Assembly (NCBI GenBank): GCA_028280575.1
Contig: JANQLN010000127.1
Span: 27,313 to 91,312, forward strand
DNA from: Clostridia bacterium
Lineage (GTDB): Bacteria; Bacillota; Clostridia; Acetivibrionales; STF1-152
Reading direction: 5' to 3'
Length of the DNA: 64,000 bases
Part shown: positions 1 through 64,000 of the stretch, piece after piece
Layout: the number at the start of each line of letters is the position of its first letter
Numbering within the stretch: the stretch's first letter is position 1
The notes under the pieces: model-generated
What the model saw: the letters and a program-made list of their open reading frames with translations, nothing else
Database searches by the model: none
What the model was told of the DNA's origin: nothing
Translations under genes and position numbers: made by a program

Positions 1-749
1 ATGAAATAGTTGGATATGAATACCACCCCGGGCGGATCATCAAGTTCCGTCAGTTCCTTTATCAGCCTATAACCGCTTTCCACATGAAAATTTCCGAATT
101 TGATTATGTTTTTTTCCTCTGCTATATGGTAATCTTCAAGTGCTCTTATATAACCGTCATATCTTTCCCTTGCAGACGTCAGTCCCGGGTCTCCCCCGAT
201 AAAGCCAATCCTATTATGCCCGTTCCGTATCAAATATTCGGTAGCCTCATAGCTGCCGTTAATATTATCAACCAGCACTGCATCCGTTTTGAAGCCTTCC
301 ACCATTCTGTCAACCAGTACAACAGGTATATTCAATTCTTCAAGCATTGAAAAGTGCTTTCCCTGTCCTGTAGCCGGTATGATAATAATTCCGTCCACGC
401 ATTTTTCATAGAGAAGGTCTATTCTCTCCGCTTCTTCCCGGGCGCTCTCGTTAGAATCACATATTATCAGGGTATATCCGCTTCTGCTTAACTCTTCCTC
501 AACACCTTTTGCCACGGTCATAAAAAAATCATTGGGAATTTCAGGGGAAATAAAACCTATGGTATAACTATGGCTGGTTTTTAAGCTTCTGGCAATTGTG
601 TTGACTTTATAATCCAGCTTATTTACACATTCAATCACCTTTTTACAGGTGTGGTCACTTATTCTGGGGTCCTTGCTAAGTACCCTCGAAACAGTACTTG
701 CCGATACACCTGCCAGTTTTGCAACATCCTTTATAGTTATAGCCACCAT
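1..749 (-). CDS. LacI/GalR-family transcriptional regulator (C-terminal end runs off the window start)
   Basis: Absent from the ORF track because it is open at the window edge. Reverse translation from ATG at 749-747 gives MVAITIKDVAKLAGVSASTVSRVLSKDPRISDHTCKKVIECVNKLDYKVNTIARSLK, a canonical LacI HTH. The frame stays open to position 3 (…KELTELLDDPPGVVFISNYF). Confidence 0.85.
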   Translation of the reverse strand, partial: MVAITIKDVAKLAGVSASTVSRVLSKDPRISDHTCKKVIECVNKLDYKVNTIARSLKTSHSYTIGFISPEIPNDFFMTVAKGVEEELSRSGYTLIICDSNESAREEAERIDLLYEKCVDGIIIIPATGQGKHFSMLEELNIPVVLVDRMVEGFKTDAVLVDNINGSYEATEYLIRNGHNRIGFIGGDPGLTSARERYDGYIRALEDYHIAEEKNIIKFGNFHVESGYRLIKELTELDDPPGVVFISNYF

Positions 750-833
750 TCAAACTCCTTTATTCAAGATTAAATTACTGCCTGTAGACAGAACTCATGT
801 ATGCAGATTTTCCCATTATCCCCATGCCTGTTT

Positions 834-849
834 ATGCACACGTTTGCAT
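834..849. promoter_or_regulatory. LacI/CcpA-type palindromic operator candidate upstream of the LacI gene
   Basis: ATGCACACGTTTGCAT has half sites TGCACAC / TGCAAAC around a central CG. It has one mismatch to the cre-like consensus WTGNAANCGNWNNCW and lies about 85 bp upstream of the regulator start. Confidence 0.4.
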
Positions 850-972
850 AATTTATTATATTCTATATGCTCTGCCAATATTCCTGCATAAAAAACAAAA
901 AAAATTATGCACCCAGTAGGAGTAAAAGGGAAGGCATAATTATTTTAACACTTTATGTAACTGCATAAATGC

Positions 973-1016
973 CATGCAATATGGCTTTTTATATATTCCA
1001 AAAGCCATATTGCATG
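973..1016 (-). terminator. Perfect 17-bp stem hairpin downstream of the isomerase gene
   Basis: catgcaatatggctttt (973-989) pairs perfectly with aaaagccatattgcatg (1000-1016), leaving a 10-nt loop. The U-tract is partly inside the stem, so intrinsic terminator function is plausible but not certain. Confidence 0.5.
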
Positions 1017-1045
1017 AATTAAAGATGTTAAGGGTTACAAGATTA

Positions 1046-1921
1046 CTATACTATTTTTTCAATCGTTTTCTTTAAATTGCTTAGTCCTATGGATATTCCG
1101 ACAATAGGGTCTTCAATACCTTCAAATTCTATAGAAAGCACACCGTCAAAACCCGCTTTTTTAATTATCCTCAAGCATTGGGCCACCGGAACATCCCCAT
1201 GGCCTACAACAGCTCCTCTAAGATAATTCCCGCCGCGGCTCTGAAACCACCCTTGCCCGGGGTCAAAGCCATTTCCCGGCTTTACGTGGAAATCTTTTAT
1301 ATGTACATGCATAGCATAGGGCATCATTCTGCCAACCGCTTTGCCCGGGTTTTCATCCACACAGAGAAAATTCCCAATATCAACCAGTGCTCCAAAGTTT
1401 TCATGGTTAACCTCGTTTACCAGCTTCTCCACCCGCTCGCTATCCTGACAAAACATCCCATGGTTTTCCACCATGGTTTTTATTCCCAGTTCCTGGGCAT
1501 ACTCGGTGACTGCCCGGCAGCCCTTTGCAATAATCCCCAAGGCATCATCAAAGCTTCTTTGTCCCTTGTAACCGTCAGGAAAACCTCCGGTAGCATCATG
1601 CCTCATACCCGGTACACCCAGAACAGCCGCAACCTCTACATGCTCCCTGAGCCTTTCTGCCTCTTCCTTCCAATTTCCACCGGGACAGTTAATAAAATCA
1701 GCATAAACCGTATAATGTGAAGCTTCTATACCTACTCTTTCACATTCGTCCTTTAGTCCCTTTGCAAAGGATTTGAGCGTCTCTCCTTCCGGTACTGTCA
1801 AATCAGCAAACTCAATGACATCAAAGCCCATTTCCTTCGCTTTGCCAATAACTTCAATTTGCTTCATTTTACCACTGTTGACAAGATTGCTGTAGCTGTA
1901 TGAACTAACTCCAATTTTCAT
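1046..1921 (-). CDS. Sugar phosphate isomerase/epimerase (xylose isomerase-like TIM barrel)
   Basis: 291-aa ORF with motifs typical of the AP endonuclease 2 / xylose isomerase-like TIM-barrel family (IEFADL…, VENH, HIKD, SIEFEG). Confidence 0.85.
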   Translation of the reverse strand: MKIGVSSYSYSNLVNSGKMKQIEVIGKAKEMGFDVIEFADLTVPEGETLKSFAKGLKDECERVGIEASHYTVYADFINCPGGNWKEEAERLREHVEVAAVLGVPGMRHDATGGFPDGYKGQRSFDDALGIIAKGCRAVTEYAQELGIKTMVENHGMFCQDSERVEKLVNEVNHENFGALVDIGNFLCVDENPGKAVGRMMPYAMHVHIKDFHVKPGNGFDPGQGWFQSRGGNYLRGAVVGHGDVPVAQCLRIIKKAGFDGVLSIEFEGIEDPIVGISIGLSNLKKTIEKIV

Positions 1922-2241
1922 TTTATACCCTCCTAGAAAAATATCATGCTTATATTATATTAGTACTTTAATTCTGATTCATTCATTCTATTGCTTATTA
2001 CAAGCACAATATTGCTGCATATATGCAAAATACCGGGATTAATTTTTGGCATACTGCAACCTTATTCTTTCTGTATCAACTCTTGTAAGCCACCTGGCAC
2101 TTTGAATCAAGGATTTCCCTGGTATTTTAAAATATTCAGGATAATTTTTGCCATTTTAAGCAAGAATTATATTATTAAAGTTTTACTATAGGAAATACTA
2201 TATCATATCTGATATTAACATTTATAAGGAGATGTTTTAGG

Positions 2242-2718
2242 TTGGATAAAAGCGATAATTATGAAGCAATTTTCTGGAGTATCGCAATGCCGGGCTTTGG
2301 GCAATTAATAAATAAAAAATATATTAAGGGAATATTATTTATCGGTTTGGAGTTTTTGATAAATATAGAATCCCATTTGAATATGGCAATTATTTCAAGC
2401 TTTCAGGGCGAAATATCAACTGCTATAAATCAGGTAAATTACCAATGGCTGATGTTCTATCCTTGTATTTATATGTTTGCCATGTGGGATGCTTGCAGGG
2501 ATAGCTTAAGCAAAAAGAAAGCATTTCTTTTTTTCCCGTTTGTCATAGCCGCATATTCGGGTACAGTTGGGGTGATATATTCAAAATCTTTTAAATTTAT
2601 GGGTGTTTTATTAGGTCCTGTCTGGCTGCCTTTAATTTTTATTTTTTTAAGCATGGCAATCGGATTTATTATAAATAATCTTTTCTTATACAAAATAGGA
2701 CGGTCAGGTGGTGGCTAA
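2242..2718 (+). CDS. Small integral membrane protein, function unknown
   Basis: 158-aa ORF with a TTG start preceded by AAGGAG and several hydrophobic segments. Its stop overlaps the next start (TAATG at 2716-2720). Confidence 0.55.
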   Translation: MDKSDNYEAIFWSIAMPGFGQLINKKYIKGILFIGLEFLINIESHLNMAIISSFQGEISTAINQVNYQWLMFYPCIYMFAMWDACRDSLSKKKAFLFFPFVIAAYSGTVGVIYSKSFKFMGVLLGPVWLPLIFIFLSMAIGFIINNLFLYKIGRSGGG

Positions 2719-3260
2719 TGGAAGATATTTTTAAAGAAATACTCAGGCTGCAGCAGCAATTAACAGATTTAGAGCTAAGGTATTGGCTGGATCATGTCTT
2801 GTTTACGTTTAACTGGTGGTTCCTGGTTTTCATATTTATTATACCCTGGATAATCTGGTACAGGCTTGTGGATAAAAAGCGGATACGGGAAATTTTATTA
2901 TACGGGTTTGTTGTCATTGTAATAAGCTGCCTGCTGGACGACCTTGGTGTGGCAATACTATTATGGGCTTACCCTTACGAGCTGTTTGAATTGTCGGACC
3001 GTTTAAATGCAGTCAATTTAGCCTCGCTGCCTATTTTGTACATGCTTGTATATCAATATTTCCCAAAATGGAAGTCCTTCTTTATAGCTCATATAGTGCT
3101 TGCTTTAGTCTTTTCATTTGTTGCCGAGTCAATATTGATAAAAATGGATATATATGTGCCCTTGTTATGGAAATCCATATACTCTTTCCCTATTTACATT
3201 ATAATTGGTGTTGTTGTAAAGTGGTTCACGGATAAAATCAGCCGGATATCAAGGTATTAA
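2718..3260 (+). CDS. Integral membrane protein, function unknown (possibly CBO0543-like)
   Basis: 180-aa ORF with about 5 hydrophobic helices, translationally coupled to the upstream ORF. The family assignment is from memory only. Confidence 0.5.
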   Translation: MEDIFKEILRLQQQLTDLELRYWLDHVLFTFNWWFLVFIFIIPWIIWYRLVDKKRIREILLYGFVVIVISCLLDDLGVAILLWAYPYELFELSDRLNAVNLASLPILYMLVYQYFPKWKSFFIAHIVLALVFSFVAESILIKMDIYVPLLWKSIYSFPIYIIIGVVVKWFTDKISRISRY

Positions 3261-3284
3261 CAGTTAGAATCTGTTACTGCAGGT

Positions 3285-3477
3285 ATGGATATTGAAGGCG
3301 GGCACGGGGGAGCAGACCCTGTAATTGCTAAAGACTTTATCAATATGCCCCTTTAAGCAAACCCAGCCGGGTTGCAGACCTGTTATCCGGCAGGACGATT
3401 GTTGCTGCAGGCTGTGCGGCTGCGGAGTCTATAAGGTCCGGGGGTAAAGTCGTTGATATAGGCCTTCCCGACGTGTA
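3285..3477 (+). pseudogene. Frameshifted 3' remnant of a Gfo/Idh/MocA-type oxidoreductase
   Basis: One frame reads MDIEGGHGGADPVIAKDFINMPL*. The adjacent frame reads SKPSRVADLLSGRTIVAAGCAAAESIRSGGKVVDIGLPDV*. Together they resemble the conserved C-terminus (GGHGGGD…AAEES…G) of this family. There is no N-terminal part, and GC is visibly higher than in the neighbours. Confidence 0.55.
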
Positions 3478-3509
3478 AAATAAATTATATTACGGCAAAT
3501 AATACAAAT

Positions 3510-3926
3510 TTAAAAAACAGCTCTTTTTAATTCCTTATATAATTCCGGCAGCCTTTTCTGAAGGTTAACAGGATCTAAGTTTTTGTCCGTCCATGCATGA
3601 GATGTTTCTCCTGTGGCTATCAAAATATTGTCAATGCAATTATTAACTTTATATGCAAATATAATCCTGACACATGTAAGCTTTATGGCCTGGACCCTTA
3701 TCTCAACTTCATCTTCATACCTGGCAGGGCTTTTAAAACAGCACTTCAAGTCCGTCAAAGGAAGTAAAATACCTTCACTTTCAATTTTGGAATATGGAAA
3801 GCCCAGCTTTTTAAAAAAGTCGGTCCTTGCAGCTTCAAACCAGACAGGATAATTGGAGTGGTGTACAATTCCCATTTGGTCTGTTTCAGCATATTTTACC
3901 GCAAATTTTGTCCTTGGAATTAACAA
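3510..3926 (-). CDS. Acyl-CoA thioesterase, YbgC/4HBT hotdog family
   Basis: 138-aa ORF. The N-terminal YAETDQMGIVHHSNYPVWFEAARTDFF matches the 4HBT catalytic-Asp motif context. Confidence 0.85.
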   Translation of the reverse strand: MLIPRTKFAVKYAETDQMGIVHHSNYPVWFEAARTDFFKKLGFPYSKIESEGILLPLTDLKCCFKSPARYEDEVEIRVQAIKLTCVRIIFAYKVNNCIDNILIATGETSHAWTDKNLDPVNLQKRLPELYKELKRAVF

Positions 3927-4157
3927 TCAATCACCTCCCAGTCTCTTTTCAAGCATTTCTATACAGCCGTCCATATTTATTATCACTGAAATAAGCTAAA
4001 TAAAATTATGGGCTTTTGCTCGTTTGCTTTATCAAAATAATAGCACTCCTTTATAAGTCTGTCAACTTGAATACTAAAATATGATTAACACTATAAGGGT
4101 ACATGCAATAAAATAGGTTAATGGAATTACAATACCATTGAATACGGAAGTGTGCTT

Positions 4158-4985
4158 CTATTTTCCCAAATAATTTTTTCTAAAGATGGCAGGTGAATAT
4201 CCTGTAAATTTTTTAAATACTGAACAAAAATAGCTTGTATCATTGTAGCCGGCATGAAAAGAAATATCATTAATCTTTGCATGCGGATTTTGTATGATAT
4301 ATTCCTTGGCCATACGTACCCTCTGATGATTAATGAATGTAAAGGGTGTCATATTATATGCCTTTTTAAACAATTTACATAGATATGACGGAGTTATTCC
4401 GATAATATCGGCCATCTGTTCCAAAGAAATATCCTGGTCCACTTTATGCGAAATGTATTCAACAACAGGCTGTAATTTTTGTATGGCATCCGTGGCTCTA
4501 TGACTGTCGCTTTTCGACGTCCATGTTTTCATTGCGATCATAAAATGATAAAGTAACGCGGAGCCTTTATAATAATAATCCGGATTTTTTGAATTTAACG
4601 CGTTATAAATATCCTCCAGCAATGTATTAAACAGGTTCATATTCTTTAAATAAAAAACCTCAAATTGGCTGATTTCCAAAATCCCCAGTAAACCTGCAAC
4701 CTGATTGCCGTCAAAACCCAGCCATTTGCTTGACCAGGGTTCTTTCACAGGGAAGTATTCGTGGGGAATGCCAGGATAATAGAAAAAACCCATTCCTTCT
4801 TTAATCAAATACTCTTTATTTTCAATAATCAGCATTCCCTCTCCTTTGGTAGAGTGGAGCCAGTGAAAATATCCAAAACCCTTCTTACGGCAGATATGCC
4901 CTTGTTTTTTCTGGGTTCCTACCGAAGTTACATAATATGGCATTTTCTTGGCCTCTTCTAACATCATGGGAAATAGCATGTCCAT
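4158..4985 (-). CDS. AraC-family transcriptional regulator (cupin sensor + HTH)
   Basis: 275 aa with a C-terminal AraC HTH (…DIIGITPSYLCKLFKK…GYNDTSYFCSVFKKFTGYSP). It is divergent from the GH42 gene. Confidence 0.85.
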   Translation of the reverse strand: MDMLFPMMLEEAKKMPYYVTSVGTQKKQGHICRKKGFGYFHWLHSTKGEGMLIIENKEYLIKEGMGFFYYPGIPHEYFPVKEPWSSKWLGFDGNQVAGLLGILEISQFEVFYLKNMNLFNTLLEDIYNALNSKNPDYYYKGSALLYHFMIAMKTWTSKSDSHRATDAIQKLQPVVEYISHKVDQDISLEQMADIIGITPSYLCKLFKKAYNMTPFTFINHQRVRMAKEYIIQNPHAKINDISFHAGYNDTSYFCSVFKKFTGYSPAIFRKNYLGK

Positions 4986-5137
4986 TTCTATCCCTCCTAG
5001 GAGCCTCGGACAGAACTCCTGTATACATATTATAGTACAATATATTTATATCCATATCAATATATTCTAATTTACATAGTATATTTTTTGATAGTATAAT
5101 TTCAATATATTTATATTATCGAAGGGATGTAGAAACG

Positions 5138-7207
5138 ATGAAAAAATATGATCCTATCAATCCGAAAGCCCCTCAATTTTTGCACGGTGGGGATTATAAT
5201 CCTGACCAGTGGCTTAACATGCCCTCTATTATCGATGAAGATATGCGTCTTATAAAGCTTGCCAATTGCAACGCCATGTCAATTGGTATTTTTTCCTGGA
5301 CAACACTGGAGCCCGAGGAAGGAAAATTTAACTTTGAATGGCTTGACGATATCATGGATAAGCTGCATAAAAATGATGCTTTTGCCGTATTGGCTACACC
5401 AACAGGAGCAAGGCCGGCATGGATGTCTCAAAAATATCCTGAAGTACTCAGGGTAGCGCCCAATCGCATCAGAAACCTGCACGGAAGAAGGCATAATCAT
5501 TGCTATACCTCCCCTGTATACAGGGAAAAGGCAAAAGTCATCAATACCAAACTGGCAGAAAGATACAAGTCCCATCCGGCTTTGCTAATATGGCATATTT
5601 CAAACGAATATGGTGGAGAATGTCACTGTGACCTATGTCAAAATGCTTTTATAGAGTGGCTCAGGGAAAAATACAATCATGATTTGGATGCATTAAATAA
5701 AGCATGGTGGACAAAATTCTGGAGTCATACCTATACGGCCTGGGATCAAATCGAATCCCCCGCACCCCATGGTGAATTGTATGTGCACGGCCTTAACCTG
5801 GACTGGAAAAGGTTTGTAACCCATCAAACAATTGATTTTATGAAAAATGAACTTGAACCTTTAAAAAGAATCACTCCCGGTATACCTGCTACAACAAATT
5901 TCATGGGAACATACAAGGGCCTTAATTATTTTAAATTTGCTCCTTATCTGGATGTAATTTCTTGGGATTCATACCCGCAGTGGCATGTTGATAAAAAAGA
6001 GTACCTGCTTGGAAGTGACATCGCTTTTGTGCATGATTTAAACCGGAGCCTCAAAGGCGGAAAACCCTTTATGCTGATGGAAAGTACGCCCAGCATGACC
6101 AACTGGCAGAAAATAGCCAAGTTAAAAAGGCCCGGTATGCACATTTTATCCTCTCTCCAAGCGGTAGCTCACGGTTCTGACACTGTACAGTACTTTCAAT
6201 GGAGAAAGAGCAGGGGCTCCAGCGAAAAGTTCCATGGCGCGGTTGTCGACCACTGTGGTCATGAAAATACGCGTGTGTTTAATGAAGTGTCAAAATTAGG
6301 GGAGATACTCAAACAGCTTCGTCCTGTTATCGGATCAACGGTAGATGCTGAAGTGGCCATCATTTATGACTGGGAAAATGCTTGGGCCATTGATGATATG
6401 CAAGGACTCAGGAAGGAAGGCAGGGACTACGAAGCGACTTGTAAAATGCATTACAAAGCATTTTGGGATCTAAGTATACCGGTCGATATCGTTGATATGG
6501 AAAGTGATATTTCCAAATACAAGCTGGTCATCGCCCCTATGCTTTATATGATACGGGGGGGCATTGACAAAAAGATCGAATCCTTTGCCAAAAACGGCGG
6601 AACCTTTGTTGCAACCTATTGGAGCGGTATTGTGGATGAAAATGACTTGTGTTTTTTGGGTGGATTCCCAGGTCCGTTGCGGAATGTTCTCGGTATATGG
6701 TCTGAAGAAATTGATTCCCTTCATAACAGCGAAACAACAGGTATTCAAATGATAGAAGGAAACCCGCTTGGAATTGAATCGGATTTTGAAGCCTGTCAAT
6801 TGTGTGACCTCATTCATTCAGAATCTGCATCCATATTGGCACAATACAAGGATGATTTTTATAAGTGCAGACCTGCATTAACCGTCAATGCATTTGGCAA
6901 AGGCAAAGCCTACTACATTGCCTTTAGATCAAAAATGGACTTCCTTACCAGATTCTATACCACTATTGCAGGCTCCCTTAAAATCAAAAAAGCAATTGAT
7001 GTGGAATTACCCCTGGGTATCTCTGCACAAGTCAGAACAGATGGTATAAAAGAGTATGTTTTTATTATGAATTTTACTAACGAAATCCAGGAAATCAATA
7101 TAGGCAAAAAAGAATATTATGATTTCATAACTAGAAGCACAATCAATAATAAGCTTTCTCTGGAATCATTTGGTGTTGCTGTACTGGAAAAAACCACGAA
7201 CCCATAA
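5138..7207 (+). CDS. Beta-galactosidase, glycoside hydrolase family 42
   Basis: 689 aa. Contains GGDYNPDQW, WHISNEYGG (acid/base Glu), the CHCDLC zinc cluster, MESTPS (nucleophile region), and the length typical of GH42. Confidence 0.95.
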   Translation: MKKYDPINPKAPQFLHGGDYNPDQWLNMPSIIDEDMRLIKLANCNAMSIGIFSWTTLEPEEGKFNFEWLDDIMDKLHKNDAFAVLATPTGARPAWMSQKYPEVLRVAPNRIRNLHGRRHNHCYTSPVYREKAKVINTKLAERYKSHPALLIWHISNEYGGECHCDLCQNAFIEWLREKYNHDLDALNKAWWTKFWSHTYTAWDQIESPAPHGELYVHGLNLDWKRFVTHQTIDFMKNELEPLKRITPGIPATTNFMGTYKGLNYFKFAPYLDVISWDSYPQWHVDKKEYLLGSDIAFVHDLNRSLKGGKPFMLMESTPSMTNWQKIAKLKRPGMHILSSLQAVAHGSDTVQYFQWRKSRGSSEKFHGAVVDHCGHENTRVFNEVSKLGEILKQLRPVIGSTVDAEVAIIYDWENAWAIDDMQGLRKEGRDYEATCKMHYKAFWDLSIPVDIVDMESDISKYKLVIAPMLYMIRGGIDKKIESFAKNGGTFVATYWSGIVDENDLCFLGGFPGPLRNVLGIWSEEIDSLHNSETTGIQMIEGNPLGIESDFEACQLCDLIHSESASILAQYKDDFYKCRPALTVNAFGKGKAYYIAFRSKMDFLTRFYTTIAGSLKIKKAIDVELPLGISAQVRTDGIKEYVFIMNFTNEIQEINIGKKEYYDFITRSTINNKLSLESFGVAVLEKTTNP

Positions 7208-7477
7208 GGAGGCTCAAATCGCGCTTCACCTTACCACACAAGGAAAATGTCCTTTTGTAATATTCAATTTTTTTTTATGGTGGAGCGCAGATTGAAGCAG
7301 TAATAATATACAGATTATAGAACGGTTGTATCAGATTATGGAATTTTACAATTGAACAAACATAAAAGACAGTTTAATGGCATAAAAAAGGAACTGCACA
7401 CAGCTTTTTTTTAATAGCTAATGGGACAGCCCTTTTATATTACTGCCAAAAGCCCAGGGCATGAGTATTTTCTATTT

Positions 7478-8692
7478 CTAAGCATTCAGCATTATTTTCT
7501 CGTTGTTGAATGTATTTGTAATGGCTTTAATCAGTATTAAGGTAACAACTACGGAGGATATTACCGTCACCATAAACTGGTCTATCCCCAATTCAAAATT
7601 CAAGACCGCTTTTATAGCCGAGATACTCCCATAAACTGGTATGGCAAATTTATAAGTTTCCGGCGTTCCACTGGCAAACATAGTAGAGAAAGCAGCTACC
7701 ATTACAATCATAAATACCGGTGCCACATAGCTTCCTGCCTCTTTAACCGACCGGGCCCTTACAGACAACAAGCAGACAAGTCCCACATTAACACCTACCA
7801 GGCTTAACATGATAAGAAGAAGCTGGCCGTACTGGCCAAGGGTGAATTCCGGTATCCCGCCGCTGCCGCCGGCCATAAGCATATTGGAGGCAAACGGCAT
7901 GGAGGCCATAATACCAACAAATGAACACAGGGCACTTATAACGGCAACAACAGCCAATCCTGCAACTTTACCAAGGGCAATGGTTTCCCGCTTCACCGGT
8001 GTTAATAACAGCGTGGACATTGTTCCCCTCTCTTTTTCTCCGGCAATTGTATCCAAACCTATACCCATTGCAGAAGAGAAAAGGATTATGCCGATGAGCA
8101 TCGGTACAATCATACTCAATGCTTTTCCTTTTGCTTTCTCTTCGTTAACAATTACGCCTTCTTCATTGGTCCTGTCAATAACAAATGCCGTAGTATAGTT
8201 TATGTTTCCAAACCTGTCGGCTAATATTTCTCTCTCGTACCCATTTAATACCTGGTCGATAAAATTTCCTCTTGCATCCTTTGAATAGTCTTCCGAAGGA
8301 TTATAGTATGTTTTAATTTCCGGCGGAACTTCCCTGTCCAGATAACCGGCAGTTTTTGCCTCGAAGTTATTTTCAAACTCAACAAGCAGGTCTGCTTCAC
8401 CTGTCAGTATTGAATCCTTTATACTTTCTATTTTATCCGCCTCAATAAATTCAATATTCATATTAACCTTGTTTGATATGGTATCATAGTATTCCCTGAA
8501 GCTTCCTGGGCTGTTTTGGACGTAAACCGATGCCTTATGCTCTCTAATATCGCCAACCATATTTGAAAACATCATACCCAAAACTATGTATGTTAAAAAA
8601 ATACTTACTGCAGGCAGGATAAATGATGAAAAGATAAGTCTTTTATCTGTAAATACTCTTTTAAGCTCTTTTCTAAGAATTACATTAAACAT
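7478..8692 (-). CDS. ABC-2 type exporter permease (NatB-like)
   Basis: One N-terminal TM, a large extracytoplasmic loop, then 5 C-terminal TMs. I prefer the start at 8692 (MFNVILRKELKR) because AAGGAGG lies 8 nt upstream. The ORF track extends to 8740, overlapping the ATPase. Confidence 0.8.
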   Translation of the reverse strand: MFNVILRKELKRVFTDKRLIFSSFILPAVSIFLTYIVLGMMFSNMVGDIREHKASVYVQNSPGSFREYYDTISNKVNMNIEFIEADKIESIKDSILTGEADLLVEFENNFEAKTAGYLDREVPPEIKTYYNPSEDYSKDARGNFIDQVLNGYEREILADRFGNINYTTAFVIDRTNEEGVIVNEEKAKGKALSMIVPMLIGIILFSSAMGIGLDTIAGEKERGTMSTLLLTPVKRETIALGKVAGLAVVAVISALCSFVGIMASMPFASNMLMAGGSGGIPEFTLGQYGQLLLIMLSLVGVNVGLVCLLSVRARSVKEAGSYVAPVFMIVMVAAFSTMFASGTPETYKFAIPVYGSISAIKAVLNFELGIDQFMVTVISSVVVTLILIKAITNTFNNEKIMLNA

Positions 8693-9470
8693 CTGCATTC
8701 CCTCCTTTTGCGGTTTCTTTATATAATTCAAAGAATGCATCTTCCAGATCGGCAGTTTTCGTATCCTTTAATATCTTGTCAATGGTACCTTCTGCTACAA
8801 TCCTGCCGTTTATCATAATCGCCAGCTTATCGCAAAGCCTTGACGCCACCGCCATTATATGTGTGGATACAATGACTAATTTGCCCTGCTCCTTTAATGC
8901 CCTGAGATAGTCTGTTACTGTCCTGGCAGTGATTATATCCAAGCCGTTAGTCGGTTCGTCAAAAATAACAACTTCAGGGTCATGGACCAAACTGACGGCT
9001 ATGGACAGCTTTTGTTTCATACCTGTTGACAGGTCTCCGATTTTTTTATCTGCAAATGCATGGATTCCAAATAACGAAAACAATTCTTCGGTTCTCCTTT
9101 CAATTTTGTCCCTTGAAAGCCCATGAAGACTTCCAAAAAACGCCATTGTGTATCCAGGTGTGAAATGAGTGTCCATTTTAAGCTCATTGGTTAAAAATCC
9201 AATGCTTCTTCTCACTTTTGTTGAGTCCTTGACAACGTCATATCCATTGACCAGAATAGTTCCATCCGTAGCTTTCAACAAGGTTGCAATACTTCTCAGC
9301 GTAGTAGTTTTGCCAGCTCCGTTTGGTCCAAGCAGTCCGAATATTTCTCCTTTCTTTGCACTAAATGATATATTGTCTACAGCTTTTTTAATGTTGGATT
9401 TTGTTTTCTGTTTCGCCATTTGCTTTTTGCTCAGCTTGTAAATTTTAGTAAAATTATAAACCTGAATCAT
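8685..9470 (-). CDS. ABC transporter ATP-binding protein (NatA-like)
   Basis: Walker A GPNGAGKTT, signature LSTGMKQK, Walker B VVIFDEPTNGLD. The start MIQVYNF at 9470 is preceded by AGGAGG. The longer track ORF (to 9515) lacks an RBS. Confidence 0.9.
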   Translation of the reverse strand: MIQVYNFTKIYKLSKKQMAKQKTKSNIKKAVDNISFSAKKGEIFGLLGPNGAGKTTTLRSIATLLKATDGTILVNGYDVVKDSTKVRRSIGFLTNELKMDTHFTPGYTMAFFGSLHGLSRDKIERRTEELFSLFGIHAFADKKIGDLSTGMKQKLSIAVSLVHDPEVVIFDEPTNGLDIITARTVTDYLRALKEQGKLVIVSTHIMAVASRLCDKLAIMINGRIVAEGTIDKILKDTKTADLEDAFFELYKETAKGGNADV

Positions 9471-9636
9471 ATTTAACCTCCTAACCTTCCCGTATCTTAA
9501 ACTGTTTGATTGCACTGCAATTAATATTTTAACAGTTATTTTCCTAAAAGACTATACCTAATCTTATAAAACCATTTGCTTTTATGGTATAATAGATGCC
9601 AAAGAGCAACACCGGACTAATTAATTAGAAAAAGGA

Positions 9637-10230
9637 ATGGTTATAATTTTAGACAAATCGGTTCAATTTTATAAAATAATAATGCATAGAAAAAAAGGTG
9701 CTCCTGTCCCACAAGTTCAATTGCCGGACGGTTTTAAATTTGTCGGGTTTAAGGCAGGTGACGAATTGGACTGGGCTGAAATTGAAACCTCAGCGGGTGA
9801 ATTTAACCGCACAATTGAAGCCCTTGTTTATTTTCAAAAAAGATTCCTGGCTTATTTAGATGAGCTTGAGCGCCGTACTATTTTTATTGAGAATGCAAAA
9901 GGAGAAAAAGCTGCTACGCTGACAAGCTGGTGGGCTTATACCGGAAAGCGCAGGGATCCTTGGATCCATTGGGTTTCAGTTAAATCCCGGTTTCAGGGAT
10001 TAGGACTTGGAAAGTCCATTGTTTTTGAAGGAATGCACCGTACAATTGAAATGGAAGGTGACAGGGATGTCTATCTGTCAACACAAACATGGAGCTATAA
10101 GGCTATAGGTATATATATGAAAGCCGGCTTTGAAATAACGCGGGAATCAGGCCTTGGAGGATACGAAAACGACTATGACAAAGCTATGCCCATAATTGAC
10201 AGGCTATTAATCAATCCTGCATATAGCTGA
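9637..10230 (+). CDS. GNAT-family N-acetyltransferase
   Basis: 197 aa with an acetyl-CoA binding-like segment VSVKSRFQGLGLGKSIV. The start is uncertain (an alternative ATG at 9682 has no RBS). Confidence 0.7.
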   Translation: MVIILDKSVQFYKIIMHRKKGAPVPQVQLPDGFKFVGFKAGDELDWAEIETSAGEFNRTIEALVYFQKRFLAYLDELERRTIFIENAKGEKAATLTSWWAYTGKRRDPWIHWVSVKSRFQGLGLGKSIVFEGMHRTIEMEGDRDVYLSTQTWSYKAIGIYMKAGFEITRESGLGGYENDYDKAMPIIDRLLINPAYS

Positions 10231-10272
10231 CAATTAATATTTCAGTACTAAAGAGAAAACTTTTATCTTAAA

Positions 10273-10315
10273 GCTGAAACCTCAGCCGGCCAAAAGCAGC
10301 CGGCTGGTTTTCAGC
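10273..10315. terminator. Bidirectional hairpin between convergent genes
   Basis: In gctgaaacctcagccggccaaaagcagccggctggttttcagc, the inner stem is cagccggc/gccggctg and the outer stem is gctgaaacc/ggttttcagc. Confidence 0.65.
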
Positions 10316-10351
10316 ATGACATTAAAAGGCAGTTTTCCCTACAGTATCAGG

Positions 10352-11191
10352 TTATGATTTTAATCCGGATATTGCCGCTCCCTTTACTAAATATTTTTGC
10401 CCGAACAGGTATAGTAACAATGCCGGAACAATGGACATAAAAACGCCTGCAAAGATTACCGATATACTTCCGGTTCCCTGATAACCCTGCAGCATTCTGA
10501 GCCCTATTGGAATAGTCATTTTTTCCCAATCTGACAAATAAATCAACGGTCCCATAAAGTTATTCCAATTAAATAAAAAGTTTATTAAACTTGTCATAAT
10601 TATAACCGACTTGGACATGGGTAATATTATTTTAAGATAGATTAAAAATCTGTTTGCACCGTCCATATAAGCCGCTTCTTCATAGCTCTTTGGAATAGTC
10701 ATCATAAATTGCCTGACCAGAAATATTGAAAGGGGTGTTATCATCGCAGGTATGATAAGCGCCCACAATGTTCCAACCAGTTTGACTTTTGACATTATTA
10801 TAAATGTGGGAATAATAGTTGCCTGCATTGGAATCATAAGGCCTGCCAGGAATATTACAAACAAGGGTCCCCTTCCTTTAAACCGTATCCTGGCAAATGC
10901 AAATGCAGCCATTGTTGTAACAATAATATTAAATATACCGGCAACGATACCCACAAATAAGCTGTTAAATATAAAATTAAGGAATGGAAAGGTTTGAAAT
11001 ACGGTAGTATAATTTTCAAAATGAAAACTGGTGGGAAGGAAGTTGGGTGGAAACTTGAAAGAATCCTTTGGTAATCTGAGAGAAGTTGAAAATATCCATG
11101 TAAATGGAAGCAGCATCATAACAGCCAATAATATTAAAAGCGCATTATGCCACATTCCGGAAAAAATTTTTTTAGATTTATTCATAATCAT
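10352..11191 (-). CDS. Carbohydrate ABC transporter permease (CUT1, MalG-like)
   Basis: 279 aa, 6 TMs, EAA loop YEEAAYMDGANRF. It overlaps the upstream permease by 14 nt. Confidence 0.9.
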   Translation of the reverse strand: MIMNKSKKIFSGMWHNALLILLAVMMLLPFTWIFSTSLRLPKDSFKFPPNFLPTSFHFENYTTVFQTFPFLNFIFNSLFVGIVAGIFNIIVTTMAAFAFARIRFKGRGPLFVIFLAGLMIPMQATIIPTFIIMSKVKLVGTLWALIIPAMITPLSIFLVRQFMMTIPKSYEEAAYMDGANRFLIYLKIILPMSKSVIIMTSLINFLFNWNNFMGPLIYLSDWEKMTIPIGLRMLQGYQGTGSISVIFAGVFMSIVPALLLYLFGQKYLVKGAAISGLKS

Positions 11192-12089
11192 ATACCACCC
11201 ATTTATTTTGCATTAAATATTGAATTACGGTAACCATCATAATTAGTATAAACAATCCCAGTGCTACGGTTGCGCCGTACCCAATGTTATTTTGCTGGAA
11301 CGCAACTCTGTAAATCTTTAAAGCTACCGTCGTAGTACTGACTCCCGGACCGCCGTTTGTAATAAAGTATGGTTCGTTAAATATCTGGAACACCCCAATA
11401 GTAGTTATAATTACAACAAAAAATATTACTGGTGTTACAAGAGGAACGGTTATTCTTGTAAATATTTGAACCGGGCCGGCACCGTCAATACGTGCAGATT
11501 CATAATAGCTTTCAGGAATATTATTTAATCCTATAAAATAATATAAGAAGGTTGTTCCTATAAATTTCCAGAAGCTGAATATTGCAATAGTTACATATAC
11601 CATATTGGAATCGGTGAGCCAGGGTACATTATTAAGCCCCAATTGCCGTAAATAATAATTTATAAAACCCGAATCTGTCGAAAACATATACGTAAATGCA
11701 ATAGCAACAGATGCTGTTGTTACAATTGACGGGAAATAAATTACACCTCTAAATATATTTCTGAGTGCGGTATGCTTTACTCTTTGCACCATGTAGGCAA
11801 GAATCAGGCCTAAAATACAGTGCATAGGGGTAAGTATAAGCAAAAATTTAGAAGTATTGCCAAAAACTATAGCCATATCCTCATCAGCAAAAAAATCCTT
11901 AAAATTATCTAACCCGACAAACTCGGCAGGCAAAATCAAATTATAATTAAACAAAGGAAGAACCAATGTCATTATTATGGGTATTGCAATAAATATTACA
12001 AACGCTATCAATGCAGGGGACAAAAATAAGTATCCCGATATATTATCCCACCGTTGTTTTTTCTTAAAAACGGATATCTTTTTTGTCAT
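11178..12089 (-). CDS. Carbohydrate ABC transporter permease (CUT1, MalF-like)
   Basis: 303 aa with EAA loop YESARIDGAGPVQIF. Confidence 0.9.
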   Translation of the reverse strand: MTKKISVFKKKQRWDNISGYLFLSPALIAFVIFIAIPIIMTLVLPLFNYNLILPAEFVGLDNFKDFFADEDMAIVFGNTSKFLLILTPMHCILGLILAYMVQRVKHTALRNIFRGVIYFPSIVTTASVAIAFTYMFSTDSGFINYYLRQLGLNNVPWLTDSNMVYVTIAIFSFWKFIGTTFLYYFIGLNNIPESYYESARIDGAGPVQIFTRITVPLVTPVIFFVVIITTIGVFQIFNEPYFITNGGPGVSTTTVALKIYRVAFQQNNIGYGATVALGLFILIMMVTVIQYLMQNKWVVYDYE

Positions 12090-12132
12090 CTAAATACTCC
12101 ATTCCAAACTTATGCTATATTTATGGGTTACC

Positions 12133-12296
12133 TAGTGGTCTGTAACACATAAAATTTATAGTTATCTTGTCGCATATTTTTCCGCAATACCGCGTTGTCC
12201 TCGGATTAAATATCCAGATATTCGCACCTCCTCCGCCTTGTATTGCAAAAAAATCTACGACAATCTACCCATAACTTCATGTGTTACAGACCACTA
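12133..12296. repeat. 164-bp imperfect palindromic element between the binding-protein and permease genes
   Basis: The 18-bp termini tagtggtctgtaacacat (12133-12150) and atgtgttacagaccacta (12279-12296) are perfectly complementary. The inner arms are about two-thirds complementary by eye. Confidence 0.7.
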
Positions 12297-12334
12297 AAGG
12301 CCACCCAATTTTATTTATTTTAAAAATTCCTTTT

Positions 12335-13642
12335 TTAATACTTTGCCAATACGGCATCCATTTTTTCCGCCGCATTATCCAGGGTTTTTTTGACATCTTC
12401 TTTTCCAACCACTATTTTTGAAAAGGCTTCCATTGTTATTGAAGCAGTTTTGGCAAATCCTACAGGTGAGCTCACGGCAACTGCCGTATCGGCGCCTTTA
12501 TAAAAAATTTCGTTATTTGCAGGATACCCGGGTATAGGAACCAGCTCTTCAGCCAGGGACGTTCTTGCAGGTATATTCCCGATTGTAAAGTACTCCCTGA
12601 CAAACTTGTCGGATGCCATCCAAAGGGCCATTTCACAAGCTTCATCATAGTGTTTCGTTTTAGAGGTTACAAATATGCCGTCAACACCAAATTGAACCCT
12701 GTTTTCTTTAAATGACGGAATATACTGGAGTGCCACGTCTTTGAATTCATTGTTTTCATATTCATCCATAGGCCATCTTCCCCAGCTGCCCATTGCCGTT
12801 TTTCCGTCAATTAATTGTTGGATAGGGTCAACATTTGGCTCAGGGATAGGCGCATATCCATATTTGTGCACCAAATCCTGAAATAGTTGGAATATCTCTA
12901 TTGATTCCTCAGAATTGATTGTACTCTTTGCAAAATCAGGTGTCATAAAGCCTGTTCCGTTGTTTCTAAGCCATGCTTCTATCATAAAATTCCCGTTAGG
13001 AATGGAAAGTGCATATTGCTTTACTCCGTCAACCTCTTTAGTAAGCTTTTTGCATATTTCTAAAAATTCCTCCTTTCCCCAGTCCGCCTGTGGAAGTTCA
13101 ACACCTGCCTCTTTCAGGAGCTTTGTATTAAAATGAATCACAACGTTGTTGTAGCTTGTGGGAAATCCATATAATTTTCCATCCATGGTAAAAGGAGCAG
13201 CAACGCCTTTAGGAACATCAGAAAAAAGCTCTTCCACTTGTTCCTTGTTTTTTTCAGCAAATTTATCTACAGGCTGGGCAAGCCCCATATGCCTGAACAT
13301 TTCAAAGCCCTCAATTGCAACATATGCATTATCCACAACTTCACCACCGGCAATCATAGTTTGGATTTTTGTAAAATACTCTTCCCAATTTCCGGGAATA
13401 TAAACAGCTTCAACTTTCATACCGGTTTCGTCTACAAAGGGTTTTAAGCTCCTGTCAAGCTTTTCTTTATTCATGTCTAAACCAAGCCATGTCAGCTTCA
13501 ATTGTATATCCTCTTTGACCTGTTCTTCCTTTTCAGTACCCGGAGTCTTCTTTTCCGTTTGATCATCATCAGAATCCCCCCTGCAGCCAAACAAACTTAC
13601 CGCCATAGCTGCCGCTATAGCTAACATTAATACTTTTTTCAT
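12335..13642 (-). CDS. Extracellular sugar-binding lipoprotein of the CUT1 ABC transporter
   Basis: 435 aa with signal peptide and lipobox (SLFGC). The Asp/Glu-rich linker and overall pattern fit solute-binding protein family 1. Confidence 0.9.
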   Translation of the reverse strand: MKKVLMLAIAAAMAVSLFGCRGDSDDDQTEKKTPGTEKEEQVKEDIQLKLTWLGLDMNKEKLDRSLKPFVDETGMKVEAVYIPGNWEEYFTKIQTMIAGGEVVDNAYVAIEGFEMFRHMGLAQPVDKFAEKNKEQVEELFSDVPKGVAAPFTMDGKLYGFPTSYNNVVIHFNTKLLKEAGVELPQADWGKEEFLEICKKLTKEVDGVKQYALSIPNGNFMIEAWLRNNGTGFMTPDFAKSTINSEESIEIFQLFQDLVHKYGYAPIPEPNVDPIQQLIDGKTAMGSWGRWPMDEYENNEFKDVALQYIPSFKENRVQFGVDGIFVTSKTKHYDEACEMALWMASDKFVREYFTIGNIPARTSLAEELVPIPGYPANNEIFYKGADTAVAVSSPVGFAKTASITMEAFSKIVVGKEDVKKTLDNAAEKMDAVLAKY

Positions 13643-13776
13643 TTTCTCCCCCTCGCTTTCATAATTATATAACAGATTTTGAATGTTGACATTGTAGCAT
13701 CATTTATATATAATGTACATGCAATTTTGTCTGTTCGGTTGTAATATTATTTGTATTTCCACAAGGAGCTATTCTT

Positions 13777-15510
13777 ATGAAATTTTTTTCTTTAAAAAAG
13801 AAAATTTATTTAATTTTAGTAATCGTTCTTATCGCACCGACAATATTACTTGCAGTTATTTTAGATTCCATTACAAAAAAAACTCTAATTGAACAGATCA
13901 GAGATGCGGACCTTAAAACAATTAATACAATTAAAAATTCTATTGAAAATATTACGGCAAAATTGGAACAATACGGTACACATATAGCAGAAGACCAAGA
14001 TTTGAATTCTTTTTTAAAAAATGCCATAGACAGGGCTGCCGACGATAAATCCCAATATTTAAATCTAAATCCGGGATACGTATTGGATAAATATATTAAT
14101 AAAAACACATATAAATATATCAGCCTGATAAGCAGTGACGGATATTTCATAGGTGAATACAGTCTTAATAAGGACAGGTTAAACTTAATACTAAATAAAC
14201 TTATATTTTCGCAGCTAAAAAACAATCAGCCTAACTGGCTGAAAATGTATACTATTGAAGACAGCTTATCAAAACAGGAATTAAAGGTTTTTCCCTGCCT
14301 GTTTCCGGTAAATGATTCAAAAACAAATGAAAACCTTGGATATGCGGTCTTGTACCTGGATGAAAGAGAACTATTCAAAACCTATAGCGCATATAACGGC
14401 AGAATATATATGCTCAATGAAGACAAAAAGATTATTTCGCACCAGGACCAGTCTATTTTACAAAAAGATTATTACCGGAACACCAATATAGGATATTCGT
14501 ATTTATTAAAAAATATCAGCACCGTTGTGAAAATCCAGGAGAGCAAAGTTGTATTAACCACACAGGAATTGGATATTCTTGGATGGCAAATGGTTATGAT
14601 TACGTCTTTTAATGAGTATTTGCCAAAAGGAACATTTACCAGCACCTATTTATATATCACAATGATAATATCTATTATGTTTGCCATAGTAATGGGATAT
14701 GTAATATCCTATTACATATCCAAACCTGTATTAAAATTAAAGGCTACCATGCAAAGCGTGGACAAAGGTGATTTGTCTGTCAGGCATAAATATAAATCAA
14801 ATGACGAGATAGGAGAACTGAGCTTAAAATTCAACCAGATGCTTGATACCATCCAAAATTTAATGGTAAAGGTTTTAAAGGAAGAAAGGTTAAAACAAAA
14901 TTATAAAATGCAGCTTATCCAGGCCCAGGTAAACCCCCATTTTTTATACAATGCACTGGAAATGATAAACAGTCTTGTCCGCCTGGATTTAAAGGATTAT
15001 GCACTTGAAGCTACATCTAATATTTCTGAATTTTACAGGATTTCTCTAAGTGACGGGATAAATATTATTAAAATAGAGCAAGAAATTGAATTGGCCAATA
15101 ACTTTTTGTCCATTTATAAAATGAGATATATGGAGTTTATCGATTTTGAAATTGATGTAGACCCTTCTACATTTAAATACTCCATTCCAAAATTAATACT
15201 GCAGCCAATTATAGAAAATTCCATATGCCATGGTTTAAGACAATGCGAACATAAAGGTTTTATATATATAAAAGGTTATTTAGAAGACAATTATGTGGTT
15301 TTTGAACTGGAGGACAATGGTAAAGGCATAACCGAAGAAAAGCTTGGGCAAATACTTGATAATTCAAATAACACGGATTCAAATTTCGGTATTACCTGTA
15401 TAAAAGACAGGTTAAAATTGTATTTTGGTGAAGATATATCTTTTAATATGGAAAGCCAAGTTAACAAATTTACCAGGACATTCTTAAAATTTCCATGTAA
15501 ATTACAATAA
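13777..15510 (+). CDS. Sensor histidine kinase, YesM/LytS type (TM-sensor-TM-HAMP-His_kinase-HATPase)
   Basis: 577 aa with two TM segments, HAMP (SKPVLKLKATMQSVDKGDLS), phospho-acceptor box QVNPHFLYNAL, and N/G boxes in the C-terminus. Confidence 0.9.
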   Translation: MKFFSLKKKIYLILVIVLIAPTILLAVILDSITKKTLIEQIRDADLKTINTIKNSIENITAKLEQYGTHIAEDQDLNSFLKNAIDRAADDKSQYLNLNPGYVLDKYINKNTYKYISLISSDGYFIGEYSLNKDRLNLILNKLIFSQLKNNQPNWLKMYTIEDSLSKQELKVFPCLFPVNDSKTNENLGYAVLYLDERELFKTYSAYNGRIYMLNEDKKIISHQDQSILQKDYYRNTNIGYSYLLKNISTVVKIQESKVVLTTQELDILGWQMVMITSFNEYLPKGTFTSTYLYITMIISIMFAIVMGYVISYYISKPVLKLKATMQSVDKGDLSVRHKYKSNDEIGELSLKFNQMLDTIQNLMVKVLKEERLKQNYKMQLIQAQVNPHFLYNALEMINSLVRLDLKDYALEATSNISEFYRISLSDGINIIKIEQEIELANNFLSIYKMRYMEFIDFEIDVDPSTFKYSIPKLILQPIIENSICHGLRQCEHKGFIYIKGYLEDNYVVFELEDNGKGITEEKLGQILDNSNNTDSNFGITCIKDRLKLYFGEDISFNMESQVNKFTRTFLKFPCKLQ

Positions 15511-15524
15511 GAGGGAGTATATTT

Positions 15525-17045
15525 ATGCTAAAATTACTGTTAATCGACGATGAATATTATTTCAGGCAATCCTTAAAAAAGCTCATAAATTACAGTGAGC
15601 ATGATTTTCAATTTGCCGGTGAAGCAAACAATGGCAAAACAGGATTTCAAATGATTTTGGAAAAAAAGCCCGATGTGGTTCTTGTGGATATAAATATGCC
15701 GATTATGAGCGGGCTTGAATTAATAGAAAAATGCCATAAAAACAGCATTGATTGTGAGTTTATAGTCCTAACCGGCTATGCAGAATTTGAATATGCTCAA
15801 AAAGCCATTAAATTTAATGTCTCCAATTATATATTAAAGCCTATTAATAAAAATGAACTGATTAACAGCCTTGAAAAAATCAAAAATAAAATATATATAA
15901 AAAAGAATGAAATTATGAAGCTGAACAATGCCCTTTCCCAGAACAAATTTTTGAAAAAAGAACTGATTTTAAACAGAATTATTAAAGGCAATTATTTTAA
16001 TAGTGCAAAAAGTGCTGATTCTTATAAGCTGTCGGAGTATATATCCACATGCCACGATAATTATACTGCAGCTTTAATTAGCTGTACGGCCCAGGTTGAG
16101 TGTGAAAAACTGGAACAATTAGGCATGGACGGCATTTTATTAACTGCATTTTATACCGATGATAAACATATATGCATTATATTTAATTACCCTGACAATG
16201 CAGATGTTTCCAATATAATAAATACTATATACAGATATTTGCTTACAGCTTACAATGTAAAAATAACTATTTCCGTGGGATGTGAGTACAAATCAATTTC
16301 AAAAATAGTCCTTTCCTATAATGAAGCTTTAATGGCCATTAGAAGTGATTGTGATGAAAAGGATAATATTGCTTTTTACAATATGTTAAATGAAAAATAT
16401 ACAAACGACCTGTTTCCTGAAGCAATTAAAAACAAAATTATATCTTCCATAGCGGAATGCGATAAAAATTCAACAAAAAATTATTTGAAAGAAATTTTTA
16501 ATAAATGCCGCGAAAAAAACATATGCTACAATACCTTTGCCCTGGTGGCCATTAATTTGATTAATATAATATTTGACATAACGTTTAAGTATTCTATGGA
16601 AAAATTTATGAATATTCATAATGAAATTATTAATTTGATTATTGCAAAAAAAGATATCTTCATAATTGAAAATAAGATAATTAATGTCTGCTTGATAATA
16701 ATAGACCATATCCCCAAAATTCATTACTCGTCTATTGTAAAACAGGCAATAAATTATATAAGCAATGAATATAAAAATCCAAATCTTAACATAAAATTAT
16801 TATCCGATGAATTGCATGTCAATTACGGATACCTGTGTTCATGCTTTAAAAATGCTATGAATATAACGCTAAATAATTATATAACCAACACAAGGCTTGA
16901 AAAGGCCACACAGTATTTTAACAATGGAATGATAAATATATCCATGGTTGCTTATAATGTCGGATATCAGGATGTTTCATATTTCAGCAGAAGCTTTAAA
17001 AAGAAATATGGAGTTTCTCCAATAAACTATATCAAGCAAATATAG
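15525..17045 (+). CDS. Response regulator with AraC-type HTH output (YesN type)
   Basis: 506 aa with a receiver domain (LLIDDE…VLVDINMP…KP) and a C-terminal AraC HTH (GYQDVSYFSRSFKKKYGVSP). Confidence 0.9.
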   Translation: MLKLLLIDDEYYFRQSLKKLINYSEHDFQFAGEANNGKTGFQMILEKKPDVVLVDINMPIMSGLELIEKCHKNSIDCEFIVLTGYAEFEYAQKAIKFNVSNYILKPINKNELINSLEKIKNKIYIKKNEIMKLNNALSQNKFLKKELILNRIIKGNYFNSAKSADSYKLSEYISTCHDNYTAALISCTAQVECEKLEQLGMDGILLTAFYTDDKHICIIFNYPDNADVSNIINTIYRYLLTAYNVKITISVGCEYKSISKIVLSYNEALMAIRSDCDEKDNIAFYNMLNEKYTNDLFPEAIKNKIISSIAECDKNSTKNYLKEIFNKCREKNICYNTFALVAINLINIIFDITFKYSMEKFMNIHNEIINLIIAKKDIFIIENKIINVCLIIIDHIPKIHYSSIVKQAINYISNEYKNPNLNIKLLSDELHVNYGYLCSCFKNAMNITLNNYITNTRLEKATQYFNNGMINISMVAYNVGYQDVSYFSRSFKKKYGVSPINYIKQI

Positions 17046-17104
17046 CCCCTTGCAGACAGGGAAAAATATCAACTTAAGCTCTCATAACACCTATTTTATG
17101 CAAT

Positions 17105-20100
17105 TTATTCAAAAAGGCTTGCTTGCTTGTATTGGGCCAGCTGCTTTTGCATAAAGGCATCCTCTTTTATAAGTTGGGCTTGGGGTATGTGGGAAATAAA
17201 AAGAGACGGGGCATGTGACGTGACAAGCAAGAGCTCATCACGCGCCCTTGTTATCCCCACATAGAAAAGCCGCCGCTCTTCTTCCATATCAAAATTGGAT
17301 TTGCCGGTCCTTAAAGGAATCATTCCATCGTTTACGCCGCAAATTAATACTACGGGAAATTCAAGGCCTTTTGACCCGTGCAAGGTCATTAACGAAATCG
17401 CATCGGGAGAATAAGCCTTGCTGCCGCTGCGTACAACATCACTTTCCCTGCCCAGCAGGAGGTTTTGGATAAAGGAAGACATTTGATTATGCATAACAGC
17501 CGTATTTAAAAGCAGTTCCATGGATCTTGTGCCTGAAAGATTGTTGTCTTTAATCCATGAGTCTATAATCCTCCACGGCTTTTCTTTACCAATGACGGCC
17601 CCATACTTATTAAGCATTTCTATGAGGTTAAAGGATTTGTCCGGTTTATGCAAAGGCAGCCCGGTCATTTCCATTATTTTTGCGAGGGATGACACGCTTT
17701 TTTTGCCTGCGGCATAGCTTTTTATGACTTTTTGCTTTATATCTGCCGAATACATGCTTTTTGCTTTAAGGCAGGACAGCAGGGCAGCCATATCACCAGG
17801 GTTGAGTAAAAACCTGAAAAACGCAACAGCCTCACGGACCGGCTTATGGGAAAGAAACTCATCACGTCCGGCAACAACATACTGGATGCCCTCTTTTAAA
17901 AAGCACTGCTCCAGAATTTCCGCCTGGCGATTTGTGCGGTATAATACGGCTATATCGGAAAAGCCTCTTGGGTGTCTTTGCGCAGGCCTTCTTCTATTGG
18001 GTGCAGAGAGGGTATGGGTATCAAGCATATCAATACCGCCGACCATACGGTTTATTTCCTTTACAATAAAAAGCGCTTCTGAAAATCCGTCTTTGGTTTC
18101 TATCAGACGTACCCGGGGCCCGCTTTTCCTTTTTGCATCAAGATAAAATGTATTGCCCCCTGGGGCTTTTTTTGAAATCACCTCTTTTGCGCAAAGGATT
18201 ATCTCAGGTGTTGAGCGGTAGTTACGGGTCAGCCGTATGTTCCTGATACCGGGAAAGTTCTTTTTAAAGCTCTCGAAATAGCGAAAATCAGAACCCCTGA
18301 AACCATAGATCGACTGGTCCGGGTCACCTATAATAAAAATGCTCTTGCTTTTTTTGCCCCACTCTTTGAGCAAACGGTATTGAATCTCGTTAATATCCTG
18401 AAATTCATCCACCAGCAGGTATGAGAAAGAATTTTCCAGGGACCTGTCCGATACATCTGCCGTGCTTCTACACTCGAACCTACCCAGTACCTCAAGGAGG
18501 ATATCGTCAAAGTCCATTACACCGTAATCTTTAAGCCGTGAGCAATATAAATCATATATGCCTGCCGGAATACCGGATTTTTTCTTATCTTGCGCCAATG
18601 CACCGTTTTTAACAAGTGATATCTTTCTCATTACATCCCGCGGAGAAATTTTCAATTTCATATCCTTTATTATTTCCTCAACTATTGAAAGGGCATTATA
18701 TTCGTCAATAATAGCTACATTGTCACTGCCCGTCCATTTGGACAAAATTTGCAGGCATATGGAATGGAATGTCCCTATTGTCATTGCACCTGCAGTCCTC
18801 TTGTTCCCAAAATGCTTCTTTAAGCGCGTTCGCATCTCATTTGCAGCTTTATTGGTAAAGGTAACAGCAGTTATCAGGGAGGGGTGTATACCGCATTTTT
18901 CCACAAGGTATGCAATCCGGGATACCAGTGTTTTCGTCTTTCCGGTTCCAGGCCCCGCAATTACAGTAATATAGGGGCGGGAGGATGAAACAGCTTCCCA
19001 CTGCTCTTGATTCAATCCGTAGGGAATATCTTTGTAAATAGTTTTAATATTATCCCCGCCCACCCCTGGAGGATATGCATCTGCCGCAGGGGCAGCCGGA
19101 ATGGCTTCATTGGCAGGACACTTTTTATCCCCGGCAGCTGTGTATGCGGGCAGGCATTTAGTTTTGCTAATTTTTTCCTTAAAAAGGCTTATCTGTCCGG
19201 AAAACAAGCTTATTTCACTTTTGTCCATTATTTTAACCGTGCCATACTCTCCGTCAAATCCTGGCCTTATTTCCACCTCACCGCATCTCATCCTCCGGAT
19301 ACCTTCGGCTATGCACGGGTCTGCCGCCAATTCAATATCCTTAAGCGCTGCTTCACGGAGTATGAACAGCTCCGGTCCGAGCCTCCTTACCAAGTCGTCG
19401 CATTTTTCCTTTACCTTCATGCTGGCTGTAGTATAACCCATTAAGGCAGCTATCACCTCATTAAAGGGAACAATGCTTTCAAAATGCTTGGCCCCGGCAG
19501 GAACAAACCCCTCTTCCCTGTCTGCAAGGGCTTCAACCCGGTGAAGCACCCCTGCCGTAATCCTGCCGCCACACACAGGACATATGCCTCCCACAGCTTT
19601 TGTTTGGGAAGGCTTCCAGCAAACTTTGCACGCTCTATGGCCGTCATAGTGGTACTTGCCTTTCTCGGGAAAAAATTCTATGGTACCATGAAATTCCTTT
19701 GCAGCAGGATTTTTCAAAGCATTCAATATGCACGGATAAGAAAGGTCCGTATTAAAGATATTTGCTTCTCTTCCCAGATTTGCCGGGGAATGCGCATCCG
19801 AGTTGGAAACCAGTGTGAAGCCGTCCAGCGCGGAAAGGCGCCAGTTCATTGGCGGATCTGAGGAAAGGCCCGTTTCAAGTGCATATATGCAGCATGTGAG
19901 ATCCTCAAAGCAATCTTTTATGTCGTCAAAGCCGGAATATGCACCATACAGGGAGAAATGAGGAGTCCATATGTGAGCAGGTATAAATATAGCTTCAGGG
20001 CACACATCAAGTACAATTTCAAGCAAATCCTTACTGTCAAGGCCCAATATGGGCCTGCCGTCTGAATGCAAATTGCCTATGGCCTCAAGCCGGTTTGATA

Positions 20101-20452
20101 TTGATTCGGCGTGCTCAAGGCCGGGTAAAAGTACCAGGCTGTGAACCTTTCTTACCCGTCCGTTTTTCTTGTATATTGAACTAATCTCACCTGAAATAAT
20201 GAAATGGGTCCTAAAATCTGACCCTGTAAGCCCATCTTTTTTGCGAAAATCATCCTTAAGAGTGTAAAGACCCTCACCTGAGAGAACAAGCTTTTCCTTT
20301 AATTCCTCACGCCAAACCCTATGAGTGAAATCACCCGTACCAATAACATCAATCCCCTTACGCCCAGCCCAGAATTCAAGCACTTCAGGCACACAATCCC
20401 TGCTTGTAGCCCTTGAGTATTTTGAATGTATATGAAAATCAGCTATAAACAT
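17105..20452 (-). CDS. Fusion protein: endonuclease Q-like PHP domain with zinc finger (N-terminal) + UvrD/PcrA-type superfamily 1 helicase (C-terminal)
   Basis: 1115 aa. The N-terminal part has DFHIHSKYSRATS, GTGDFTH, PAHIWTPHFS, SNSDAHSP..LGRE, GKYHYDGHRAC, CPVCGG and GFDGEYGTVKI, which mirror archaeal EndoQ motifs. The C-terminal part has helicase motifs AGPGTGKT, TFTNKAANEM, VDEFQD, GDPDQSIYGFRG, NYRS, TLHGSKGLEFPVV and VGITRAR. Confidence 0.85.
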   Translation of the reverse strand: MFIADFHIHSKYSRATSRDCVPEVLEFWAGRKGIDVIGTGDFTHRVWREELKEKLVLSGEGLYTLKDDFRKKDGLTGSDFRTHFIISGEISSIYKKNGRVRKVHSLVLLPGLEHAESISNRLEAIGNLHSDGRPILGLDSKDLLEIVLDVCPEAIFIPAHIWTPHFSLYGAYSGFDDIKDCFEDLTCCIYALETGLSSDPPMNWRLSALDGFTLVSNSDAHSPANLGREANIFNTDLSYPCILNALKNPAAKEFHGTIEFFPEKGKYHYDGHRACKVCWKPSQTKAVGGICPVCGGRITAGVLHRVEALADREEGFVPAGAKHFESIVPFNEVIAALMGYTTASMKVKEKCDDLVRRLGPELFILREAALKDIELAADPCIAEGIRRMRCGEVEIRPGFDGEYGTVKIMDKSEISLFSGQISLFKEKISKTKCLPAYTAAGDKKCPANEAIPAAPAADAYPPGVGGDNIKTIYKDIPYGLNQEQWEAVSSSRPYITVIAGPGTGKTKTLVSRIAYLVEKCGIHPSLITAVTFTNKAANEMRTRLKKHFGNKRTAGAMTIGTFHSICLQILSKWTGSDNVAIIDEYNALSIVEEIIKDMKLKISPRDVMRKISLVKNGALAQDKKKSGIPAGIYDLYCSRLKDYGVMDFDDILLEVLGRFECRSTADVSDRSLENSFSYLLVDEFQDINEIQYRLLKEWGKKSKSIFIIGDPDQSIYGFRGSDFRYFESFKKNFPGIRNIRLTRNYRSTPEIILCAKEVISKKAPGGNTFYLDAKRKSGPRVRLIETKDGFSEALFIVKEINRMVGGIDMLDTHTLSAPNRRRPAQRHPRGFSDIAVLYRTNRQAEILEQCFLKEGIQYVVAGRDEFLSHKPVREAVAFFRFLLNPGDMAALLSCLKAKSMYSADIKQKVIKSYAAGKKSVSSLAKIMEMTGLPLHKPDKSFNLIEMLNKYGAVIGKEKPWRIIDSWIKDNNLSGTRSMELLLNTAVMHNQMSSFIQNLLLGRESDVVRSGSKAYSPDAISLMTLHGSKGLEFPVVLICGVNDGMIPLRTGKSNFDMEEERRLFYVGITRARDELLLVTSHAPSLFISHIPQAQLIKEDAFMQKQLAQYKQASLFE

Positions 20453-20743
20453 AAAAACCCCTCATGCTATATGCAGCGCCATAATTCTACGCAATATGAC
20501 ATTACATATAGTATTCTGTTATATTTTGTTATATTTTATTTTATTTTAATAATCATTACAAGTCACTTTTTTTATTTGAGTATACTCCTTACTTGAAAAT
20601 TCTTGTTCCAGGTATTGATATTTTGAGCAGGCAAATTTATAATATAGTAAAAGCAGCAATAAAGAATAATAACAAATTCAAGTTGTTTACCTCTTCCGGT
20701 TAACTTCTTTTTGCATTTGTATCAGCGTGAAAGGAGCAATAAA

Positions 20744-21718
20744 ATGTTTGATGTTGCAGCATTAGGTGAACTATTAATTGACTTTACGCCTGCCGGACGT
20801 TCAGGTGCAGGAAGTTCTCTATTTGAAAGAAATCCAGGCGGGGCACCGGCAAATGTGCTGGTAGCTGTCTCCAGGCTGGGAGGAAAAAGTGCTTTTATAG
20901 GCAAGGTGGGAAATGACCGGTTCGGCCATTTCTTGAAAAAAGTGCTGGAAAGTGACGGAATCCATGTGAGGGGATTGAAGTTTTCCGATACGGTTAATAC
21001 TACCCTTGCTTTTGTACATCTTGATGAAAAAGGTGACAGGTCCTTTAGCTTTTATCGTAATCCGGGTGCAGATACCACTCTGACTGGAGCTGATCTGGAG
21101 CTGGAGGTAATTGAAAATTCTAAAATATTCCACTTCGGTTCTCTTTCCATGACCCATGAACCGTCAAGAAGTACCACATTAAAAGCAGTGCGGTATGCAA
21201 AAGAAAAAGGCTGCATAATATCCTATGACCCTAACTGGCGCCCTCCATTATGGAAAAGTGATGCAGCCGCAAAAGAGGGCATGAAAGCGGGACTGCAATA
21301 TGCCGACATTTTAAAAATTTCCGAAGTTGAGCTGGCGTTTTTGACAGGACAAACAGACCTGGAGAAAGGAAGCAAAATACTGTTTGATATGGGCATCAGA
21401 TTAGTAGTGATAACATTAGGCCCCAAAGGCTGTTACTATAGATGTAATGCCGGAACCGGCCAATTGGCTACATATGATATTAAAGCTGCAGATACTACAG
21501 GAGCAGGAGATTCATTCCTGGGAGGACTGCTTTATCATTTAAGTCGATTCAAAGGTGCATTGGACACAATCAATAAGCAAGAGCTTGAAAAAATCCTTGA
21601 TTTTTCTAATGCCACAGGTGCATTATGCGCAGCTGAAAAAGGCGCTATCCCGGCTATGCCTTCAATGGAACAGGTGCTGGATTGCATAAGCAGCATTCCG
21701 AAACTGAAAGTAAAGTAA
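20744..21718 (+). CDS. PfkB-family carbohydrate kinase (fructokinase-like)
   Basis: The start MFDVAALGELLIDF is preceded by AAAGGAG. Contains GGAPANV and the PfkB signature DTTGAGDSF. Confidence 0.9.
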   Translation: MFDVAALGELLIDFTPAGRSGAGSSLFERNPGGAPANVLVAVSRLGGKSAFIGKVGNDRFGHFLKKVLESDGIHVRGLKFSDTVNTTLAFVHLDEKGDRSFSFYRNPGADTTLTGADLELEVIENSKIFHFGSLSMTHEPSRSTTLKAVRYAKEKGCIISYDPNWRPPLWKSDAAAKEGMKAGLQYADILKISEVELAFLTGQTDLEKGSKILFDMGIRLVVITLGPKGCYYRCNAGTGQLATYDIKAADTTGAGDSFLGGLLYHLSRFKGALDTINKQELEKILDFSNATGALCAAEKGAIPAMPSMEQVLDCISSIPKLKVK

Positions 21719-21870
21719 GAGCTGCTCTGATAATATAGTGAAAAACTCCTCCTAAAACAGCGGAGAATAATAATTTTATTATATATACATTGTAAATTGA
21801 TCCTGTACTTTTAAAAAAATTAAATATTGCCGTATTGAAGGGGAGCCAGCTAATAAAAAAGTTTCACTGT

Positions 21871-22092
21871 TTATTCCTCCTCTTTTTCTTCAAGTTCAAC
21901 AATTTCACAATTAAACTCAGAGGATTTATAGTTGTAGCTGGAAAAAAAACGGCAGCGCTCCCCCCTGTACTTAAACTTACCTGCCGCAACAACAAATGCT
22001 ACACTGACATCTGCGTCACAACCTGCTTGATGCCTCACATGCTCCTCAGTCAAATCTTTCATTATTTTTGCTATATCATCAACTGTTGACAT
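21871..22092 (-). CDS. Small hypothetical protein (73 aa, acidic tail, 3 Cys)
   Basis: ORF preceded by an RBS-like AAAAGGAGAATGGG. I recognise no family. Confidence 0.4.
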   Translation of the reverse strand: MSTVDDIAKIMKDLTEEHVRHQAGCDADVSVAFVVAAGKFKYRGERCRFFSSYNYKSSEFNCEIVELEEKEEE

Positions 22093-22495
22093 CCCATTCT
22101 CCTTTTAGGCTCAAAACAAAAGCCTTTATTTTTTTAAGGTTAAAATCTTAAGTCAGCTAAAAGCATATCGACAGATTTTTAAACTATGTAATTAAAGGAG
22201 TTTTTGTTTAATTCTTGTTGTTAAATTACTTTTTACCTTTTTGACAAACTTTAACTATATTATACTTTGTCATTTAGCAAAAGTCAATTGCTGTTTTCCT
22301 TTTTTGTGAAATCATAATGTGTATAAAATGTTTAGTGTTATAATCAAGCTTAGAAGCCTTGGACAAAACTCCTGTATTTTGTTTGTCCAAACTTTTTAAA
22401 AAACGGCGAACTGCTTTATATTTAACGTATTTTTGAAGGTTTGGACCGAAAACAACGGACAAAAAGATATTTTACACCTAGAAAGAAGGTTTTTT

Positions 22496-22831
22496 ATGAG
22501 TAATGCTTTAGGGAAAAGAATAAAGCTTTTAAGAAAGGAACATAACTTAACCCAATTAGATTTTTCAAAGCTGGTTAATATAGCTAATACTACTTTATCT
22601 CAATATGAATCCGGTAAACGGATACCCAGTGACGATATAAAAATCAAAATAGCAAATTATTTCCACGTATCGGTTGACTATCTCCTGGGCCAAACCGATA
22701 TCCGGCCTTTAAGAGAGGCAGCCAAAACTACCTACAGCCTTGATACTGAGGGTCTTACCGGAGAAGATATAAAAATAGTTGAGGATATAATCAAAAGCAT
22801 CAAAACTCGTCGAAAAGCTGAAAAAAAATAG
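22496..22831 (+). CDS. XRE-family HTH transcriptional regulator
   Basis: MSNALGKRIKLLRKEHNLTQLDFSKLVNIANTTLSQYESGKRIPS is a classic Cro/C1 HTH. I moved the start to 22496 (RBS GAAAGAAGG). Confidence 0.85.
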   Translation: MSNALGKRIKLLRKEHNLTQLDFSKLVNIANTTLSQYESGKRIPSDDIKIKIANYFHVSVDYLLGQTDIRPLREAAKTTYSLDTEGLTGEDIKIVEDIIKSIKTRRKAEKK

Positions 22832-23005
22832 CCTATACTAAATTATAATTTAATTTTTAACACCTTTCTCTTTTTTTATCTCTATGTTTATGGTAGTATG
22901 TCTATTGAGGGGGTTAATTTTCCTTAAAAGTTAAATAAAAGTACGGTATTGCCCAATAAGCTTAAATCATAGTATCTATGTAACTTTAGAAATGGAGATG
23001 GTTTA

Positions 23006-24682
23006 ATGAACAAAAATATGCAAATCACTACCTTAAGCTCTCTTGTCAAAGTATTTCCCGATGAAGAAATGAATTTTGCACCTTTGAATAAAGCTACCAT
23101 GATGAGTAATGAAGTATACTCTTTCCAGGCTGCTTACCACTGGAACGACCGTATGCTAAAAAATGTAAAAATTGAAGCACAAACTGAATTATCACCATGG
23201 GTAACTCTGCGAAAGGTTGCACTGGCTCCTTCAGAAATGCCCTGCTATTGGGACCATGACGATAATATTTTGAGAACAACGCCGGGATTGTATCCCGACC
23301 CTTTAATGCCGTTGGATGAAGAGGGCATAAAACTTTTACCCGGACAGTGGCGTTCCATATGGATTCAGGTTGACCCAAAAGGACAGGCCAAAGCCGGAGT
23401 ATATCCCATAAAGCTGTATTTTCGGACAGAATCAGGGGATGAACTGGGTGAAGCGGCCTTTAAGCTGGAAATAATTAATGCCAATCTTCCCAGGCAAAGG
23501 CTTATCCATACCCAATGGTTTCATACCGACTGCCTTGCAACAGCCTATAATGTTGAAGTATTCAGCCCGGAGCATTGGAACTATATTGAACTTTACATAA
23601 AAACTGCGGTAAAACATGGAATCAACATGATATTGACACCAATATTCACACCCCCGCTGGATACCGCAATAGGCAGAGAAAGACCTACGGTTCAATTGAT
23701 TGATGTTGAAAAATCCGGTTCTGCTTACTCCTTTAAGTTTGAAAAGCTCAAGCGCTGGGTAGACATATGCAAAGCCAGCGGGGTTCAATATTTCGAATTC
23801 TCCCACTTGTTTACACAATGGGGAGCCAAGCACGCACCTAAAATCATAGCAACAGAAGACGGACAGTCAAAACAGATTTTTGGATGGGACACCGATTCCG
23901 GAGGAAAGGACTACAAACATTTTTTATCCCTGCTGCTTCCGGCTTTAATCGAATTCATCAAACAAAATAACCTTGAAAAATGCAGTTTTTTCCATATTTC
24001 CGATGAACCCACTTTAGAGCATCTTGAAACCTATAAAAACGTATCTCTCATTATTGAAGAGCATCTTAAAGGGTTCCCCATTATCGATGCATTATCCGAT
24101 TATGAATTTTACAGGACAGGTGTTGTTAAAAATCCAATACCTGCTTCAAACCATATAGACAGTTTCCTTGAAAACAATGTGCCCAATCTTTGGACATACT
24201 ACTGCTGTTCCCAATACCATAAGGTTTCAAACCGTTTTTTCAATATGCCGTCCGCAAGGAACAGGATTATAGGTATCCAATTATATAAATTTAATATTTA
24301 CGGTTTCCTTCACTGGGGTTACAATTTCTGGTATTCCCAGTTCTCACTGTATCCAATAGATCCCTTTTGTTCAACTGATGCTGGCTGCGGCTTTCCGTCG
24401 GGGGATGCTTTTGTTGTTTACCCGGGCAAAGACGGGCCTGTTGAGTCTTTAAGGCTTGAAGTTTTCTTTGAGGCACTCCAGGACTTGCGCGCATTAATCC
24501 TGCTGGAAGGTCTGATCGGCCGGGAAGCAGTTTTGGAAATAGTTGAGGAAGGGCTTGACGAACCCATTACTTTTAGCTCTTACCCCACAGGCCACGAATG
24601 GCTCCTTCAAAAAAGAGAACAGGTAAACCGGATGATTGCAGATCATTTTATATTGCAGCACTCTCCCCGGGAACATATATGA
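23006..24682 (+). CDS. DUF4091-like (GH123-related) putative glycoside hydrolase
   Basis: 558 aa and cytoplasmic (no signal peptide). A TIM-barrel-like central region (QWFHTDCLA…HGINMILTP…FHISDEP…LHWGYNFW) recalls DUF4091. The assignment is from memory only. Confidence 0.55.
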   Translation: MNKNMQITTLSSLVKVFPDEEMNFAPLNKATMMSNEVYSFQAAYHWNDRMLKNVKIEAQTELSPWVTLRKVALAPSEMPCYWDHDDNILRTTPGLYPDPLMPLDEEGIKLLPGQWRSIWIQVDPKGQAKAGVYPIKLYFRTESGDELGEAAFKLEIINANLPRQRLIHTQWFHTDCLATAYNVEVFSPEHWNYIELYIKTAVKHGINMILTPIFTPPLDTAIGRERPTVQLIDVEKSGSAYSFKFEKLKRWVDICKASGVQYFEFSHLFTQWGAKHAPKIIATEDGQSKQIFGWDTDSGGKDYKHFLSLLLPALIEFIKQNNLEKCSFFHISDEPTLEHLETYKNVSLIIEEHLKGFPIIDALSDYEFYRTGVVKNPIPASNHIDSFLENNVPNLWTYYCCSQYHKVSNRFFNMPSARNRIIGIQLYKFNIYGFLHWGYNFWYSQFSLYPIDPFCSTDAGCGFPSGDAFVVYPGKDGPVESLRLEVFFEALQDLRALILLEGLIGREAVLEIVEEGLDEPITFSSYPTGHEWLLQKREQVNRMIADHFILQHSPREHI

Positions 24683-24706
24683 TTTTCACCACTTTAAAAA
24701 CCTTGT

Positions 24707-24729
24707 GCCTGCCATGGTTTATGGCAGGC
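24707..24729. terminator. Hairpin between convergent genes
   Basis: gcctgccat-ggttt-atggcaggc forms a 9-bp stem. On the minus strand a T-rich run follows (acaaggttttt). Confidence 0.5.
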
Positions 24730-24808
24730 CATACAGGACAGCTATTTGACACATAAAGCCTCCGTTTAATAAATCATTCCACATGTTCCGGAAAGCTTAT
24801 TTCTACCA

Positions 24809-27088
24809 TCATTGGTTCTGGTAAAGCTTTCTATATTCACCGGGGGTTTGTCCGACCAGCTGTTTGAATTTTTTAATGAAACTGGATACATCACTGTAGC
24901 CAATCTGTTCCACCACATTCTTAAGAGAAGCGTTTTCAGACCTTAGAAGCTCCTTTGCTTTTTCTATTTTCAGGCGGTTGATATATTGTGAAAGGGTCTG
25001 TCCGGCCTGGACCTTAAAATAGTGGCTCAAGTTGGAAATGGACATTCCAAAATCATCTGCCATGTTTTGAACAGAAAAACTATAATCCTGGTAGTTTGCA
25101 TGGATATATCCATAGATTCGTTTCATCATGCTCTCATGGCTGCCGGTTTTATCTTCCCGTATATAGCTGCATATGTCAAAGCAGATGCGTCTGACGGCTT
25201 CGGCAACTTCCTCCACCGTATGAAATTCCATGAGTAAAATGGTATCAGGATATTCACTTTTGCATTTTGCAAAGCCTTTATAGATTAGATAAGTGGTTTT
25301 GATGGCTGTATTAATAATATCAAAACACAGGCATCTGGCAACAAAAAGCGGAGTATTGTCTTCTTTGATAATCCGAATCAGCTTTATGATAATTTCTTCA
25401 ATTTTATCTATATTTCCCTGAAGAACGGATAGCTCCAATTCTTCCAATTCTTTCAGGGGATAATATTCAAGCCTTACGGCCCGTGCCATAACCTCATCAA
25501 AGAAGATTACCTTGTTCTTGCCTTTAACAAGCCTGTAATCAATAGAAGTAGATGCTTCTATATAGGATTTTCCTACCTGGTTTATCAGCCCGTATCTCTT
25601 ACCTACTCCAATGGTACTCTTGATTTTCCATTTTTCGTTCAGGTACTGCTGTATAAAAAGAAGCTGGATCTTAAGCATAGAATCACTGATTGTATCATGA
25701 GCCATTATGAATAAAATTTTATTGGCTTCAATGCTGCCCTTGCCATACCCTTCTATCTCGTCTGGAAATTTATCTTCTATCCTTTTGATTATTTCATTCT
25801 CCTGGTTACCTGTTAAGGAAGTGTTTCCATCTAATGAAATGACGACAACCCTATAATCAGGCTTCGTAAAACATATGCCTATATCCCTGCCACGGTTATT
25901 AAAATCCCTGATATTCTTGATATTGCCTTTCAGGAAATCCAATAGTAAAAATTCCTTTAAGGCCTCCCGGCTGTTTCTCATTTTTCCGGCCAGAACCTTG
26001 CCGTTAACCGTCAAATGTGTTAACGCAAGTTTAATGACATTAATCTCATTGTTCTCCATTGGAATGTGCCTCCAGCTTTCTTCTGCAAAAATCTTTAATT
26101 TTTTGATGGGATTGTAGTTTACAGCCATTAAAAAGTAAATTGCCATGCCTCCAAGCAATATTATCATGACGGTACCTAGAAGGAATTTTGTTCTGACATC
26201 GGATACTTTTTTCAATATAACCTCAGAAGGAACAAGGGTTACGTAGGTCCAGCCCGTATTCCCGGACCGGACATAAGAGAGGCAGTATTTGCTATTACCA
26301 ATTTCTATAATCCGTGTACCCGTATTCCTGATTTTAGATATTAAGCTTTTAAACTCAGTACTCTCCAGGTAATCATCATGCCACAGGGAAGTTACAATAC
26401 CGCCTTCGTGGTCCAATATTACGGTATTCGCTTCATCCTTACCCAGATTATTTCTTATCAGATATTTTAAAGAATCCTCATCAATTAAAAAAATAATAGT
26501 TCCATAAGGCTTTGCGCTATTGGAAGGAAATGGATACATGTAGGTAATAAAGCGCTTCTTTTCATTTTTGAGAACCGTAACATCTTCTGCAAGGCGCAGC
26601 GTTGGACGGGAAATGGAATTGATGTCCTCATTAAAGCTGCTGAAATTCCAATGGGCATAGTTATAGACAAAGCCAATAAATGACGGCAGGGTATAGGAGC
26701 TGATTGAAGAATAAATATAGCTGTCATTCCGAAAGTAAAAACAAATCTCATGTATAAAATCATTGGTAATATCATAATCGAAAAGAATTTTTTTTATATC
26801 AATAATATTTGTAGGATTATGTTTTATGGAGTACGGAAGGAATTCCTCATTGCCGTACAATTGTAATGGGATTTTTTTAAGCTCTTCCATCTGCTGTTCA
26901 ACTATATGATTTACCTTTATCATAGCATCAAGATTGCGGTTTAATATTTCCTCTTCCAGAATATTCATAAAATAATTGTATACAAGTATACCCATTATTA
27001 ATGAGGGAATCAATAAAATAATCATATAAGAAATGAGGTATTTAAAAAATACCCTGGAGAAACTGTGAAAATTTTTCAAACAAACCAC
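24809..27088 (-). CDS. Membrane-anchored AraC-family regulator (TM - extracytoplasmic sensor - TM - linker - AraC HTH)
   Basis: 759 aa with two hydrophobic segments (res ~15-37 and ~300-322) bracketing a ~260-aa loop, and a C-terminal AraC HTH (GYSDVSSFIKKFKQLVGQTPGEY). The start is ambiguous (GTG 27088, or TTG 27079 preceded by GGGGTGG). Confidence 0.8.
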   Translation of the reverse strand: MVCLKNFHSFSRVFFKYLISYMIILLIPSLIMGILVYNYFMNILEEEILNRNLDAMIKVNHIVEQQMEELKKIPLQLYGNEEFLPYSIKHNPTNIIDIKKILFDYDITNDFIHEICFYFRNDSYIYSSISSYTLPSFIGFVYNYAHWNFSSFNEDINSISRPTLRLAEDVTVLKNEKKRFITYMYPFPSNSAKPYGTIIFLIDEDSLKYLIRNNLGKDEANTVILDHEGGIVTSLWHDDYLESTEFKSLISKIRNTGTRIIEIGNSKYCLSYVRSGNTGWTYVTLVPSEVILKKVSDVRTKFLLGTVMIILLGGMAIYFLMAVNYNPIKKLKIFAEESWRHIPMENNEINVIKLALTHLTVNGKVLAGKMRNSREALKEFLLLDFLKGNIKNIRDFNNRGRDIGICFTKPDYRVVVISLDGNTSLTGNQENEIIKRIEDKFPDEIEGYGKGSIEANKILFIMAHDTISDSMLKIQLLFIQQYLNEKWKIKSTIGVGKRYGLINQVGKSYIEASTSIDYRLVKGKNKVIFFDEVMARAVRLEYYPLKELEELELSVLQGNIDKIEEIIIKLIRIIKEDNTPLFVARCLCFDIINTAIKTTYLIYKGFAKCKSEYPDTILLMEFHTVEEVAEAVRRICFDICSYIREDKTGSHESMMKRIYGYIHANYQDYSFSVQNMADDFGMSISNLSHYFKVQAGQTLSQYINRLKIEKAKELLRSENASLKNVVEQIGYSDVSSFIKKFKQLVGQTPGEYRKLYQNQ

Positions 27089-27377
27089 CCCGGTTAAAAG
27101 CTTTTAATAAGGATATAGATAAACTCTTTAAAATCTGATATGCATATATTTTATCATGTTAAAAATTATTTTTCAAATAAATACAAGTATTATTAAAATA
27201 TCACCTATTTTCAAATATGACATATATTAATGAGTCCGGGAACCTTCTTAAATATAGAAAACCGACAGGTGCCATTACGGCTTCAAAAGCGGCAAGGAGC
27301 TTGAAATATACTTATTTACACCACCGCTTTAATCTTATATAATGAGCCTGAATACAAAATGCCCGGGAGGATAAACG

Positions 27378-28334
27378 ATGAGAGGTGTAAAGGAAGCAAC
27401 CCTGGAAATACATTTTAAAAAGCAATACCGGTTAAAAAGGTGGAAGCGGATGAAAGGAAACTATGAGCTTTACTTATTTTTACTTCCCACTGTTGTATAC
27501 TTTTTAATATTCCATTACGGTCCCATGTATGGAATACAAATTGCTTTTAAAAATTTTATTGCTGTTGAAGGAATATGGGGAAGCCCCTGGGTAGGAATTG
27601 ACCATTTTCAAAGGTTTTTTAATTCCTTCCAGTTCTGGACGCTTTTGAGGAACACTCTCGGACTCAGTGTTTATGGCCTGGCAGCCGGATTTCCTATCCC
27701 TATTATACTGGCATTATTATTAAATCAGCTAAGCAGCAAAAAATACAAAAAAATTGTACAGACAGTTACTTATGCGCCGCATTTTATCTCTACCGTAGTA
27801 TTAGTGGGAACTATGTTTGTATTTTTATCACCTAGAAACGGACTTGTCAATCATATTATTGAGCTGTTTGGAGGGGAGCCTGTCTTCTTTATGGCCCGGC
27901 CCGAATGGTTCCAGACACTGTATGTATTTTCCGGCATATGGCAAAATGCCGGATGGGGTACTATTATATATTTAGCATCATTAAGCGGAATCAGTCCTGA
28001 CTTACATGAAGCAGCAATTATGGATGGGGCAGGACGGATACAGAGGATATGGCATATTGATTTGCCTGGAATTATGCCGACCGCAGTAATTATACTCATA
28101 CTGAACCTGGGAAGGATTATGGGTGTAGGATTTGAAAAGGCATATTTGATGCAAACTGCCTTGAACCTGGATTCTTCTGAAATTATTGCTACGTATGTAT
28201 ACAAGGTAGGCTTGCTGAACGCCCAGTTTAGTTTCTCCGCAGCAGTAGGGCTCTTTAATGCGGTTGTCAACTTGATTTTGTTGGTGTCGGTAAATAAAAT
28301 CGCTAAAACCATAGGAGAAACCAGCTTGTGGTAA
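27378..28334 (+). CDS. Sugar ABC transporter permease (LplB-like)
   Basis: 318 aa with RBS GGGAGG and EAA loop HEAAIMDGAGRIQRIW. Confidence 0.9.
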   Translation: MRGVKEATLEIHFKKQYRLKRWKRMKGNYELYLFLLPTVVYFLIFHYGPMYGIQIAFKNFIAVEGIWGSPWVGIDHFQRFFNSFQFWTLLRNTLGLSVYGLAAGFPIPIILALLLNQLSSKKYKKIVQTVTYAPHFISTVVLVGTMFVFLSPRNGLVNHIIELFGGEPVFFMARPEWFQTLYVFSGIWQNAGWGTIIYLASLSGISPDLHEAAIMDGAGRIQRIWHIDLPGIMPTAVIILILNLGRIMGVGFEKAYLMQTALNLDSSEIIATYVYKVGLLNAQFSFSAAVGLFNAVVNLILLVSVNKIAKTIGETSLW

Positions 28335-28347
28335 AAGGAGGTATATT

Positions 28348-29232
28348 GTGATTACAAAAAGCCATGAAGATGTTACATTTGATATTATAAATTATTTAAT
28401 TCTTACAGTATTTTTGTTGGCCGTATTATACCCTTTATATTTTGTCGCCATAGCTTCCTTCAGTGACCCGAATATGGTCAATGCGGGCAAGGTCTGGCTT
28501 ATACCCCAGGGAATAACCTTTGAAGGGTATCAAAGAATACTGGATGATCCTCAAATATGGATTGGATACCGGAATTCCCTTTTCTATACGGTTTTTGGAA
28601 CGGCACTTAATGTAGTTTTAACCCTGACGGCTGCTTATGCGTTATCCAGGAAGGACTTAGACGGTAGAAATATTGTTATGGCAATGCTGGTTTTTACAAT
28701 GTTGTTTGGGGGCGGGTTGATTCCCAGGTATCTTGTCGTAAAAAATTTGAAAATGCTGGATACGGTATGGGCAATGCTGATCCCCAATGCAGTCGGGGTA
28801 TGGAATATTATTATTTGCAGGACTTTTTTTCAATCCACAATACCCGATGAAATGCTGGACGCAGCTATGATGGACGGGTGCAGCAGCAGCAGGTTTTTTA
28901 TTCGCATTGTCTTACCCTTGTCTTCGGCTCTCATTGCGGTTATGATTCTCTTTTATGGCGTAAGCCATTGGAATGCATTTTTTGATGCACTGATTTTCTT
29001 AAGGAATCAGAAGCTTTATCCCCTGCAATTGATTTTAAGGGAAATCCTCATCGAAAACGAAGTGGAGCTTCAAATGATGGAAGACGCCGAAACAGTGGCA
29101 GCCCAGCAGCGGATTGCCGAGACAATTAAATATGGTGTTATCATGGTGGCCAGTATACCCATGTTAATTCTATATCCCTTCTTGCAAAAATACTTTGTTA
29201 AAGGTGTTATGATAGGTGCAATTAAAGGCTGA
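28348..29232 (+). CDS. Sugar ABC transporter permease (LplC-like)
   Basis: 294 aa with RBS AAGGAGG and EAA loop LDAAMMDGCSSSRFF. Confidence 0.9.
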   Translation: MITKSHEDVTFDIINYLILTVFLLAVLYPLYFVAIASFSDPNMVNAGKVWLIPQGITFEGYQRILDDPQIWIGYRNSLFYTVFGTALNVVLTLTAAYALSRKDLDGRNIVMAMLVFTMLFGGGLIPRYLVVKNLKMLDTVWAMLIPNAVGVWNIIICRTFFQSTIPDEMLDAAMMDGCSSSRFFIRIVLPLSSALIAVMILFYGVSHWNAFFDALIFLRNQKLYPLQLILREILIENEVELQMMEDAETVAAQQRIAETIKYGVIMVASIPMLILYPFLQKYFVKGVMIGAIKG

Positions 29233-29315
29233 GCGAAAAAAATACAATAAGGTGTCTTGCCATACAATTGTGGCCGGACGCCCTTGTATAAAAAAATCAT
29301 TAAGGAGGAGAAAAA

Positions 29316-30974
29316 ATGCAAATCAAGAAATTTCTATCATGGATGCTGGCATTGCTGATGGTTGTGTCTCTTGGCTTATCCGGCTGCAAGCAGCAGGCAT
29401 CTACGGGTGAGCCATCCGGTGAGGAGGTAAAGGAAAACGGAAATAATAGGGACAGCGGAAAGGAATCTGAGGTCGGAATGCTGGGCAATATGTACAAAAC
29501 AGGATTGCCTATTGTAAAGGACAAGGTTACTTTAAGGATTGCTGCCCGAAAAAGACCGCTTCATTCCAAGGAATTTAATGATATGATTGTGCCTGGAAAA
29601 TTTGAAGAGAAAACCAATGTGCACATTGAATGGGATGCTATCCCCGGCACGGCATGGGAACAAAAAAAGAACCTTATGTTTGCCGCCGACGACCTGCCGG
29701 ATGTTTTCTTTAAGGGTTTGACCCCTTCGGATGAAATCAACTACGGCGGGCAGGGAATGCTTATTGCACTGGATAAATTGATTGGCGAATGGGCCCCCAA
29801 TATCAAAAATCTTCTGGAAAAGAGGCCTCAGGTCAAAAAAATGTGCACCACTCCCAGCGGCAATATATATGCACTGCCTCACGTTGAAGAACAGGTTTTT
29901 TTGCTAAACCCCGACAATTTCTTTATTAATAAGACATGGCTGGATAAGCTGGACCTGCCAATTCCTCAAACCACCGATGAATTTTATAAAGTTTTAAAGG
30001 CATTTAAGCAGGAAGACCCAAATGGAAACGGCACGGATGATGAAATCCCTCTGAGCTTCAGATTTGGAAATAAGGCTGATGGTATATACTCGCTCTTTGG
30101 CTCATTCGGCTTGCTGGACAACCAGCAGCATATCATTGTTGAGAACGGCAAAGTTGTTTTTACCGCCGATAAGCCTGAGCATAAAGAGGCCCTCAAGTAT
30201 TTTTATATGCTGTACCAAGAAGGTCTCATTGACCAGGAGGCCTTTACTCAAGACTCTAAGCAATACACTGCCAAGGGGCATAATGAACCTATGCTGTTGG
30301 GTGCATTTATAACTTGGTCCCATGAAAATATATGCGGCACTGAGCGGGCTTACAATAATTATGCCTTCCAGCCTCCATTAAAGGGCCCGGGAGGACACAT
30401 GATGTGGAACAAATATAATGCGGGAGTGGGAAGAGGCGGATTTGCCATTACCTCAGCCAACGAATATCCGGAAATCACCATGAGATGGATTAATGAAGTA
30501 TATTTACCAGAAAATTCTTTGGAATGGTCTTTTGGACCCTTCGGGCACAATCTCAAAAAAAATGCCGATGGCACCTACGAATATATTGAGACTCCATCCG
30601 GAAAATCCTATGGAGAATTCAGGCATTCGGAGACAGTGGGGTCATCAGCACCTGCAGGCCTCTTAAAGGAGACTTTCGACAGGCTTAAACCTATGGCGGC
30701 TGTGAAAGCAAAGACAGAAAGGTATATGGTATACAAGCCCTACTTCCCCGAAGATATATATCCGCTTGTTTACTACACATCTGAACAGGAGCAGCTGCTC
30801 TCAACCCTCAGGACCGATATTGAGCAATATATCAATAAAATGCAGGCAAAATGGATAATTGAAGGCGGTATTGATAAGGATTGGGATGATTATATCAAGC
30901 AGTTGGACAAGATGAGGCTTAAAGAGCTTTTAAAAATTTACCAGGATGCTTTTAACACATTCAACAAGGAATGA
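29316..30974 (+). CDS. Large extracellular solute-binding lipoprotein (LplA-like)
   Basis: 552 aa with lipobox LSGC. The size and pattern are typical of the ~550-aa Firmicute oligosaccharide-binding proteins. Confidence 0.9.
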   Translation: MQIKKFLSWMLALLMVVSLGLSGCKQQASTGEPSGEEVKENGNNRDSGKESEVGMLGNMYKTGLPIVKDKVTLRIAARKRPLHSKEFNDMIVPGKFEEKTNVHIEWDAIPGTAWEQKKNLMFAADDLPDVFFKGLTPSDEINYGGQGMLIALDKLIGEWAPNIKNLLEKRPQVKKMCTTPSGNIYALPHVEEQVFLLNPDNFFINKTWLDKLDLPIPQTTDEFYKVLKAFKQEDPNGNGTDDEIPLSFRFGNKADGIYSLFGSFGLLDNQQHIIVENGKVVFTADKPEHKEALKYFYMLYQEGLIDQEAFTQDSKQYTAKGHNEPMLLGAFITWSHENICGTERAYNNYAFQPPLKGPGGHMMWNKYNAGVGRGGFAITSANEYPEITMRWINEVYLPENSLEWSFGPFGHNLKKNADGTYEYIETPSGKSYGEFRHSETVGSSAPAGLLKETFDRLKPMAAVKAKTERYMVYKPYFPEDIYPLVYYTSEQEQLLSTLRTDIEQYINKMQAKWIIEGGIDKDWDDYIKQLDKMRLKELLKIYQDAFNTFNKE

Positions 30975-31001
30975 CCCTATTAAACAGTTTAAAAATATTA
31001 C

Positions 31002-31035
31002 AGGGCATATAGAAATAATGATATGCCCTTTTATA
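31002..31035 (+). terminator. Intrinsic terminator after the binding-protein gene
   Basis: Stem agggcatat/atatgccct with an 10-nt loop, followed by ttttataatttt. Confidence 0.7.
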
Positions 31036-31116
31036 ATTTTAAAAGTACATTTTATGATATAATGGTACGGTAAATTGCTAAATAAAAAAATTTATGGAAT
31101 AAGGAAGTGGAATAAA

Positions 31117-32025
31117 ATGCTCAAGCCAAACCCCTTTTGCACAAGTTTTGTTTATTCCGAAGCTATCGGATATGAAGAAGGAATTACACGCAGGGACCCC
31201 AGCCCAGTCATCAGGGTGGGAAAGCTCTATTATGTATGGTATTCCAAAGCAACGGCAGATGAGAGCGGCTACTATGCGTCGGTGTGGTATGCCACCTCCC
31301 CCGACGGGCATAAGTGGACGGAACAGGGAGAAGCCCTGGGAAAAGGAGGCTTTGGAGCCTGGGATGAAAACGGCGTTTTTACTCCCACAACGCTGGTAGC
31401 CGGCGGCCGGTTTTATTTGTTCTATACTGCCGTCCCCAGCCCCTTTGATAATGATAACGGGGGAATGGCCGCAACTCCTACGGCGATTGGGGTGGCGGCA
31501 GCCGATTCTCCGGAAGGCCCATGGGAAAAATATGATAAAAACCCTGTGCTGCTGCCCGGGGAAAAATGTGAATTTGACAGTCACCGTATAGACGATGCAT
31601 GTATCATAGTACGGAATAAAAAATACTGGCTGTATTACAAGGGCAGGCAGCTAGGTCTTACTCCCAGGGAAACCAAGATGGGAGTGGCAATTTCAGAAAA
31701 CCCCACAGGTCCCTATGTAAAATATGATTCAAACCCTGTTATAAGCAGCGGCCACGAGGTATGTGTCTGGCCCCATGGTACGGGTGTAGCCGCACTGGTT
31801 TCCCCTACAGGGCCGGAAGGCGGTACTGTCCAGTACAGCCAGGATGGGCTTCATTTTAAAGTGAAAGGGAAAATCAAGCCGCCGGCTGCTCCGGGGCCCT
31901 ACAGGCAGGACAATTACCAGGAGGGTTGGGGTCCGGGCATTGTCTGGGGAATATGCCACAATTTATCAAAGGACCGGCCATTCCTTATGAGGTTTGATTG
32001 CCGGTTTAAAAATGAAAAATCTTAA
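31117..32025 (+). CDS. Five-bladed beta-propeller glycoside hydrolase (GH43/GH117-like)
   Basis: The start is moved to MLKPNPF. Repeated blade signatures are present (RDPSPV..GKYYVWYS; WDENGVFTP…YLFYTA; SHRIDDACII…YWLYYKG). The exact family was not resolved by eye. Confidence 0.6.
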   Translation: MLKPNPFCTSFVYSEAIGYEEGITRRDPSPVIRVGKLYYVWYSKATADESGYYASVWYATSPDGHKWTEQGEALGKGGFGAWDENGVFTPTTLVAGGRFYLFYTAVPSPFDNDNGGMAATPTAIGVAAADSPEGPWEKYDKNPVLLPGEKCEFDSHRIDDACIIVRNKKYWLYYKGRQLGLTPRETKMGVAISENPTGPYVKYDSNPVISSGHEVCVWPHGTGVAALVSPTGPEGGTVQYSQDGLHFKVKGKIKPPAAPGPYRQDNYQEGWGPGIVWGICHNLSKDRPFLMRFDCRFKNEKS

Positions 32026-32111
32026 ATAGATATAAAATCCAATTATAGGTATAAAATATTTACAGTACGCAAAATATAATAACAATACAATATTTATGCC
32101 GGGAGGATGAA

Positions 32112-33014
32112 ATGAGAGAAAGAAGAAGGCAAGCTGCCGACATTGGCATAGCATATGATGCTTATGAACCGGCAGCTATTTTGCAGGCATTGGATAATAT
32201 AAGGGCTGCCGGCCTTGTAAAAAGCAGCGATGTGGTTGTAATAACTCCAAACTGGGTCCAGCAAAAGACACCTGACACAGCCGTAGTAGTCGGTCCGGAA
32301 AGCCTGAGGGAAATAATAAGGTTTGTTAAAAATCAAAATCCAAGGAGGATTGTCGTAGCTACGGGCTCAGGTCAGAAAGACACAGGTGAAATAATGTCAT
32401 CCATTGGCTTTGACAGGATAATCAGAGAAGAAGAAGTTGAATTTGCAGACCTTAACAAAGGTCCCTTTACAAAGGTTAAGCTCAATCATCATTCACCGTC
32501 GTCAACCATGCTTAATAAACTCTACAATGAAATGACTTTTTTGATTTCATTCACACAGCTTAAATACCACCAGGAAGCTACCGTATCCGCAGCAATTAAA
32601 AACATTGCACTCTCATGGCCCCCTGCTTCGGAGCACGGCCATCCCAAAAAGCTTTTGGGAATTCACGACGACCTTCACGGGTTCATAAGGGCAATGGCTG
32701 AAATAATACCGATAGACCTTTCCATTGTGAGCTTAAGCCCTGCCATGGTCGGTACGGGCCCTTCCGGCGGCGTCCCCGTAAGCTCCGGACTTGTAATATG
32801 CGGAACCGACCCAGTGGCAATTGATACAATAGGTGCCAGATATCTCGGATTCAAACCACAGGCAATCAGATATCTATTTGACTGTATAAATGATAATTTA
32901 GGTCTGGGAAAAACAGGCCTGATGAATGTTTACGGAATGAATCTTGAAGACTCGGAAAGAGTATTCAGTACGGCTGCATACAACAGGGAAGTAATCCTGG
33001 ACAAAGCAAAGTGA
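32112..33014 (+). CDS. DUF362 domain-containing protein
   Basis: 300 aa. VVVITPNWV…, KYHQEATVSAAIKNIA and ICGTDPVAIDTIGARYLG match the DUF362 pattern as I remember it. Confidence 0.65.
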   Translation: MRERRRQAADIGIAYDAYEPAAILQALDNIRAAGLVKSSDVVVITPNWVQQKTPDTAVVVGPESLREIIRFVKNQNPRRIVVATGSGQKDTGEIMSSIGFDRIIREEEVEFADLNKGPFTKVKLNHHSPSSTMLNKLYNEMTFLISFTQLKYHQEATVSAAIKNIALSWPPASEHGHPKKLLGIHDDLHGFIRAMAEIIPIDLSIVSLSPAMVGTGPSGGVPVSSGLVICGTDPVAIDTIGARYLGFKPQAIRYLFDCINDNLGLGKTGLMNVYGMNLEDSERVFSTAAYNREVILDKAK

Positions 33015-33276
33015 TAATTAACCCTGCTGTGCTAAAATATCATAAGAAAATATTTTTCTCCTCTATTGGGAAATCTTTAAATAGCTGCAAACCTAATAAG
33101 CTTTTTGCATTGAAGTTTAAAGGTTCTTCCTATACCTCACCTTATAGCTGGAATATTCTGAACTTCCTTCTATTTTGGAAAGACTATCTGGTATTCTTTT
33201 ATCCCAAATTTATATTTCTTTTCAGAACCTTTGAAAGAGCTGTTGCATATTTTTCGCCCCAGCCCTATTTTTCCTG

Positions 33277-33325
33277 TTGACAAAACTTTAACACTAGTGT
33301 ACTATTGTATTAGTGTACTAGTGTT
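33277..33325 (+). promoter_or_regulatory. Putative sigma-A promoter overlapped by a repeated operator for the GntR/YtrA regulator
   Basis: TTGACA (33277-33282), a 17-nt spacer, then TACTAT. The motif tagtgtact occurs twice within aacactagtgtactattgtattagtgtactagtgtt, with partial dyad symmetry. Confidence 0.4.
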
Positions 33326-33361
33326 ATTAAAGGCGGTGATATTATTATATTTGATACGAGT

Positions 33362-33697
33362 ATGCCGATATATTTACAGGTTGCGGACAATATTAAAAAG
33401 CAAATAATACTTGGAAAATATAAGCCCGGAGAAAGGCTTCCTTCCACCAAAGCCCTTGCAGTTTTGTACAATGTCAATCCAAATACGGCGGTACGAATTT
33501 ACCAGGAGCTTGAGAGCCAGGATATAACCTTTATCAAAAGAGGTCTGGGAACTTTTGTCACGGAGTCCGGGGAAGTTATTGAAGCTGTCCGGAAGGAGAT
33601 GGCAAATGCGGTAATTGACAAATTTATCGGTGAGATGGTTGAACTGGGATTTGGATTTGAGGAAATGCATCAATTTATAAAAGGAAGAGAGGTTTAA
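33362..33697 (+). CDS. GntR-family transcriptional regulator, YtrA subfamily (short effector tail)
   Basis: 111 aa. PIYLQVADNIKKQIILGKYKPGERLPSTKALAVLYNVNPNTAVRIYQELE is a GntR winged HTH. Confidence 0.85.
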   Translation: MPIYLQVADNIKKQIILGKYKPGERLPSTKALAVLYNVNPNTAVRIYQELESQDITFIKRGLGTFVTESGEVIEAVRKEMANAVIDKFIGEMVELGFGFEEMHQFIKGREV

Positions 33698-33703
33698 AAC
33701 ATT

Positions 33704-34399
33704 ATGGTAGTATTGAAAACTTCAAAGCTGTCCAAGCTCTTTGGCGGCAAATATGCTGTCAAAGAAGCAGATATAATGCTTGAGGCAGGTAAAATATATG
33801 GGCTGCTGGGCCCCAATGGAAGCGGTAAATCCACGTTGATGAAAATGGTTGCCGGCCTGTTCCATCCCCAAAATGGGAAAATCACCGTGCTGGATATACC
33901 GGCAGGTACCGAAACGAAAAAATATGTGGCCTTTATGAGCACCGAACAATTTTTTTACGGCTACATGACTATCAGGCAGGTAGGCGGATTCTATAATGAC
34001 TTTTTTGATTTTGATATGAAAAAATACGAAAGGCTTGCAAAGGGTATGGAGCTTGAAATGGATATGAAGGTCAGCTCCTTATCCTCCGGTATGGCCGCAA
34101 AGCTTAAAGTAGCCGCAACAATGTCGAGAAATGCAAGCATATATATGCTTGATGAGCCTTTAAACGGCATTGACCTGATTGCAAGGGAGGTAATCATTAC
34201 CTCAATAATAGAGCAGCTTAATGAAAACAATGTAATTTTGATTTCCAGCCATCTTATAAATGTTATGGAAAACATACTGGATGAGATTATTTTAATAAAA
34301 AACGGCTCAATAGTCTTTCGCGATGCAGCGGAAAATATACGTATGAAAAGGCAGAAATCAATAGTCGAAATATATAAGGAGGTGTTTTCAATTGCTTAA
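33704..34399 (+). CDS. ABC transporter ATP-binding protein
   Basis: Walker A GPNGSGKST, signature LSSGMAAK, Walker B IYMLDEPLNGID. Confidence 0.9.
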   Translation: MVVLKTSKLSKLFGGKYAVKEADIMLEAGKIYGLLGPNGSGKSTLMKMVAGLFHPQNGKITVLDIPAGTETKKYVAFMSTEQFFYGYMTIRQVGGFYNDFFDFDMKKYERLAKGMELEMDMKVSSLSSGMAAKLKVAATMSRNASIYMLDEPLNGIDLIAREVIITSIIEQLNENNVILISSHLINVMENILDEIILIKNGSIVFRDAAENIRMKRQKSIVEIYKEVFSIA

Positions 34400-35207
34400 A
34401 TTAATGAAATACGAAATACGCAGGCGTCTTCAAATAATCCTGATTGTATTAGCCGTAATGGCATTTATCGAAGGGCTTATTTTGTTTGGGCTGTACAGGG
34501 GCGGCCCATGGCTTCTTACCTCTTTCATATTGACAATATTGATGGCAATAGGTGTATATTTGTTTATTTTGTTTGACAGCATAAGGACATATTACATTGA
34601 CCTTAACAGAAATGAAGGCTATATGCTGTTCCTGACTCCAAACAGCGGTTACAGGATTATCGGCTCAAAAGCGCTTGTCAGCTTTTTGGAATTAGTGTTT
34701 TTTGTTCTTATTTTAGTATCTTTTTTATTAATAAACTTTTTTACTGCAAAAAATTTGCTCATAAATTCAAGCATGGAGGCTAAAGAGATGTATGATGCCA
34801 TTACCCAGGCATTCCAAATTTTTACTCCGTCCGTAGGCCATATTTTTTTACTATCCCTGACCACCGTACTGCAATGGTTCAGTATAATAATGATGGCCAC
34901 ACTTGCAATAACCCTTACAAAAACAATTTTATCCAATACCAGGCTCAGCTGGCTTATAAGCCTGGGGTTTTTTATAGCCATATACACAGGGCTCCAGTTT
35001 TTAGATATGGGAATCATAAGCATCTTCGGATTTATAAATGATATGAGTAACCTGGCAAATACCGCCGTTATTACAGAAAATGATTTCCCCACCATAAGCG
35101 GTATAATTTTTAAATACGTAACCATCATGACCGTTGTATATTCTGCTTATATCTCTATCTTCTATCTTATTTCAGGCAGGCTTGTAAGCAAGCGTATAAA
35201 TATTTGA
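34392..35207 (+). CDS. Polytopic membrane protein, probable permease partner of the ABC ATPase
   Basis: 271 aa with ~6 hydrophobic helices. It overlaps the ATPase gene by 8 nt. Confidence 0.6.
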   Translation: MLKLMKYEIRRRLQIILIVLAVMAFIEGLILFGLYRGGPWLLTSFILTILMAIGVYLFILFDSIRTYYIDLNRNEGYMLFLTPNSGYRIIGSKALVSFLELVFFVLILVSFLLINFFTAKNLLINSSMEAKEMYDAITQAFQIFTPSVGHIFLLSLTTVLQWFSIIMMATLAITLTKTILSNTRLSWLISLGFFIAIYTGLQFLDMGIISIFGFINDMSNLANTAVITENDFPTISGIIFKYVTIMTVVYSAYISIFYLISGRLVSKRINI

Positions 35208-35220
35208 CAGCCGCTTTAAA

Positions 35221-35266
35221 AGAGTCCGGGAAAAAAATCCAGGCATATGCTTTTTGCCCCGGACTC
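35221..35266. terminator. Hairpin between convergent genes
   Basis: agagtccggg (35221-35230) pairs with cccggactct (35257-35266). The loop is long and T-rich sequence follows on the plus strand. Confidence 0.5.
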
Positions 35267-35286
35267 TAAAATTTTCCCTTTTATTT

Positions 35287-36267
35287 CTACTCCTTCTGCC
35301 AGTCCTTTTGCAGGGTTATCCTGACGGCATATTCCCTTTCCAGGCTTGATTTGATTACCGTCAGCCTGTATTCCACTTCAGTGCCTGCCGGAATGTGAAA
35401 AGGCCTTTCATTACTAAAAACATCCGTCATGAATCTATGAATTACCCTGTTCTCATTCTTAATTTCTTCTGTTGTTTTCCATTCTCTGATGTCTTTTTTT
35501 TCAAAGCTTCCATCCGGCCTTTTTATTTCCTGGATATTAAGCTCCGGGAAGGTTATCATTTCTATCCTGTACTTATAATCGTCCGAATAATCATCAATGT
35601 TATCTATTGATATCTCATACCACACCTTGCCCAGATTTCCCATATTGGTAAGTATGCCAATTTCCGGCTCCACAAAGGGTATTATCCTTTTGCTTTCATC
35701 TATAAGCCTGGCTGCCATGGTAACCGCTTCCGCTCTTGTAGCATTTTCCTTGTAGCCGAAGCTTCCGTCGGGCCTTCCCGTTATGATGCCCTTGTTAAAT
35801 GCCTTTAACACAAATTCCCTGTAGCTATGTGAGGTATCGTTAAAATCTTTTATTAAAACTGACAATTCGGCAATATCGACGGGATATTTTTCATCCATGG
35901 CTCTAACAACCATACGTGCAATTTCACCCCTGGTTATATTCACCCTGACATCGTCAAATTCTCCCTTTTTAATATATCCCCTGGAAACAGCTTCATTTAT
36001 AAAATTATCGGCCCAATAGCCTGTTTCCGAATTTCCGGGATCAATTTTTAACGCCCTGAGCAGCAATGCGGTAAACTCTGCCCTTGTTATATTGTTGTCG
36101 GGCTTGAATGTTCCGTCCGGATAGCCATTTACAGCTCTAATGCTTACCAGATGCCTGATATGATTATTTGCCCAGTGTAAATCAATATCCGACAGTGCAA
36201 AATTAGCGGAAAACAAGCTATATAAAATTAATAGTACAACCATTATACTAAAACTGATTTTTTTCAC
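35287..36267 (-). CDS. S-layer homology (SLH) domain protein with uncharacterised C-terminal domain
   Basis: Signal peptide, then three SLH-like repeats (HWANNHIRHLVSIRAVNGYPDGTFKPDNNITRAEF; YWADNFINEAVSRGYIK…; …FNKGIITGRPDGSFGYKENATRAEA). The start is set at GTG 36267 (AAGGAG 8 nt upstream). Confidence 0.85.
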   Translation of the reverse strand: MKKISFSIMVVLLILYSLFSANFALSDIDLHWANNHIRHLVSIRAVNGYPDGTFKPDNNITRAEFTALLLRALKIDPGNSETGYWADNFINEAVSRGYIKKGEFDDVRVNITRGEIARMVVRAMDEKYPVDIAELSVLIKDFNDTSHSYREFVLKAFNKGIITGRPDGSFGYKENATRAEAVTMAARLIDESKRIIPFVEPEIGILTNMGNLGKVWYEISIDNIDDYSDDYKYRIEMITFPELNIQEIKRPDGSFEKKDIREWKTTEEIKNENRVIHRFMTDVFSNERPFHIPAGTEVEYRLTVIKSSLEREYAVRITLQKDWQKE

Positions 36268-36607
36268 GGGACTCACTCCTTTTTTGCTCTTACCGGAATA
36301 ATCCTGGTAATTTTATTACACATATTTTGATTTATACGCCATGTATGAAACACGGTGAAGCTGGCCGGATAACAGTTAAAATCTTTTCACACAATTATTT
36401 ATGCTCGATTCCAGATGCTGATCCTTTATGCTGCCGCCGGGTAAATTTTACTTCATAATCCCAAGCATTATGACATTTTAAATCCACTAAAACCTCTGTG
36501 GTATTTCAAAGGCCATAATGCAAGGATTAAAGTCGTTTCATATAGAAGGTGCATGGTTTTGAAATAAACATTATTCCAAAACATGTTATTGCCGTCAATG
36601 AAATATT

Positions 36608-36660
36608 CCGGCACTTACTTGTTCAGTCTTTTCTTTCACATTTATGAAAGTAAGTGCCGG
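36608..36660 (-). terminator. Possible terminator hairpin downstream of the vWA gene
   Basis: The 11-bp stem ccggcacttac/gtaagtgccgg has a 31-nt loop. A shorter hairpin cctgcg…cgcagg lies closer to the stop. There is no strong U-tract. Confidence 0.3.
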
Positions 36661-36733
36661 ATTACCCAATCTACGCCCTGCCCTGCGAAAATTCACCGCA
36701 GGCGGCTGACATAAAGTTTAGAGCTGATAGTGT

Positions 36734-39172
36734 CTAGTTTATATCTATTTCCGGATCCAATACCGTAATAGTTTTCGTGCCGTATATTTCCTTGCCGTCT
36801 TTCGTTTGCGCCCTTGCATTTACTATGGCAGAGCCAATTTCTTTTGCGGTAATGGCTCCTGTTGCACTGTCAACTTCCAGGACAGCTTCATCGGAGGAAG
36901 TCCATACCCATGGCGTCAATTCAATGTCAATTCCTGCAGGCTCCAAATCAACGGTCAATTCAGCGCTTTTCCACAACTCAAGCGTATCGTTTCCGTTTAT
37001 TACTATATTTACAGCCTTTACATTACAGGAATCTGAATATCTGCCCAGGAATTCTCCTTCTATCTGGCCGCCAGAGCTTATTTTGATTTCAAAAGAGGCA
37101 AAGCCGGCAATATCATAATTATTGCTTTCATCCGGATCGCCCATTGAAGCTATAAGGGGTACTGTTATTACAAATGACCCGTTATTGTTATTTATAAGCT
37201 CACTCATAACTGCTCCCGCATTATCGGCAACAGCCGGTTCGCTTGAAACTGTGTCACCTATTTTTATATTGTCACCGGAGCCGTAAATAATATTGTTCCG
37301 TAAAGTGTCATACCCGCTTCCCCCCAGGGAAATAGGCTGGTATACACCCTTTCCGCCGCTGCCGTCCTTTGACAGTACTATTTTTTCGCCAACGGCAAAG
37401 TCATCGTCTTCCAGAACCAAAGGCCTGACACCCATAATTCCGCTTACGGCATTCATATAAGTTGCCGTAATAGATGCTTCTCCGGGGCTTTCGGCTTTTA
37501 TCACACCAGACCCGTCAACGGTAACTATGGAATCCATACTTGATGTCCAGCTGAAGCTGCTCGATTCTCTTTCGGGAATGGTAACGGCATTTAGCTCGTA
37601 TTCCTCGCCGACCATCAATATGAGTTCATCAGGCAAGCCCGTAACTCCGTCTATACCGTCATATACATTTACGGTACATAATCCCGGAGCTCCCTTATAG
37701 TCTGAATCTTTAGGAGCGGCCTCAATATAAGCGTTCCCTGTCTCCAATGCTTTTACCCTGACCGACGAAACACCCGTGGATTCATCATAATCCGTTGATT
37801 CAATCTTTAATATACCTTCATTGGAAGAGGTCCATACAACATCTTTTTCATCCGCATTATCAGGCTGTACCTCAGCGGTTATATCAAACATCTGGCCTTT
37901 CTTTACATTCAAATATTGAGGCTCTACCACAAGGCTTGTTACAGGCTGTTTAACAACAACGGTTATTTCATCTTCAATGACAGCATCCTTTTCAAATTCA
38001 AAGGGGTCAGTATAAGAAACAGCCAGCTCATCAAGATTAAATACGCCCTTATTTTCATATTCAACGCTTATCTTGCCGTTCCAAGGAGTTACGGAATACT
38101 TTCCTGTAGATTCATTTCTTACAAGGGCCATATTTTCAATTTCTCCCGTTACCCTGTATGAACCGCCTTCAAGCACTTCAAGGTCAAATCCCTCTGGCAC
38201 ATCCTTAACCTTTACGCCTTCAGGGAATGTTTGTTCAAATTCCACATGCTTAATGGGGAAGCTGGATATAATCTGGTTTTTTATCTGGTTATTGTAAATA
38301 TCGTTTATATCCACAGATGATGTAGCCACATAGTAGTTGTTCCCGTTTTCAACCTCTGCCGCGCCGCAGGCCAGGGCAATGTTCTGAAGCTCATTGGATG
38401 TTCCCGTAGTAAATCCTATAATAAAGGGTGTAATGCTGTCGCCAGCTATCATTTTCCCTATTTCTACGGCATAATCGGTAGCCCTTTCTTTGTTATAGTA
38501 AAAATATCTGCCCCTTCCGCTGTTTGTTCTAAAAGCGGAAGTCGAATTTTTTTCAATAGTTGTGTAATAGTTAGGCTCTCCGTCAGTCATTATGATTATA
38601 TACTGTGCAGCCTCGCTGTCGTCATCCAGCATCCAGTAGCCCCTGCGCATCCCGTCACCGATATTGGTTGATCCGCCTTCGTCAATACCATTTACATATT
38701 CAATCAGATCCTCAACATCATCTTCATCCTTCATGTCCTTAAGGCCTGTGGGCCTGCCTGCCCTTCCAAAATACTCAACTATGCCTATCTTTGCCTTTTT
38801 ACCCTTGAAATTATTGATAAAGTTTACGGCACACTCCTTAACAACATCCATCCTGCTTTTGTTGCCTTCAAGCTTATTTTCCATACTTCCCGAACTATCA
38901 ATTACCAATACTATTTCCTTTTCTATCAGGTATTTCTCCTGAATTATTTCAGGCCGGATCTCAAATTCATCACCATGAATTGTGTAGCTTATATCCTGGA
39001 AATCTCCCACCAGCAGTGAGCTCTTATCCGGCTCCAAAACCCTTTTAACCCTCATATAATCATCAGACCTGTAATCCTCAATAGTACCGCTTAAACCAAA
39101 ACTGGCAGTATAAAAAAGATTAAACAGCAGTGATATAACTAAAACCAATGTCAAATATGATTTGACTTTCAT
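36734..39172 (-). CDS. Secreted von Willebrand factor A (vWA) domain protein with multiple bacterial Ig-like (Big_2) domains
   Basis: 812 aa with a Sec signal peptide and MIDAS motif DSSGS, plus downstream GGSTNIGDG and MTDGEPN. It has at least three Big_2-like repeats (…VVWTSSNEGILKIES…, …FSWTSSMDSIVTVDGSGVIKA…, …WVWTSSDEAVLEVDSATGAITA…). I saw no LPXTG, SLH or TM anchor. Confidence 0.85.
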   Translation of the reverse strand: MKVKSYLTLVLVISLLFNLFYTASFGLSGTIEDYRSDDYMRVKRVLEPDKSSLLVGDFQDISYTIHGDEFEIRPEIIQEKYLIEKEIVLVIDSSGSMENKLEGNKSRMDVVKECAVNFINNFKGKKAKIGIVEYFGRAGRPTGLKDMKDEDDVEDLIEYVNGIDEGGSTNIGDGMRRGYWMLDDDSEAAQYIIIMTDGEPNYYTTIEKNSTSAFRTNSGRGRYFYYNKERATDYAVEIGKMIAGDSITPFIIGFTTGTSNELQNIALACGAAEVENGNNYYVATSSVDINDIYNNQIKNQIISSFPIKHVEFEQTFPEGVKVKDVPEGFDLEVLEGGSYRVTGEIENMALVRNESTGKYSVTPWNGKISVEYENKGVFNLDELAVSYTDPFEFEKDAVIEDEITVVVKQPVTSLVVEPQYLNVKKGQMFDITAEVQPDNADEKDVVWTSSNEGILKIESTDYDESTGVSSVRVKALETGNAYIEAAPKDSDYKGAPGLCTVNVYDGIDGVTGLPDELILMVGEEYELNAVTIPERESSSFSWTSSMDSIVTVDGSGVIKAESPGEASITATYMNAVSGIMGVRPLVLEDDDFAVGEKIVLSKDGSGGKGVYQPISLGGSGYDTLRNNIIYGSGDNIKIGDTVSSEPAVADNAGAVMSELINNNNGSFVITVPLIASMGDPDESNNYDIAGFASFEIKISSGGQIEGEFLGRYSDSCNVKAVNIVINGNDTLELWKSAELTVDLEPAGIDIELTPWVWTSSDEAVLEVDSATGAITAKEIGSAIVNARAQTKDGKEIYGTKTITVLDPEIDIN

Positions 39173-39236
39173 AACTAACCCTCCTAAAATCCTTATTTGG
39201 CCAATTTTATATTAAAGACCATCCTTATGCTAAAAT

Positions 39237-40544
39237 TCAATGCAGCTTTTTACTTTCATTCAAAGTTATCCCGCTGATTTTCAACCTCCCTTCATTGCCG
39301 GCATCGCCGGAAAGAGTAACATTATAATTAAATCTGCATGTGCTTTCCACTCCTTTTATTGTTCCATCCTTTGTCATTACTTCTGTCTCAAATATAACAA
39401 AATATTTCTTTTTATTTTGTGTGTATGACAGGCAAGGTATTATTTCCAGCTTGCCGTATTTATCACTGCTAAAGCTTAACATATCTATCTGCAGGGGCAT
39501 TGAATCGTAGTCAAACCTTTCCTTGTATTCGTTTGTTATTTCCATAAGGTCGGAAAACCTTTTTTCCTCATCCATTTCAATTGTCTGGTCCAAAAATCCG
39601 CTAAATTCCAGCTGATCCTTTTCCCAGCAGGGATACATCAGGAGCATCCTTTTCCTGTCAAGGCTTTTAAGCCCGGTGAAAAAATCCAGGACCAGCTCCA
39701 TTTCCCTCTCATATACAATTCCATCTTCCTTGTTTACGTATTCATTGCTGCCCTCTCTTTTGTCAAAATTAATATACGGCAGAGCTTGTGCAAAATCATT
39801 GTTGAAAAGCAGCAGCCTGTCCTTAAGGGTTGAATGTGTATTTGCTTCCTTTACAGTTACAAGCTTGTAGATGCCGTCGATTTTCTCCAGCTCCACCTCA
39901 TAATTGAGGAGCATTCTGATGCGGTCCTCAACAATTTCTTCCTCTTCAGGTTCTTCCGGTCCTGCAGGCCTTTCCCCGTCCTCCGGCTCTTCAATTCGTA
40001 TGTATATTCCATGCTCGTCTTGTGTAAATTGACTTTCAAAGGCACCTGCAGGTATGCATTTGCCCAGTGCTTCGACCCTGACGGAATAATACACCGAGTC
40101 ATTGCTCTTTCCTAAAAAATCTGCGTCTATATTGGGCATTTCATCTTCCATATCCTTGTATTCCTTCATTTCATAGTCAATAACCGTCAAGCCGTTTATT
40201 TCAAAATACCTGGGAAAATGAATGCCTATTTCGGTATTGCCTTCTGCCAATTCCAGGGTTTTTTCCGAAATGAAATCCCTTATCCATGACGGAACATTTC
40301 CCATAGCAGTATATAAGCCATATTCTTCAATAGGAACCGAATACAGGCTTGAAAAATAATCATGTATCAGCTTTTTTATCCTGTTTTTTTCTTCATTTGA
40401 TATGACCTGTGGAATATTAACAACGGATTCCCCTGCATCTGCCGGTGGTTTACTTTCGCTTTCCTTCCCCGGACCGCAGCCTGCTGTTAAAAATAGAGCT
40501 GCTGCCAATATTGCCGCTGTCATCGTATTTCTAATACCCTTCAT
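39237..40544 (-). CDS. Lipoprotein of unknown function
   Basis: 435 aa with lipobox LTAGC, acidic tract PEEPEEEEIVED, and RBS GAGGTG. I recognise no family. Confidence 0.7.
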   Translation of the reverse strand: MKGIRNTMTAAILAAALFLTAGCGPGKESESKPPADAGESVVNIPQVISNEEKNRIKKLIHDYFSSLYSVPIEEYGLYTAMGNVPSWIRDFISEKTLELAEGNTEIGIHFPRYFEINGLTVIDYEMKEYKDMEDEMPNIDADFLGKSNDSVYYSVRVEALGKCIPAGAFESQFTQDEHGIYIRIEEPEDGERPAGPEEPEEEEIVEDRIRMLLNYEVELEKIDGIYKLVTVKEANTHSTLKDRLLLFNNDFAQALPYINFDKREGSNEYVNKEDGIVYEREMELVLDFFTGLKSLDRKRMLLMYPCWEKDQLEFSGFLDQTIEMDEEKRFSDLMEITNEYKERFDYDSMPLQIDMLSFSSDKYGKLEIIPCLSYTQNKKKYFVIFETEVMTKDGTIKGVESTCRFNYNVTLSGDAGNEGRLKISGITLNESKKLH

Positions 40545-40556
40545 ATTTTCACCTCA

Positions 40557-42890
40557 TTAAAAAATCGAATATAAATCCAGTCCCTGGCCCAAGAATATAT
40601 CCAATAATATTTCCCTGCCTGTCTCAGGGTCTGCGTCAGGGAAATGTATCCCCGCTTCCCCGCTGCTTATTTGAATTGCAGCATATCCGCCGCTGTCCAA
40701 GACACCCAGGTTTGAGCCGTCTTCCCTGATCCTTGGAGCCCTGTGGGCATATTTTATCCCGCCTATTTCAACATCTTCCGCCGCAGAGCCTGCCACGTAC
40801 CCGGGACCCGGGTCATAACCCCTTCCTGCGGCCACTATGGCGCCGTTTACAATTGCACCGTTCCTTAAAACCACCTTTCCCGTAGTAAAAATAATTCCAT
40901 TAAAAACCGTTCCGTTTAATTCAAGTATTTTATCAGGGTCCGTATTTATGACAAGAAAGTATTTATCCAAGGCCCATGGGTTATTTGCTATATCATTGTA
41001 CGGATATGCAGCATCACTTAGGTTTCCGCTTCCCGCTTCCAGGACATATGGGCTGCCCGAAAGCGCCAGGTTGCCAAGGGCGGTCATTATGGTACTGAAG
41101 GTTTCCGTCGACCTGTGCTCAATGACATCGGAAGCACTTGATTTTGAAGGATCATAGGTATGCCTTGAAACAAAGACATTGGCCATATCCAGCAAGCCCG
41201 GCTTTAACAGATTGTTAAGAATTCCCGGTATGTCCCAGCAGTACCCCGCATCCCATTCAAAGGAATCATCCATGTACCCGTTCCAGAATCCTTTCCACGT
41301 GCCCATGCCCAGAGGGGGGTCAATATTGTCAAGTACATAATTATCAGTAAGCAGTTTTGCTCTGCCCAATTCCGATAAATCCTCATCGGACTTTGATATG
41401 AAATACATCCTGTCGTTGGAAGCAATCTCATAATTGCAGTACCCTTGTATCTTTTCCGGCACCGGTCTGTCAAACATATTTGTATTATTTGTCCCCGCCA
41501 GCCTGGCCATATCAATACTGTTCATCCAGCTTTCAATATTTGCCTGTACATCGGCGGGATTCACGCTCCATGGCCGGGTATTCCATACCTGGAACAAATT
41601 ACTATAACCATAAGCTCCACTGTCATATCCCCCGCTGATTATCCAATCCCTGTAAAGACCGGTTAAATCAATAGGACACAGCTTATATAAAGGGGCATCA
41701 TTGTACATGGCTATTGAAGCATCCTCTATCTCATACAAAACATCGCCGCTGTCAGTCTCAACCCTGAAGGTGCTGCCATTTATCATAACGGAGCCGTTTA
41801 TTACAATCCTTGATCTTTTAGCCATGCTTGAATTCGACCAATGTACTATGGCACTGTTTACTATGGCGCTGGAATTGTCATGGTGCACGGCATCCGTACC
41901 GTCCGACAATCCAAAATAGCTGCCGTTTATCGCTATAACGGAATCTTCACCGTTTATTTCAAGGTCGTCAAATGTATACGCATTCCTGTATACGGCTATC
42001 CGGTTATTCCTGCCGAATACATGTACTCCCTGTGCAACCGCGTCCCTGTATACATATATGGAGCTGTTGTCCTGTGTCTGGTTGTACTCCCCGGTCCTTA
42101 TAAAGCTCCTGCTGTATGCATTGCCGTTTATGTACATTGTTGAATTGTCCTTTGCATATATCCCGCCGTAATAATACTGTTCTGGCTGGGCGAGTACTTC
42201 TGGAGAGCTGCCGTAAACATGCATGTCGCCGGTGACATTCAACGTAGAGCTGCCGCTGGCCATAAAATCCCCCACCGTATAAACAGGTCCTAAGAGCCTG
42301 AAAGCTTTTGGAAAGCTCACCTCGAACTCTTTTTGTGAAAATACCTTTTTGTCTCCCGAAACATATGGCTTTACTATATATTTCGAATCAGCAAAAACGC
42401 CGATATTTATTTTTATTTTTGAAGGGCTTTCAGCAGGATTGTAGCTATGGCCCATATACTTGATATCAATACTGACATCAGCAGTATTTTCAGTATTGTT
42501 GGCAACATTGATACCGTCAAAAGCACCGTTTATATTGAGGGCGCCGATGTAGGGCCTTAAAACTTCGTTTACCATGCTTCTGGCAAACAGCTCGTTATCC
42601 CCCGTATATGTTATCCCATTAGAGGCTGCGAGTGTTTCATTGGAGCATATGCTTCCAAGACTGTCGAAACACTTTTGTATTGCACTTTCCGCAGCATAAT
42701 AAGAGTAGTCCATATGCCCGTTGGTCTTGCTCGCCCTGAAAACCTGCATAGACGTATCCAGCAAAACCCCGGCCAGCAGGATGACCGATGCCATTAATAC
42801 AATTACAAACAGCATTGTGGAACCTTTTTTATTATTTATATTACCTAGCATAAGCTCTTTTACACCACCCAACGTTCTCAAAAACATCAT
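40557..42890 (-). CDS. Large pilin-like protein with PilX/GspK-type N-terminal hydrophobic helix lacking Glu5
   Basis: 777 aa. NKKG/STMLFVIVLMASVILLAGVLLDT resembles a prepilin/PilX_N segment but has Phe, not Glu, at +5. The remainder is Asn/Gly/Tyr-rich with repeated NG-x-hydrophobic strands (e.g. LNGTVFNGIIFTTGKVVLRNGAIVNGAIVAAG). The start is ambiguous (42890 or 42851). Confidence 0.6.
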   Translation of the reverse strand: MMFLRTLGGVKELMLGNINNKKGSTMLFVIVLMASVILLAGVLLDTSMQVFRASKTNGHMDYSYYAAESAIQKCFDSLGSICSNETLAASNGITYTGDNELFARSMVNEVLRPYIGALNINGAFDGINVANNTENTADVSIDIKYMGHSYNPAESPSKIKINIGVFADSKYIVKPYVSGDKKVFSQKEFEVSFPKAFRLLGPVYTVGDFMASGSSTLNVTGDMHVYGSSPEVLAQPEQYYYGGIYAKDNSTMYINGNAYSRSFIRTGEYNQTQDNSSIYVYRDAVAQGVHVFGRNNRIAVYRNAYTFDDLEINGEDSVIAINGSYFGLSDGTDAVHHDNSSAIVNSAIVHWSNSSMAKRSRIVINGSVMINGSTFRVETDSGDVLYEIEDASIAMYNDAPLYKLCPIDLTGLYRDWIISGGYDSGAYGYSNLFQVWNTRPWSVNPADVQANIESWMNSIDMARLAGTNNTNMFDRPVPEKIQGYCNYEIASNDRMYFISKSDEDLSELGRAKLLTDNYVLDNIDPPLGMGTWKGFWNGYMDDSFEWDAGYCWDIPGILNNLLKPGLLDMANVFVSRHTYDPSKSSASDVIEHRSTETFSTIMTALGNLALSGSPYVLEAGSGNLSDAAYPYNDIANNPWALDKYFLVINTDPDKILELNGTVFNGIIFTTGKVVLRNGAIVNGAIVAAGRGYDPGPGYVAGSAAEDVEIGGIKYAHRAPRIREDGSNLGVLDSGGYAAIQISSGEAGIHFPDADPETGREILLDIFLGQGLDLYSIF

Positions 42891-42926
42891 AAACCTGCCG
42901 GGTTAATCGATAATCCGGCTTATGGC

Positions 42927-43394
42927 CTAAGGAATAAGCCTGTTTATGTTAATCCTGAGCTTCTGGAATACTTCCCCATCCATTTTTTTAACGGTAATCA
43001 GGTATTCACAGGTATCGGAAAATCCGTGGATCTCTCCAAAATCCTTGTCCCTTACCGCGTCAAACTTAAACCTTTTGCTTATTTCTCCGATTTCGTTCAC
43101 TATCTTAAGGTCCGAACCGTTTATGTCGTCCTTCAATACCACGTCCCCTCCGCCGTAAGACGGTATCGTATTTCCTGCCCCGTATTTAACGGAAGCAATG
43201 ACATTTTCCTTTATTGTCCGCATGACAGAATTAAGCTCCTGCCTTTCCCCTGTCATTCTAATCAGTATTGCGGAATTTAAAAACGAAGTTGTCAGCGGAA
43301 GTGATATGATTCCCAGTATTGTGATTGATACCAATACTTCTATCAAGCTGCTTCCCTTATTGTTTTTTCTAATAATTTTTTGCATAAACCTCAC
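42927..43394 (-). CDS. Minor type IV pilin (prepilin-type N-terminal cleavage/methylation domain)
   Basis: …KNNKG/SSLIEVLVSITILGIISLP has Gly-1, Glu+5 and a hydrophobic helix. The alternative start is ATG at 43385. Confidence 0.8.
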   Translation of the reverse strand: MRFMQKIIRKNNKGSSLIEVLVSITILGIISLPLTTSFLNSAILIRMTGERQELNSVMRTIKENVIASVKYGAGNTIPSYGGGDVVLKDDINGSDLKIVNEIGEISKRFKFDAVRDKDFGEIHGFSDTCEYLITVKKMDGEVFQKLRININRLIP

Positions 43395-43473
43395 CAGCCT
43401 CCCGTAAGCCTTTCAGGCTTAAAGGAATAAAAAGTTATTCGCCGGGAACCTAAAGATTCCTTAATTTTCCCAT

Positions 43474-44625
43474 CTAGAATATATCCAGCTTTTCCAGGGC
43501 GCTCCGGCCATGTATCTCCGCACCGTTCCTGTCAAAAACCTTTGCCCGTTTCTGCCTGTCGTTCAATATTACCCTGATTCTATTTGAAGAGCCGTTATTG
43601 ATTTTAATATTCAATCTGATATTTTCATTCTCTTTGATGTCCGGCATATCAATATCAACCAGTATGGTTATTTCTTCGGAAACAATGTCCGCCGCCAGGC
43701 TTTCCCTGTTATTTGAAGCATCAGCGGCATTTAAGGTATACGACGTACCCGTAAATCCCAGGTCGATGTCAACCGTATTGTCCGTCTTAATCCTCATAAC
43801 CTTGCTGTCCGTGTCCCTGCAAAGAATCTGAAGGTTTTCGCCGCCGGAAAGGTAGCTTTTACCTTTTATTACTATGTCTGCGCTTTTCATGGTTTCATCA
43901 TCGAATGATTGCAGATTGCGGCCGTCCATGACGCTTCCCTTGCCGTCCATATAGCTTCCGAGCTTGTAGCTGCTGTACATAAACATCCTGTCCGATTCGC
44001 GGAGATTCATAGAATACAGGCAGATTATTATATTGATATCATATTTGCTTTCTATAGTATCTTCCCCATCTTCCACGTTTTCAGCCTGCCTGTTTTCACT
44101 TAAGGGCTTGACTACAAATTTTTTAATCCTTGTTTTTGTTGCGGCGCCTTCAAGGTATTTAACCAGGCGCATTGCGTCGCCGTATGTCATATGGGCATTA
44201 AACTCTATTTTTGTTTCGTAGTATTTAACGGGGCTTTTGCCGCTTGCGGAGCCGCCGTCCTTATTCTGCAATCCCGTATATTTTTCCTGGGGACTGCTTA
44301 CATTCAGCTCTGTAATATTGTTTTTAAGGTACTTCCCGAGCTTGTTTACATACTCAAGATTGTCAACAAGAAATGAGCTGTTCATCAAATATTGATCAAC
44401 CCTTTCATTCATGGCATTCAGCTTGTGTAATTCAGCTATATTTGTACTGATATTCAAAACCTCCTTTTCCAGAGAAGCTTTTTTTGCCTCCGCTTCCGAG
44501 ATTTTATCCTTTATATCTGAAATCCTGGGGATTACAGGTACCCAAATAAACTTGTAAAATACCAGGGCGTATACAATAACAGCCAGCAAAGCCAAAAGCT
44601 TGGCCTCCTTCTTTTTAAAGGACAT
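43474..44625 (-). CDS. pilO: PilO-like pilus assembly protein with long C-terminal extension
   Basis: 383 aa with an N-terminal TM (LLALLAVIVYALVFYKFIW), a coiled coil, and a PilO-like ~120-aa region. About 190 extra residues follow. RBS AGGAGG. It lies directly after pilN. Confidence 0.6.
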   Translation of the reverse strand: MSFKKKEAKLLALLAVIVYALVFYKFIWVPVIPRISDIKDKISEAEAKKASLEKEVLNISTNIAELHKLNAMNERVDQYLMNSSFLVDNLEYVNKLGKYLKNNITELNVSSPQEKYTGLQNKDGGSASGKSPVKYYETKIEFNAHMTYGDAMRLVKYLEGAATKTRIKKFVVKPLSENRQAENVEDGEDTIESKYDINIIICLYSMNLRESDRMFMYSSYKLGSYMDGKGSVMDGRNLQSFDDETMKSADIVIKGKSYLSGGENLQILCRDTDSKVMRIKTDNTVDIDLGFTGTSYTLNAADASNNRESLAADIVSEEITILVDIDMPDIKENENIRLNIKINNGSSNRIRVILNDRQKRAKVFDRNGAEIHGRSALEKLDIF

Positions 44626-44629
44626 ATTG

Positions 44630-45184
44630 TCAACCTCCTATTCCTATTACATCAAAGGTTAAAATGTATTCCCCTGCTTCATTAAGCTTAAAACCGGCAC
44701 TTGAATCCGACAGCTCAAAAAGCGCAAGCCTGTCCATATTCATTACAAACTGTGCCACCCGGGATATATCTTCAACGGTAAGTGATACCGTAAGGGAATC
44801 GTTGTCATATTCTATTCCGTTTACGGAACAGCCATAGGGTGTACTGCTTTTTAGTGAATTAATAATGGAATTTACGGGACCGCCCTGGTTATCAATATGC
44901 TGGATAACTTCCCTTTTTTCCCCCAGCAGCCCAAACTCTGCCGAAATCTTTTTATTCAGCAATTTGACTTCATCATATTTTTCTGATTTAATATCCTCTT
45001 CAATGCTGGCAAGGCTGCCTTCAAGCGTTTTTACATAGGCTGAGGGAATAGCCAGGCCAGCTCCCATGAGGCCTGCAACAACCAGCACCAGAAAAGCTAT
45101 ACCTATTTTCTTGCCGGTGCTGCTCTTGGCTTCACCGACAGGGTCAATCCTCTCCTCATCTATCAGCAGGTTAATATCCTTCAT
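44630..45184 (-). CDS. pilN: PilN-like pilus assembly protein
   Basis: 184 aa with N-terminal MKDINLL (the conserved INLL PilN motif), a single TM, a periplasmic-type domain, and RBS GGGAGG. Confidence 0.7.
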   Translation of the reverse strand: MKDINLLIDEERIDPVGEAKSSTGKKIGIAFLVLVVAGLMGAGLAIPSAYVKTLEGSLASIEEDIKSEKYDEVKLLNKKISAEFGLLGEKREVIQHIDNQGGPVNSIINSLKSSTPYGCSVNGIEYDNDSLTVSLTVEDISRVAQFVMNMDRLALFELSDSSAGFKLNEAGEYILTFDVIGIGG

Positions 45185-45198
45185 TTAGGTTCCTCCCA

Positions 45199-45774
45199 CT
45201 ATGAAATAAATTCCTTGTATTTAACGGAAAATTCCGTTATTACAGGTTTTTCAATATTCCTGTTCCTGTGTATTCTTGTATTGGTTGCTTCCGGTTTTAC
45301 CCCCAGAATCACCTTGTCGCCAATTTTCTCAAATCTTGAAGGCATATATTTTTTTGCAGGCTCCGGCGGCGCAGCCGGTACACTGACAACAGCGGTATCC
45401 AGCCCTCCCAGTACTTCCTCGAAGCTTCCCGGAGCACCCGGAAGGTCGGTTTTAACATACAGCCTCTCATCCTCAATCTTCCATGTTTTTTCCTTGCCCG
45501 TATCATCGTAGTCGTGATACCTCAGCACCAGTATGCTCCTTGAGTTGTCGGGCTCATATACAACCTTATAGTATGCGGCCTGCTCAATATCCTTTCTTAT
45601 GCGCATAACCACGCCGTCCACCTTGTCATACTGGTACAAAAACTTCCTGTAGGTATTGCATGTGCGGATGCCGTCAACAAATATCATGTACACTATGGGC
45701 ATGAGGACGGCAATTATGCCCATTACAACTACAACCTCCAGTATTCCCATACCTTTTCTGTTTGAAAGCTTCAT
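45199..45774 (-). CDS. Minor type IV pilin (prepilin-type N-terminal domain)
   Basis: MKLSNRKG/MGILEVVVVMGIIAVLMP has Gly-1 and Glu+5. I prefer the start at 45774 (AGGTGG 7 nt upstream). Confidence 0.8.
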   Translation of the reverse strand: MKLSNRKGMGILEVVVVMGIIAVLMPIVYMIFVDGIRTCNTYRKFLYQYDKVDGVVMRIRKDIEQAAYYKVVYEPDNSRSILVLRYHDYDDTGKEKTWKIEDERLYVKTDLPGAPGSFEEVLGGLDTAVVSVPAAPPEPAKKYMPSRFEKIGDKVILGVKPEATNTRIHRNRNIEKPVITEFSVKYKEFIS

Positions 45775-45863
45775 AAACATACCACCTGAAAAATACCGCG
45801 CCCCTGCCCCTTTAGAAGCAGGGGACGGCGAATTATTATGCTAATTGGTATTATGTACAAGCG

Positions 45864-46409
45864 TCATGGGTGAATAGTTACAATACAAAGGGAAGTCTCA
45901 GTAGCAGGTACGACCTTAACAGTTTGAAGGTCAGGATATATATCAATAGCCCATCCCAAATTCTTATTATGCTGTGGCTCGTAAGCCTGTACATTTACAG
46001 CTGCATCTTTAGCCTCATCAGGATCCTTTCTTGACAGTACCGGCCCGTAAACTCTATCGGTAACGCCATCATTAATAACATCCATCAAAGCTTGAATAAG
46101 AACCGTGGATGCAGTTCCATCTGAAACACCACTAATATTATCCAAACCCCAATCATCTGAATCCGTACAATATGTCAGCATTGCCTTTTCCAGGTTTACC
46201 GCCATCTGCTCGTCGGCACTCTTTTTGCTGTTTGCAAGCACTCCTCCGAACATGTTGAATGCAATTGCGGCAAGTACTCCCATTATTGCTATGACTACAA
46301 GAAGCTCAACCAGTGAAAATCCGTTGTCTTTTTTCAGCTTTCTTAAAAAGGACTGTACCCCCTTCCTTTCAACAAACCTTTTTTTAACATCTTTCATAAT
46401 AGCAACCAT
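45864..46409 (-). CDS. pilA: Major type IV pilin with unusually long leader peptide
   Basis: …KKDNG/FSLVELLVVIAIMGVLAAIAFNMF is a canonical class III signal peptide. It has a 30-residue leader, a 151-aa mature protein with two Cys (TYCTD, SLCIV), and RBS GAAAGGAG. Confidence 0.85.
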   Translation of the reverse strand: MVAIMKDVKKRFVERKGVQSFLRKLKKDNGFSLVELLVVIAIMGVLAAIAFNMFGGVLANSKKSADEQMAVNLEKAMLTYCTDSDDWGLDNISGVSDGTASTVLIQALMDVINDGVTDRVYGPVLSRKDPDEAKDAAVNVQAYEPQHNKNLGWAIDIYPDLQTVKVVPATETSLCIVTIHP

Positions 46410-46460
46410 TTCGATACTCCTTTCTTTTTTTTATATAATCAACCCTTTCCGGGGTAATTA

Positions 46461-47672
46461 TCAAAACGACAGGTTCTGGTATATGCTGTACATTGGCAGC
46501 AATACGCTTATGACTATGAAGCCTATAACAACAGCCAGTACGCAGATGACAAGGGGTTCGATAAATGTGGTGAGCTTCTGCAGGGAGGCCTGCATTTCCT
46601 CCTCGTAAAAATCTGCCGATTTTTTCAGGGTATATTCAAGATTACCCGACTCCTCGCCTATCCTGACCATGGAAACAATCATAGGGGAAAAATATTTCAT
46701 TTCACTCAGCGGCCCGGTCAGGCCCTTCCCCTTCTTGATTTCATCAATTACACCCGTAATTCTTTTCTCAATGACCGCATTACCTATGACCTTCTGCACT
46801 ATCTCCAGCGATTTTATGAGCTGCACCCCGCTGTTTATAAGGGTTTCCATGGTCCTTGAAAACCTTGAGGTAATTATATTTTCAGTAACACCCTTTAGTA
46901 CGGGAAGCTTTATGGCCAGCTCGCCGAAAAATAATTTCCCGCTTTCGGAGCGCTTGTACATTTTGCCTCCTGTAAAAATTCCTATGATGGAAAAGACAAT
47001 CAGCCACCAGTAGCTCTTGAAAAATTCGCTCACAACTATCAATATCCTGGTTGTTGCAGGCATATCAACCCCGAATCCTGTCAATATATCCATAAATGAC
47101 GGTACTACCCTGGCCAGGAGAATTATTATAACGGCTACGGCTACCACGCACACTATGACGGGGTAAGTCATCGCTCCCTTTATTTTCTGGTTGAGCTTGT
47201 ACTCCCTTTCAAAATGCTCCGCCATCCTTGCAAACACCAGGTCAAGCTGCCCGCTGACTTCACCGGCTTCCACCATATTGACAAGTATGTCGGGAAACAC
47301 GGACGAATTCCCCATGGATTTTGAGAGCTGGATTCCCTTCTGGATATCCTCATAAATATCCGTCAGGCATTCCTGAAGGGTAGGATTTTCAGTCTGCTGC
47401 CGCATTACATCCATTGCAAGCCCTATGGGCACGCCTGCCGACAGGACTATTGCAAACTGCCTGCAGAAAATCGCCAGGTCTTTGGTCTTAACCTTCTTTT
47501 TAAATATCCCGATTGTACTGATGTCGGACAGGGCATTCTTTTCCCATATCTCAAGCACAGTCAGCCCCTTGGCGGAAATTATCTTTTCCAGCTCGTCCCG
47601 TTTTTTGATTTTTGCCTGTCCTGAAAAAACCTTGCCTGCTTCATTTTTAACCTTATAAGCGTATAAAGGCAT
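46461..47672 (-). CDS. pilC: Type IV pilus platform protein PilC (GspF family)
   Basis: 403 aa with two T2SSF repeats and three TM segments, the typical PilC/GspF architecture. RBS GGAGG. Confidence 0.95.
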   Translation of the reverse strand: MPLYAYKVKNEAGKVFSGQAKIKKRDELEKIISAKGLTVLEIWEKNALSDISTIGIFKKKVKTKDLAIFCRQFAIVLSAGVPIGLAMDVMRQQTENPTLQECLTDIYEDIQKGIQLSKSMGNSSVFPDILVNMVEAGEVSGQLDLVFARMAEHFEREYKLNQKIKGAMTYPVIVCVVAVAVIIILLARVVPSFMDILTGFGVDMPATTRILIVVSEFFKSYWWLIVFSIIGIFTGGKMYKRSESGKLFFGELAIKLPVLKGVTENIITSRFSRTMETLINSGVQLIKSLEIVQKVIGNAVIEKRITGVIDEIKKGKGLTGPLSEMKYFSPMIVSMVRIGEESGNLEYTLKKSADFYEEEMQASLQKLTTFIEPLVICVLAVVIGFIVISVLLPMYSIYQNLSF

Positions 47673-47692
47673 ATTTCAATCCTCCATATAAA

Positions 47693-48799
47693 TCATAATG
47701 CGGTGCCAAGTACGTTGACCAGATAGTTTATGCGTTCGGTGTCAAGCTTTTCCGTAAATTCAATGCCGTCAATATGCAGAAGGTCCACCGGATAAATAGG
47801 TATTTTCATCTTTTCTTCAAAATACTCGCTTATCCCCGTCATCTGGGAGCCTCCCCCAATAAGGTATATCCTGCTTATCTGTTCGCCTGCACACCTTGTT
47901 ATATAAAAGTCCAGGCATGTTTTGACATTCCTGATAATTTCATCTATGACCTTCTTCGCACAATTGCTGCAGTCCCATTCCATTTCGTTGTTGATATCTT
48001 TTTTAAAGGATATGCCGTACATCTTCTTGTAGCGTTCCGCACTGTCCTCCTTGCCCTTTTCAATGCTCATTTCCCTTATGATTTCAGTGTCTATATTACT
48101 GCTTCCCAGAAGGACGACCCTGTTGAACTCGGGTATCTTGTTTTTTAATATGTTGACTATTGTTGTCTCCGAACCCAGGTCAATTACGGATATTGTATTG
48201 AGGGATTTCAAATACTTCAATTTCTGCTTTTTAGCCAGGCTCTCATGCTCAATCCATGTGATGTTTTTCTTGAAAAATTTTGACACGCTGTTTGCGGGTA
48301 TATCAACTGAAATAGGCTTTAAATCAAGCTCTGCCAGCATTTCAAGATAACTGTTGATTATTTTTTTCGGAACCGCGGTTACAAAAATCTTGACCTTTGG
48401 CTTACCGTCGTTTATGGTATCCAGGATTTTATAATCAACCTTGTGCTCCTCAACATTGACCGGCAGGCATTCTGTTATTTCCCGTTTTACCTTGTCGTCC
48501 ATTTTGCTCTCGCTTACCTTGTCAACCATTATGATCCGGCTGATTATATTCGTACCGGATATAACAATCTTTGCACTCCTGGCCGTAAGGAAGTTCTCCT
48601 TTATAACCTTTTTTATCTCAGCCGTAACCATTTTCCTGTTGGTTATGGCCCCGTTCTTGATACACCCTTTAGGGGTATCCCCAAGTCCATAATTAACTAT
48701 TACCAGATTATCATTGTTCTTTTTTCTTACCTGTGCAATTTTTATATATCTGAAGCCCACATCAATTGTAAGAAAATCATTAAGAAAAAAAATACTCAT
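47693..48799 (-). CDS. pilM: PilM, actin-like pilus assembly ATPase
   Basis: 368 aa. IDVGFRYIKIAQV, VIDLGSETT and YLIGGGSQ match the actin/HSP70-fold phosphate-binding motifs of PilM/FtsA. Confidence 0.85.
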   Translation of the reverse strand: MSIFFLNDFLTIDVGFRYIKIAQVRKKNNDNLVIVNYGLGDTPKGCIKNGAITNRKMVTAEIKKVIKENFLTARSAKIVISGTNIISRIIMVDKVSESKMDDKVKREITECLPVNVEEHKVDYKILDTINDGKPKVKIFVTAVPKKIINSYLEMLAELDLKPISVDIPANSVSKFFKKNITWIEHESLAKKQKLKYLKSLNTISVIDLGSETTIVNILKNKIPEFNRVVLLGSSNIDTEIIREMSIEKGKEDSAERYKKMYGISFKKDINNEMEWDCSNCAKKVIDEIIRNVKTCLDFYITRCAGEQISRIYLIGGGSQMTGISEYFEEKMKIPIYPVDLLHIDGIEFTEKLDTERINYLVNVLGTAL

Positions 48800-48875
48800 C
48801 TCACCAACCCCCCAATATTATTATTTTCCATCAGTTATTTTAAACATTTTTGTTCTTCCTTTTCCTTTTTCCAAT

Positions 48876-49940
48876 CTATCCTGTTTTCATCATGGCAAGC
48901 TTTTCAAAGTTGTCAGGGTCGCAAGAATACTTGTAGGCACTTTCATAATCAATTACTCCTTCTTTATAGAGCTTTGCAATATTTCCGTCCATGGAATGCA
49001 TACCATACTGGAAGCCTGTGTGTATACTCGTATTGATTTGTACTATCCTGTTTTCGCGTATCAGGTTGGATATTGCAGATGTCATTACCATAACTTCAGT
49101 AGCCAGTGCTCTGCCTACCGTATTTTTCTTTTTTATCAGCTGCTGTGATATTATACCCTGGAGTACGGTAGAAAGCTGGCTCCTCACCTGCGTCTGCTGA
49201 TGGGGGGGGAATACGTCAATTATCCTGTCTATGGTCTTTGCAGATCCTACCGTATGCAGGGTCGACAAAACCAGATGGCCTGTTTCAGCCGCCGTAAGTG
49301 CTGTAGCTATTGTTTCCTGGTCCCTCATTTCACCAATGAGTATTACATCCGGATCCTCCCTTAAAGTTGCTCTCAAGGCATCCGCATAGTTGGAGGTGTC
49401 TTCTCCTATTTCCCTCTGGTTTATAATGCTCCTGTTATGAGTGTGTATAAACTCTACAGGGTCTTCAATAGTAATAATGTGACACCTTTTATTATTGTTT
49501 ATATAATTTATCATTGAAGCAAGCGTGGTAGACTTGCCGCTTCCCGTAGGCCCCGTTATAAGTATGAGCCCCCTTTGCTTTTCCGCCAGCTTGCATGCTA
49601 TGGAAGGTATGCCAAGCTCATCAATATCCGGAATCTTTGTGGGAATAACCCTTATGGCTATGGCAAGGGTTGACATTTGCCTGTATATGTTAATCCTGAA
49701 CCTGGCAATACCGGGCAGGGCATATGACAGGTCAACCTGGCCCTTTTCTTCAAGAATATCCCTCATTTCCTCCCTTATTAATTCTCCAACCAGCTCTTCA
49801 CAATCTTCTGAAGTGAGAATCGATTCCTCAAAGTATACCAGCTCACCATTTCTCCTGATTACAGGCGGTATTCCAACACATATATGTAAATCGGATGCAC
49901 TGTATGAAATTGACTTTTCCAAAAGCTCCCTCAACTTCAT
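48876..49940 (-). CDS. pilT: PilT twitching-motility retraction ATPase
   Basis: ASDLHI, Walker A GPTGSGKST, Asp box, Walker B ILIGEMRD, His box TGHLVLSTLHT. The start MKLRELLEK at 49940 is preceded by GGGGGAGG. Confidence 0.95.
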   Translation of the reverse strand: MKLRELLEKSISYSASDLHICVGIPPVIRRNGELVYFEESILTSEDCEELVGELIREEMRDILEEKGQVDLSYALPGIARFRINIYRQMSTLAIAIRVIPTKIPDIDELGIPSIACKLAEKQRGLILITGPTGSGKSTTLASMINYINNNKRCHIITIEDPVEFIHTHNRSIINQREIGEDTSNYADALRATLREDPDVILIGEMRDQETIATALTAAETGHLVLSTLHTVGSAKTIDRIIDVFPPHQQTQVRSQLSTVLQGIISQQLIKKKNTVGRALATEVMVMTSAISNLIRENRIVQINTSIHTGFQYGMHSMDGNIAKLYKEGVIDYESAYKYSCDPDNFEKLAMMKTG

Positions 49941-49962
49941 TTTTAAGCCTCCCCCTGCGGTT

Positions 49963-52218
49963 TTAATCTCTTGCATATGTAATCCTCAACATTTCATCAA
50001 TTGATGTTATCCCGGTTGTTACAAGCTGTATACAGTTTTGCTGCAATGTTTTCATCCCTTTTTTCAAAGCCGCTTCCTTTAACAGGCCCGCCGGTTTATT
50101 GTGGGCAATGAGCTCCATCAGTTCACTGTCCACAGTCATAATTTCATATACGGCAATCCGTCCTTTGTATCCCGTATTGCTGCACTTGTCACAGCCTTTG
50201 GGCCTGAACAGCTTTACATTGTCCCCGGGTTCAAGCCTTAAAATGCCTTTCTCACTCTCTGTAGGCTCGTACTCTTCCTTGCAGTCACTGCAAAATCTCC
50301 TCACCAGCCTTTGTGCTATTACTCCTACTATTGAAGATGCAAGCATATATGGCTCTATTCCCATGTCTATAACTCTTGTGATTGAACTGGCGGCATCATT
50401 TGTATGAAGGGTACTCAGGACAAGATGTCCTGTAATAGCGGCTCTGGTGGCTATCTCTGCCGTTTCGGGATCTCTTATCTCTCCCACCATTATTATATCC
50501 GGGTCCTGTCTCAAAAAGGCCCTTAATGCAACGGCAAATGTCATTCCCGCCTTTACATTGACCTGCACCTGGTTTATTCCCTCTATGGTATTTTCAACCG
50601 GGTCTTCAACAGTCATTATATTTATTTCGGGACTGCACAGCTCCTTAAGTGCAGTGTAAAGCGTGGTGGACTTACCGCTTCCCGTGGGGCCTGTTACCAG
50701 GACAATCCCGTGGGGATTGGCTAATATTTTGTCAAATTTTTTCAAATCATCTTCAAAAAACCCAAGCTCTTCCTTCTTGACATTGAAGCCTTCCTTGTCT
50801 GCAAGCCTTATTACAGCCTTTTCGCCAAAAACTGCAGGCAGTATGGATACACGCATATCAAAGCTGCGCGAATCAATATGCAGGGAAATCCTTCCGTCCT
50901 GGGGTATCCTTTTTTCAGCAATGTTCAAACCGCTTAAAATTTTTATCCTGGCTATCAGTGCGGGAAGAATCTTTATGTCATTTCTCATTACCTCAACAAG
51001 CTGCCCGTCGATTCTGTTCCTTACCACAACAACATCCTCATGGGGCTCTATATGTATGTCACTGGCCTTGCTTGAGGCCGCCTTGTTGAAAATTAGCTTT
51101 ACCATCTTTACAATAGGTGCATTTTGTACATCACTTATATCTACCGAGTCCTCAATATCCTGGGTAATTTCAACCTTGATTTCTTCATGGACCTTCTTCA
51201 TTTCCTCATCAAAGTCTATTACCTCCGCCACGGGCTTTGCTTTTTTCTTTGCCGTACTCTTCTTCTGTTTCTCTTCCTCTTTTTTCCTTCCTTCAAAAAA
51301 CTTATCTATGTAAGCAGTTATATCCTTGCCGTCCGCCAGCAGCGGAATAATTTCAAATCCTGTGGCAAGCCTTAAATCGTCTATGGCAAAAATATTGCTT
51401 GAATCACTCATGGCAACCTTTAATGTAATGCCTTCTACTTCAATCGGCAAAACAGTATGCCGCCTGGCAAGCCTCTCACCGATTTTTTCCAGCATTTTAT
51501 CGTTTATCTTTTCCTCTTTTACATCTGCATAGTTAACTCCCATCTTTTTAAGCGCTTCATGATAAGCATTTTTATCTATATAGCCTTGAGAAATAAGGAT
51601 TTCGCCAATGCTCCCTCCATTTTCCTTTTGAAGCTTCAAAGCCAGCTGGAACTGGCCGCTGGTGATAATTTCTTTTCCTGTCAGGTACTTTCCAATCTTG
51701 CCTTCAATCATATTATTGGAAGCTTCCCCGGCTTCTTCCTCTGCTTCTTCAACTTTCTCTTCCGGTAATTCCTGTTTTTCTTCCTTGACATAATTTTGCT
51801 CAATTAATCTTTCTATTTCAATATGGTCCGCATATACGGCCTTTACTTTTAATGATGTAGAAACCTGTATGTCCTCCAGAACATATACATCGGTGGGATC
51901 CTTCATTGCAATTATTATGGTATCGTCATCTATATCAAGGGGGAATATGCAGTGCTTTCTCGCAAGCTCTGCGGGCAAAGGCTCAAGGACATCAGGACCA
52001 AGCTTTGCTATTTTGCTCAAATCCCTGTATTCCAGCCCCATTTTTTTTGCCCGGGCAAATAAAATGTCATTTTTTTGTACAAATTTCATCTCTTCGAGAA
52101 TCTGCTGCAATCCTTTGTTGGTTTTGCGCTGAATTTCCCAGGCTTCCTTCAGGTGTTCAATTTTTAATGCTCCTGTTTCCACAAGCACTTCATCCAGATT
52201 TTCGTCTACAATTCCCAT
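49963..52218 (-). CDS. pilB: PilB/GspE-family pilus extension ATPase with duplicated N-terminal T2SSE_N (MshEN-like) domain
   Basis: 751 aa with Walker A GPTGSGKST, IMVGEIRD, TGHLVLSTLHTN, and the tetracysteine CSDC…CDKC. It has two N-domains (res ~5-140 and ~172-310), each starting with an LGxxLxxxGxIxxxxLxxALxxQ-like motif. Confidence 0.95.
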   Translation of the reverse strand: MGIVDENLDEVLVETGALKIEHLKEAWEIQRKTNKGLQQILEEMKFVQKNDILFARAKKMGLEYRDLSKIAKLGPDVLEPLPAELARKHCIFPLDIDDDTIIIAMKDPTDVYVLEDIQVSTSLKVKAVYADHIEIERLIEQNYVKEEKQELPEEKVEEAEEEAGEASNNMIEGKIGKYLTGKEIITSGQFQLALKLQKENGGSIGEILISQGYIDKNAYHEALKKMGVNYADVKEEKINDKMLEKIGERLARRHTVLPIEVEGITLKVAMSDSSNIFAIDDLRLATGFEIIPLLADGKDITAYIDKFFEGRKKEEEKQKKSTAKKKAKPVAEVIDFDEEMKKVHEEIKVEITQDIEDSVDISDVQNAPIVKMVKLIFNKAASSKASDIHIEPHEDVVVVRNRIDGQLVEVMRNDIKILPALIARIKILSGLNIAEKRIPQDGRISLHIDSRSFDMRVSILPAVFGEKAVIRLADKEGFNVKKEELGFFEDDLKKFDKILANPHGIVLVTGPTGSGKSTTLYTALKELCSPEINIMTVEDPVENTIEGINQVQVNVKAGMTFAVALRAFLRQDPDIIMVGEIRDPETAEIATRAAITGHLVLSTLHTNDAASSITRVIDMGIEPYMLASSIVGVIAQRLVRRFCSDCKEEYEPTESEKGILRLEPGDNVKLFRPKGCDKCSNTGYKGRIAVYEIMTVDSELMELIAHNKPAGLLKEAALKKGMKTLQQNCIQLVTTGITSIDEMLRITYARD

Positions 52219-52282
52219 TTTTGTACTCCTAACGTTTTATTCGTCATAGAATAATTATATTGTATTCCCATGATGTTGTTAA

Positions 52283-52335
52283 TAGACTGTGCGTCTCATA
52301 TATTAGAATATTTTATCAGATTTTGGTTGAAACCA
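52283..52335 (-). promoter_or_regulatory. Candidate promoter of the pilus operon (extended -10)
   Basis: The minus strand reads TTGGTT…(15 nt)…TGATAAAAT about 90 nt upstream of pilB. The match is weak. Confidence 0.25.
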
Positions 52336-52518
52336 ATTACCCACGTGTCACCATGTTGCATTCATATACATTTTTTTCTTATAAAGTGCTTATCTACGAC
52401 ATTTCAGACCATTTTTCCCTATAGAATCATATACATGGCAAGTCTTTAAAAATATGTGGTTATGTAAACCGATTTTTAGGACTTAGCTGCAAAAATGGTA
52501 TTTTTTTGCCGGACTTGC

Positions 52519-53679
52519 CTACTCAATTATAACCGAGCTGCCTATCCTGACCTTGGAAATATCTCCTATAGGATTACGTCCGATTGTTACTTTTTTCAAA
52601 CGGGTTAAATTTTTAAGAGGCTTGACATCAGTTATCCTGTTATCGTACAGGTCTAAATTTGTCAGGCTGCTTAGCCCCCCCAGCGGGTTAAGGTCTATGA
52701 TGTTATTGTCACTTAGTTTAAGCTCGGACAAATTGATCAAGGATGCCAGCGGATTTACATCGGATATATAATTGTTCCCTAAATTCAAGCTGTTTAAATT
52801 GGTCAATGTCCCGATAGGTGTAACATCCTGGATGTCATTATGAAAAAGGTTAAGGGTTGAGAGCTTTTCCAGGTTGCTCAACGGGGCAACATCCATAATA
52901 TGGTTTCCGGACATGGATAATGTTTCTAAATGGCTCATTCCCCGGATTGTACTTAAATCATTAATGTAATTATTGTCCAGGTATAAATGCTTAAGTCCGG
53001 CAATGCTGCTTAAGGAGTTTATACTGATAATGTGGTTGTCTTTTATGCTGAGGCTTGTTATTTTTTTCAAATCCCTAAGAAAGCTTATATTGTTTATCTT
53101 ATTATCATCCATTGTCAATTTGGTAAGATTTCCGAAAACCTGCAAGCCGTCAAGGGTTTTTATTGATAATCCGCTAATATCCAATTCCGTTATGTGAGAT
53201 ACATCTTCAACAAGCAATATCCCCGACGGTTTTTTCACTATCTTTCTTATGGCATCTTCCAGCTTACTGTCTTCAAAGTACAGCAAACCTGCCCTTTTGC
53301 AGATGATTTTCAGCTTATCCTTAGAAAAATTTCCTTCCACATCATCTATGGATATTTTTCCTGTTTTAACCTGCAGTGCTATAAAGCTATACAGGTCTGC
53401 TTCATATGAGGTTTCTTCCTGGACCACATCCTGGGATTTTTCCCCTTCGCCGGGATTAAATGAAATTGATACTCCTTTCGATAAAAAAGCGCTGTACCCT
53501 ATTATCCCCACCAGTAACAAAATAATGGCAACAACCAGTATCCCTATGGGAGACTTTATTTTCATGCTTATATTTTTCTTTTTCCCTTTCCCTTTCCCTT
53601 TCCCCTTCCCTTTTTCATCCTCATCCATTTTCAAGCCTTCATAATACTCTTTTGTACTGTCATTTAACAAACTGTTCAT
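52519..53679 (-). CDS. Membrane-anchored leucine-rich repeat (internalin-like) protein with cytoplasmic Lys-Gly repeat
   Basis: The start is set at MNSLLND (RBS GGGGAG). It contains EDEKGKGKGKGKGKKK, a single TM (IGILVVAIILLLVGIIGY), then ~10 tandem 22-residue LRRs (LxxLxxLxLxxNxIxDxxPL). Confidence 0.85.
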   Translation of the reverse strand: MNSLLNDSTKEYYEGLKMDEDEKGKGKGKGKGKKKNISMKIKSPIGILVVAIILLLVGIIGYSAFLSKGVSISFNPGEGEKSQDVVQEETSYEADLYSFIALQVKTGKISIDDVEGNFSKDKLKIICKRAGLLYFEDSKLEDAIRKIVKKPSGILLVEDVSHITELDISGLSIKTLDGLQVFGNLTKLTMDDNKINNISFLRDLKKITSLSIKDNHIISINSLSSIAGLKHLYLDNNYINDLSTIRGMSHLETLSMSGNHIMDVAPLSNLEKLSTLNLFHNDIQDVTPIGTLTNLNSLNLGNNYISDVNPLASLINLSELKLSDNNIIDLNPLGGLSSLTNLDLYDNRITDVKPLKNLTRLKKVTIGRNPIGDISKVRIGSSVIIE

Positions 53680-54369
53680 TTGATACACTCCCCACATAAA
53701 AATTTGAATAACCAAAATCCTTTAACATTATTTTTATTAAAATTTTTCCGGATATAATAAAAGTCAAGCTGTTATTAAGTGACAACAATCCCCAATAACA
53801 TTATATTTTTTTTTAGCGAATCATTATATAGATAATATTACCTATAGATACAGTACGGTAAACCCATAACATATAACATAAGACCTATACATAATAAAAA
53901 TTTATGTAAACAATTTGAACAAAAGCATCAGGGTAAAAATGCCCTGCAGCAAGCCGCCGGCATAAGGAATAATGTAAAAACAGGAAAATACACCTGCAGC
54001 GGCTGCCGGTCCCGGAATACAAATTAATATATCCTGTAAAAAATGTTATTATGTATATCAAATATATTGAGAAAAAAGTCGTAAAAAAAAGATTCCTGTT
54101 AAATCCTAAACATGTTACATTTTCTCCGGGGCCAAAAGCGTTGTCCCTGCTTACACTCATAAGCTCCAGTGAAACGGCAAAATCCACAGCATCCGCGGTC
54201 CAATGGGCTATTGAGTCCCTATCGTCAAATACAGGTTTTTCTCCTTTGCCCTTGCCCGCCTTAATTTGTTTAGGTATCTGTTTTATTCGAATTTTTATAA
54301 ATATGGAATATTTAAGTTTTTTTTAGTTTAAGTATATACGGAAGGGGTAAAATATTATATAATAAATGC

Positions 54370-54390
54370 AAATGCAAACTATTCGCATTT
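54370..54390. promoter_or_regulatory. Candidate Zur box upstream of znuA
   Basis: AAATGCAAACTATTCGCATTT is an imperfect 21-bp dyad (AAATGC…GCATTT) located 19 bp upstream of the znuA start. Confidence 0.4.
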
Positions 54391-54408
54391 AAAAGGGAGG
54401 ATTTTACA

Positions 54409-55746
54409 TTGAAAACAAACAAATTTCATATTTATGCAGTAATAATACTTGTTTTAATTTTTATCACCGGATGCAAAGCTTCAACCAGCACAGATTTGGC
54501 AGATGAAAGCAATTTGGCAGATGAAAGCAAAATAACCGTATATACAAGCTTTTACCCAATGTATGATTTTGCAAAAAAAATTGGCGGTGATAAAATAAAC
54601 CTGTTTAACCTTGTCCCCGCAGGAACCGAACCCCATGATTGGGAACCGGCACCGAAAGATATTGCAGCCATCGGCAAAGCGGATGTTTTAATATATAACG
54701 GGGCCGGGATGGAAAACTGGATAAACAAAATAATACGCTCCATAGATACTAAAAATATGGTACTGGTTGAAACTTCAAAAGGTTTGAGTCTTATTAAGAA
54801 TGAACACTGGGACGGGCACGGCCATGAGGGTGAGCATGATCATGAGGACGAACACGGTCATGAGGATGAACACGATCATGAGTGTGGACACGGACATGAG
54901 TGTGGTCATGAGTGTGGACACAGCCATGAGGATGAACACGATCATGAGGATGAACACGATCATGAGGACGAACACGGTCATGAGTGTGGACACGGACATG
55001 AGTGTGGTCATGAGTGTGGACACAGTCATGAGGATGAACACGATCATGAGGATGAACACGGTCATGAGGATGAGCACGGTCATGAGGACGAACACGGTCA
55101 TGAGGGTGAACACGATCATGAGGATGAACACGGTCATGAGGACGAACACGGTCATGAGGACGAGCACGATCATGAGGACGAACACGGTCATGAGGACGGA
55201 CACGGTCATAGCCATGATGATCTTGAGTATGACCCCCATGTATGGCTTGATCCTTCATTGGCAAAACAGCAAATGGAGGCTATCAAGAATGCATTTGCAG
55301 ATATTGACCCCGCAAACAGGGAGTTTTATGAAAAGAATTATTTATCAAATGCAAAATTGATTGATGAACTTGACAAAGACTATAGAGATGCCGTATCAAA
55401 TTTTAAAAGTAAAGAAATAATAGTAACACATGCGGCATTTGGATATCTTTGCAAGGCTTACGGCCTCAAACAGATTGCGGTGGAAGGTCTCAGCCACCAT
55501 TCAGAGCCTTCACCTAAAAAATTGTCCGAAATTACAACATTTGCCATAGAAAATAATGTAAAATATATTTTCTTCGATACGCTTGTAAGTCCTAAGGTTG
55601 CAAAAACCCTGGCAAATGAAGTCGGTGCAGAAACCGGAATATTGCATACATTGGGAGGGCTTCATGAACAAGAAATTGAAGCCGGAAAAGAGTACTTTTC
55701 CATAATGAGGGATAATCTTGAAGCACTTAAAAAAGCACTTGAATAA
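54409..55746 (+). CDS. znuA: Zinc ABC transporter substrate-binding lipoprotein ZnuA/AdcA-like with hyper-expanded His-rich loop
   Basis: 445 aa with a TTG start after GGGAGG and lipobox ITGC. Cluster A-I SBP motifs are present (YTSFYPMYDF, EPHDWEP, DPHVWLDP, THAAFGYL), with a 139-aa His/Asp/Glu/Cys insert. Confidence 0.9.
   Translation: MKTNKFHIYAVIILVLIFITGCKASTSTDLADESNLADESKITVYTSFYPMYDFAKKIGGDKINLFNLVPAGTEPHDWEPAPKDIAAIGKADVLIYNGAGMENWINKIIRSIDTKNMVLVETSKGLSLIKNEHWDGHGHEGEHDHEDEHGHEDEHDHECGHGHECGHECGHSHEDEHDHEDEHDHEDEHGHECGHGHECGHECGHSHEDEHDHEDEHGHEDEHGHEDEHGHEGEHDHEDEHGHEDEHGHEDEHDHEDEHGHEDGHGHSHDDLEYDPHVWLDPSLAKQQMEAIKNAFADIDPANREFYEKNYLSNAKLIDELDKDYRDAVSNFKSKEIIVTHAAFGYLCKAYGLKQIAVEGLSHHSEPSPKKLSEITTFAIENNVKYIFFDTLVSPKVAKTLANEVGAETGILHTLGGLHEQEIEAGKEYFSIMRDNLEALKKALE
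54805..55221 (+). repeat. Coding tandem repeats (18-bp HEDEHG/D units; 102-bp higher-order duplication)
   Basis: catgaggaYgaRcacgRt-type 18-mers are reiterated. The block catgagtgtggacacggacatgagtgtggtcatgagtgtggacacagYcatgaggatgaacacgatcatgaggatgaacacg occurs at 54877 and again at 54979. Confidence 0.9.
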
Positions 55747-55759
55747 TAATGGAGGCACA

Positions 55760-56533
55760 ATGCAGGGAGCAATAGACGTAAATAATCTATCTTTTTCATA
55801 CAATGGAAAGCCGGTAATCAAAGATTTTTCCTTTTCCGTTAATAAAGGTGATTTCCTTGGAATAATAGGTGCAAACGGTTCGGGAAAAAGCACACTCATT
55901 AAGCTCCTGGTTAAAATACTTGAGCCTTGCGGCGGGGAGATAAAAATACTTGGTCAAAGGATCAGCTCTTTTAAAAGCTGGAATAAAATAGGTTATATTT
56001 CACAAAAAGCAAGCTCTTTTAACAGCAGCTTTCCTGCTACTGTGGAGGAAGTAGTTTCCGCCAATATGTATTCAAAAACCAATATTTTTAAAAAACGTGA
56101 CATAAAAATCAAAGAAGAGGTATACAATGCACTTCAAAAAGTTGATATGCATCAATACGGAAAAAGCCTCATCGGTAATTTGTCCGGCGGCCAGCAGCAA
56201 AGGGTCTTTATAGCAAGAGTACTTGTAAGCAGGCCTGAGATTATGTTTCTGGATGAACCAACCGTAGGCATAGACGCAAAGTCGGAAGAGGCGGTTTACT
56301 GTCTTCTTGCCCGGCTAAACAAGGAGCTGGGCATTACAATAGTCATGGTAACACATGATATAGGTGCAATAACGGTTCATGCAAACAAGCTTTTGTTTTT
56401 AAGTGAAAACGGATTAATCCTGCAAAGCACCGAAGATACTATGACAGGCGATTTTATATCAAAGATGTACGGGTATGGTATCAACTTCCAGTCACATATT
56501 TGCAGGTACTGCAATAATAAAGGAGAAAACTAA
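55760..56533 (+). CDS. znuC: Zinc ABC transporter ATP-binding protein
   Basis: The start MQGAIDV is preceded by GGAGG. Walker A GANGSGKST, signature LSGGQQQR, Walker B MFLDEPTVGID. Confidence 0.9.
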   Translation: MQGAIDVNNLSFSYNGKPVIKDFSFSVNKGDFLGIIGANGSGKSTLIKLLVKILEPCGGEIKILGQRISSFKSWNKIGYISQKASSFNSSFPATVEEVVSANMYSKTNIFKKRDIKIKEEVYNALQKVDMHQYGKSLIGNLSGGQQQRVFIARVLVSRPEIMFLDEPTVGIDAKSEEAVYCLLARLNKELGITIVMVTHDIGAITVHANKLLFLSENGLILQSTEDTMTGDFISKMYGYGINFQSHICRYCNNKGEN

Positions 56534-57363
56534 TGCTAGAAATATTTCAGTATAATTTTATGATTAAGGCATTTTTAGTTGGAATGCTTATTGCATTAAT
56601 AGTGCCGTGCATCGGTTTAGTTGTTGTATTAAGAAGGCTTTCGATGATAGGAGATACCCTTTCCCACAGTTCTCTTGCGGGAGTTGCGGGCGGATTGGCC
56701 TTTGGTATAAATCCCATATTGGGAGCAACAATAATTTCAATATTTTCCGCCTTCGGGATAGAAAAAATCCGCAAATCCTTTCCCCGCTATGCTGAAATAG
56801 CGCTGGCAATAATAATGTCAACAGGGATCGGACTCGCCGGTATTTTATCCGGCTTTGTAAAAAATACTTCGGGCTTCCACAGCTTTCTCTTTGGAAGCAT
56901 AGTTGCAATTAGCAGCATTGAGCTTATATCGACTATAATATTGAGCATTGTTGTATTTGCATCGGTTATTATTTTATACAGGGAACTATTTTATATTACC
57001 TTTGATGAAGTATCTGCAAGGCTTTCCGGCATACCTGTAAAAGCCATAAATTCTGTTTTTACGCTTCTTACTGCCGTGACCATATCAATATCTGCAAGAA
57101 CGGTAGGTACCCTTGTCATTTCTTCCTTAATGGTACTCCCTGTTGCCTGTGCCTTACAGCTTGCCAAAAGCTATAAACAAACCTTCATATATTCAATTAT
57201 TTTTGCAGAGCTTTTTACAATAACAGGATTGTTCATATCATACTACGCAAACTTTAAGCCGGGAGCCACTATAGTTATGACAGGTGTGATTTGTCTTTTG
57301 ACAATTCTTTTTTATAAAGGAATAAACAAAACACTTATAATAAAAAAACCGGTAAAGGGATGA
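56533..57363 (+). CDS. znuB: Zinc/manganese ABC transporter permease
   Basis: 276 aa with an ABC-3 family pattern (GDTLSHSSLAGVAGG) and ~8 TMs. Its start overlaps the znuC stop (TAATG). Confidence 0.9.
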   Translation: MLEIFQYNFMIKAFLVGMLIALIVPCIGLVVVLRRLSMIGDTLSHSSLAGVAGGLAFGINPILGATIISIFSAFGIEKIRKSFPRYAEIALAIIMSTGIGLAGILSGFVKNTSGFHSFLFGSIVAISSIELISTIILSIVVFASVIILYRELFYITFDEVSARLSGIPVKAINSVFTLLTAVTISISARTVGTLVISSLMVLPVACALQLAKSYKQTFIYSIIFAELFTITGLFISYYANFKPGATIVMTGVICLLTILFYKGINKTLIIKKPVKG

Positions 57364-57794
57364 TTAATTTGAATGACTGCAATAAATATAAAAAAATACT
57401 TGCTGAAAAAGGCTTAAAAAATACAGGTTACAGGAATATCCTTCTTAAAATACTTGAAGAATCCCGCACCCCTTTAACTGTTGAAGAAATATATATAAAA
57501 ATGAAAAAACAAAATTCTGCCGTCAGCCTTTCAACTGTTTACAGGTCTATGGAAACCATGTGGGAAAAAAAACTTGCTGCCAAAACAACTATTATGAATG
57601 ACGGCAAAGCACGGTATGAGTTTAATACAATGGAGCATAAGCACCATTTAATATGCCTTGGCTGCAGCAAAATAGTGGATATAAGCGGATGTCCCTTTAA
57701 GGATTATGAAAAAAACATAACAGGTGAAACAGGATTTGACGTCCGGGGGCATAATCTGGAAATGTATGGCTACTGTCCCGCCTGTCAAAAATGA
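57360..57794 (+). CDS. zur: Fur-family metalloregulator, probable Zur
   Basis: 144 aa with a winged helix (TVYRSMETM), HHHLIC..C and C-terminal CPAC zinc sites. It overlaps znuB by 4 nt. Confidence 0.85.
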   Translation: MINLNDCNKYKKILAEKGLKNTGYRNILLKILEESRTPLTVEEIYIKMKKQNSAVSLSTVYRSMETMWEKKLAAKTTIMNDGKARYEFNTMEHKHHLICLGCSKIVDISGCPFKDYEKNITGETGFDVRGHNLEMYGYCPACQK

Positions 57795-57948
57795 AGATTA
57801 TAACAGTCCAAATTGTTCTAAACAGCCTCTAAATCAATTTATGAAAAAATTACAAACCGGTCTTACTATATGAAGCAAATAAAAAAAATTTTTTTGTTTA
57901 TAATATTTACATGCGAAAAAAAATTTTTTGAAGAAAGGAGCGTTTCAA

Positions 57949-58770
57949 ATGAAAGGAAAGGTTACACTTATTACACTTATTTTATTAGCACTGGTGCTGG
58001 TTTCATGTTCCCAACAGGCTATTAAAGGTGCTGAATCATCCATCACAAAGCTGGGTGATATACAAAATGTAAAAATAACGACGGACCAGGCCAGCATAAG
58101 AGCAGGCTGCTCAAATGATACTTCCGTACTTCAGACATCAAATAAAAACGATATACATGAAGTGCTGAGCAAAGTTGCCGACTGGTATGCGGTCAAGCTT
58201 CCCGATAATAAAATCGGATTTATACCTGAAAATGAATGCAAGCCTGTAGTAGTCGACGATAAAGATACTGCTCCTGCTCCAGGTACTGCAGAACCCCCCC
58301 GGCAGGACAGGCAGGGAGGCAATGCAGGTGCGCAGGAAGAACCAATCATACCTGATGACGCTGAAGCTAACGTAGCTTCGCTTACCGCCGACGAAAAGGA
58401 AATGATAAGACTGGTTAATGAGGCCAGGACTCAAAACAAGGTACCGGTGCTTACAATAGATATGGAATTGACCAATGTGGCTAGAATTAAGGCACAGGAT
58501 ATGATTGACAATAATTACTTCAGCCATAATTCACCAACTTACGGCAGTCCGTTTGATATGCTTAAAGACTTTGGCATACGATATGTTCGTGCCGGAGAAA
58601 ACATAGCGGGAAACAGGGATGTCCAGAGTGCCCACAACTCACTTATGAACTCACCCGGACACAGGAAAAATATACTGAGCGAAGAATATACCCATGTAGG
58701 AATAGGCATCAAGAACGGCGGTTCCTATGGTAAAATGTTTTGTCAGATGTTCATTAGCAAACCAAAGTAA
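57949..58770 (+). CDS. Secreted CAP/SCP (YkwD-like) domain protein with N-terminal SH3-like domain
   Basis: The start is at MKGKVTL (RBS AAAGGAG). It has a lipobox-like LVSCS, an SH3b-like segment (IRAGCSNDTSVL…DWYAVKLPDNKIGFI), and the CAP motif NYFSHNSPTYGSPFDML…GENIA…GHRKNIL. Confidence 0.85.
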   Translation: MKGKVTLITLILLALVLVSCSQQAIKGAESSITKLGDIQNVKITTDQASIRAGCSNDTSVLQTSNKNDIHEVLSKVADWYAVKLPDNKIGFIPENECKPVVVDDKDTAPAPGTAEPPRQDRQGGNAGAQEEPIIPDDAEANVASLTADEKEMIRLVNEARTQNKVPVLTIDMELTNVARIKAQDMIDNNYFSHNSPTYGSPFDMLKDFGIRYVRAGENIAGNRDVQSAHNSLMNSPGHRKNILSEEYTHVGIGIKNGGSYGKMFCQMFISKPK

Positions 58771-58781
58771 ATGACTAATTT

Positions 58782-58817
58782 AAAAAAGGTCGGGCAAAAA
58801 AACTCCCGACCTTTTTG
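58782..58817. terminator. Bidirectional intrinsic terminator
   Basis: aaaaaaggtcggg-caaaaaaact-cccgaccttttt is a GC-rich stem flanked by an A-tract and a T-tract, lying between convergent genes. Confidence 0.8.
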
Positions 58818-58818
58818 A

Positions 58819-59865
58819 TTAAAATGAAATTTCTCTTCCAAGCCTTGCAGAATCGTAGATTCCGTTTAGCATCTTCTGTACCTGGTAGCCGTCTTCAACA
58901 GGGCAGATAGGCTCTTTACCCTCTCTCAGGCATTTGATAAAGTGCCCGGTCTGATTTTCAAAGGCATTCTCCTCATATACAAAGGGAGTACTGTCCATAA
59001 GATAGTTTTCCTCTTCACCGTATATCTCCAGCGGATTAATTCTGGCACCGGCTTTTGAACCATATATTTGTGAATAAAAATTTGTATTTTTTGAGTTTAT
59101 TGCCCAGCTCACGTCAAATGTCATGGATGCACCATTTTCAAATCTTATAAGACCTGCTGCGGAATCTTCGGTTTCAAATACAATGTCCTCCGCATCAAGT
59201 GCAACCCACCGTCCTATGCCCTTTGTCTTATAATTGCCAATCTTGTCATAAGTTACGGCACTTACACTTACAGGCTTTGGTCTGCCCATAAAATACCAGG
59301 TTAAATCAATTGCATGCACTCCAATATCAATTACAGGTCCCCCGCCCGATTTAGCAAGGTTTGTAAACCACCCAAGAGGAGTCCCCCTTCTTCTCATCCA
59401 TGCACACTTGCCATAATATACCTCTCCAAACTTTCCCGCATCCTTCAGATCTGCTATTACCTTACTATCGGCACGGAATCTGTTAACAAATCCCATCATG
59501 AAAGTAACACCGTTTTCCTTAACTGCTTTTAACATGGATTCGGCTTCTGCTACATTCATAGCCATAGGCTTTTCACAGAGTATATGCTTGCCGGCATTTG
59601 CAGCCGCAAGTGTGGCTGATTCATGTACGCTGTTGCCCGTACAAATGCTGACCGCATCAACTTCGTCAAGCAAAACAAGCTCATTAAAATCTTTAACCAC
59701 CTGCTCAATTCCATGCTTTTGGGCCACATCCCTTGCCCTTTCAAGATTGATATCGCTAATGGCTGTGACTGCCACATTGTCCTGCTTCAAAAAAGCAGGT
59801 ATATGGGCATTCTGGGCTATATTACCGGCACCTATTATACCAATTCCTATTTTCCCTTTGTTCAT
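58819..59865 (-). CDS. Gfo/Idh/MocA-family NAD(P)-dependent oxidoreductase
   Basis: 348 aa with an N-terminal Rossmann motif IGIIGAGNIAQNAHIPA and the EKP motif (CEKPMA). Confidence 0.9.
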   Translation of the reverse strand: MNKGKIGIGIIGAGNIAQNAHIPAFLKQDNVAVTAISDINLERARDVAQKHGIEQVVKDFNELVLLDEVDAVSICTGNSVHESATLAAANAGKHILCEKPMAMNVAEAESMLKAVKENGVTFMMGFVNRFRADSKVIADLKDAGKFGEVYYGKCAWMRRRGTPLGWFTNLAKSGGGPVIDIGVHAIDLTWYFMGRPKPVSVSAVTYDKIGNYKTKGIGRWVALDAEDIVFETEDSAAGLIRFENGASMTFDVSWAINSKNTNFYSQIYGSKAGARINPLEIYGEEENYLMDSTPFVYEENAFENQTGHFIKCLREGKEPICPVEDGYQVQKMLNGIYDSARLGREISF

Positions 59866-59880
59866 AACTTCCCACCTTCC

Positions 59881-60627
59881 CTATAAAATAGATCTTAAAT
59901 ATTCGTAGCCTTCGGCAACACTTTGCAAATAAGGTTTATCAAAAGCTTCCTGTTCAATTATATACCATTTTGTACCGTATTTCTTAGCCAATTTTACAAT
60001 TGCCCCAAAATCCATTACTCCATTTCCTATCTCAGTGCTTTTTTTATCTTCAAAGCTCTTAAGCTCTTTGATATGTATAAGCTCCAGGCGGTTATTATAT
60101 TTTTCCATGTAATCCACTGATTTTAAACCGGCATATTCAACCCAGTATGTATCAATTTCAAAAAGTACCAGATCGGAACAGGTATTTTCTCCAAGTATGT
60201 CATAACCATATTTCCCATCAAATTTTTCAAATTCAAAATTATGGTTGTGATATCCAAATTTCATCCCGTTATCCTTACATTTACTTCCTAATTCATTAAA
60301 AAGCTCCCCTGTCCTTTTCCATGCGTCTGCGCTGTTTCTCATTTCAGGAGGTAATGCAGGGCATATTATATATTCATTCCCGATTACCCTGTTGTATTCA
60401 ATAACCTCATCAATATCTCCTGTAAGAAGGTCAATACTGGTATGGCTTCCGCATGCACAGAGGCCCAGATCATCCAGTACCTTTTTCAAATCCCGGGCAG
60501 GCGTATCATAAAAGCCCGCAAATTCAACACCGTCGTACCCGATATCCGATACCTTTTTTAGTGTTCCTGCAAAATCTTCTCCGCACAATTCCTTTACAGA
60601 CCATAATTGCAGCCCTATCTTTTCCAT
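59881..60627 (-). CDS. Sugar phosphate isomerase/epimerase (TIM barrel)
   Basis: The start MEKIGLQLWSV is preceded by GAGGGAG. The xylose isomerase-like TIM-barrel pattern is present (YDGVEFAG…, GYHNH, HIKE, EQE). Confidence 0.85.
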   Translation of the reverse strand: MEKIGLQLWSVKELCGEDFAGTLKKVSDIGYDGVEFAGFYDTPARDLKKVLDDLGLCACGSHTSIDLLTGDIDEVIEYNRVIGNEYIICPALPPEMRNSADAWKRTGELFNELGSKCKDNGMKFGYHNHNFEFEKFDGKYGYDILGENTCSDLVLFEIDTYWVEYAGLKSVDYMEKYNNRLELIHIKELKSFEDKKSTEIGNGVMDFGAIVKLAKKYGTKWYIIEQEAFDKPYLQSVAEGYEYLRSIL

Positions 60628-60801
60628 ATCACATACACTCCCTCTGTTTTTAGCCTTAAACACGTCAAAATATAAATACCTTTTTAATAATCTACCACAT
60701 TCAGCTTTTTTAAGATATAATATTATTTACAAATAATATAACAAATTTGCGATTACTGTTATAATTGCTTAAACCATATTTTTGCAATTGAGGTGCAAAA
60801 C

Positions 60802-61692
60802 ATGCAGACACCATATTTTGAAGATTTAAAAATAAAATCACCCTTATATCCATTTTCTTTTTTTATTACCTGCAATAAAAACGGAAGGATAAAAATCAAT
60901 CCCCACTGGCACAACCATATAGAGCTGCTCTATTTTGTATCGGGGCAGGCAGACCTTTATGTAGGCGGAGAAAATTTTACGGCAAAAGCCAAAGACATGG
61001 TTTTAATAAACGCTTGTGAAGTACATAAGATAGTATCAACAGGTGATGCCGAAACCAGGTATATAGTTCTCCAGTTCGACCCCGAAATACTCCATATCAG
61101 CAAAACAGTTTTTGAGCTTAAATATGTTTTTCCATTTACACATAACAACTCTGCCCATCAAAAAATTTTTCCTGCAAAAAATCTTAAGGACACCTCAGTT
61201 CCATCTATCATTCAAAGCATGTATGATGAATACGATGCTCAAAATTATGGTTTTGAATTGGCTGTGCAGACAGGCATATGCAGTGTTATGCTGTGGATAT
61301 TAAGAAGCTGGAAAAATGCGGGGAAACAATTGGATACAGAAGCTCTAAACAGGGAAAAGGATATAAACAGGTTCACAAAATTACTTGACTATGTGGATTT
61401 GAATTTTCATGAACAGGTTTCACTGGACACAGCAGCAAAAATGTGCAATCTCAGCTACTGTTATTTTTCAAGGCAGTTTAAAAAAATTATGGGTAAAAGC
61501 TTTACCGAATACTTGAATTTTATAAGGATACGGGAGTCTGAAAAGCTGCTTGCAGCTTCGGAAAAGGATATTACCGAAACGGCCCTGACTACGGGATTTT
61601 CCAACTCCAGTTATTTTATAAAACAATTTAAAAGATATAAAGGAATTTCTCCAAAAAAATTCAAGGACAGGATTTCAAGGCAGCAAATATGA
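60802..61692 (+). CDS. AraC-family transcriptional regulator (cupin + HTH)
   Basis: It has a cupin N-domain (HWHNHIELLYF) and a C-terminal AraC HTH (GFSNSSYFIKQFKRYKGISP). It is divergent from the isomerase/oxidoreductase pair. Confidence 0.85.
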   Translation: MQTPYFEDLKIKSPLYPFSFFITCNKNGRIKINPHWHNHIELLYFVSGQADLYVGGENFTAKAKDMVLINACEVHKIVSTGDAETRYIVLQFDPEILHISKTVFELKYVFPFTHNNSAHQKIFPAKNLKDTSVPSIIQSMYDEYDAQNYGFELAVQTGICSVMLWILRSWKNAGKQLDTEALNREKDINRFTKLLDYVDLNFHEQVSLDTAAKMCNLSYCYFSRQFKKIMGKSFTEYLNFIRIRESEKLLAASEKDITETALTTGFSNSSYFIKQFKRYKGISPKKFKDRISRQQI

Positions 61693-61796
61693 TTTTTCCG
61701 TATTTTTAAGAATTACCCGGATAAATCATTATCATTTCCAGGCCCCGGTGTATATTATGGTATTGAAACCATTTATTTTAGGGGGAAGGAATCAGT

Positions 61797-62780
61797 TTGT
61801 ACAGTGAGAATTATTTAAACAGGACCTTGCAGGAGGAAGGCAGCAGCCAGCTGTTATTAAGCTTTGAAAAACTGGCAAAATTTAATAGGAGAAAGGCTGT
61901 CGAAATACTTAACGACGAAAGCTTAAATTTTTCGACTTTATATTTGCTCAGATCCAAAATTAAAAAATACAGGCTTGCTTCCACATTACATAACAGGAAC
62001 AAAAATGCTCTCACTTTTATAGATAAGGCGGTATCAAAAAAAAATATCAAAACAAAATACTTGCTGACTGCTAACAGCTTAAAAAACCATGGACTGCTTA
62101 AATGGATGCTGGAATCAGGAAGCAGGCAGGACGGTCTTGATGATGCCTTTGACGAAATTATTGATATCACAAGCCTTATATTGGTTAAGCAATTCAAGGA
62201 TAAATCCGTAATACCTGCAATTATCAGGACTATTTACAACCGCCGCAGGAAAGGCATGTTCATGCAAGACCTTGCCTGGACACTTTTTGAGTACAAGGAC
62301 CCGGATATTCTTAAGGACATAGCCTTTAGATTATGCTCTGCAGATCCAAAAGATGTTAAGCTGTCAAGAGAATTGATAAGCTACCTCCCATGCATAAGGC
62401 TAAGCAGTGGATTGCCCGGCTTTAGCCAGTATAACATTTTTTTATCCTGGTTTGAGGAAAACCGCCCTTTCATTTATTATACGGGAGAAAGCTTCCAGCA
62501 AAAAGCTAATCCCATGCCTTACAAGGTTTCATATGAAGCAAAATACCTATGCAAGCCTGTTTATGCAGATTCAGACAAGCATTTCAAACCTTCCGCTAAA
62601 CCGGAAGAAGAGCTTTTGAAAAGCTTTGGAAAGCTGGATGCCAATTCTCAAATTCTGCTTTCCAACTATTCATACCGCCTTTTCAGGCAAAACCCATATG
62701 CATGGAATACCTGGAGGAGCTACCCCCTGGGGGAACAAACCAGGATAGCCGGCGGCATGGGAGGTATTATGCCATGGTGA
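61797..62780 (+). CDS. Hypothetical protein, translationally coupled to tgl
   Basis: 327 aa with a TTG start after GGGGGAAGGA. I recognise no motif. Its stop overlaps the tgl start (ATGGTGA). Confidence 0.6.
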   Translation: MYSENYLNRTLQEEGSSQLLLSFEKLAKFNRRKAVEILNDESLNFSTLYLLRSKIKKYRLASTLHNRNKNALTFIDKAVSKKNIKTKYLLTANSLKNHGLLKWMLESGSRQDGLDDAFDEIIDITSLILVKQFKDKSVIPAIIRTIYNRRRKGMFMQDLAWTLFEYKDPDILKDIAFRLCSADPKDVKLSRELISYLPCIRLSSGLPGFSQYNIFLSWFEENRPFIYYTGESFQQKANPMPYKVSYEAKYLCKPVYADSDKHFKPSAKPEEELLKSFGKLDANSQILLSNYSYRLFRQNPYAWNTWRSYPLGEQTRIAGGMGGIMPW

Positions 62781-63532
62781 TAGTATCAGGAAGCATACAG
62801 GATTATAATGTAATTTCAAGCCAATATACTCCGGACAGTATTCAAATGAAAGCTTATAAAATATTGTCCTCCAGTGAAAGGGCTTATGCCTATGACTCAT
62901 TTGAACAGCTTGATTTTGAGCTGGGCATGCGTTCAAACACGGTAAAAGCCTCTATTGATCTTGACCGGAGCAGCTTTTCTTTCAGGGTTTTCAGAAAATC
63001 ATACTGCAATCCGGTCTTTTGGGAACGTACAAATGAAGGCGGCTTCCGGTTAAAAGAAAATGCGGTGCCCTCCGATGCCATAAACGACATTTATAAAAAC
63101 AGCTCAAAGTATGGCACCGAATGTGCTACCGCTATGGTTATTGTTTTTTACAAAGGGCTTCTTGATACATATCCTGAAGTGCTCTTCAACGAATTATTCA
63201 AAAGCATTTATTTAATGGACTGGCAGCAGCTTGACGCCAATATTGACATAAACAGCTATATTGATGTAATTGATTACCTGCCCGGTGACTGCAGGTATTT
63301 TAAAAATCCTGATGTCGACCCTGTTACACCCGAGTGGCAGGGTGAAAATGTCATTGACTTAAGTGACGGATACTACTATGGGCATGGAATAGGCATAGGC
63401 ACAAGGGAAAAAATGATCAGGGTATTGAATGAATACAGGAAGGCAGGTTCAACAACTACTGCATACCTTTTGGATATGGCAACGCGCCCAAATTACATGC
63501 AGCTGTTTTATCTTAAGGCCTACAGCATATAG
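62774..63532 (+). CDS. tgl: Protein-glutamine gamma-glutamyltransferase (spore coat transglutaminase Tgl)
   Basis: The N-terminal MVIVSGS, plus YGTECATAMVIVFYKGLLD, DCRYFKNPDVDP and WQGENVIDL…YYGHGIGI, align with Bacillus subtilis Tgl (MIIVSGQ…, FECATAIVIIYY, DCLYFKNPEFDP, WRGENVILL…FAHGLGI). The start is moved to 62774 (RBS GGGAGG). Confidence 0.9.
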   Translation: MVIVSGSIQDYNVISSQYTPDSIQMKAYKILSSSERAYAYDSFEQLDFELGMRSNTVKASIDLDRSSFSFRVFRKSYCNPVFWERTNEGGFRLKENAVPSDAINDIYKNSSKYGTECATAMVIVFYKGLLDTYPEVLFNELFKSIYLMDWQQLDANIDINSYIDVIDYLPGDCRYFKNPDVDPVTPEWQGENVIDLSDGYYYGHGIGIGTREKMIRVLNEYRKAGSTTTAYLLDMATRPNYMQLFYLKAYSI

Positions 63533-63546
63533 ATAAGGAAACTCTT

Positions 63547-64000
63547 TTAACCGGAGCCTTTTAAAAAGTGTGTGATATGCTTTAGAATATTCATTTCGGT
63601 TTTATAGGCCAGCTGCTTTACAGCGGGCAGCTTGAGAATTGACAGCATTTTGTCGTAAGCTTTATTGTCAAGCCTATTGAACCGTTTCCTTATATCCAGA
63701 GTCCATGTGTTTCTCCTGGCAATAATATCAATAAGCTTCTCATAATCCAGATTGCATGCTATGGACCTTGCCGCCATTGCGCCTGTTATCAATGCGCTCA
63801 TCAGGCCGAAGCCTAAAAGAGGGTCTAATCCGCCTCCCGCATTACCTACAAGATATATGTTTTCATAAATACGGGGATATACCTGGCCGCTTTTATGTTC
63901 GATTATAAAATCGTCGGAAAAAGTATAATTCAAATTTTCCCCGGCTAAAAATGCATTCCAAAAATAATCCATATCCTTTTTTTCCACATTGTTTACTACC
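63547..64000 (-). CDS. FAD-dependent oxidoreductase (geranylgeranyl reductase-like), N-terminus beyond window end
   Basis: The C-terminal part includes VGNAGGGLDPLLGFGLMSALITG (the FAD-binding GD-type motif). The frame remains open to position 64000. Confidence 0.7.
   Translation of the reverse strand, partial: VVNNVEKKDMDYFWNAFLAGENLNYTFSDDFIIEHKSGQVYPRIYENIYLVGNAGGGLDPLLGFGLMSALITGAMAARSIACNLDYEKLIDIIARRNTWTLDIRKRFNRLDNKAYDKMLSILKLPAVKQLAYKTEMNILKHITHFLKGSG

Follow-up and report, generated by a model that had tools for sequence, protein, structure and literature searches.

The twelve minus-strand genes described here probably form a retractile type IVa pilus (T4aP) operon that is typical of one lineage, the cellulolytic clostridia of Ruminiclostridium, Acetivibrio and Pseudobacteroides, and that is furnished with a tip pilin and with adhesins recruited through a C-terminal tag. 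An earlier note on the same DNA, a stretch of 64 kb that we call the window, had recognised a type IV pilus locus there, and this is borne out, all nine of its pil assignments being correct as judged from profile matches and prepilin motifs (Table 1). Its view that the gene order is atypical does not hold for the lineage, and the genes at the end of the locus, which it had left without function, can be given at least partial assignments, as discussed below.

Gene order in related genomes

Allowing for missing parts, the order pilB-pilT-pilM-pilC-pilA-pilin-pilN-pilO-pilin-gene 10-gene 11 recurs in 51/51 species-representative loci recovered, which come from Ruminiclostridium, Acetivibrio, Pseudobacteroides, Thermoclostridium and MAGs. 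Nineteen of these loci are complete, 8 are complete but without pilM and 21 are cut by contig ends yet consistent with the order, and in the remaining 3 the sole difference is a gap in detection or one additional cluster. The Acetivibrio-type loci are missing only pilM and end at gene 11, and the twelfth gene, which encodes the VWA protein, is also present in the closest relatives. Judged from these genomes, such an order is the norm in one group of clostridia that degrade plant fibre. The presence of pilT inside the operon, which had been regarded as an oddity, was already noted for Gram-positive pil operons by Imam et al. in 2011 (PMC3244431), and the large C. difficile locus also contains pilT (PMC6958937). 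As an outcome that would speak against its reading, the earlier note had named an order that is common and already annotated in characterised loci; the order is indeed common, whereas no experimentally characterised locus of this operon type, and no paper on it, was found in the open-access literature.

With the clostridial T4aP clusters (pilD-pilB2-pilC2-pilA2-pilM-pilN-pilO-... in C. perfringens and the large locus in C. difficile) the present locus shares the core of PilB, PilC, PilM, PilN, PilO and several prepilins, a terminator or hairpin 3' of the gene for the major pilin, and the c-di-GMP-type MshEN domains on PilB, and with the C. difficile locus it also shares the internal position of PilT. 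By contrast, in the present locus pilT comes directly after pilB, and pilM lies ahead of pilC, with pilC and two pilin genes between it and pilN/pilO. The locus has neither pilD nor a c-di-GMP riboswitch, and its last three genes encode a pilin of about 764 aa, a lipoprotein with NTF2 domains and an adhesin with the tag. Another parallel is the T4P locus of the plant-biomass degrader Caldicellulosiruptor, which likewise starts with pilB-pilT and in which large non-pilin substrate-binding proteins, the tāpirins, are encoded immediately 3' of the last pilin (bioRxiv 10.1101/614800). It differs from the locus here in that pilM, pilN and pilO stand together and pilD is included, and gene 10 cannot be recognised as a tāpirin.

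Table 1. Features of the pilus locus and its surroundings, with positions in the window and supporting matches.
Feature	Position	Strand	Evidence or remark
Candidate sigma-70-like promoter, TTAACA-17-TATAAT	52254..52282	(-)	about 35 bp 5' of pilB; consensus match only
pilB, extension ATPase, 751 aa	49963..52218	(-)	T2SSE 455 bits, 2e-136
pilT, retraction ATPase, 366 aa	48876..49976	(-)	TIGR01420 PilT/PilU 479.5 bits (cutoff 319.1)
pilM, actin-like cytoplasmic assembly protein, 368 aa	47693..48799	(-)	PilM_2 3.6e-30; TIGR01175 137 bits (cutoff 133)
pilC, platform protein, 403 aa	46461..47672	(-)	T2SSF 207 bits, 7e-62, two repeats; PilC/GspF models ~1e-100
pilA, presumed major prepilin, 181 aa	45864..46409	(-)	leader ...KKDNG/FSLVELLVV; N_methyl 2e-9; TIGR02532
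GC-rich stem-loop and U-run directly 3' of pilA	45789..45824	(-)	attenuator, terminator or transcript stabiliser
Minor prepilin, 193 aa	45199..45780	(-)	leader ...NRKG/MGILEVVVV; G/xxxxE motif; N_methyl E=0.001, below cutoff
PilN-like bitopic protein, 184 aa	44630..45184	(-)	PF05137 E=0.004, weak, below cutoff
Enlarged PilO/GspM-like protein, 383 aa	43474..44625	(-)	weak match for the window protein itself
Minor prepilin, 155 aa, GTG start	42927..43394	(-)	leader ...NNKG/SSLIEVLVS; N_methyl 5.5e-7; weak ComGE-like match
Gene 10 (X777), giant GspK/PilX-type pilin-like protein, ~764 aa	40557..42851	(-)	listed ORF extends to 42890
Gene 11 (L435), lipoprotein	39237..40544	(-)	lipobox LTAGC; two tandem NTF2/VirB8-like domains
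Gene 12 (V812), Sec-signal VWA + Big_2 surface protein	36734..39172	(-)	VWA 3e-16; Big_2 in 3 stretches
I-D-I-N codons, extreme C-terminal tetrapeptide of gene 12 (φ-D-φ-N/Q tag)	36737..36748	(-)	
Long stem-loop, then U-rich tract	36600..36660	(-)	70-130 nt 3' of gene 12
SLH-domain surface protein, 329 aa	35287..36276	(-)	SLH 2.6e-21; 457-bp gap after gene 12

Transcription layout

All twelve co-oriented ORFs are present in the 64-kb window and are tightly spaced, as had been described before, with gaps from pilB to gene 12 of -14, 76, 20, 51, 83, 14, 4, 79, 36, 12 and 64 bp, the start of pilT overlapping the end of pilB by 14 nt. The Shine-Dalgarno sequence that had been claimed for every gene is found, as a purine-rich stretch, upstream of every listed start (11 of 12) save that of gene 10, whose ATG at 42890 is preceded by 'AGG' only. 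Since the leader is about 10 residues long in the alignment of gene 10 with its homologues, the start is probably the internal ATG at 42851 (Met14).

The putative pilB promoter, with 11/12 consensus matches, is the best-scoring site on the minus strand. No Rfam family matches anywhere in the window at gathering thresholds, and the Rfam search gave no c-di-GMP riboswitch or other regulatory RNA upstream of pilB or pilA (pilB leader 52100-52700, E≤1). The stem-loop region after pilA has a folding energy of -33.7 kcal/mol (z=-3.2). A strong hairpin lies 3' of pilA in 97% of related loci, with a median of -23.8 kcal/mol and with a sequence that varies among loci, while the nine other junctions tested have a strong hairpin in 0-33% of loci. 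It is from this conserved hairpin and from the position of the gene that pilA is presumed to encode the major pilin. Terminators also stand after the pilA genes of C. perfringens, to which the hairpin here is parallel (PMC6958937). The hairpin would raise the level of the pilA transcript relative to the downstream genes.

Transcription ending after the second minor pilin, which the earlier note had given as a further outcome against its reading, is not predicted: the hairpin at this junction has -14 kcal/mol (z=-1.6) and a strong one occurs there in only 14% of related loci. The pilins and the tail genes thus have no predicted terminator between them, and the junction between genes 11 and 12 is also without a hairpin (z=+0.5). 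The stem-loop 3' of gene 12 is likely the operon terminator, the region folding with -45.1 kcal/mol (z=-3.8; 0/200 shuffles equally stable). The SLH-protein gene that follows is probably on a separate transcript. In related loci an SLH-domain gene directly follows the VWA gene (in L005 and L013) or directly precedes it (in L024, L030, L038, L040, L042, L049 and L052), and the matches of these neighbour proteins are mostly limited to the SLH repeats. The LRR gene upstream of the locus was considered as a member of the system and rejected, as it has a counterpart in no related locus.

The core pilus machine

Of the components by which a type IVa pilus is recognised, PilB, PilT, PilC and prepilins with class III signal peptides are found. 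For PilB the top model is TIGR02538, at 661 bits narrowly under its cutoff of 675.65. Its N-terminus has two MshEN domains of the c-di-GMP-binding type, the c-di-GMP motif model NF053729 being matched with 62.5 bits (cutoff 38). The PilB sequence also has a CxxC...CxxC tetracysteine.

Within the PilM-PilN-PilO subcomplex, PilM scores above its cutoff, PilO/GspM is recognised via its orthologues and PilN is a weak match. The orthologues of the PilN-like protein carry weak precomputed PilN matches, and its position in the locus is conserved. Among the orthologues of the PilO-like protein, T2SSM is matched in 21/30 (best 6e-9) and PilO in 6/30; the protein consists of an N-terminal TM segment, a coiled coil, a PilO-like half and a conserved extension, about 190 aa long, at the C-terminus, and a profile search of it against PDB sequences gave nothing significant. 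Large PilO proteins have been described in monoderms (PMC6916266).

The three Glu5 prepilins of the locus, with G/xxxxE leaders, are the only ones in the window, and the position of the 193-aa minor prepilin is kept in all related loci. The prepilin peptidase PilD is absent from the window, as searched with its catalytic motif and with a clade-specific PilD HMM (E≤10), and is presumably encoded elsewhere in the genome. In the Ruminiclostridium loci pilD is located after gene 11.

The tail genes

The earlier note had the locus ending in about 6 kb of unassigned coding sequence made up of three large unknown genes. The tail is indeed attached to the locus, and its genes have no pilus annotation in Pfam; it is not wholly unassigned, because gene 10 falls to the giant GspK/PilX-type pilins. 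Gene 12 matches VWA and Big_2.

On the evidence of its sequence and its predicted structure, gene 10 is a giant pilin-like protein of the GspK/PilX type. Its leader, MLGNINNKKG/STMLF, is without Glu5, and in the family Gly-1 is kept in 51/53 members while Glu occurs at +5 in 0/53 (T/L/I/S/M/A instead). The AlphaFold2 model (pLDDT 90, pTM 0.82) shows a long alpha-1 helix and a head of beta-sheet, after which comes a large body rich in beta structure; according to the secondary-structure string, a 59-residue helix spans residues 24-82 and is followed by strands in 136-192, with pLDDT mostly about 79-96. With the minor pilins GspK, PilX and ComGG it shares the prepilin-like leader with Gly-1, the lack of Glu5, a long helix at the N-terminus and its place as the last of the pilin genes. 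The protein differs from these in being about three times larger, in matching none of the models of those families and in having a body without structural match: no match was found in Pfam or NCBIfam, including the PilX_N, T2SSK and ComGG models, none was significant in a profile search against PDB sequences, and Foldseek gave none at E≤0.001 in PDB or BFVD. There are 111 homologues, some labelled 'PilX family' by NCBI, and the nearest relative has only 55% identity. Identification as a tāpirin was rejected, with 4WA0 and 6N2C at E=0.14 and 0.35, probability 0.15 and 0.02 and TM-score ≤0.26. A relationship to phage tailspikes or beta-helices was also rejected, BFVD giving nothing of the kind, and the body is for this reason called only beta-rich and not a beta-helix.

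Wherever a locus extends far enough, gene 11 comes directly after gene 10, here at a distance of 12 bp. In the structure search with its model (pLDDT 88, pTM 0.81) the best Foldseek matches are the chains of 3UB1 (E=2e-6 to 8e-6, probability 0.99-1.0), with VirB8 and PrgL lower down the list. The entry 3UB1 is TcpC of the C. perfringens plasmid pCW3, its PDB title naming just an 'Ntf2 like protein involved in plasmid conjugation'. With TcpC the gene 11 product would share tandem NTF2-like domains on the outer membrane face in a Gram-positive trans-envelope machine; it has a lipid anchor rather than a TM helix and no sequence similarity, and in all loci its gene is found in a T4P operon, not in a type IV secretion or conjugation set. 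The global TM-score to 3UB1 is only about 0.16-0.27, since the domain orientation differs. A profile search against PDB sequences gave nothing significant for gene 11. Homologues are rare, as an exhaustive HMMER search gave only 58 clusters among 1.84 billion representatives; such a search was needed, a word-indexed one finding only 1-3 proteins.

Gene 12 begins with MKVKSYLTLVLVISLLF..., a Sec-type leader without the G/xxxxE motif. Its VWA domain covers residues 87-293, with an intact MIDAS (DxSxS...T...D) whose residues are invariant in 10 orthologues, the VWA orthologues having only 23-29% identity. In other genomes the slot occupied by gene 12 holds VWA, DUF5057, PA14/GLEYA, SLH+CBM3 or RCC1-propeller proteins, and it is sometimes empty. 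Of the 31 loci with enough downstream sequence, 12 are without a tagged protein, and this, together with the Acetivibrio loci that end at gene 11, indicates that the adhesin is dispensable for the machine. Some tagged slot proteins have an SLH domain of their own (L017), and this, with the SLH neighbour gene, points to anchoring in the wall and not at the tip of the pilus.

Two known adhesins can be compared with gene 12. The first is PilY1, which forms a tip complex with minor pilins in P. aeruginosa and M. xanthus and is likewise a Sec-exported non-pilin VWA protein. As with PilY1, gene 12 is encoded beside minor pilins, including one without Glu5, and by the same logic it may be a tip-displayed adhesin; the slot of some relatives holds a beta-propeller protein. 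It is noted, nonetheless, that gene 12 has only VWA, Big_2 and Ig-like domains, the C-terminal beta-propeller domain of PilY1/PilC being absent and Big_2 standing in its place, and that a lipoprotein gene is interposed. The other comparison is with the modular pilins of S. sanguinis, in which a vWA module (PilB) and a lectin module (PilC) are reportedly grafted onto a pilin with a class III signal peptide. The likeness lies in a MIDAS-bearing vWA adhesion module tied to a Gram-positive T4P, and the VWA domain of gene 12 matches the vWA pilin PilB of S. sanguinis (7B7P) in structure with E=5e-6. Unlike that PilB, gene 12 has no pilin moiety; its signal is of the usual Sec type, and the C-terminal tag is an element apart.

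The C-terminal tail

Nearly all VWA, DUF5057, PA14 and SLH+CBM3 slot proteins of other genomes end in a four-residue tail, φ-D-φ-N/Q, as does gene 12, which is the only one of the 303 ORFs of the window to do so. Among the locus ORFs with this ending (about 1 Mb, window and flanks), 28 of 30 are slot proteins or gene-11 orthologues, the latter in 8 genomes. The tagged genes are always co-oriented with the cassette and immediately 3' of it. Many tagged proteins have a Big_2-like last domain; in all, the tail occurs after at least three unrelated C-terminal contexts. Proteins with an unrelated last domain that also end in it are the SLH-then-VWA class, the CBM3 class and the gene-11 orthologues, in which a linker of low complexity precedes it. 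In contrast to LPXTG, PEP-CTERM and GlyGly-CTERM, it consists of the very last four residues, with no TM helix or basic tail after it. No NCBIfam model matches it, and no curated model or searchable paper covers it.

We tentatively suggest from these sequence patterns, while holding it to be the less probable case, that φ-D-φ-N/Q is a new recognition tag by which a Gram-positive T4P is coupled to exchangeable adhesins exported via Sec (VWA, PA14 lectin, CBM3, DUF5057), and that gene 10 has a new tip-pilin fold. The coupling could be by docking on the Glu5-less tip pilin or on the NTF2 lipoprotein, or the tag could mark proteins for pilus-driven passage through the wall.

Proposed mechanism and alternative explanations

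Based on the favoured reading as a T4aP operon, the following pathway can be expected. By homology, PilB with its two MshEN domains drives extension and PilT retraction, on a membrane platform made of PilC, PilM, PilN and the enlarged PilO, and the filament is presumably built of PilA. Both small Glu5 pilins would form the priming or tip complex together with gene 10, in which gene 10, as the first subunit in, would come to the distal tip and display its large novel beta-rich body there. Gene 11 may act as a membrane-anchored extracytoplasmic scaffold or chaperone for the tip complex or for wall passage. Gene 12 would be one allele of the swappable adhesin slot, exported by Sec, binding its ligand via the MIDAS-VWA domain and recruited to the pilus system via its φ-D-φ-N tail, so as to play the role of a non-pilin, PilY1-like adhesin.

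As the chief alternative it is possible, though on balance doubtful, that the locus serves instead for export resembling a Gram-positive type II secretion system (T2SS), in which the machine or a short pseudopilus pushes large folded tagged proteins, namely gene 12 and its counterparts with DUF5057, PA14 or CBM3, through the thick peptidoglycan, with the tail as the secretion or sorting signal and with genes 10 and 11 as the cargo-engaging tip and dock. GspK-type tip pilins contact the substrates in T2SS, a short terminal motif on otherwise unrelated exported proteins resembles a sorting signal, and some tagged proteins are wall-anchored through SLH domains. Moreover, peptidoglycan blocks folded proteins above about 25 kDa, and secretion of the 70-kDa VWA protein BsaC of C. 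perfringens depends on the pilin PilA3 (PMC11580942), both of which would fit with such export. However, pilT and a full PilMNO set are hallmarks of a true retractile T4aP (PMC6916266), and a general secretion signal should mark dispersed substrates, whereas only one tagged gene is seen per locus, always adjoining the cassette, and none in the rest of the window or in the flanks (about 1 Mb in total). The gene-11 orthologues, being lipid-anchored, are not secreted and yet carry the tail in the 8 genomes given above.

We regard it as rather improbable that gene 12, and perhaps gene 11 as well, encodes an ordinary surface protein and just lies beside a pilus operon, with the tail reflecting common descent of a terminal Ig-like domain. 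The Big_2-like last domain of many tagged proteins, the variable and at times empty slot and the low identity of the VWA orthologues would be expected from this; against it, gene 11 adjoins gene 10 wherever loci reach that position, the tail also ends proteins with unrelated last domains, the tagged genes keep their orientation and place directly 3' of the cassette, and no terminator separates gene 12 from gene 11. Least credible, and hardly to be entertained, is a competence (Com-type) pseudopilus for DNA uptake in place of an adhesive pilus: to the weak ComGE-like matches of two pilins and the secondary ComGA/ComGB matches of the ATPase and the platform protein are opposed the PilB, PilT and PilC models, which match best and far above the Com models, and the presence of PilM, PilN, PilO and PilT, and the 12 genes and what immediately flanks them yielded no comEA/comEC-type gene.

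Implications

For type IV pili of single-membrane bacteria it is open how the thick wall is crossed and how large non-pilin proteins are displayed or exported, and type II secretion is still without a defined linear cargo signal. The clade-wide operon offers a compact and testable case, having a giant tip-type pilin, an NTF2 lipoprotein partner, an exchangeable adhesin slot and a four-residue tail. If the tag is functional, it could serve to load chosen proteins onto the system. Finally, we note that two of the slot modules, CBM3 (cellulose-binding) and PA14, are of carbohydrate-binding types and that the named hosts degrade fibre and are of interest for biomass conversion; attachment to plant material that does not depend on the cellulosome may thus be explained by this system.

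Composition and order of the operon

The twelve ORFs of the pilus locus were found with exactly the coordinates that the earlier note had given, all on the minus strand, with intergenic gaps of -14 to 83 bp and a GC content of ~0.41-0.44 for the region, compared with 0.31-0.46 in the remainder of the window. The claim that a Shine-Dalgarno sequence precedes every gene holds at 11 of the 12 listed starts, where the sequence is clear, but not for gene 10, whose listed ATG at 42890 has just AGG upstream. It is noted that 53 homologues of gene 10 align with a short leader of ~10 residues, which makes the ATG at 42851 its probable true start (MLGNINNKKG/STMLF..., the slash ending the leader). Except for PilD, the operon codes for a full extension and retraction machine, plus the pilins and the conserved gene 10/gene 11 pair (see the table below). 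It is a machine of the type IVa pilus family, whose defining parts were all found save PilD in cis, PilN by a weak match; searches with the catalytic motif and with a clade-specific HMM detected no prepilin peptidase in the window. The three prepilins carry the only G/φxxxE motifs in the 64 kb. The C-terminal extension of the PilO-like protein, which is kept across the clade, has no match in Pfam or PDB and is a candidate for a domain across the wall or for the receptor of the tag.

Features of the pilus locus, its neighbours and two related loci
Feature	Position	Strand	Observation
Leucine-rich-repeat protein	52519-53715	-	300 bp upstream of pilB, co-oriented; N-terminal KGKGKGKGKK tract and TM segment
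PilB			751 aa; T2SSE core, two MshEN domains; NCBIfam MshE-type c-di-GMP motif, 62.5 bits (cutoff 38)
PilT			480 bits (cutoff 319)
PilM			score above its cutoff
PilC			two T2SSF repeats
Three prepilins			G/φxxxE leaders
PilN-like			184 aa; weak match, E=0.004
PilO-like			383 aa; weak by itself; of 30 orthologues, 21 match T2SSM/GspM and 6 match PilO
PilO-like extension	approx. 43474-44050	-	C-terminal half, ~190 residues; motif like NNSGKKxNIxLxDxxxRVxIxDRNGxxI...EKVxI
Gene 10	40557-42851	-	large pilin-like protein
Gene 10 C-terminus	40557-40580	-	GLDLYSIF
Gene 11	39237-40544	-	lipoprotein, LTAGC lipobox
Gene 12	36734-39172	-	Sec-type signal, VWA domain, Big_2 domains
SLH-domain surface protein	35287-36276	-	457 bp downstream of gene 12
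Second pilB-pilT-pilC set	L020:16588-20428		directly downstream of a tagged PA14 protein, in one MAG
Propeller and VWA genes	L041:3446-9016		RCC1 beta-propeller protein with Cu_amine_oxidN1, then a tagged VWA protein

Scanning the gene 10 profile against one genome per GTDB species gave 51 loci, and the proteins of the window were then searched against all ORFs of these loci. The order pilB-pilT-pilM-pilC-pilA-pilin-pilN-pilO-pilin-gene10-gene11 runs through them all, with 19 loci complete, 8 complete without pilM (Acetivibrio type), 21 consistent but cut by contig ends, and the other three deviating solely by a single gene that went undetected or by an additional cluster alongside. The loci with a named host come from Ruminiclostridium cellobioparum, R. 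hungatei, Acetivibrio clariflavus, A. mesophilus, A. straminisolvens, Pseudobacteroides cellulosolvens and a Thermoclostridium MAG, and the twelfth VWA gene is also present in both closest relatives examined. Thus the order that the earlier note called unusual is the rule in this lineage, and the location of pilT inside the operon, which it had also regarded as an oddity, has a Gram-positive precedent reported in 2011 (PMC3244431). In the open-access literature we found no paper characterising this operon type experimentally.

Some variation around this order was also observed. In the Acetivibrio-type loci pilM is missing between pilT and pilC, with the remaining genes all in order. In Ruminiclostridium-type loci pilD (A24_N_bact and Peptidase_A24) stands in the tail, after gene 11 or the slot gene; it is missing from the window and from the Acetivibrio-type loci, so that its position varies within the clade. 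The second pilB-pilT-pilC set of L020 means that two pilus gene sets are adjacent in that genome. In L056 (A. straminisolvens JCM 21531) two ORFs stand in place of each of pilC, gene 10 and the PilO-like gene, which suggests draft-sequencing frameshifts or operon decay in this strain. No counterpart of the leucine-rich-repeat gene stands beside any of the 51 loci, and it therefore probably does not belong to the system.

The gene 10/gene 11 pair

The gene 10 family has 111 members in a word-indexed search, with at most 55% identity to the protein of the window. Its N-terminus follows the consensus N-x-K-G/S-x-L-x-x-V, with Gly-1 nearly invariant and Glu never at +5, a pattern that marks GspK/PilX-type subunits. 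In established models such subunits start the filament and finish at its tip. Gene 10 would work alike, although no GspK/PilX model, nor any other curated sequence model, matches it. Assessment of the 3D models was by confidence scores, secondary-structure strings and Foldseek tables. The AlphaFold2 model of gene 10 (53 sequences; pLDDT 90, pTM 0.82) starts with an N-terminal helix of 59 residues and a sheet, followed by a large, beta-rich body. Foldseek returned nothing for the model at E<=0.001 from PDB and BFVD; a link to the tāpirins is structurally unsupported. Note also that the extreme C-terminus is conserved (...G-I/L-D-L-x-x-I-F), its φ-D-φ core resembling the adhesin tail described below.

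Gene 11 adjoins gene 10 in all loci that extend this far, and its family is tiny, with 58 clusters among 1.84 billion representatives. Its model (pLDDT 88) consists of two tandem domains, each a helix with a curved sheet, and the best structural match is 3UB1 (E=2e-6, probability 1.0), the C. perfringens conjugation protein TcpC, which has tandem NTF2/VirB8-like domains. The global TM-score is low because the domain orientation differs. The fold is shared with TcpC/VirB8, but the setting of gene 11 is neither type IV secretion nor conjugation.

The variable slot and its tail

The sequence 3' of gene 11 varies by genome, and its occupants are tagged. The slot genes are all co-oriented, each encodes a hydrophobic, signal-peptide-like N-terminus, and in some cases they are preceded by pilD or an SLH gene. 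In gene 12 the MIDAS residues D92, S94, S96, T169 and D197 are invariant in ten orthologues, and among solved structures the second-best score of its VWA domain is to the vWA module of the S. sanguinis pilin PilB (E=5e-6).

Slot content and accessory genes among the related loci
Class	Where found
Slot: VWA proteins	window; L004-L007, L013, L024, L030, L038-L042, L049
Slot: DUF5057 proteins, 1,050-1,300 aa	Ruminiclostridium
Slot: PA14/GLEYA proteins	L020, L043, L051
Slot: SLH+CBM3 protein	L017, L033
Slot: RCC1-propeller proteins	L018, L041
Slot: nothing	Acetivibrio
SLH gene directly after VWA gene	L005, L013
SLH gene directly before VWA gene	L024, L030, L038, L040, L042, L049, L052
pilD in tail	L003, L009-L012, L014, L015, L017, L021, L033
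Acetivibrio type, no pilM at its place	L001, L016, L019, L022, L028, L029, L035, L044, L046, L050, L056

Nearly all complete slot proteins end in IDIN, VDIN, ININ, IDVN, IDLN, ADIN or VDIQ. With the C-terminal pattern [IVLA][DN][IVL][NQ] and ORFs of >=100 aa, a census of ~1 Mb around the T4P loci gave 30 tagged ORFs among 1,169, where 28 are slot proteins or gene-11 orthologues and the remaining two are a single ClpP gene that was entered twice; in the window the sole case among 303 ORFs is gene 12. Of the 31 loci whose downstream sequence covers 4.5 kb or more, 19 have a tagged ORF. The motif is specific to the slot position. Many proteins have a Big_2-like domain before it; in the class with SLH before VWA it comes after an unrelated domain, in the CBM3 class after another context, and in several gene-11 orthologues after a long low-complexity linker (...NSVDVQ), two Acetivibrio ones having a related ...IDLK tail; it has thus not just been inherited along with one domain. 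No NCBIfam model covers it.

The gene pair of L041, whose propeller protein lacks the motif, loosely resembles PilY1, with its VWA and propeller parts divided between two genes. Matches to the SLH gene are mostly confined to the SLH repeats, with an additional weak cohesin match in the annotated relative L005, and the SLH protein may serve as a wall anchor for the VWA protein.

Transcription signals

The best promoter-like site on the minus strand is just upstream of pilB, and a GC-rich hairpin with a U-run (z=-3.2) directly follows pilA. A strong hairpin stands at this place in 97% of the related loci (median best 45-nt ΔG -23.8 kcal/mol), compared with 0-33% at nine other tested junctions (medians -6.6 to -12.2 kcal/mol), and its sequences are unrelated from locus to locus. 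This is similar to C. perfringens, which has terminators after the pilin genes pilA1 and pilA2 (PMC6958937). We infer that the hairpin would lead to a surplus of pilin, with read-through. A terminator is predicted neither after the second minor pilin, where the earlier note had considered that transcription might end, nor between genes 11 and 12, and a long hairpin (z=-3.8) lies 3' of gene 12. At gathering thresholds no Rfam family, including the tRNA models, was found in the whole 64-kb window, and hence no rRNA, riboswitch or other curated RNA; the pilB leader (52100-52700) gave none at E<=1.

Discussion

The pilus itself is ordinary and its gene order is normal for the lineage. The arrangement differs from that of C. 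perfringens, with pilD-pilB2-pilC2-pilA2-pilM-pilN-pilO... and pilT beside ftsA/ftsZ (PMC6958937). The locus of Caldicellulosiruptor also begins with pilB-pilT (bioRxiv 10.1101/614800). The description of genes 10-12 as a tail of unknown genes stands in part: no curated model, and no open-access paper that we found, matches the pair of genes 10 and 11 or the slot of tagged adhesins, but gene 12 has VWA and Big_2 domains, gene 11 a predicted TcpC-like fold and gene 10 a GspK/PilX-type leader.

In the main alternative, the tagged proteins would be cargo taken through the wall by the pilus machine, as reported for the C. perfringens VWA protein BsaC (PMC11580942); this is favoured by the signal-like look of the motif and by the SLH anchoring of some slot proteins. 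Against it, pilT and the full PilMNO set are present, each locus has one tagged gene, adjacent to the operon, and the tag is also carried by lipid-anchored gene-11 proteins, and we consider this explanation less likely. That surface genes neighbour the pilus operon by chance fits poorly and is improbable, and a competence pseudopilus, which also fits poorly, is most improbable of all.

We favour, as more likely than not, a model in which the operon builds a pilus, predicted to be c-di-GMP-responsive and retractile, with an adhesin recruited by its tail. In the model, the two small pilins and gene 10 would prime and cap the pilus, while gene 11 would scaffold or chaperone this priming and capping outside the membrane. 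The slot protein would be an interchangeable, putative adhesin, with a function comparable to that of PilY1 or the modular pilins of S. sanguinis: gene 12 shares the VWA logic with both, without the propeller domain of PilY1 and without the pilin moiety of S. sanguinis PilB.

Follow-up and report, generated by a model that had tools for sequence, protein, structure and literature searches.

A putative cap-type giant pilin, its lipoprotein partner and an optional vWA protein at the distal end of a clostridial pilus gene cluster

What is encoded by the three genes that follow the last minor pilin gene of a pilus cluster, and do they form one unit? We addressed this question for a 64-kb stretch of DNA, termed the window here, in which the original prediction had seen a self-contained pilus tip complex. 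The three minus-strand ORFs, g777, lip435 and vWA812 (777, 435 and 812 aa), are located 3' of the minor pilin gene mp155, with 36 bp between the mp155 stop codon and the annotated g777 start, 12 bp between g777 and lip435, and 64 bp between lip435 and vWA812. These lengths and gaps are as originally described, and a terminator-like hairpin was found in none of the three intergenic gaps, again as claimed. Each of them is a real gene and has conserved homologues. Good Shine-Dalgarno sequences precede lip435 (GAGGTG) and vWA812 (AGGAGG), and the 12-bp gap together with the GAGGTG site suggests coupled expression of g777 and lip435.

The surrounding cluster (Table 1) is of the pilB/pilT/pilC type rather than tad, and its pilT gene and pilM-N-O set are typical of type IVa pili. 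PilO of monoderm bacteria is larger than PilN (PMC6916266). We propose that the genes form a 12-gene type IVa pilus operon in the order pilB-pilT-pilM-pilC-pilA, followed after a hairpin by mp193-pilN-pilO-mp155-g777-lip435-vWA812, with the last three as its distal, low-expression part. Judged by its sequence, the strong hairpin 3' of pilA is likely an attenuator holding the downstream genes at a low level, and low abundance of everything 3' of pilA would be consistent with this hairpin and its U-run. The hairpins after vWA812 are probably the end of the operon. Neither a prepilin peptidase gene (pilD) nor a DUF5057 gene was found in the 64-kb window, and an Rfam search of the window returned no RNA family.

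Table 1. Features of the pilus gene cluster and its surroundings, in the order of transcription (a slash in a motif follows the leader glycine)
Feature	Coordinates	Strand	Remarks
Promoter-like site TTAACA-17-TATAAT, 11/12 matches	52254..52282	-	just upstream of pilB; consensus match only; candidate operon promoter
pilB, extension ATPase, 751 aa	49963..52218	-	49-61% identity to first gene of colinear clusters in related loci
pilT, retraction ATPase, 366 aa	48876..49976	-	
pilM, 368 aa	47693..48799	-	
pilC, platform protein, 403 aa	46461..47672	-	
pilA, major pilin, 181 aa, G/FSLVE	45864..46409	-	N_methyl 2.1e-9, TIGR02532 1.1e-8
GC-rich 10-bp hairpin with U-run, directly 3' of pilA	45799..45820	-	z-score -3.2
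mp193, minor pilin, G/MGILE, Glu5 present	45199..45780	-	
pilN-like, 184 aa	44630..45184	-	PilN 0.0037, under curated cut-off; position conserved among loci
pilO-like, enlarged, 383 aa	43474..44625	-	weak N-terminal T2SSM match; synteny
mp155, minor pilin, G/SSLIE, Glu5 present	42927..43394	-	N_methyl 5.5e-7; ComGE 2.9e-5, the latter under curated cut-off
g777, giant Glu5-less pilin-like protein, 777 aa	40557..42890	-	probable start 42851
lip435, lipoprotein, Cys23, 435 aa	39237..40544	-	constant partner of g777
vWA812, Sec-secreted, 812 aa	36734..39172	-	vWA domain at DNA 38294-38914
Two hairpins after vWA812 stop	36608..36702	-	36682-36702; 13-bp perfect stem 36608-36660 then AAUAUUUCAUU; z-score -4.1
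SLH329, secreted SLH protein	35287..36276	-	outside coordinates of the earlier note

The membership of the three genes in the pilus operon was supported by synteny, as pilB, T, C, A, N and O were found on the same strand upstream in all of the 30 genome loci that have 9 kb or more of upstream sequence. The family of lip435 was recovered by tblastn of the loci and by an exhaustive HMMER search; word-indexed protein searches gave only two relatives. It is a narrow family, with 55 representatives among 1.84 billion proteins in the HMMER search, all of about 400-450 aa. A lip435 homologue lies directly 3' of the g777 homologue in 43 of 44 loci, and across the whole Ruminiclostridium/Acetivibrio/Pseudobacteroides group both genes are part of the pilus operon. 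The vWA gene was present in only 9 of 32 loci, the other 23 keeping g777 and lip435 without it; in Ruminiclostridium a DUF5057 protein occupies its slot, and the Acetivibrio locus examined had nothing related to pili there. The notion of one self-contained trio could thus not be upheld: pilin and lipoprotein are a near-obligate pair, and the trio consists of two nested units, namely the fixed pair of g777 and lip435 and an optional vWA cassette. Because of this nesting, the original interpretation is only partly supported.

Is g777 indeed a pilin without Glu5? Its N-terminus, NNKKG/STMLFVIVLMASVILLAG (KKG/STMLF), begins with a basic leader whose last residue is Gly; a hydrophobic stretch comes next, in which position +5 is occupied by Phe. 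Of 108 full-length relatives, 98 show a recognizable prepilin layout; position -1 is Gly in 91 and Ala in 7 of them, and not one of the 98 carries Glu or Asp at +5; the other three pilins of the cluster all carry Glu5 (Table 1). As the homologues begin about 10 residues before the Gly, the true start of g777 is probably Met14 (the ATG at 42851), with which the first gap would become 75 bp. The window g777 gave no match to Pfam N_methyl or TIGR02532 at E ≤ 0.1, models that pilA, mp193 and mp155 do match. Pfam PilX_N (PF14341) is matched by 7 of 27 g777 relatives (best 4.4e-5), the window protein not being among them, and the homologue from R. cellobioparum carries the NCBI name 'pilus assembly PilX family protein'. 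The AlphaFold2 model (pLDDT 87.4, pTM 0.79) predicts a long N-terminal helix (residues 24-82), a second helix (99-120) and sheet strands (136-192). The claim of a Glu5-less, pilin-like protein is therefore sustained by the relatives, the PilX_N matches and the predicted helix and sheet.

About 600 residues make up the rest of g777, a confidently modelled module in which short strands abound and which is beta-solenoid-like. In Foldseek comparison of the models, lip435 matched 3ub1, and g777 had no match at E ≤ 0.001 in PDB or BFVD. In a profile search of PDB sequences, the sole match of g777 was that of its N-terminal helix to a geopilin (0.063). Pfam and NCBIfam scans with whole proteins and seven sub-regions assigned no family to g777 or lip435; the sub-threshold noise of these scans comprised CBM64 (0.031), Ice_binding (0.13) and DUF2846 (0.0061). 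An hhalign alignment of the g777 family with a giant Glu5-less pilin of a more distant locus, extending over the beta-solenoid core, reached only 49% probability (E 1.7e-4), by which a wider family is at most suggested.

The absence of Glu5 is a hallmark of cap subunits such as GspK. It is the exception expected for a cap, that is, the first subunit, and the sequence of g777 fits that expectation. In our proposal, g777 is a modular minor pilin that functions as GspK and PilX do; without Glu5 it could only be the first subunit, and together with the Glu5-bearing mp155 and mp193 it would prime assembly and remain at the pilus tip. The module of about 600 residues would then be displayed at the tip, where plant polysaccharide or another cell surface as its ligand is a guess. 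Counted against this proposal is the 80-kDa subunit itself, which would have to pass the peptidoglycan and the S-layer, and so are the missing N_methyl and PilX_N matches of the window protein and the lack of a prepilin peptidase gene in the window. GspK of type II secretion and PilX/PilK of Gram-negative type IVa pili share with g777 the prepilin-type N-terminus without Glu5, are also encoded with Glu5-bearing minor pilins, and are likewise larger than other pilins by an extra module. However, g777 is 2-4 times larger than these proteins, neither GspK nor any other PDB entry matches its module in structure, and it has a lipoprotein partner, of which there is none in those systems.

Bulky modules on pilins are also known from the vWA protein PilB and the lectin PilC of Streptococcus sanguinis and from ComZ of Thermus, presumably displayed at the tip as we propose for g777, whose module is, however, not of a known kind and whose Glu5 is absent. 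ComZ, a large minor pilin whose module is a beta-solenoid (PMC8179133), raises another explanation, in which the encoded pilus would serve mainly in DNA uptake (competence), with the beta-solenoid-like module of g777 as a DNA receptor like ComZ of Thermus thermophilus. The ComGE match of mp155, weak and below the curated cut-off, points in the same direction. We consider this explanation very improbable, since ComZ was not recovered, the Foldseek search of g777 against PDB having no match at E ≤ 0.001; in addition, the pilT and pilM-N-O genes are those of type IVa pili, and other competence genes were not seen beside the cluster. Readings of the module as ComZ-like or as a phage tailspike were both unsupported by the Foldseek searches of PDB and BFVD. 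Tapirins (10.1101/359786) are large secreted proteins of unknown family at the end of a pilus locus in a plant-biomass-degrading Firmicute, a setting that resembles the present one. The tapirin model of NCBIfam (NF051896) did not match g777 or vWA812, giving only a weak match to the N-terminus of mp155 (0.017). A tapirin reading of g777 was unsupported as well, the Foldseek values for 4wa0 (E 0.57) and 6n2c (E 0.74) being noise and a sequence match being absent.

What could be the role of the second member of the fixed pair? The lipobox of lip435 is LTAG-C23, and the Cys is invariant in 44 relatives. In the AlphaFold2 model (pLDDT 88.3), a disordered tether (residues 24-48) leads to two NTF2-like halves, each made of helices followed by a curved sheet. 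The top Foldseek matches were four chains of 3ub1, described as 'Ntf2 like protein involved in plasmid conjugation', at E values around 1e-5 and probability 1.0; because the TM-scores are low (0.16-0.27), this match to a predicted model establishes only the fold class of lip435 and not its function. A profile search of PDB sequences with lip435 had no match. By its model, lip435 appears to be a tandem NTF2-like fold closest to the VirB8-like TcpC, unlike any known pilus component. As in VirB8 and in TcpC from the Clostridium perfringens plasmid pCW3, consecutive NTF2-like domains are predicted to lie outside the membrane. The differences are that sequence similarity to TcpC/VirB8 was not detected, that a lipid anchor replaces the transmembrane helix, and that the gene resides in a pilus operon instead of among conjugation or type IV secretion genes.

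In the conjugation systems of Gram-positive bacteria, NTF2 proteins of the VirB8/TcpC type serve as scaffolds in the envelope. By analogy with these tandem NTF2 scaffolds, lip435 could be tethered to the outer face of the membrane via its lipid and flexible linker and serve there as a scaffold or holding factor, keeping the bulky g777 assembly-competent at the pilus base in a chaperone-like role. The same analogy would allow both proteins to be parts of an envelope-embedded machine, in which an uncleaved or base-resident bitopic g777 and a VirB8-like scaffold guide the pilus through peptidoglycan and S-layer, as a monoderm substitute for the secretin-associated parts of Gram-negative systems. 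Such a machine would accord with the fold match of lip435 and the established role of its structural relatives, with a g777/lip435 pair as conserved as the core machinery genes, with the failure of the window g777 against the Pfam pilin motif model, and with SLH proteins recurring in the loci. We nevertheless regard it as quite unlikely: the N-terminus of g777 has the exact prepilin layout, including the Gly at -1 in 91 of 98 relatives, its gene lies among minor pilin genes, the lack of Glu5 is the mark of caps, and no feature of a multimeric ring or channel was evident.

Having a cap pilin and its holding factor as the preferred reading of the fixed pair, we turn to the optional cassette. The N-terminus of vWA812, MKVKSYLTLVLVISLLFNLFYTASFG, is a Sec-type signal without the Gly-then-hydrophobic layout of prepilins. 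A vWA domain spans residues 87-293 (Pfam 3.4e-16), within an N-terminal frame that is beta-sandwich-like; three Big_2 matches (1.4e-22) and a 130-residue insert at residues 575-705 were also found. The complete MIDAS vWA domain and the Ig-like domains that had been predicted are indeed present, with all five MIDAS residues (D92, S94, S96, T169 and D197) in place and invariant in 10 relatives. No Pfam or NCBIfam family was assigned to the insert at 575-705 or to the C-terminal domain of SLH329, the secreted SLH protein encoded next to vWA812.

The link of this vWA domain to pili was also corroborated. Against PDB sequences, vWA812 matched the vWA domain of S. sanguinis PilB at 5.4e-6; it aligned with a metagenomic vWA pilin at 2e-10, which in turn matches PilB at 3.6e-18. 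Among metagenomic relatives of vWA812 with at least 5 kb of upstream sequence, about 31 of 36 adjoin pil genes. Some vWA relatives are fused to pilins that carry Glu5, PilB-like vWA pilins occur in other metagenomic loci, and in some loci a giant non-pilin vWA protein follows directly after a giant Glu5-less pilin and minor pilins. These comparisons indicate one vWA lineage in pilus operons that takes two forms, either fused to a pilin or free and secreted with an SLH partner. vWA812 belongs to the latter, as its vWA domain is on a separate Sec-secreted protein instead of being fused to a pilin as in S. sanguinis PilB, and it has no class III signal.

PilY1/PilC of Gram-negative type IVa pili offers a parallel to the free form: like vWA812, it is not a pilin, is secreted via Sec, carries a vWA domain at its N-terminus and is encoded next to minor pilins, and it is proposed to ride on a minor-pilin tip complex, as vWA812 may do. 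The C-terminus of vWA812 differs, being variable and of Big_2 type, and vWA812 differs further by its constant SLH neighbour and by being optional within the group; a PilY1-type beta-propeller was not matched by Pfam in vWA812 or in six larger pilus-linked vWA relatives. As for TadG, its N-terminal TadE/G-like pseudopilin segment was not found in vWA812 by Pfam. vWA812 as a cargo secreted by a pilus-like machine is unlikely because it has its own Sec signal and because pilT is in the cluster.

Where, then, would vWA812 reside? The original statement that it has no wall anchor of its own stood in its literal sense, no wall-anchor domain being found in vWA812, but the protein is not simply anchorless, given that an SLH gene is its constant neighbour. 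SLH329 consists of an SLH region (residues ~29-200, with two SLH stretches by Pfam) and a 130-residue C-terminal domain, and may anchor vWA812 to the wall or act as its partner. Next to essentially every vWA homologue of this group lies a gene for an SLH protein, and the tightest genetic partner of vWA812 is the SLH protein rather than g777; in many loci the SLH gene lies between the lipoprotein and vWA genes, overlapping the end of the lipoprotein gene. Because of this constant neighbour, a cell-wall location of vWA812 is a serious alternative to the pilus tip. In its full form, this alternative joins vWA812 and the SLH protein in an adhesin or receptor that is anchored to the cell wall, shares no more than location or regulation with the pilus operon and never enters the filament, leaving only g777 and lip435 as true pilus parts. 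It would also suit the Sec-type signal, the 23 of 32 loci that keep the pair and lack the vWA gene, and a weak promoter-like site within the 64-bp gap 5' of vWA812. On the other side, the relatives of the vWA domain are overwhelmingly pilus-linked, including those fused to Glu5 pilins; giant vWA proteins follow minor pilins without an SLH gene in the loci L054, L073, L074, L085 and L097; and in the window itself, 457 bp and the hairpins separate the SLH329 gene from vWA812. We take this alternative to be possible, though clearly short of probable.

The explanation that we prefer, and hold to be somewhat more probable than all else together, is that the distal operon part encodes a Glu5-less cap pilin (g777), a holding factor (lip435) and an accessory vWA adhesin. 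The analysis itself shows how the genes are ordered and how far this order is conserved, the N-terminal motifs, the domains and the predicted folds; the tip location, the chaperone role of lip435 and the final place of vWA812 are inferred. vWA812 would be a lineage-specific accessory adhesin that is Sec-secreted, binds a ligand via its MIDAS and works with the pilus as PilY1 does in Gram-negatives; its place would be either the g777 tip or, via the adjacent SLH protein, the cell wall. A bolder version, which we regard as doubtful, sees here a monoderm counterpart of the tip machine that Gram-negatives form from minor pilins and PilY1, assembled from parts unrelated to theirs: a carrier in the form of a giant Glu5-less pilin whose fold is absent from PDB, a VirB8/TcpC-like lipoprotein, taken over from conjugation scaffolds, as loader or holder, and a non-pilin MIDAS adhesin docking at the tip or shuttling between tip and SLH anchor. 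The adhesin slot would be exchangeable, being filled by vWA, DUF5057 or a fusion of both, and the whole could be the device, long sought, by which cellulolytic clostridia attach to plant fibres independently of cellulosomes.

The claim that the locus maps onto no described system agreed with our literature search, in which no description of this system and no experimental study of the three proteins was found; PilX was not mentioned in the top-ranked literature on these organisms. To our knowledge, the carriage of adhesins by Gram-positive type IV pili and the passage of their bulky tip subunits through a thick wall and an S-layer are known only from Streptococcus sanguinis. The locus adds two conserved families for which no curated Pfam or NCBIfam model matches the window proteins, a cap-type giant pilin and a tandem NTF2-like lipoprotein, the latter without a counterpart in any described pilus system. 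The vWA proteins, pilin-fused in some loci and free but SLH-paired in others, allow a natural comparison of the ways in which pili and non-pilin adhesins are coupled. Should the g777 module indeed mediate attachment to plant fibres, it could become a target for engineering consolidated bioprocessing strains. Both families are found throughout the industrially important cellulolytic Ruminiclostridium/Acetivibrio group. The host of the present locus is a plant-fibre-degrading relative of Clostridium.

The genes of the giant pilin-like protein g777, the lipoprotein lip435 and the secreted vWA/Big_2 protein vWA812 belong to a compact type IVa pilus cluster on the minus strand of the window. They come next after mp155, one of two minor pilins bearing Glu5, the glutamate at position +5 after prepilin cleavage. 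The gene of SLH329, outside the original finding, lies 457 bp further downstream, past the end of vWA812. A tblastn search found no prepilin peptidase gene in the 64-kb window; pilD lies directly 3' of the lipoprotein gene in Ruminiclostridium loci (L005 13381-14175, L009 and L010). The pilO-like protein is twice as long as the pilN-like one, and its weak T2SSM/PilO resemblance is confined to the N-terminus. Monoderm PilO is likewise enlarged, in agreement with this size, and we know of no function for its extra domain.

Genes of the pilus cluster and its downstream neighbours in the window (the bar marks the prepilin cleavage point)
Gene	Position	Strand	Length	Product or motif
pilB	49963-52218	minus		extension ATPase
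pilT	48876-49976	minus		retraction ATPase
pilM	47693-48799	minus		
pilC	46461-47672	minus		platform protein
pilA	45864-46409	minus		G|FSLVE
mp193	45199-45780	minus		minor pilin, G|MGILE
pilN-like	44630-45184	minus	184 aa	
pilO-like	43474-44625	minus	383 aa	enlarged
mp155	42927-43394	minus		minor pilin, G|SSLIE
g777	40557-42890	minus	777 aa	
lip435	39237-40544	minus	435 aa	
vWA812	36734-39172	minus	812 aa	
SLH329	35287-36276	minus		secreted SLH-domain protein

The ORF coordinates reproduced exactly the predicted gaps of 36, 12 and 64 bp before g777, lip435 and vWA812, and a hairpin search of these gaps confirmed that they hold nothing terminator-like. Starting g777 at Met14, as its homologues suggest, widens the first gap to 75 bp. 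Good ribosome-binding sites precede both lip435 and vWA812. A GC-rich 10-bp hairpin with a U-run (45799-45820, minus strand; z-score -3.2) immediately follows the pilA stop codon, and everything 3' of it is therefore probably expressed at a low level by read-through. The hairpin is likely an attenuator producing a high ratio of the major pilin to the downstream minor pilins and the three proteins. Two hairpins 3' of the vWA812 stop codon (36682-36702 and 36608-36660; z -4.1) probably mark the operon end.

A genome scan with the g777 alignment, using one genome per species, yielded 51 loci, all from Ruminiclostridium, Acetivibrio, Pseudobacteroides, Thermoclostridium and related uncultured Clostridia. 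The closest locus was only about 50% identical, so the window derives from an unsampled relative. The genes pilB, T, C, A, N and O were found upstream on the same strand in all 30 loci with at least 9 kb of upstream sequence, and a lip435 homologue with a lipobox lay directly 3' of g777 in 43 of the 44 loci with at least 1.5 kb downstream. Thus, g777 and lip435 are a fixed pair within the pilus operon. A vWA812 homologue was present in only nine of the 32 loci with enough downstream sequence. The view of the three genes as one self-contained unit stands for the g777-lip435 pair and fails for the vWA gene, which is an optional cassette. Ruminiclostridium has pilD and a DUF5057-only protein of about 1060 aa (L005 14299-17499) in its place, and in one Acetivibrio locus (L045) ClpP-like and FtsK genes come after the cluster.

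The N-terminus of g777 (NNKKG|STMLFVIVLMASVILLAG) has the prepilin layout with Phe at +5, bearing out the predicted pilin-type start devoid of Glu5. Among 98 full-length relatives with a recognisable N-terminus, none has Glu or Asp at +5, where Thr, Ile, Ser, Leu, Met, Val, Gly, Ala, Asn and Pro occur; the -1 residue is Gly in 91 and Ala in 7. No Pfam or NCBIfam model reached significance with the window protein. Seven of 27 relatives matched PilX_N (best 4.4e-5), five of 27 weakly matched Bactofilin, a beta-helix family, and the R. cellobioparum homologue carries the NCBI name 'pilus assembly PilX family protein'. The confident AlphaFold2 model (27-sequence alignment; pLDDT 87.4, pTM 0.79) has an N-terminal helix of 59 residues, then another helix and a sheet of three strands (136-192). 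The roughly 600 residues after these consist mostly of short strands (203-390 and 645-750), interrupted by a helical region. Foldseek returned no match in the PDB or BFVD at E <= 0.001; tapirins came up only at E values of 0.57 and 0.74, so that kinship with them is unsupported. The sole match of the g777 profile to PDB sequences paired the N-terminal helix with geopilin (0.063). Taken together, the N-terminus, the model and the searches make g777 a modular pilin-like protein that lacks Glu5 and carries a module to which no solved structure is related.

GspK lacks Glu5 and hence is not placed below another pilin. The same constraint would apply to g777, which cannot sit below another pilin because it has no Glu5 and is probably the cap subunit. 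Together with mp155 and mp193, it would prime the filament, and its large module would be displayed at the tip. That the system is a competence pilus bearing a ComZ-like DNA receptor was also considered and is highly improbable.

The lipobox Cys of lip435 (LTAG-C23) is invariant across 44 relatives and is followed by a disordered linker. An exhaustive HMMER search of 1.84 billion representative proteins retrieved only 55 relatives, of about 370-450 aa when full-length. The claim that this lipoprotein resembles nothing recognised held at the sequence level: no Pfam or NCBIfam family model and no PDB sequence matched. Its AlphaFold2 model (pLDDT 88.3, pTM 0.81) is bipartite, and in each half a curved sheet comes after a group of helices. 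Below an E value of 0.001, Foldseek matched nothing but the four chains of 3ub1, titled 'Ntf2 like protein involved in plasmid conjugation' (E about 1e-5 at a probability of 1.0); other NTF2-like folds ranked lower. This structure is TcpC, encoded on plasmid pCW3 of C. perfringens, a VirB8-like scaffold that contains two NTF2-like domains. Given the low TM-scores against 3ub1 (0.16-0.27), the assignment of the predicted structure is established for the fold class, NTF2-like, only. We tentatively propose that lip435, tethered to the outer leaflet, could hold or scaffold g777 at the pilus base. That g777 and lip435 are instead envelope-embedded machine parts and not tip parts is improbable.

The third protein, vWA812, has a Sec-type signal, a vWA domain (87-293) with conserved flanks (about 45-85 before and about 300-400 after it), three Big_2 matches and an insert (575-705) without a family. 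The MIDAS predicted to be complete, alongside Ig-like domains, is indeed so, with D92, S94, S96, T169 and D197 invariant in ten relatives. Relatives share only the first ~440 residues, and the C-terminal parts diverge. Neither a PilY1-type propeller nor a pilin signal was found in vWA812. Solved structures matched by its vWA domain include PilB, a pilin of S. sanguinis (5.4e-6), and mussel thread matrix protein 1 (2.6e-6). The protein also aligns at 2e-10 with a metagenomic vWA pilin (L123), which in turn matches PilB across its pilin and vWA modules (3.6e-18).

Searching metagenomes with the 440 N-terminal residues conserved among the vWA proteins gave 80 loci. About 31 of about 36 with at least 5 kb upstream contained pil genes, and in at least 14 loci the g777-lip435 pair came immediately before the vWA gene. 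Two further architectures were read from ORFs and their N-termini. Class A (L054, L058, L073, L074, L085, L097) starts with pilA-pilM-N-O, a Glu5 minor pilin and a giant Glu5-less pilin of 700-850 aa, and ends with one or two Glu5 minor pilins and a giant non-pilin vWA protein of 950-1850 aa; none of these loci has a lipoprotein gene. Their giant pilins resemble the g777 beta-solenoid core only weakly (hhalign 49%, E 1.7e-4). Class B (L098, L107, L109, L123, L125, L084) has pilB-T-C-A, a small Glu5-less pilin (about 150-170 aa), a PilB-type vWA pilin and another large pilin (456-1027 aa), the latter two Glu5-bearing as read in most of the six loci. The conservation of these three genes 3' of pilA makes the S. 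sanguinis arrangement look widespread among uncultured bacteria. The vWA lineage is thus generally pilus-associated, occurring as part of a pilin fusion in some loci and as a separate secreted protein in others. One Class A vWA protein, of 1557 aa and pilus-linked (L085 9773-14446), fuses vWA (106-231) to DUF5057 (953-1286); together with DUF5057 in the Ruminiclostridium vWA slot, this points to DUF5057 as a surface domain associated with pili.

In the group with g777 and lip435, almost every vWA gene adjoins an SLH protein gene. A conserved SLH family of about 370 aa is encoded directly upstream, in several loci overlapping the end of the lipoprotein gene, and the window subclade (window, L002, L008) has a different SLH protein directly downstream. 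Such adjacency would fit a wall-anchored adhesin made of vWA812 and SLH329 and independent of the filament, which we consider somewhat unlikely. We prefer vWA812 as an accessory MIDAS adhesin that would cooperate with the pilus in a PilY1-like manner, retained at the tip or, through the SLH protein, on the wall; its placement at the tip is possible, if doubtful.

The locations and roles of the three proteins are what we infer from the gene order, motifs and folds described here. As a whole, the mechanism with g777 as cap, lip435 as scaffold and vWA812 as accessory adhesin is moderately probable; the observations behind the original prediction hold, and its tip-module interpretation is supported in part. 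Monoderm pili with large modular minor pilins and vWA adhesins on pili are established concepts (PMC8179133, PMC6916266). New are the family of giant Glu5-less pilins with a module unmatched in the PDB, its obligatory lipoprotein partner of predicted NTF2-like fold, and an exchangeable slot (vWA, DUF5057 or nothing) coupled to SLH proteins. Our literature search found no paper treating the g777, lip435 or vWA812 proteins.

The surrounding genes serve sugar utilisation (5138-7207, 23006-24682, 12335-17045, 24809-30974) and include a GH42 beta-galactosidase, a GH123 enzyme and two solute-binding proteins, with a Cache/HAMP histidine kinase, an AraC-type response regulator and a Cache-AraC regulator. 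The window ORFs tested included no cohesin or dockerin gene. Directly upstream of pilB on the same strand, 52519-53715 (minus) encodes leucine-rich repeats, a (Lys-Gly)n tract and a hydrophobic N-terminal segment that is probably a membrane anchor. A ZnuA-family metal-binding lipoprotein (54409-55746, plus strand; Pfam 3e-70), followed 3' by ABC ATPase and ABC-3 permease genes, contains a His-, Asp-, Glu- and Cys-rich insert about 130 residues long, whose DNA (54817-55209) repeats an 18-nt unit about 22 times (102 nt x 3.8).
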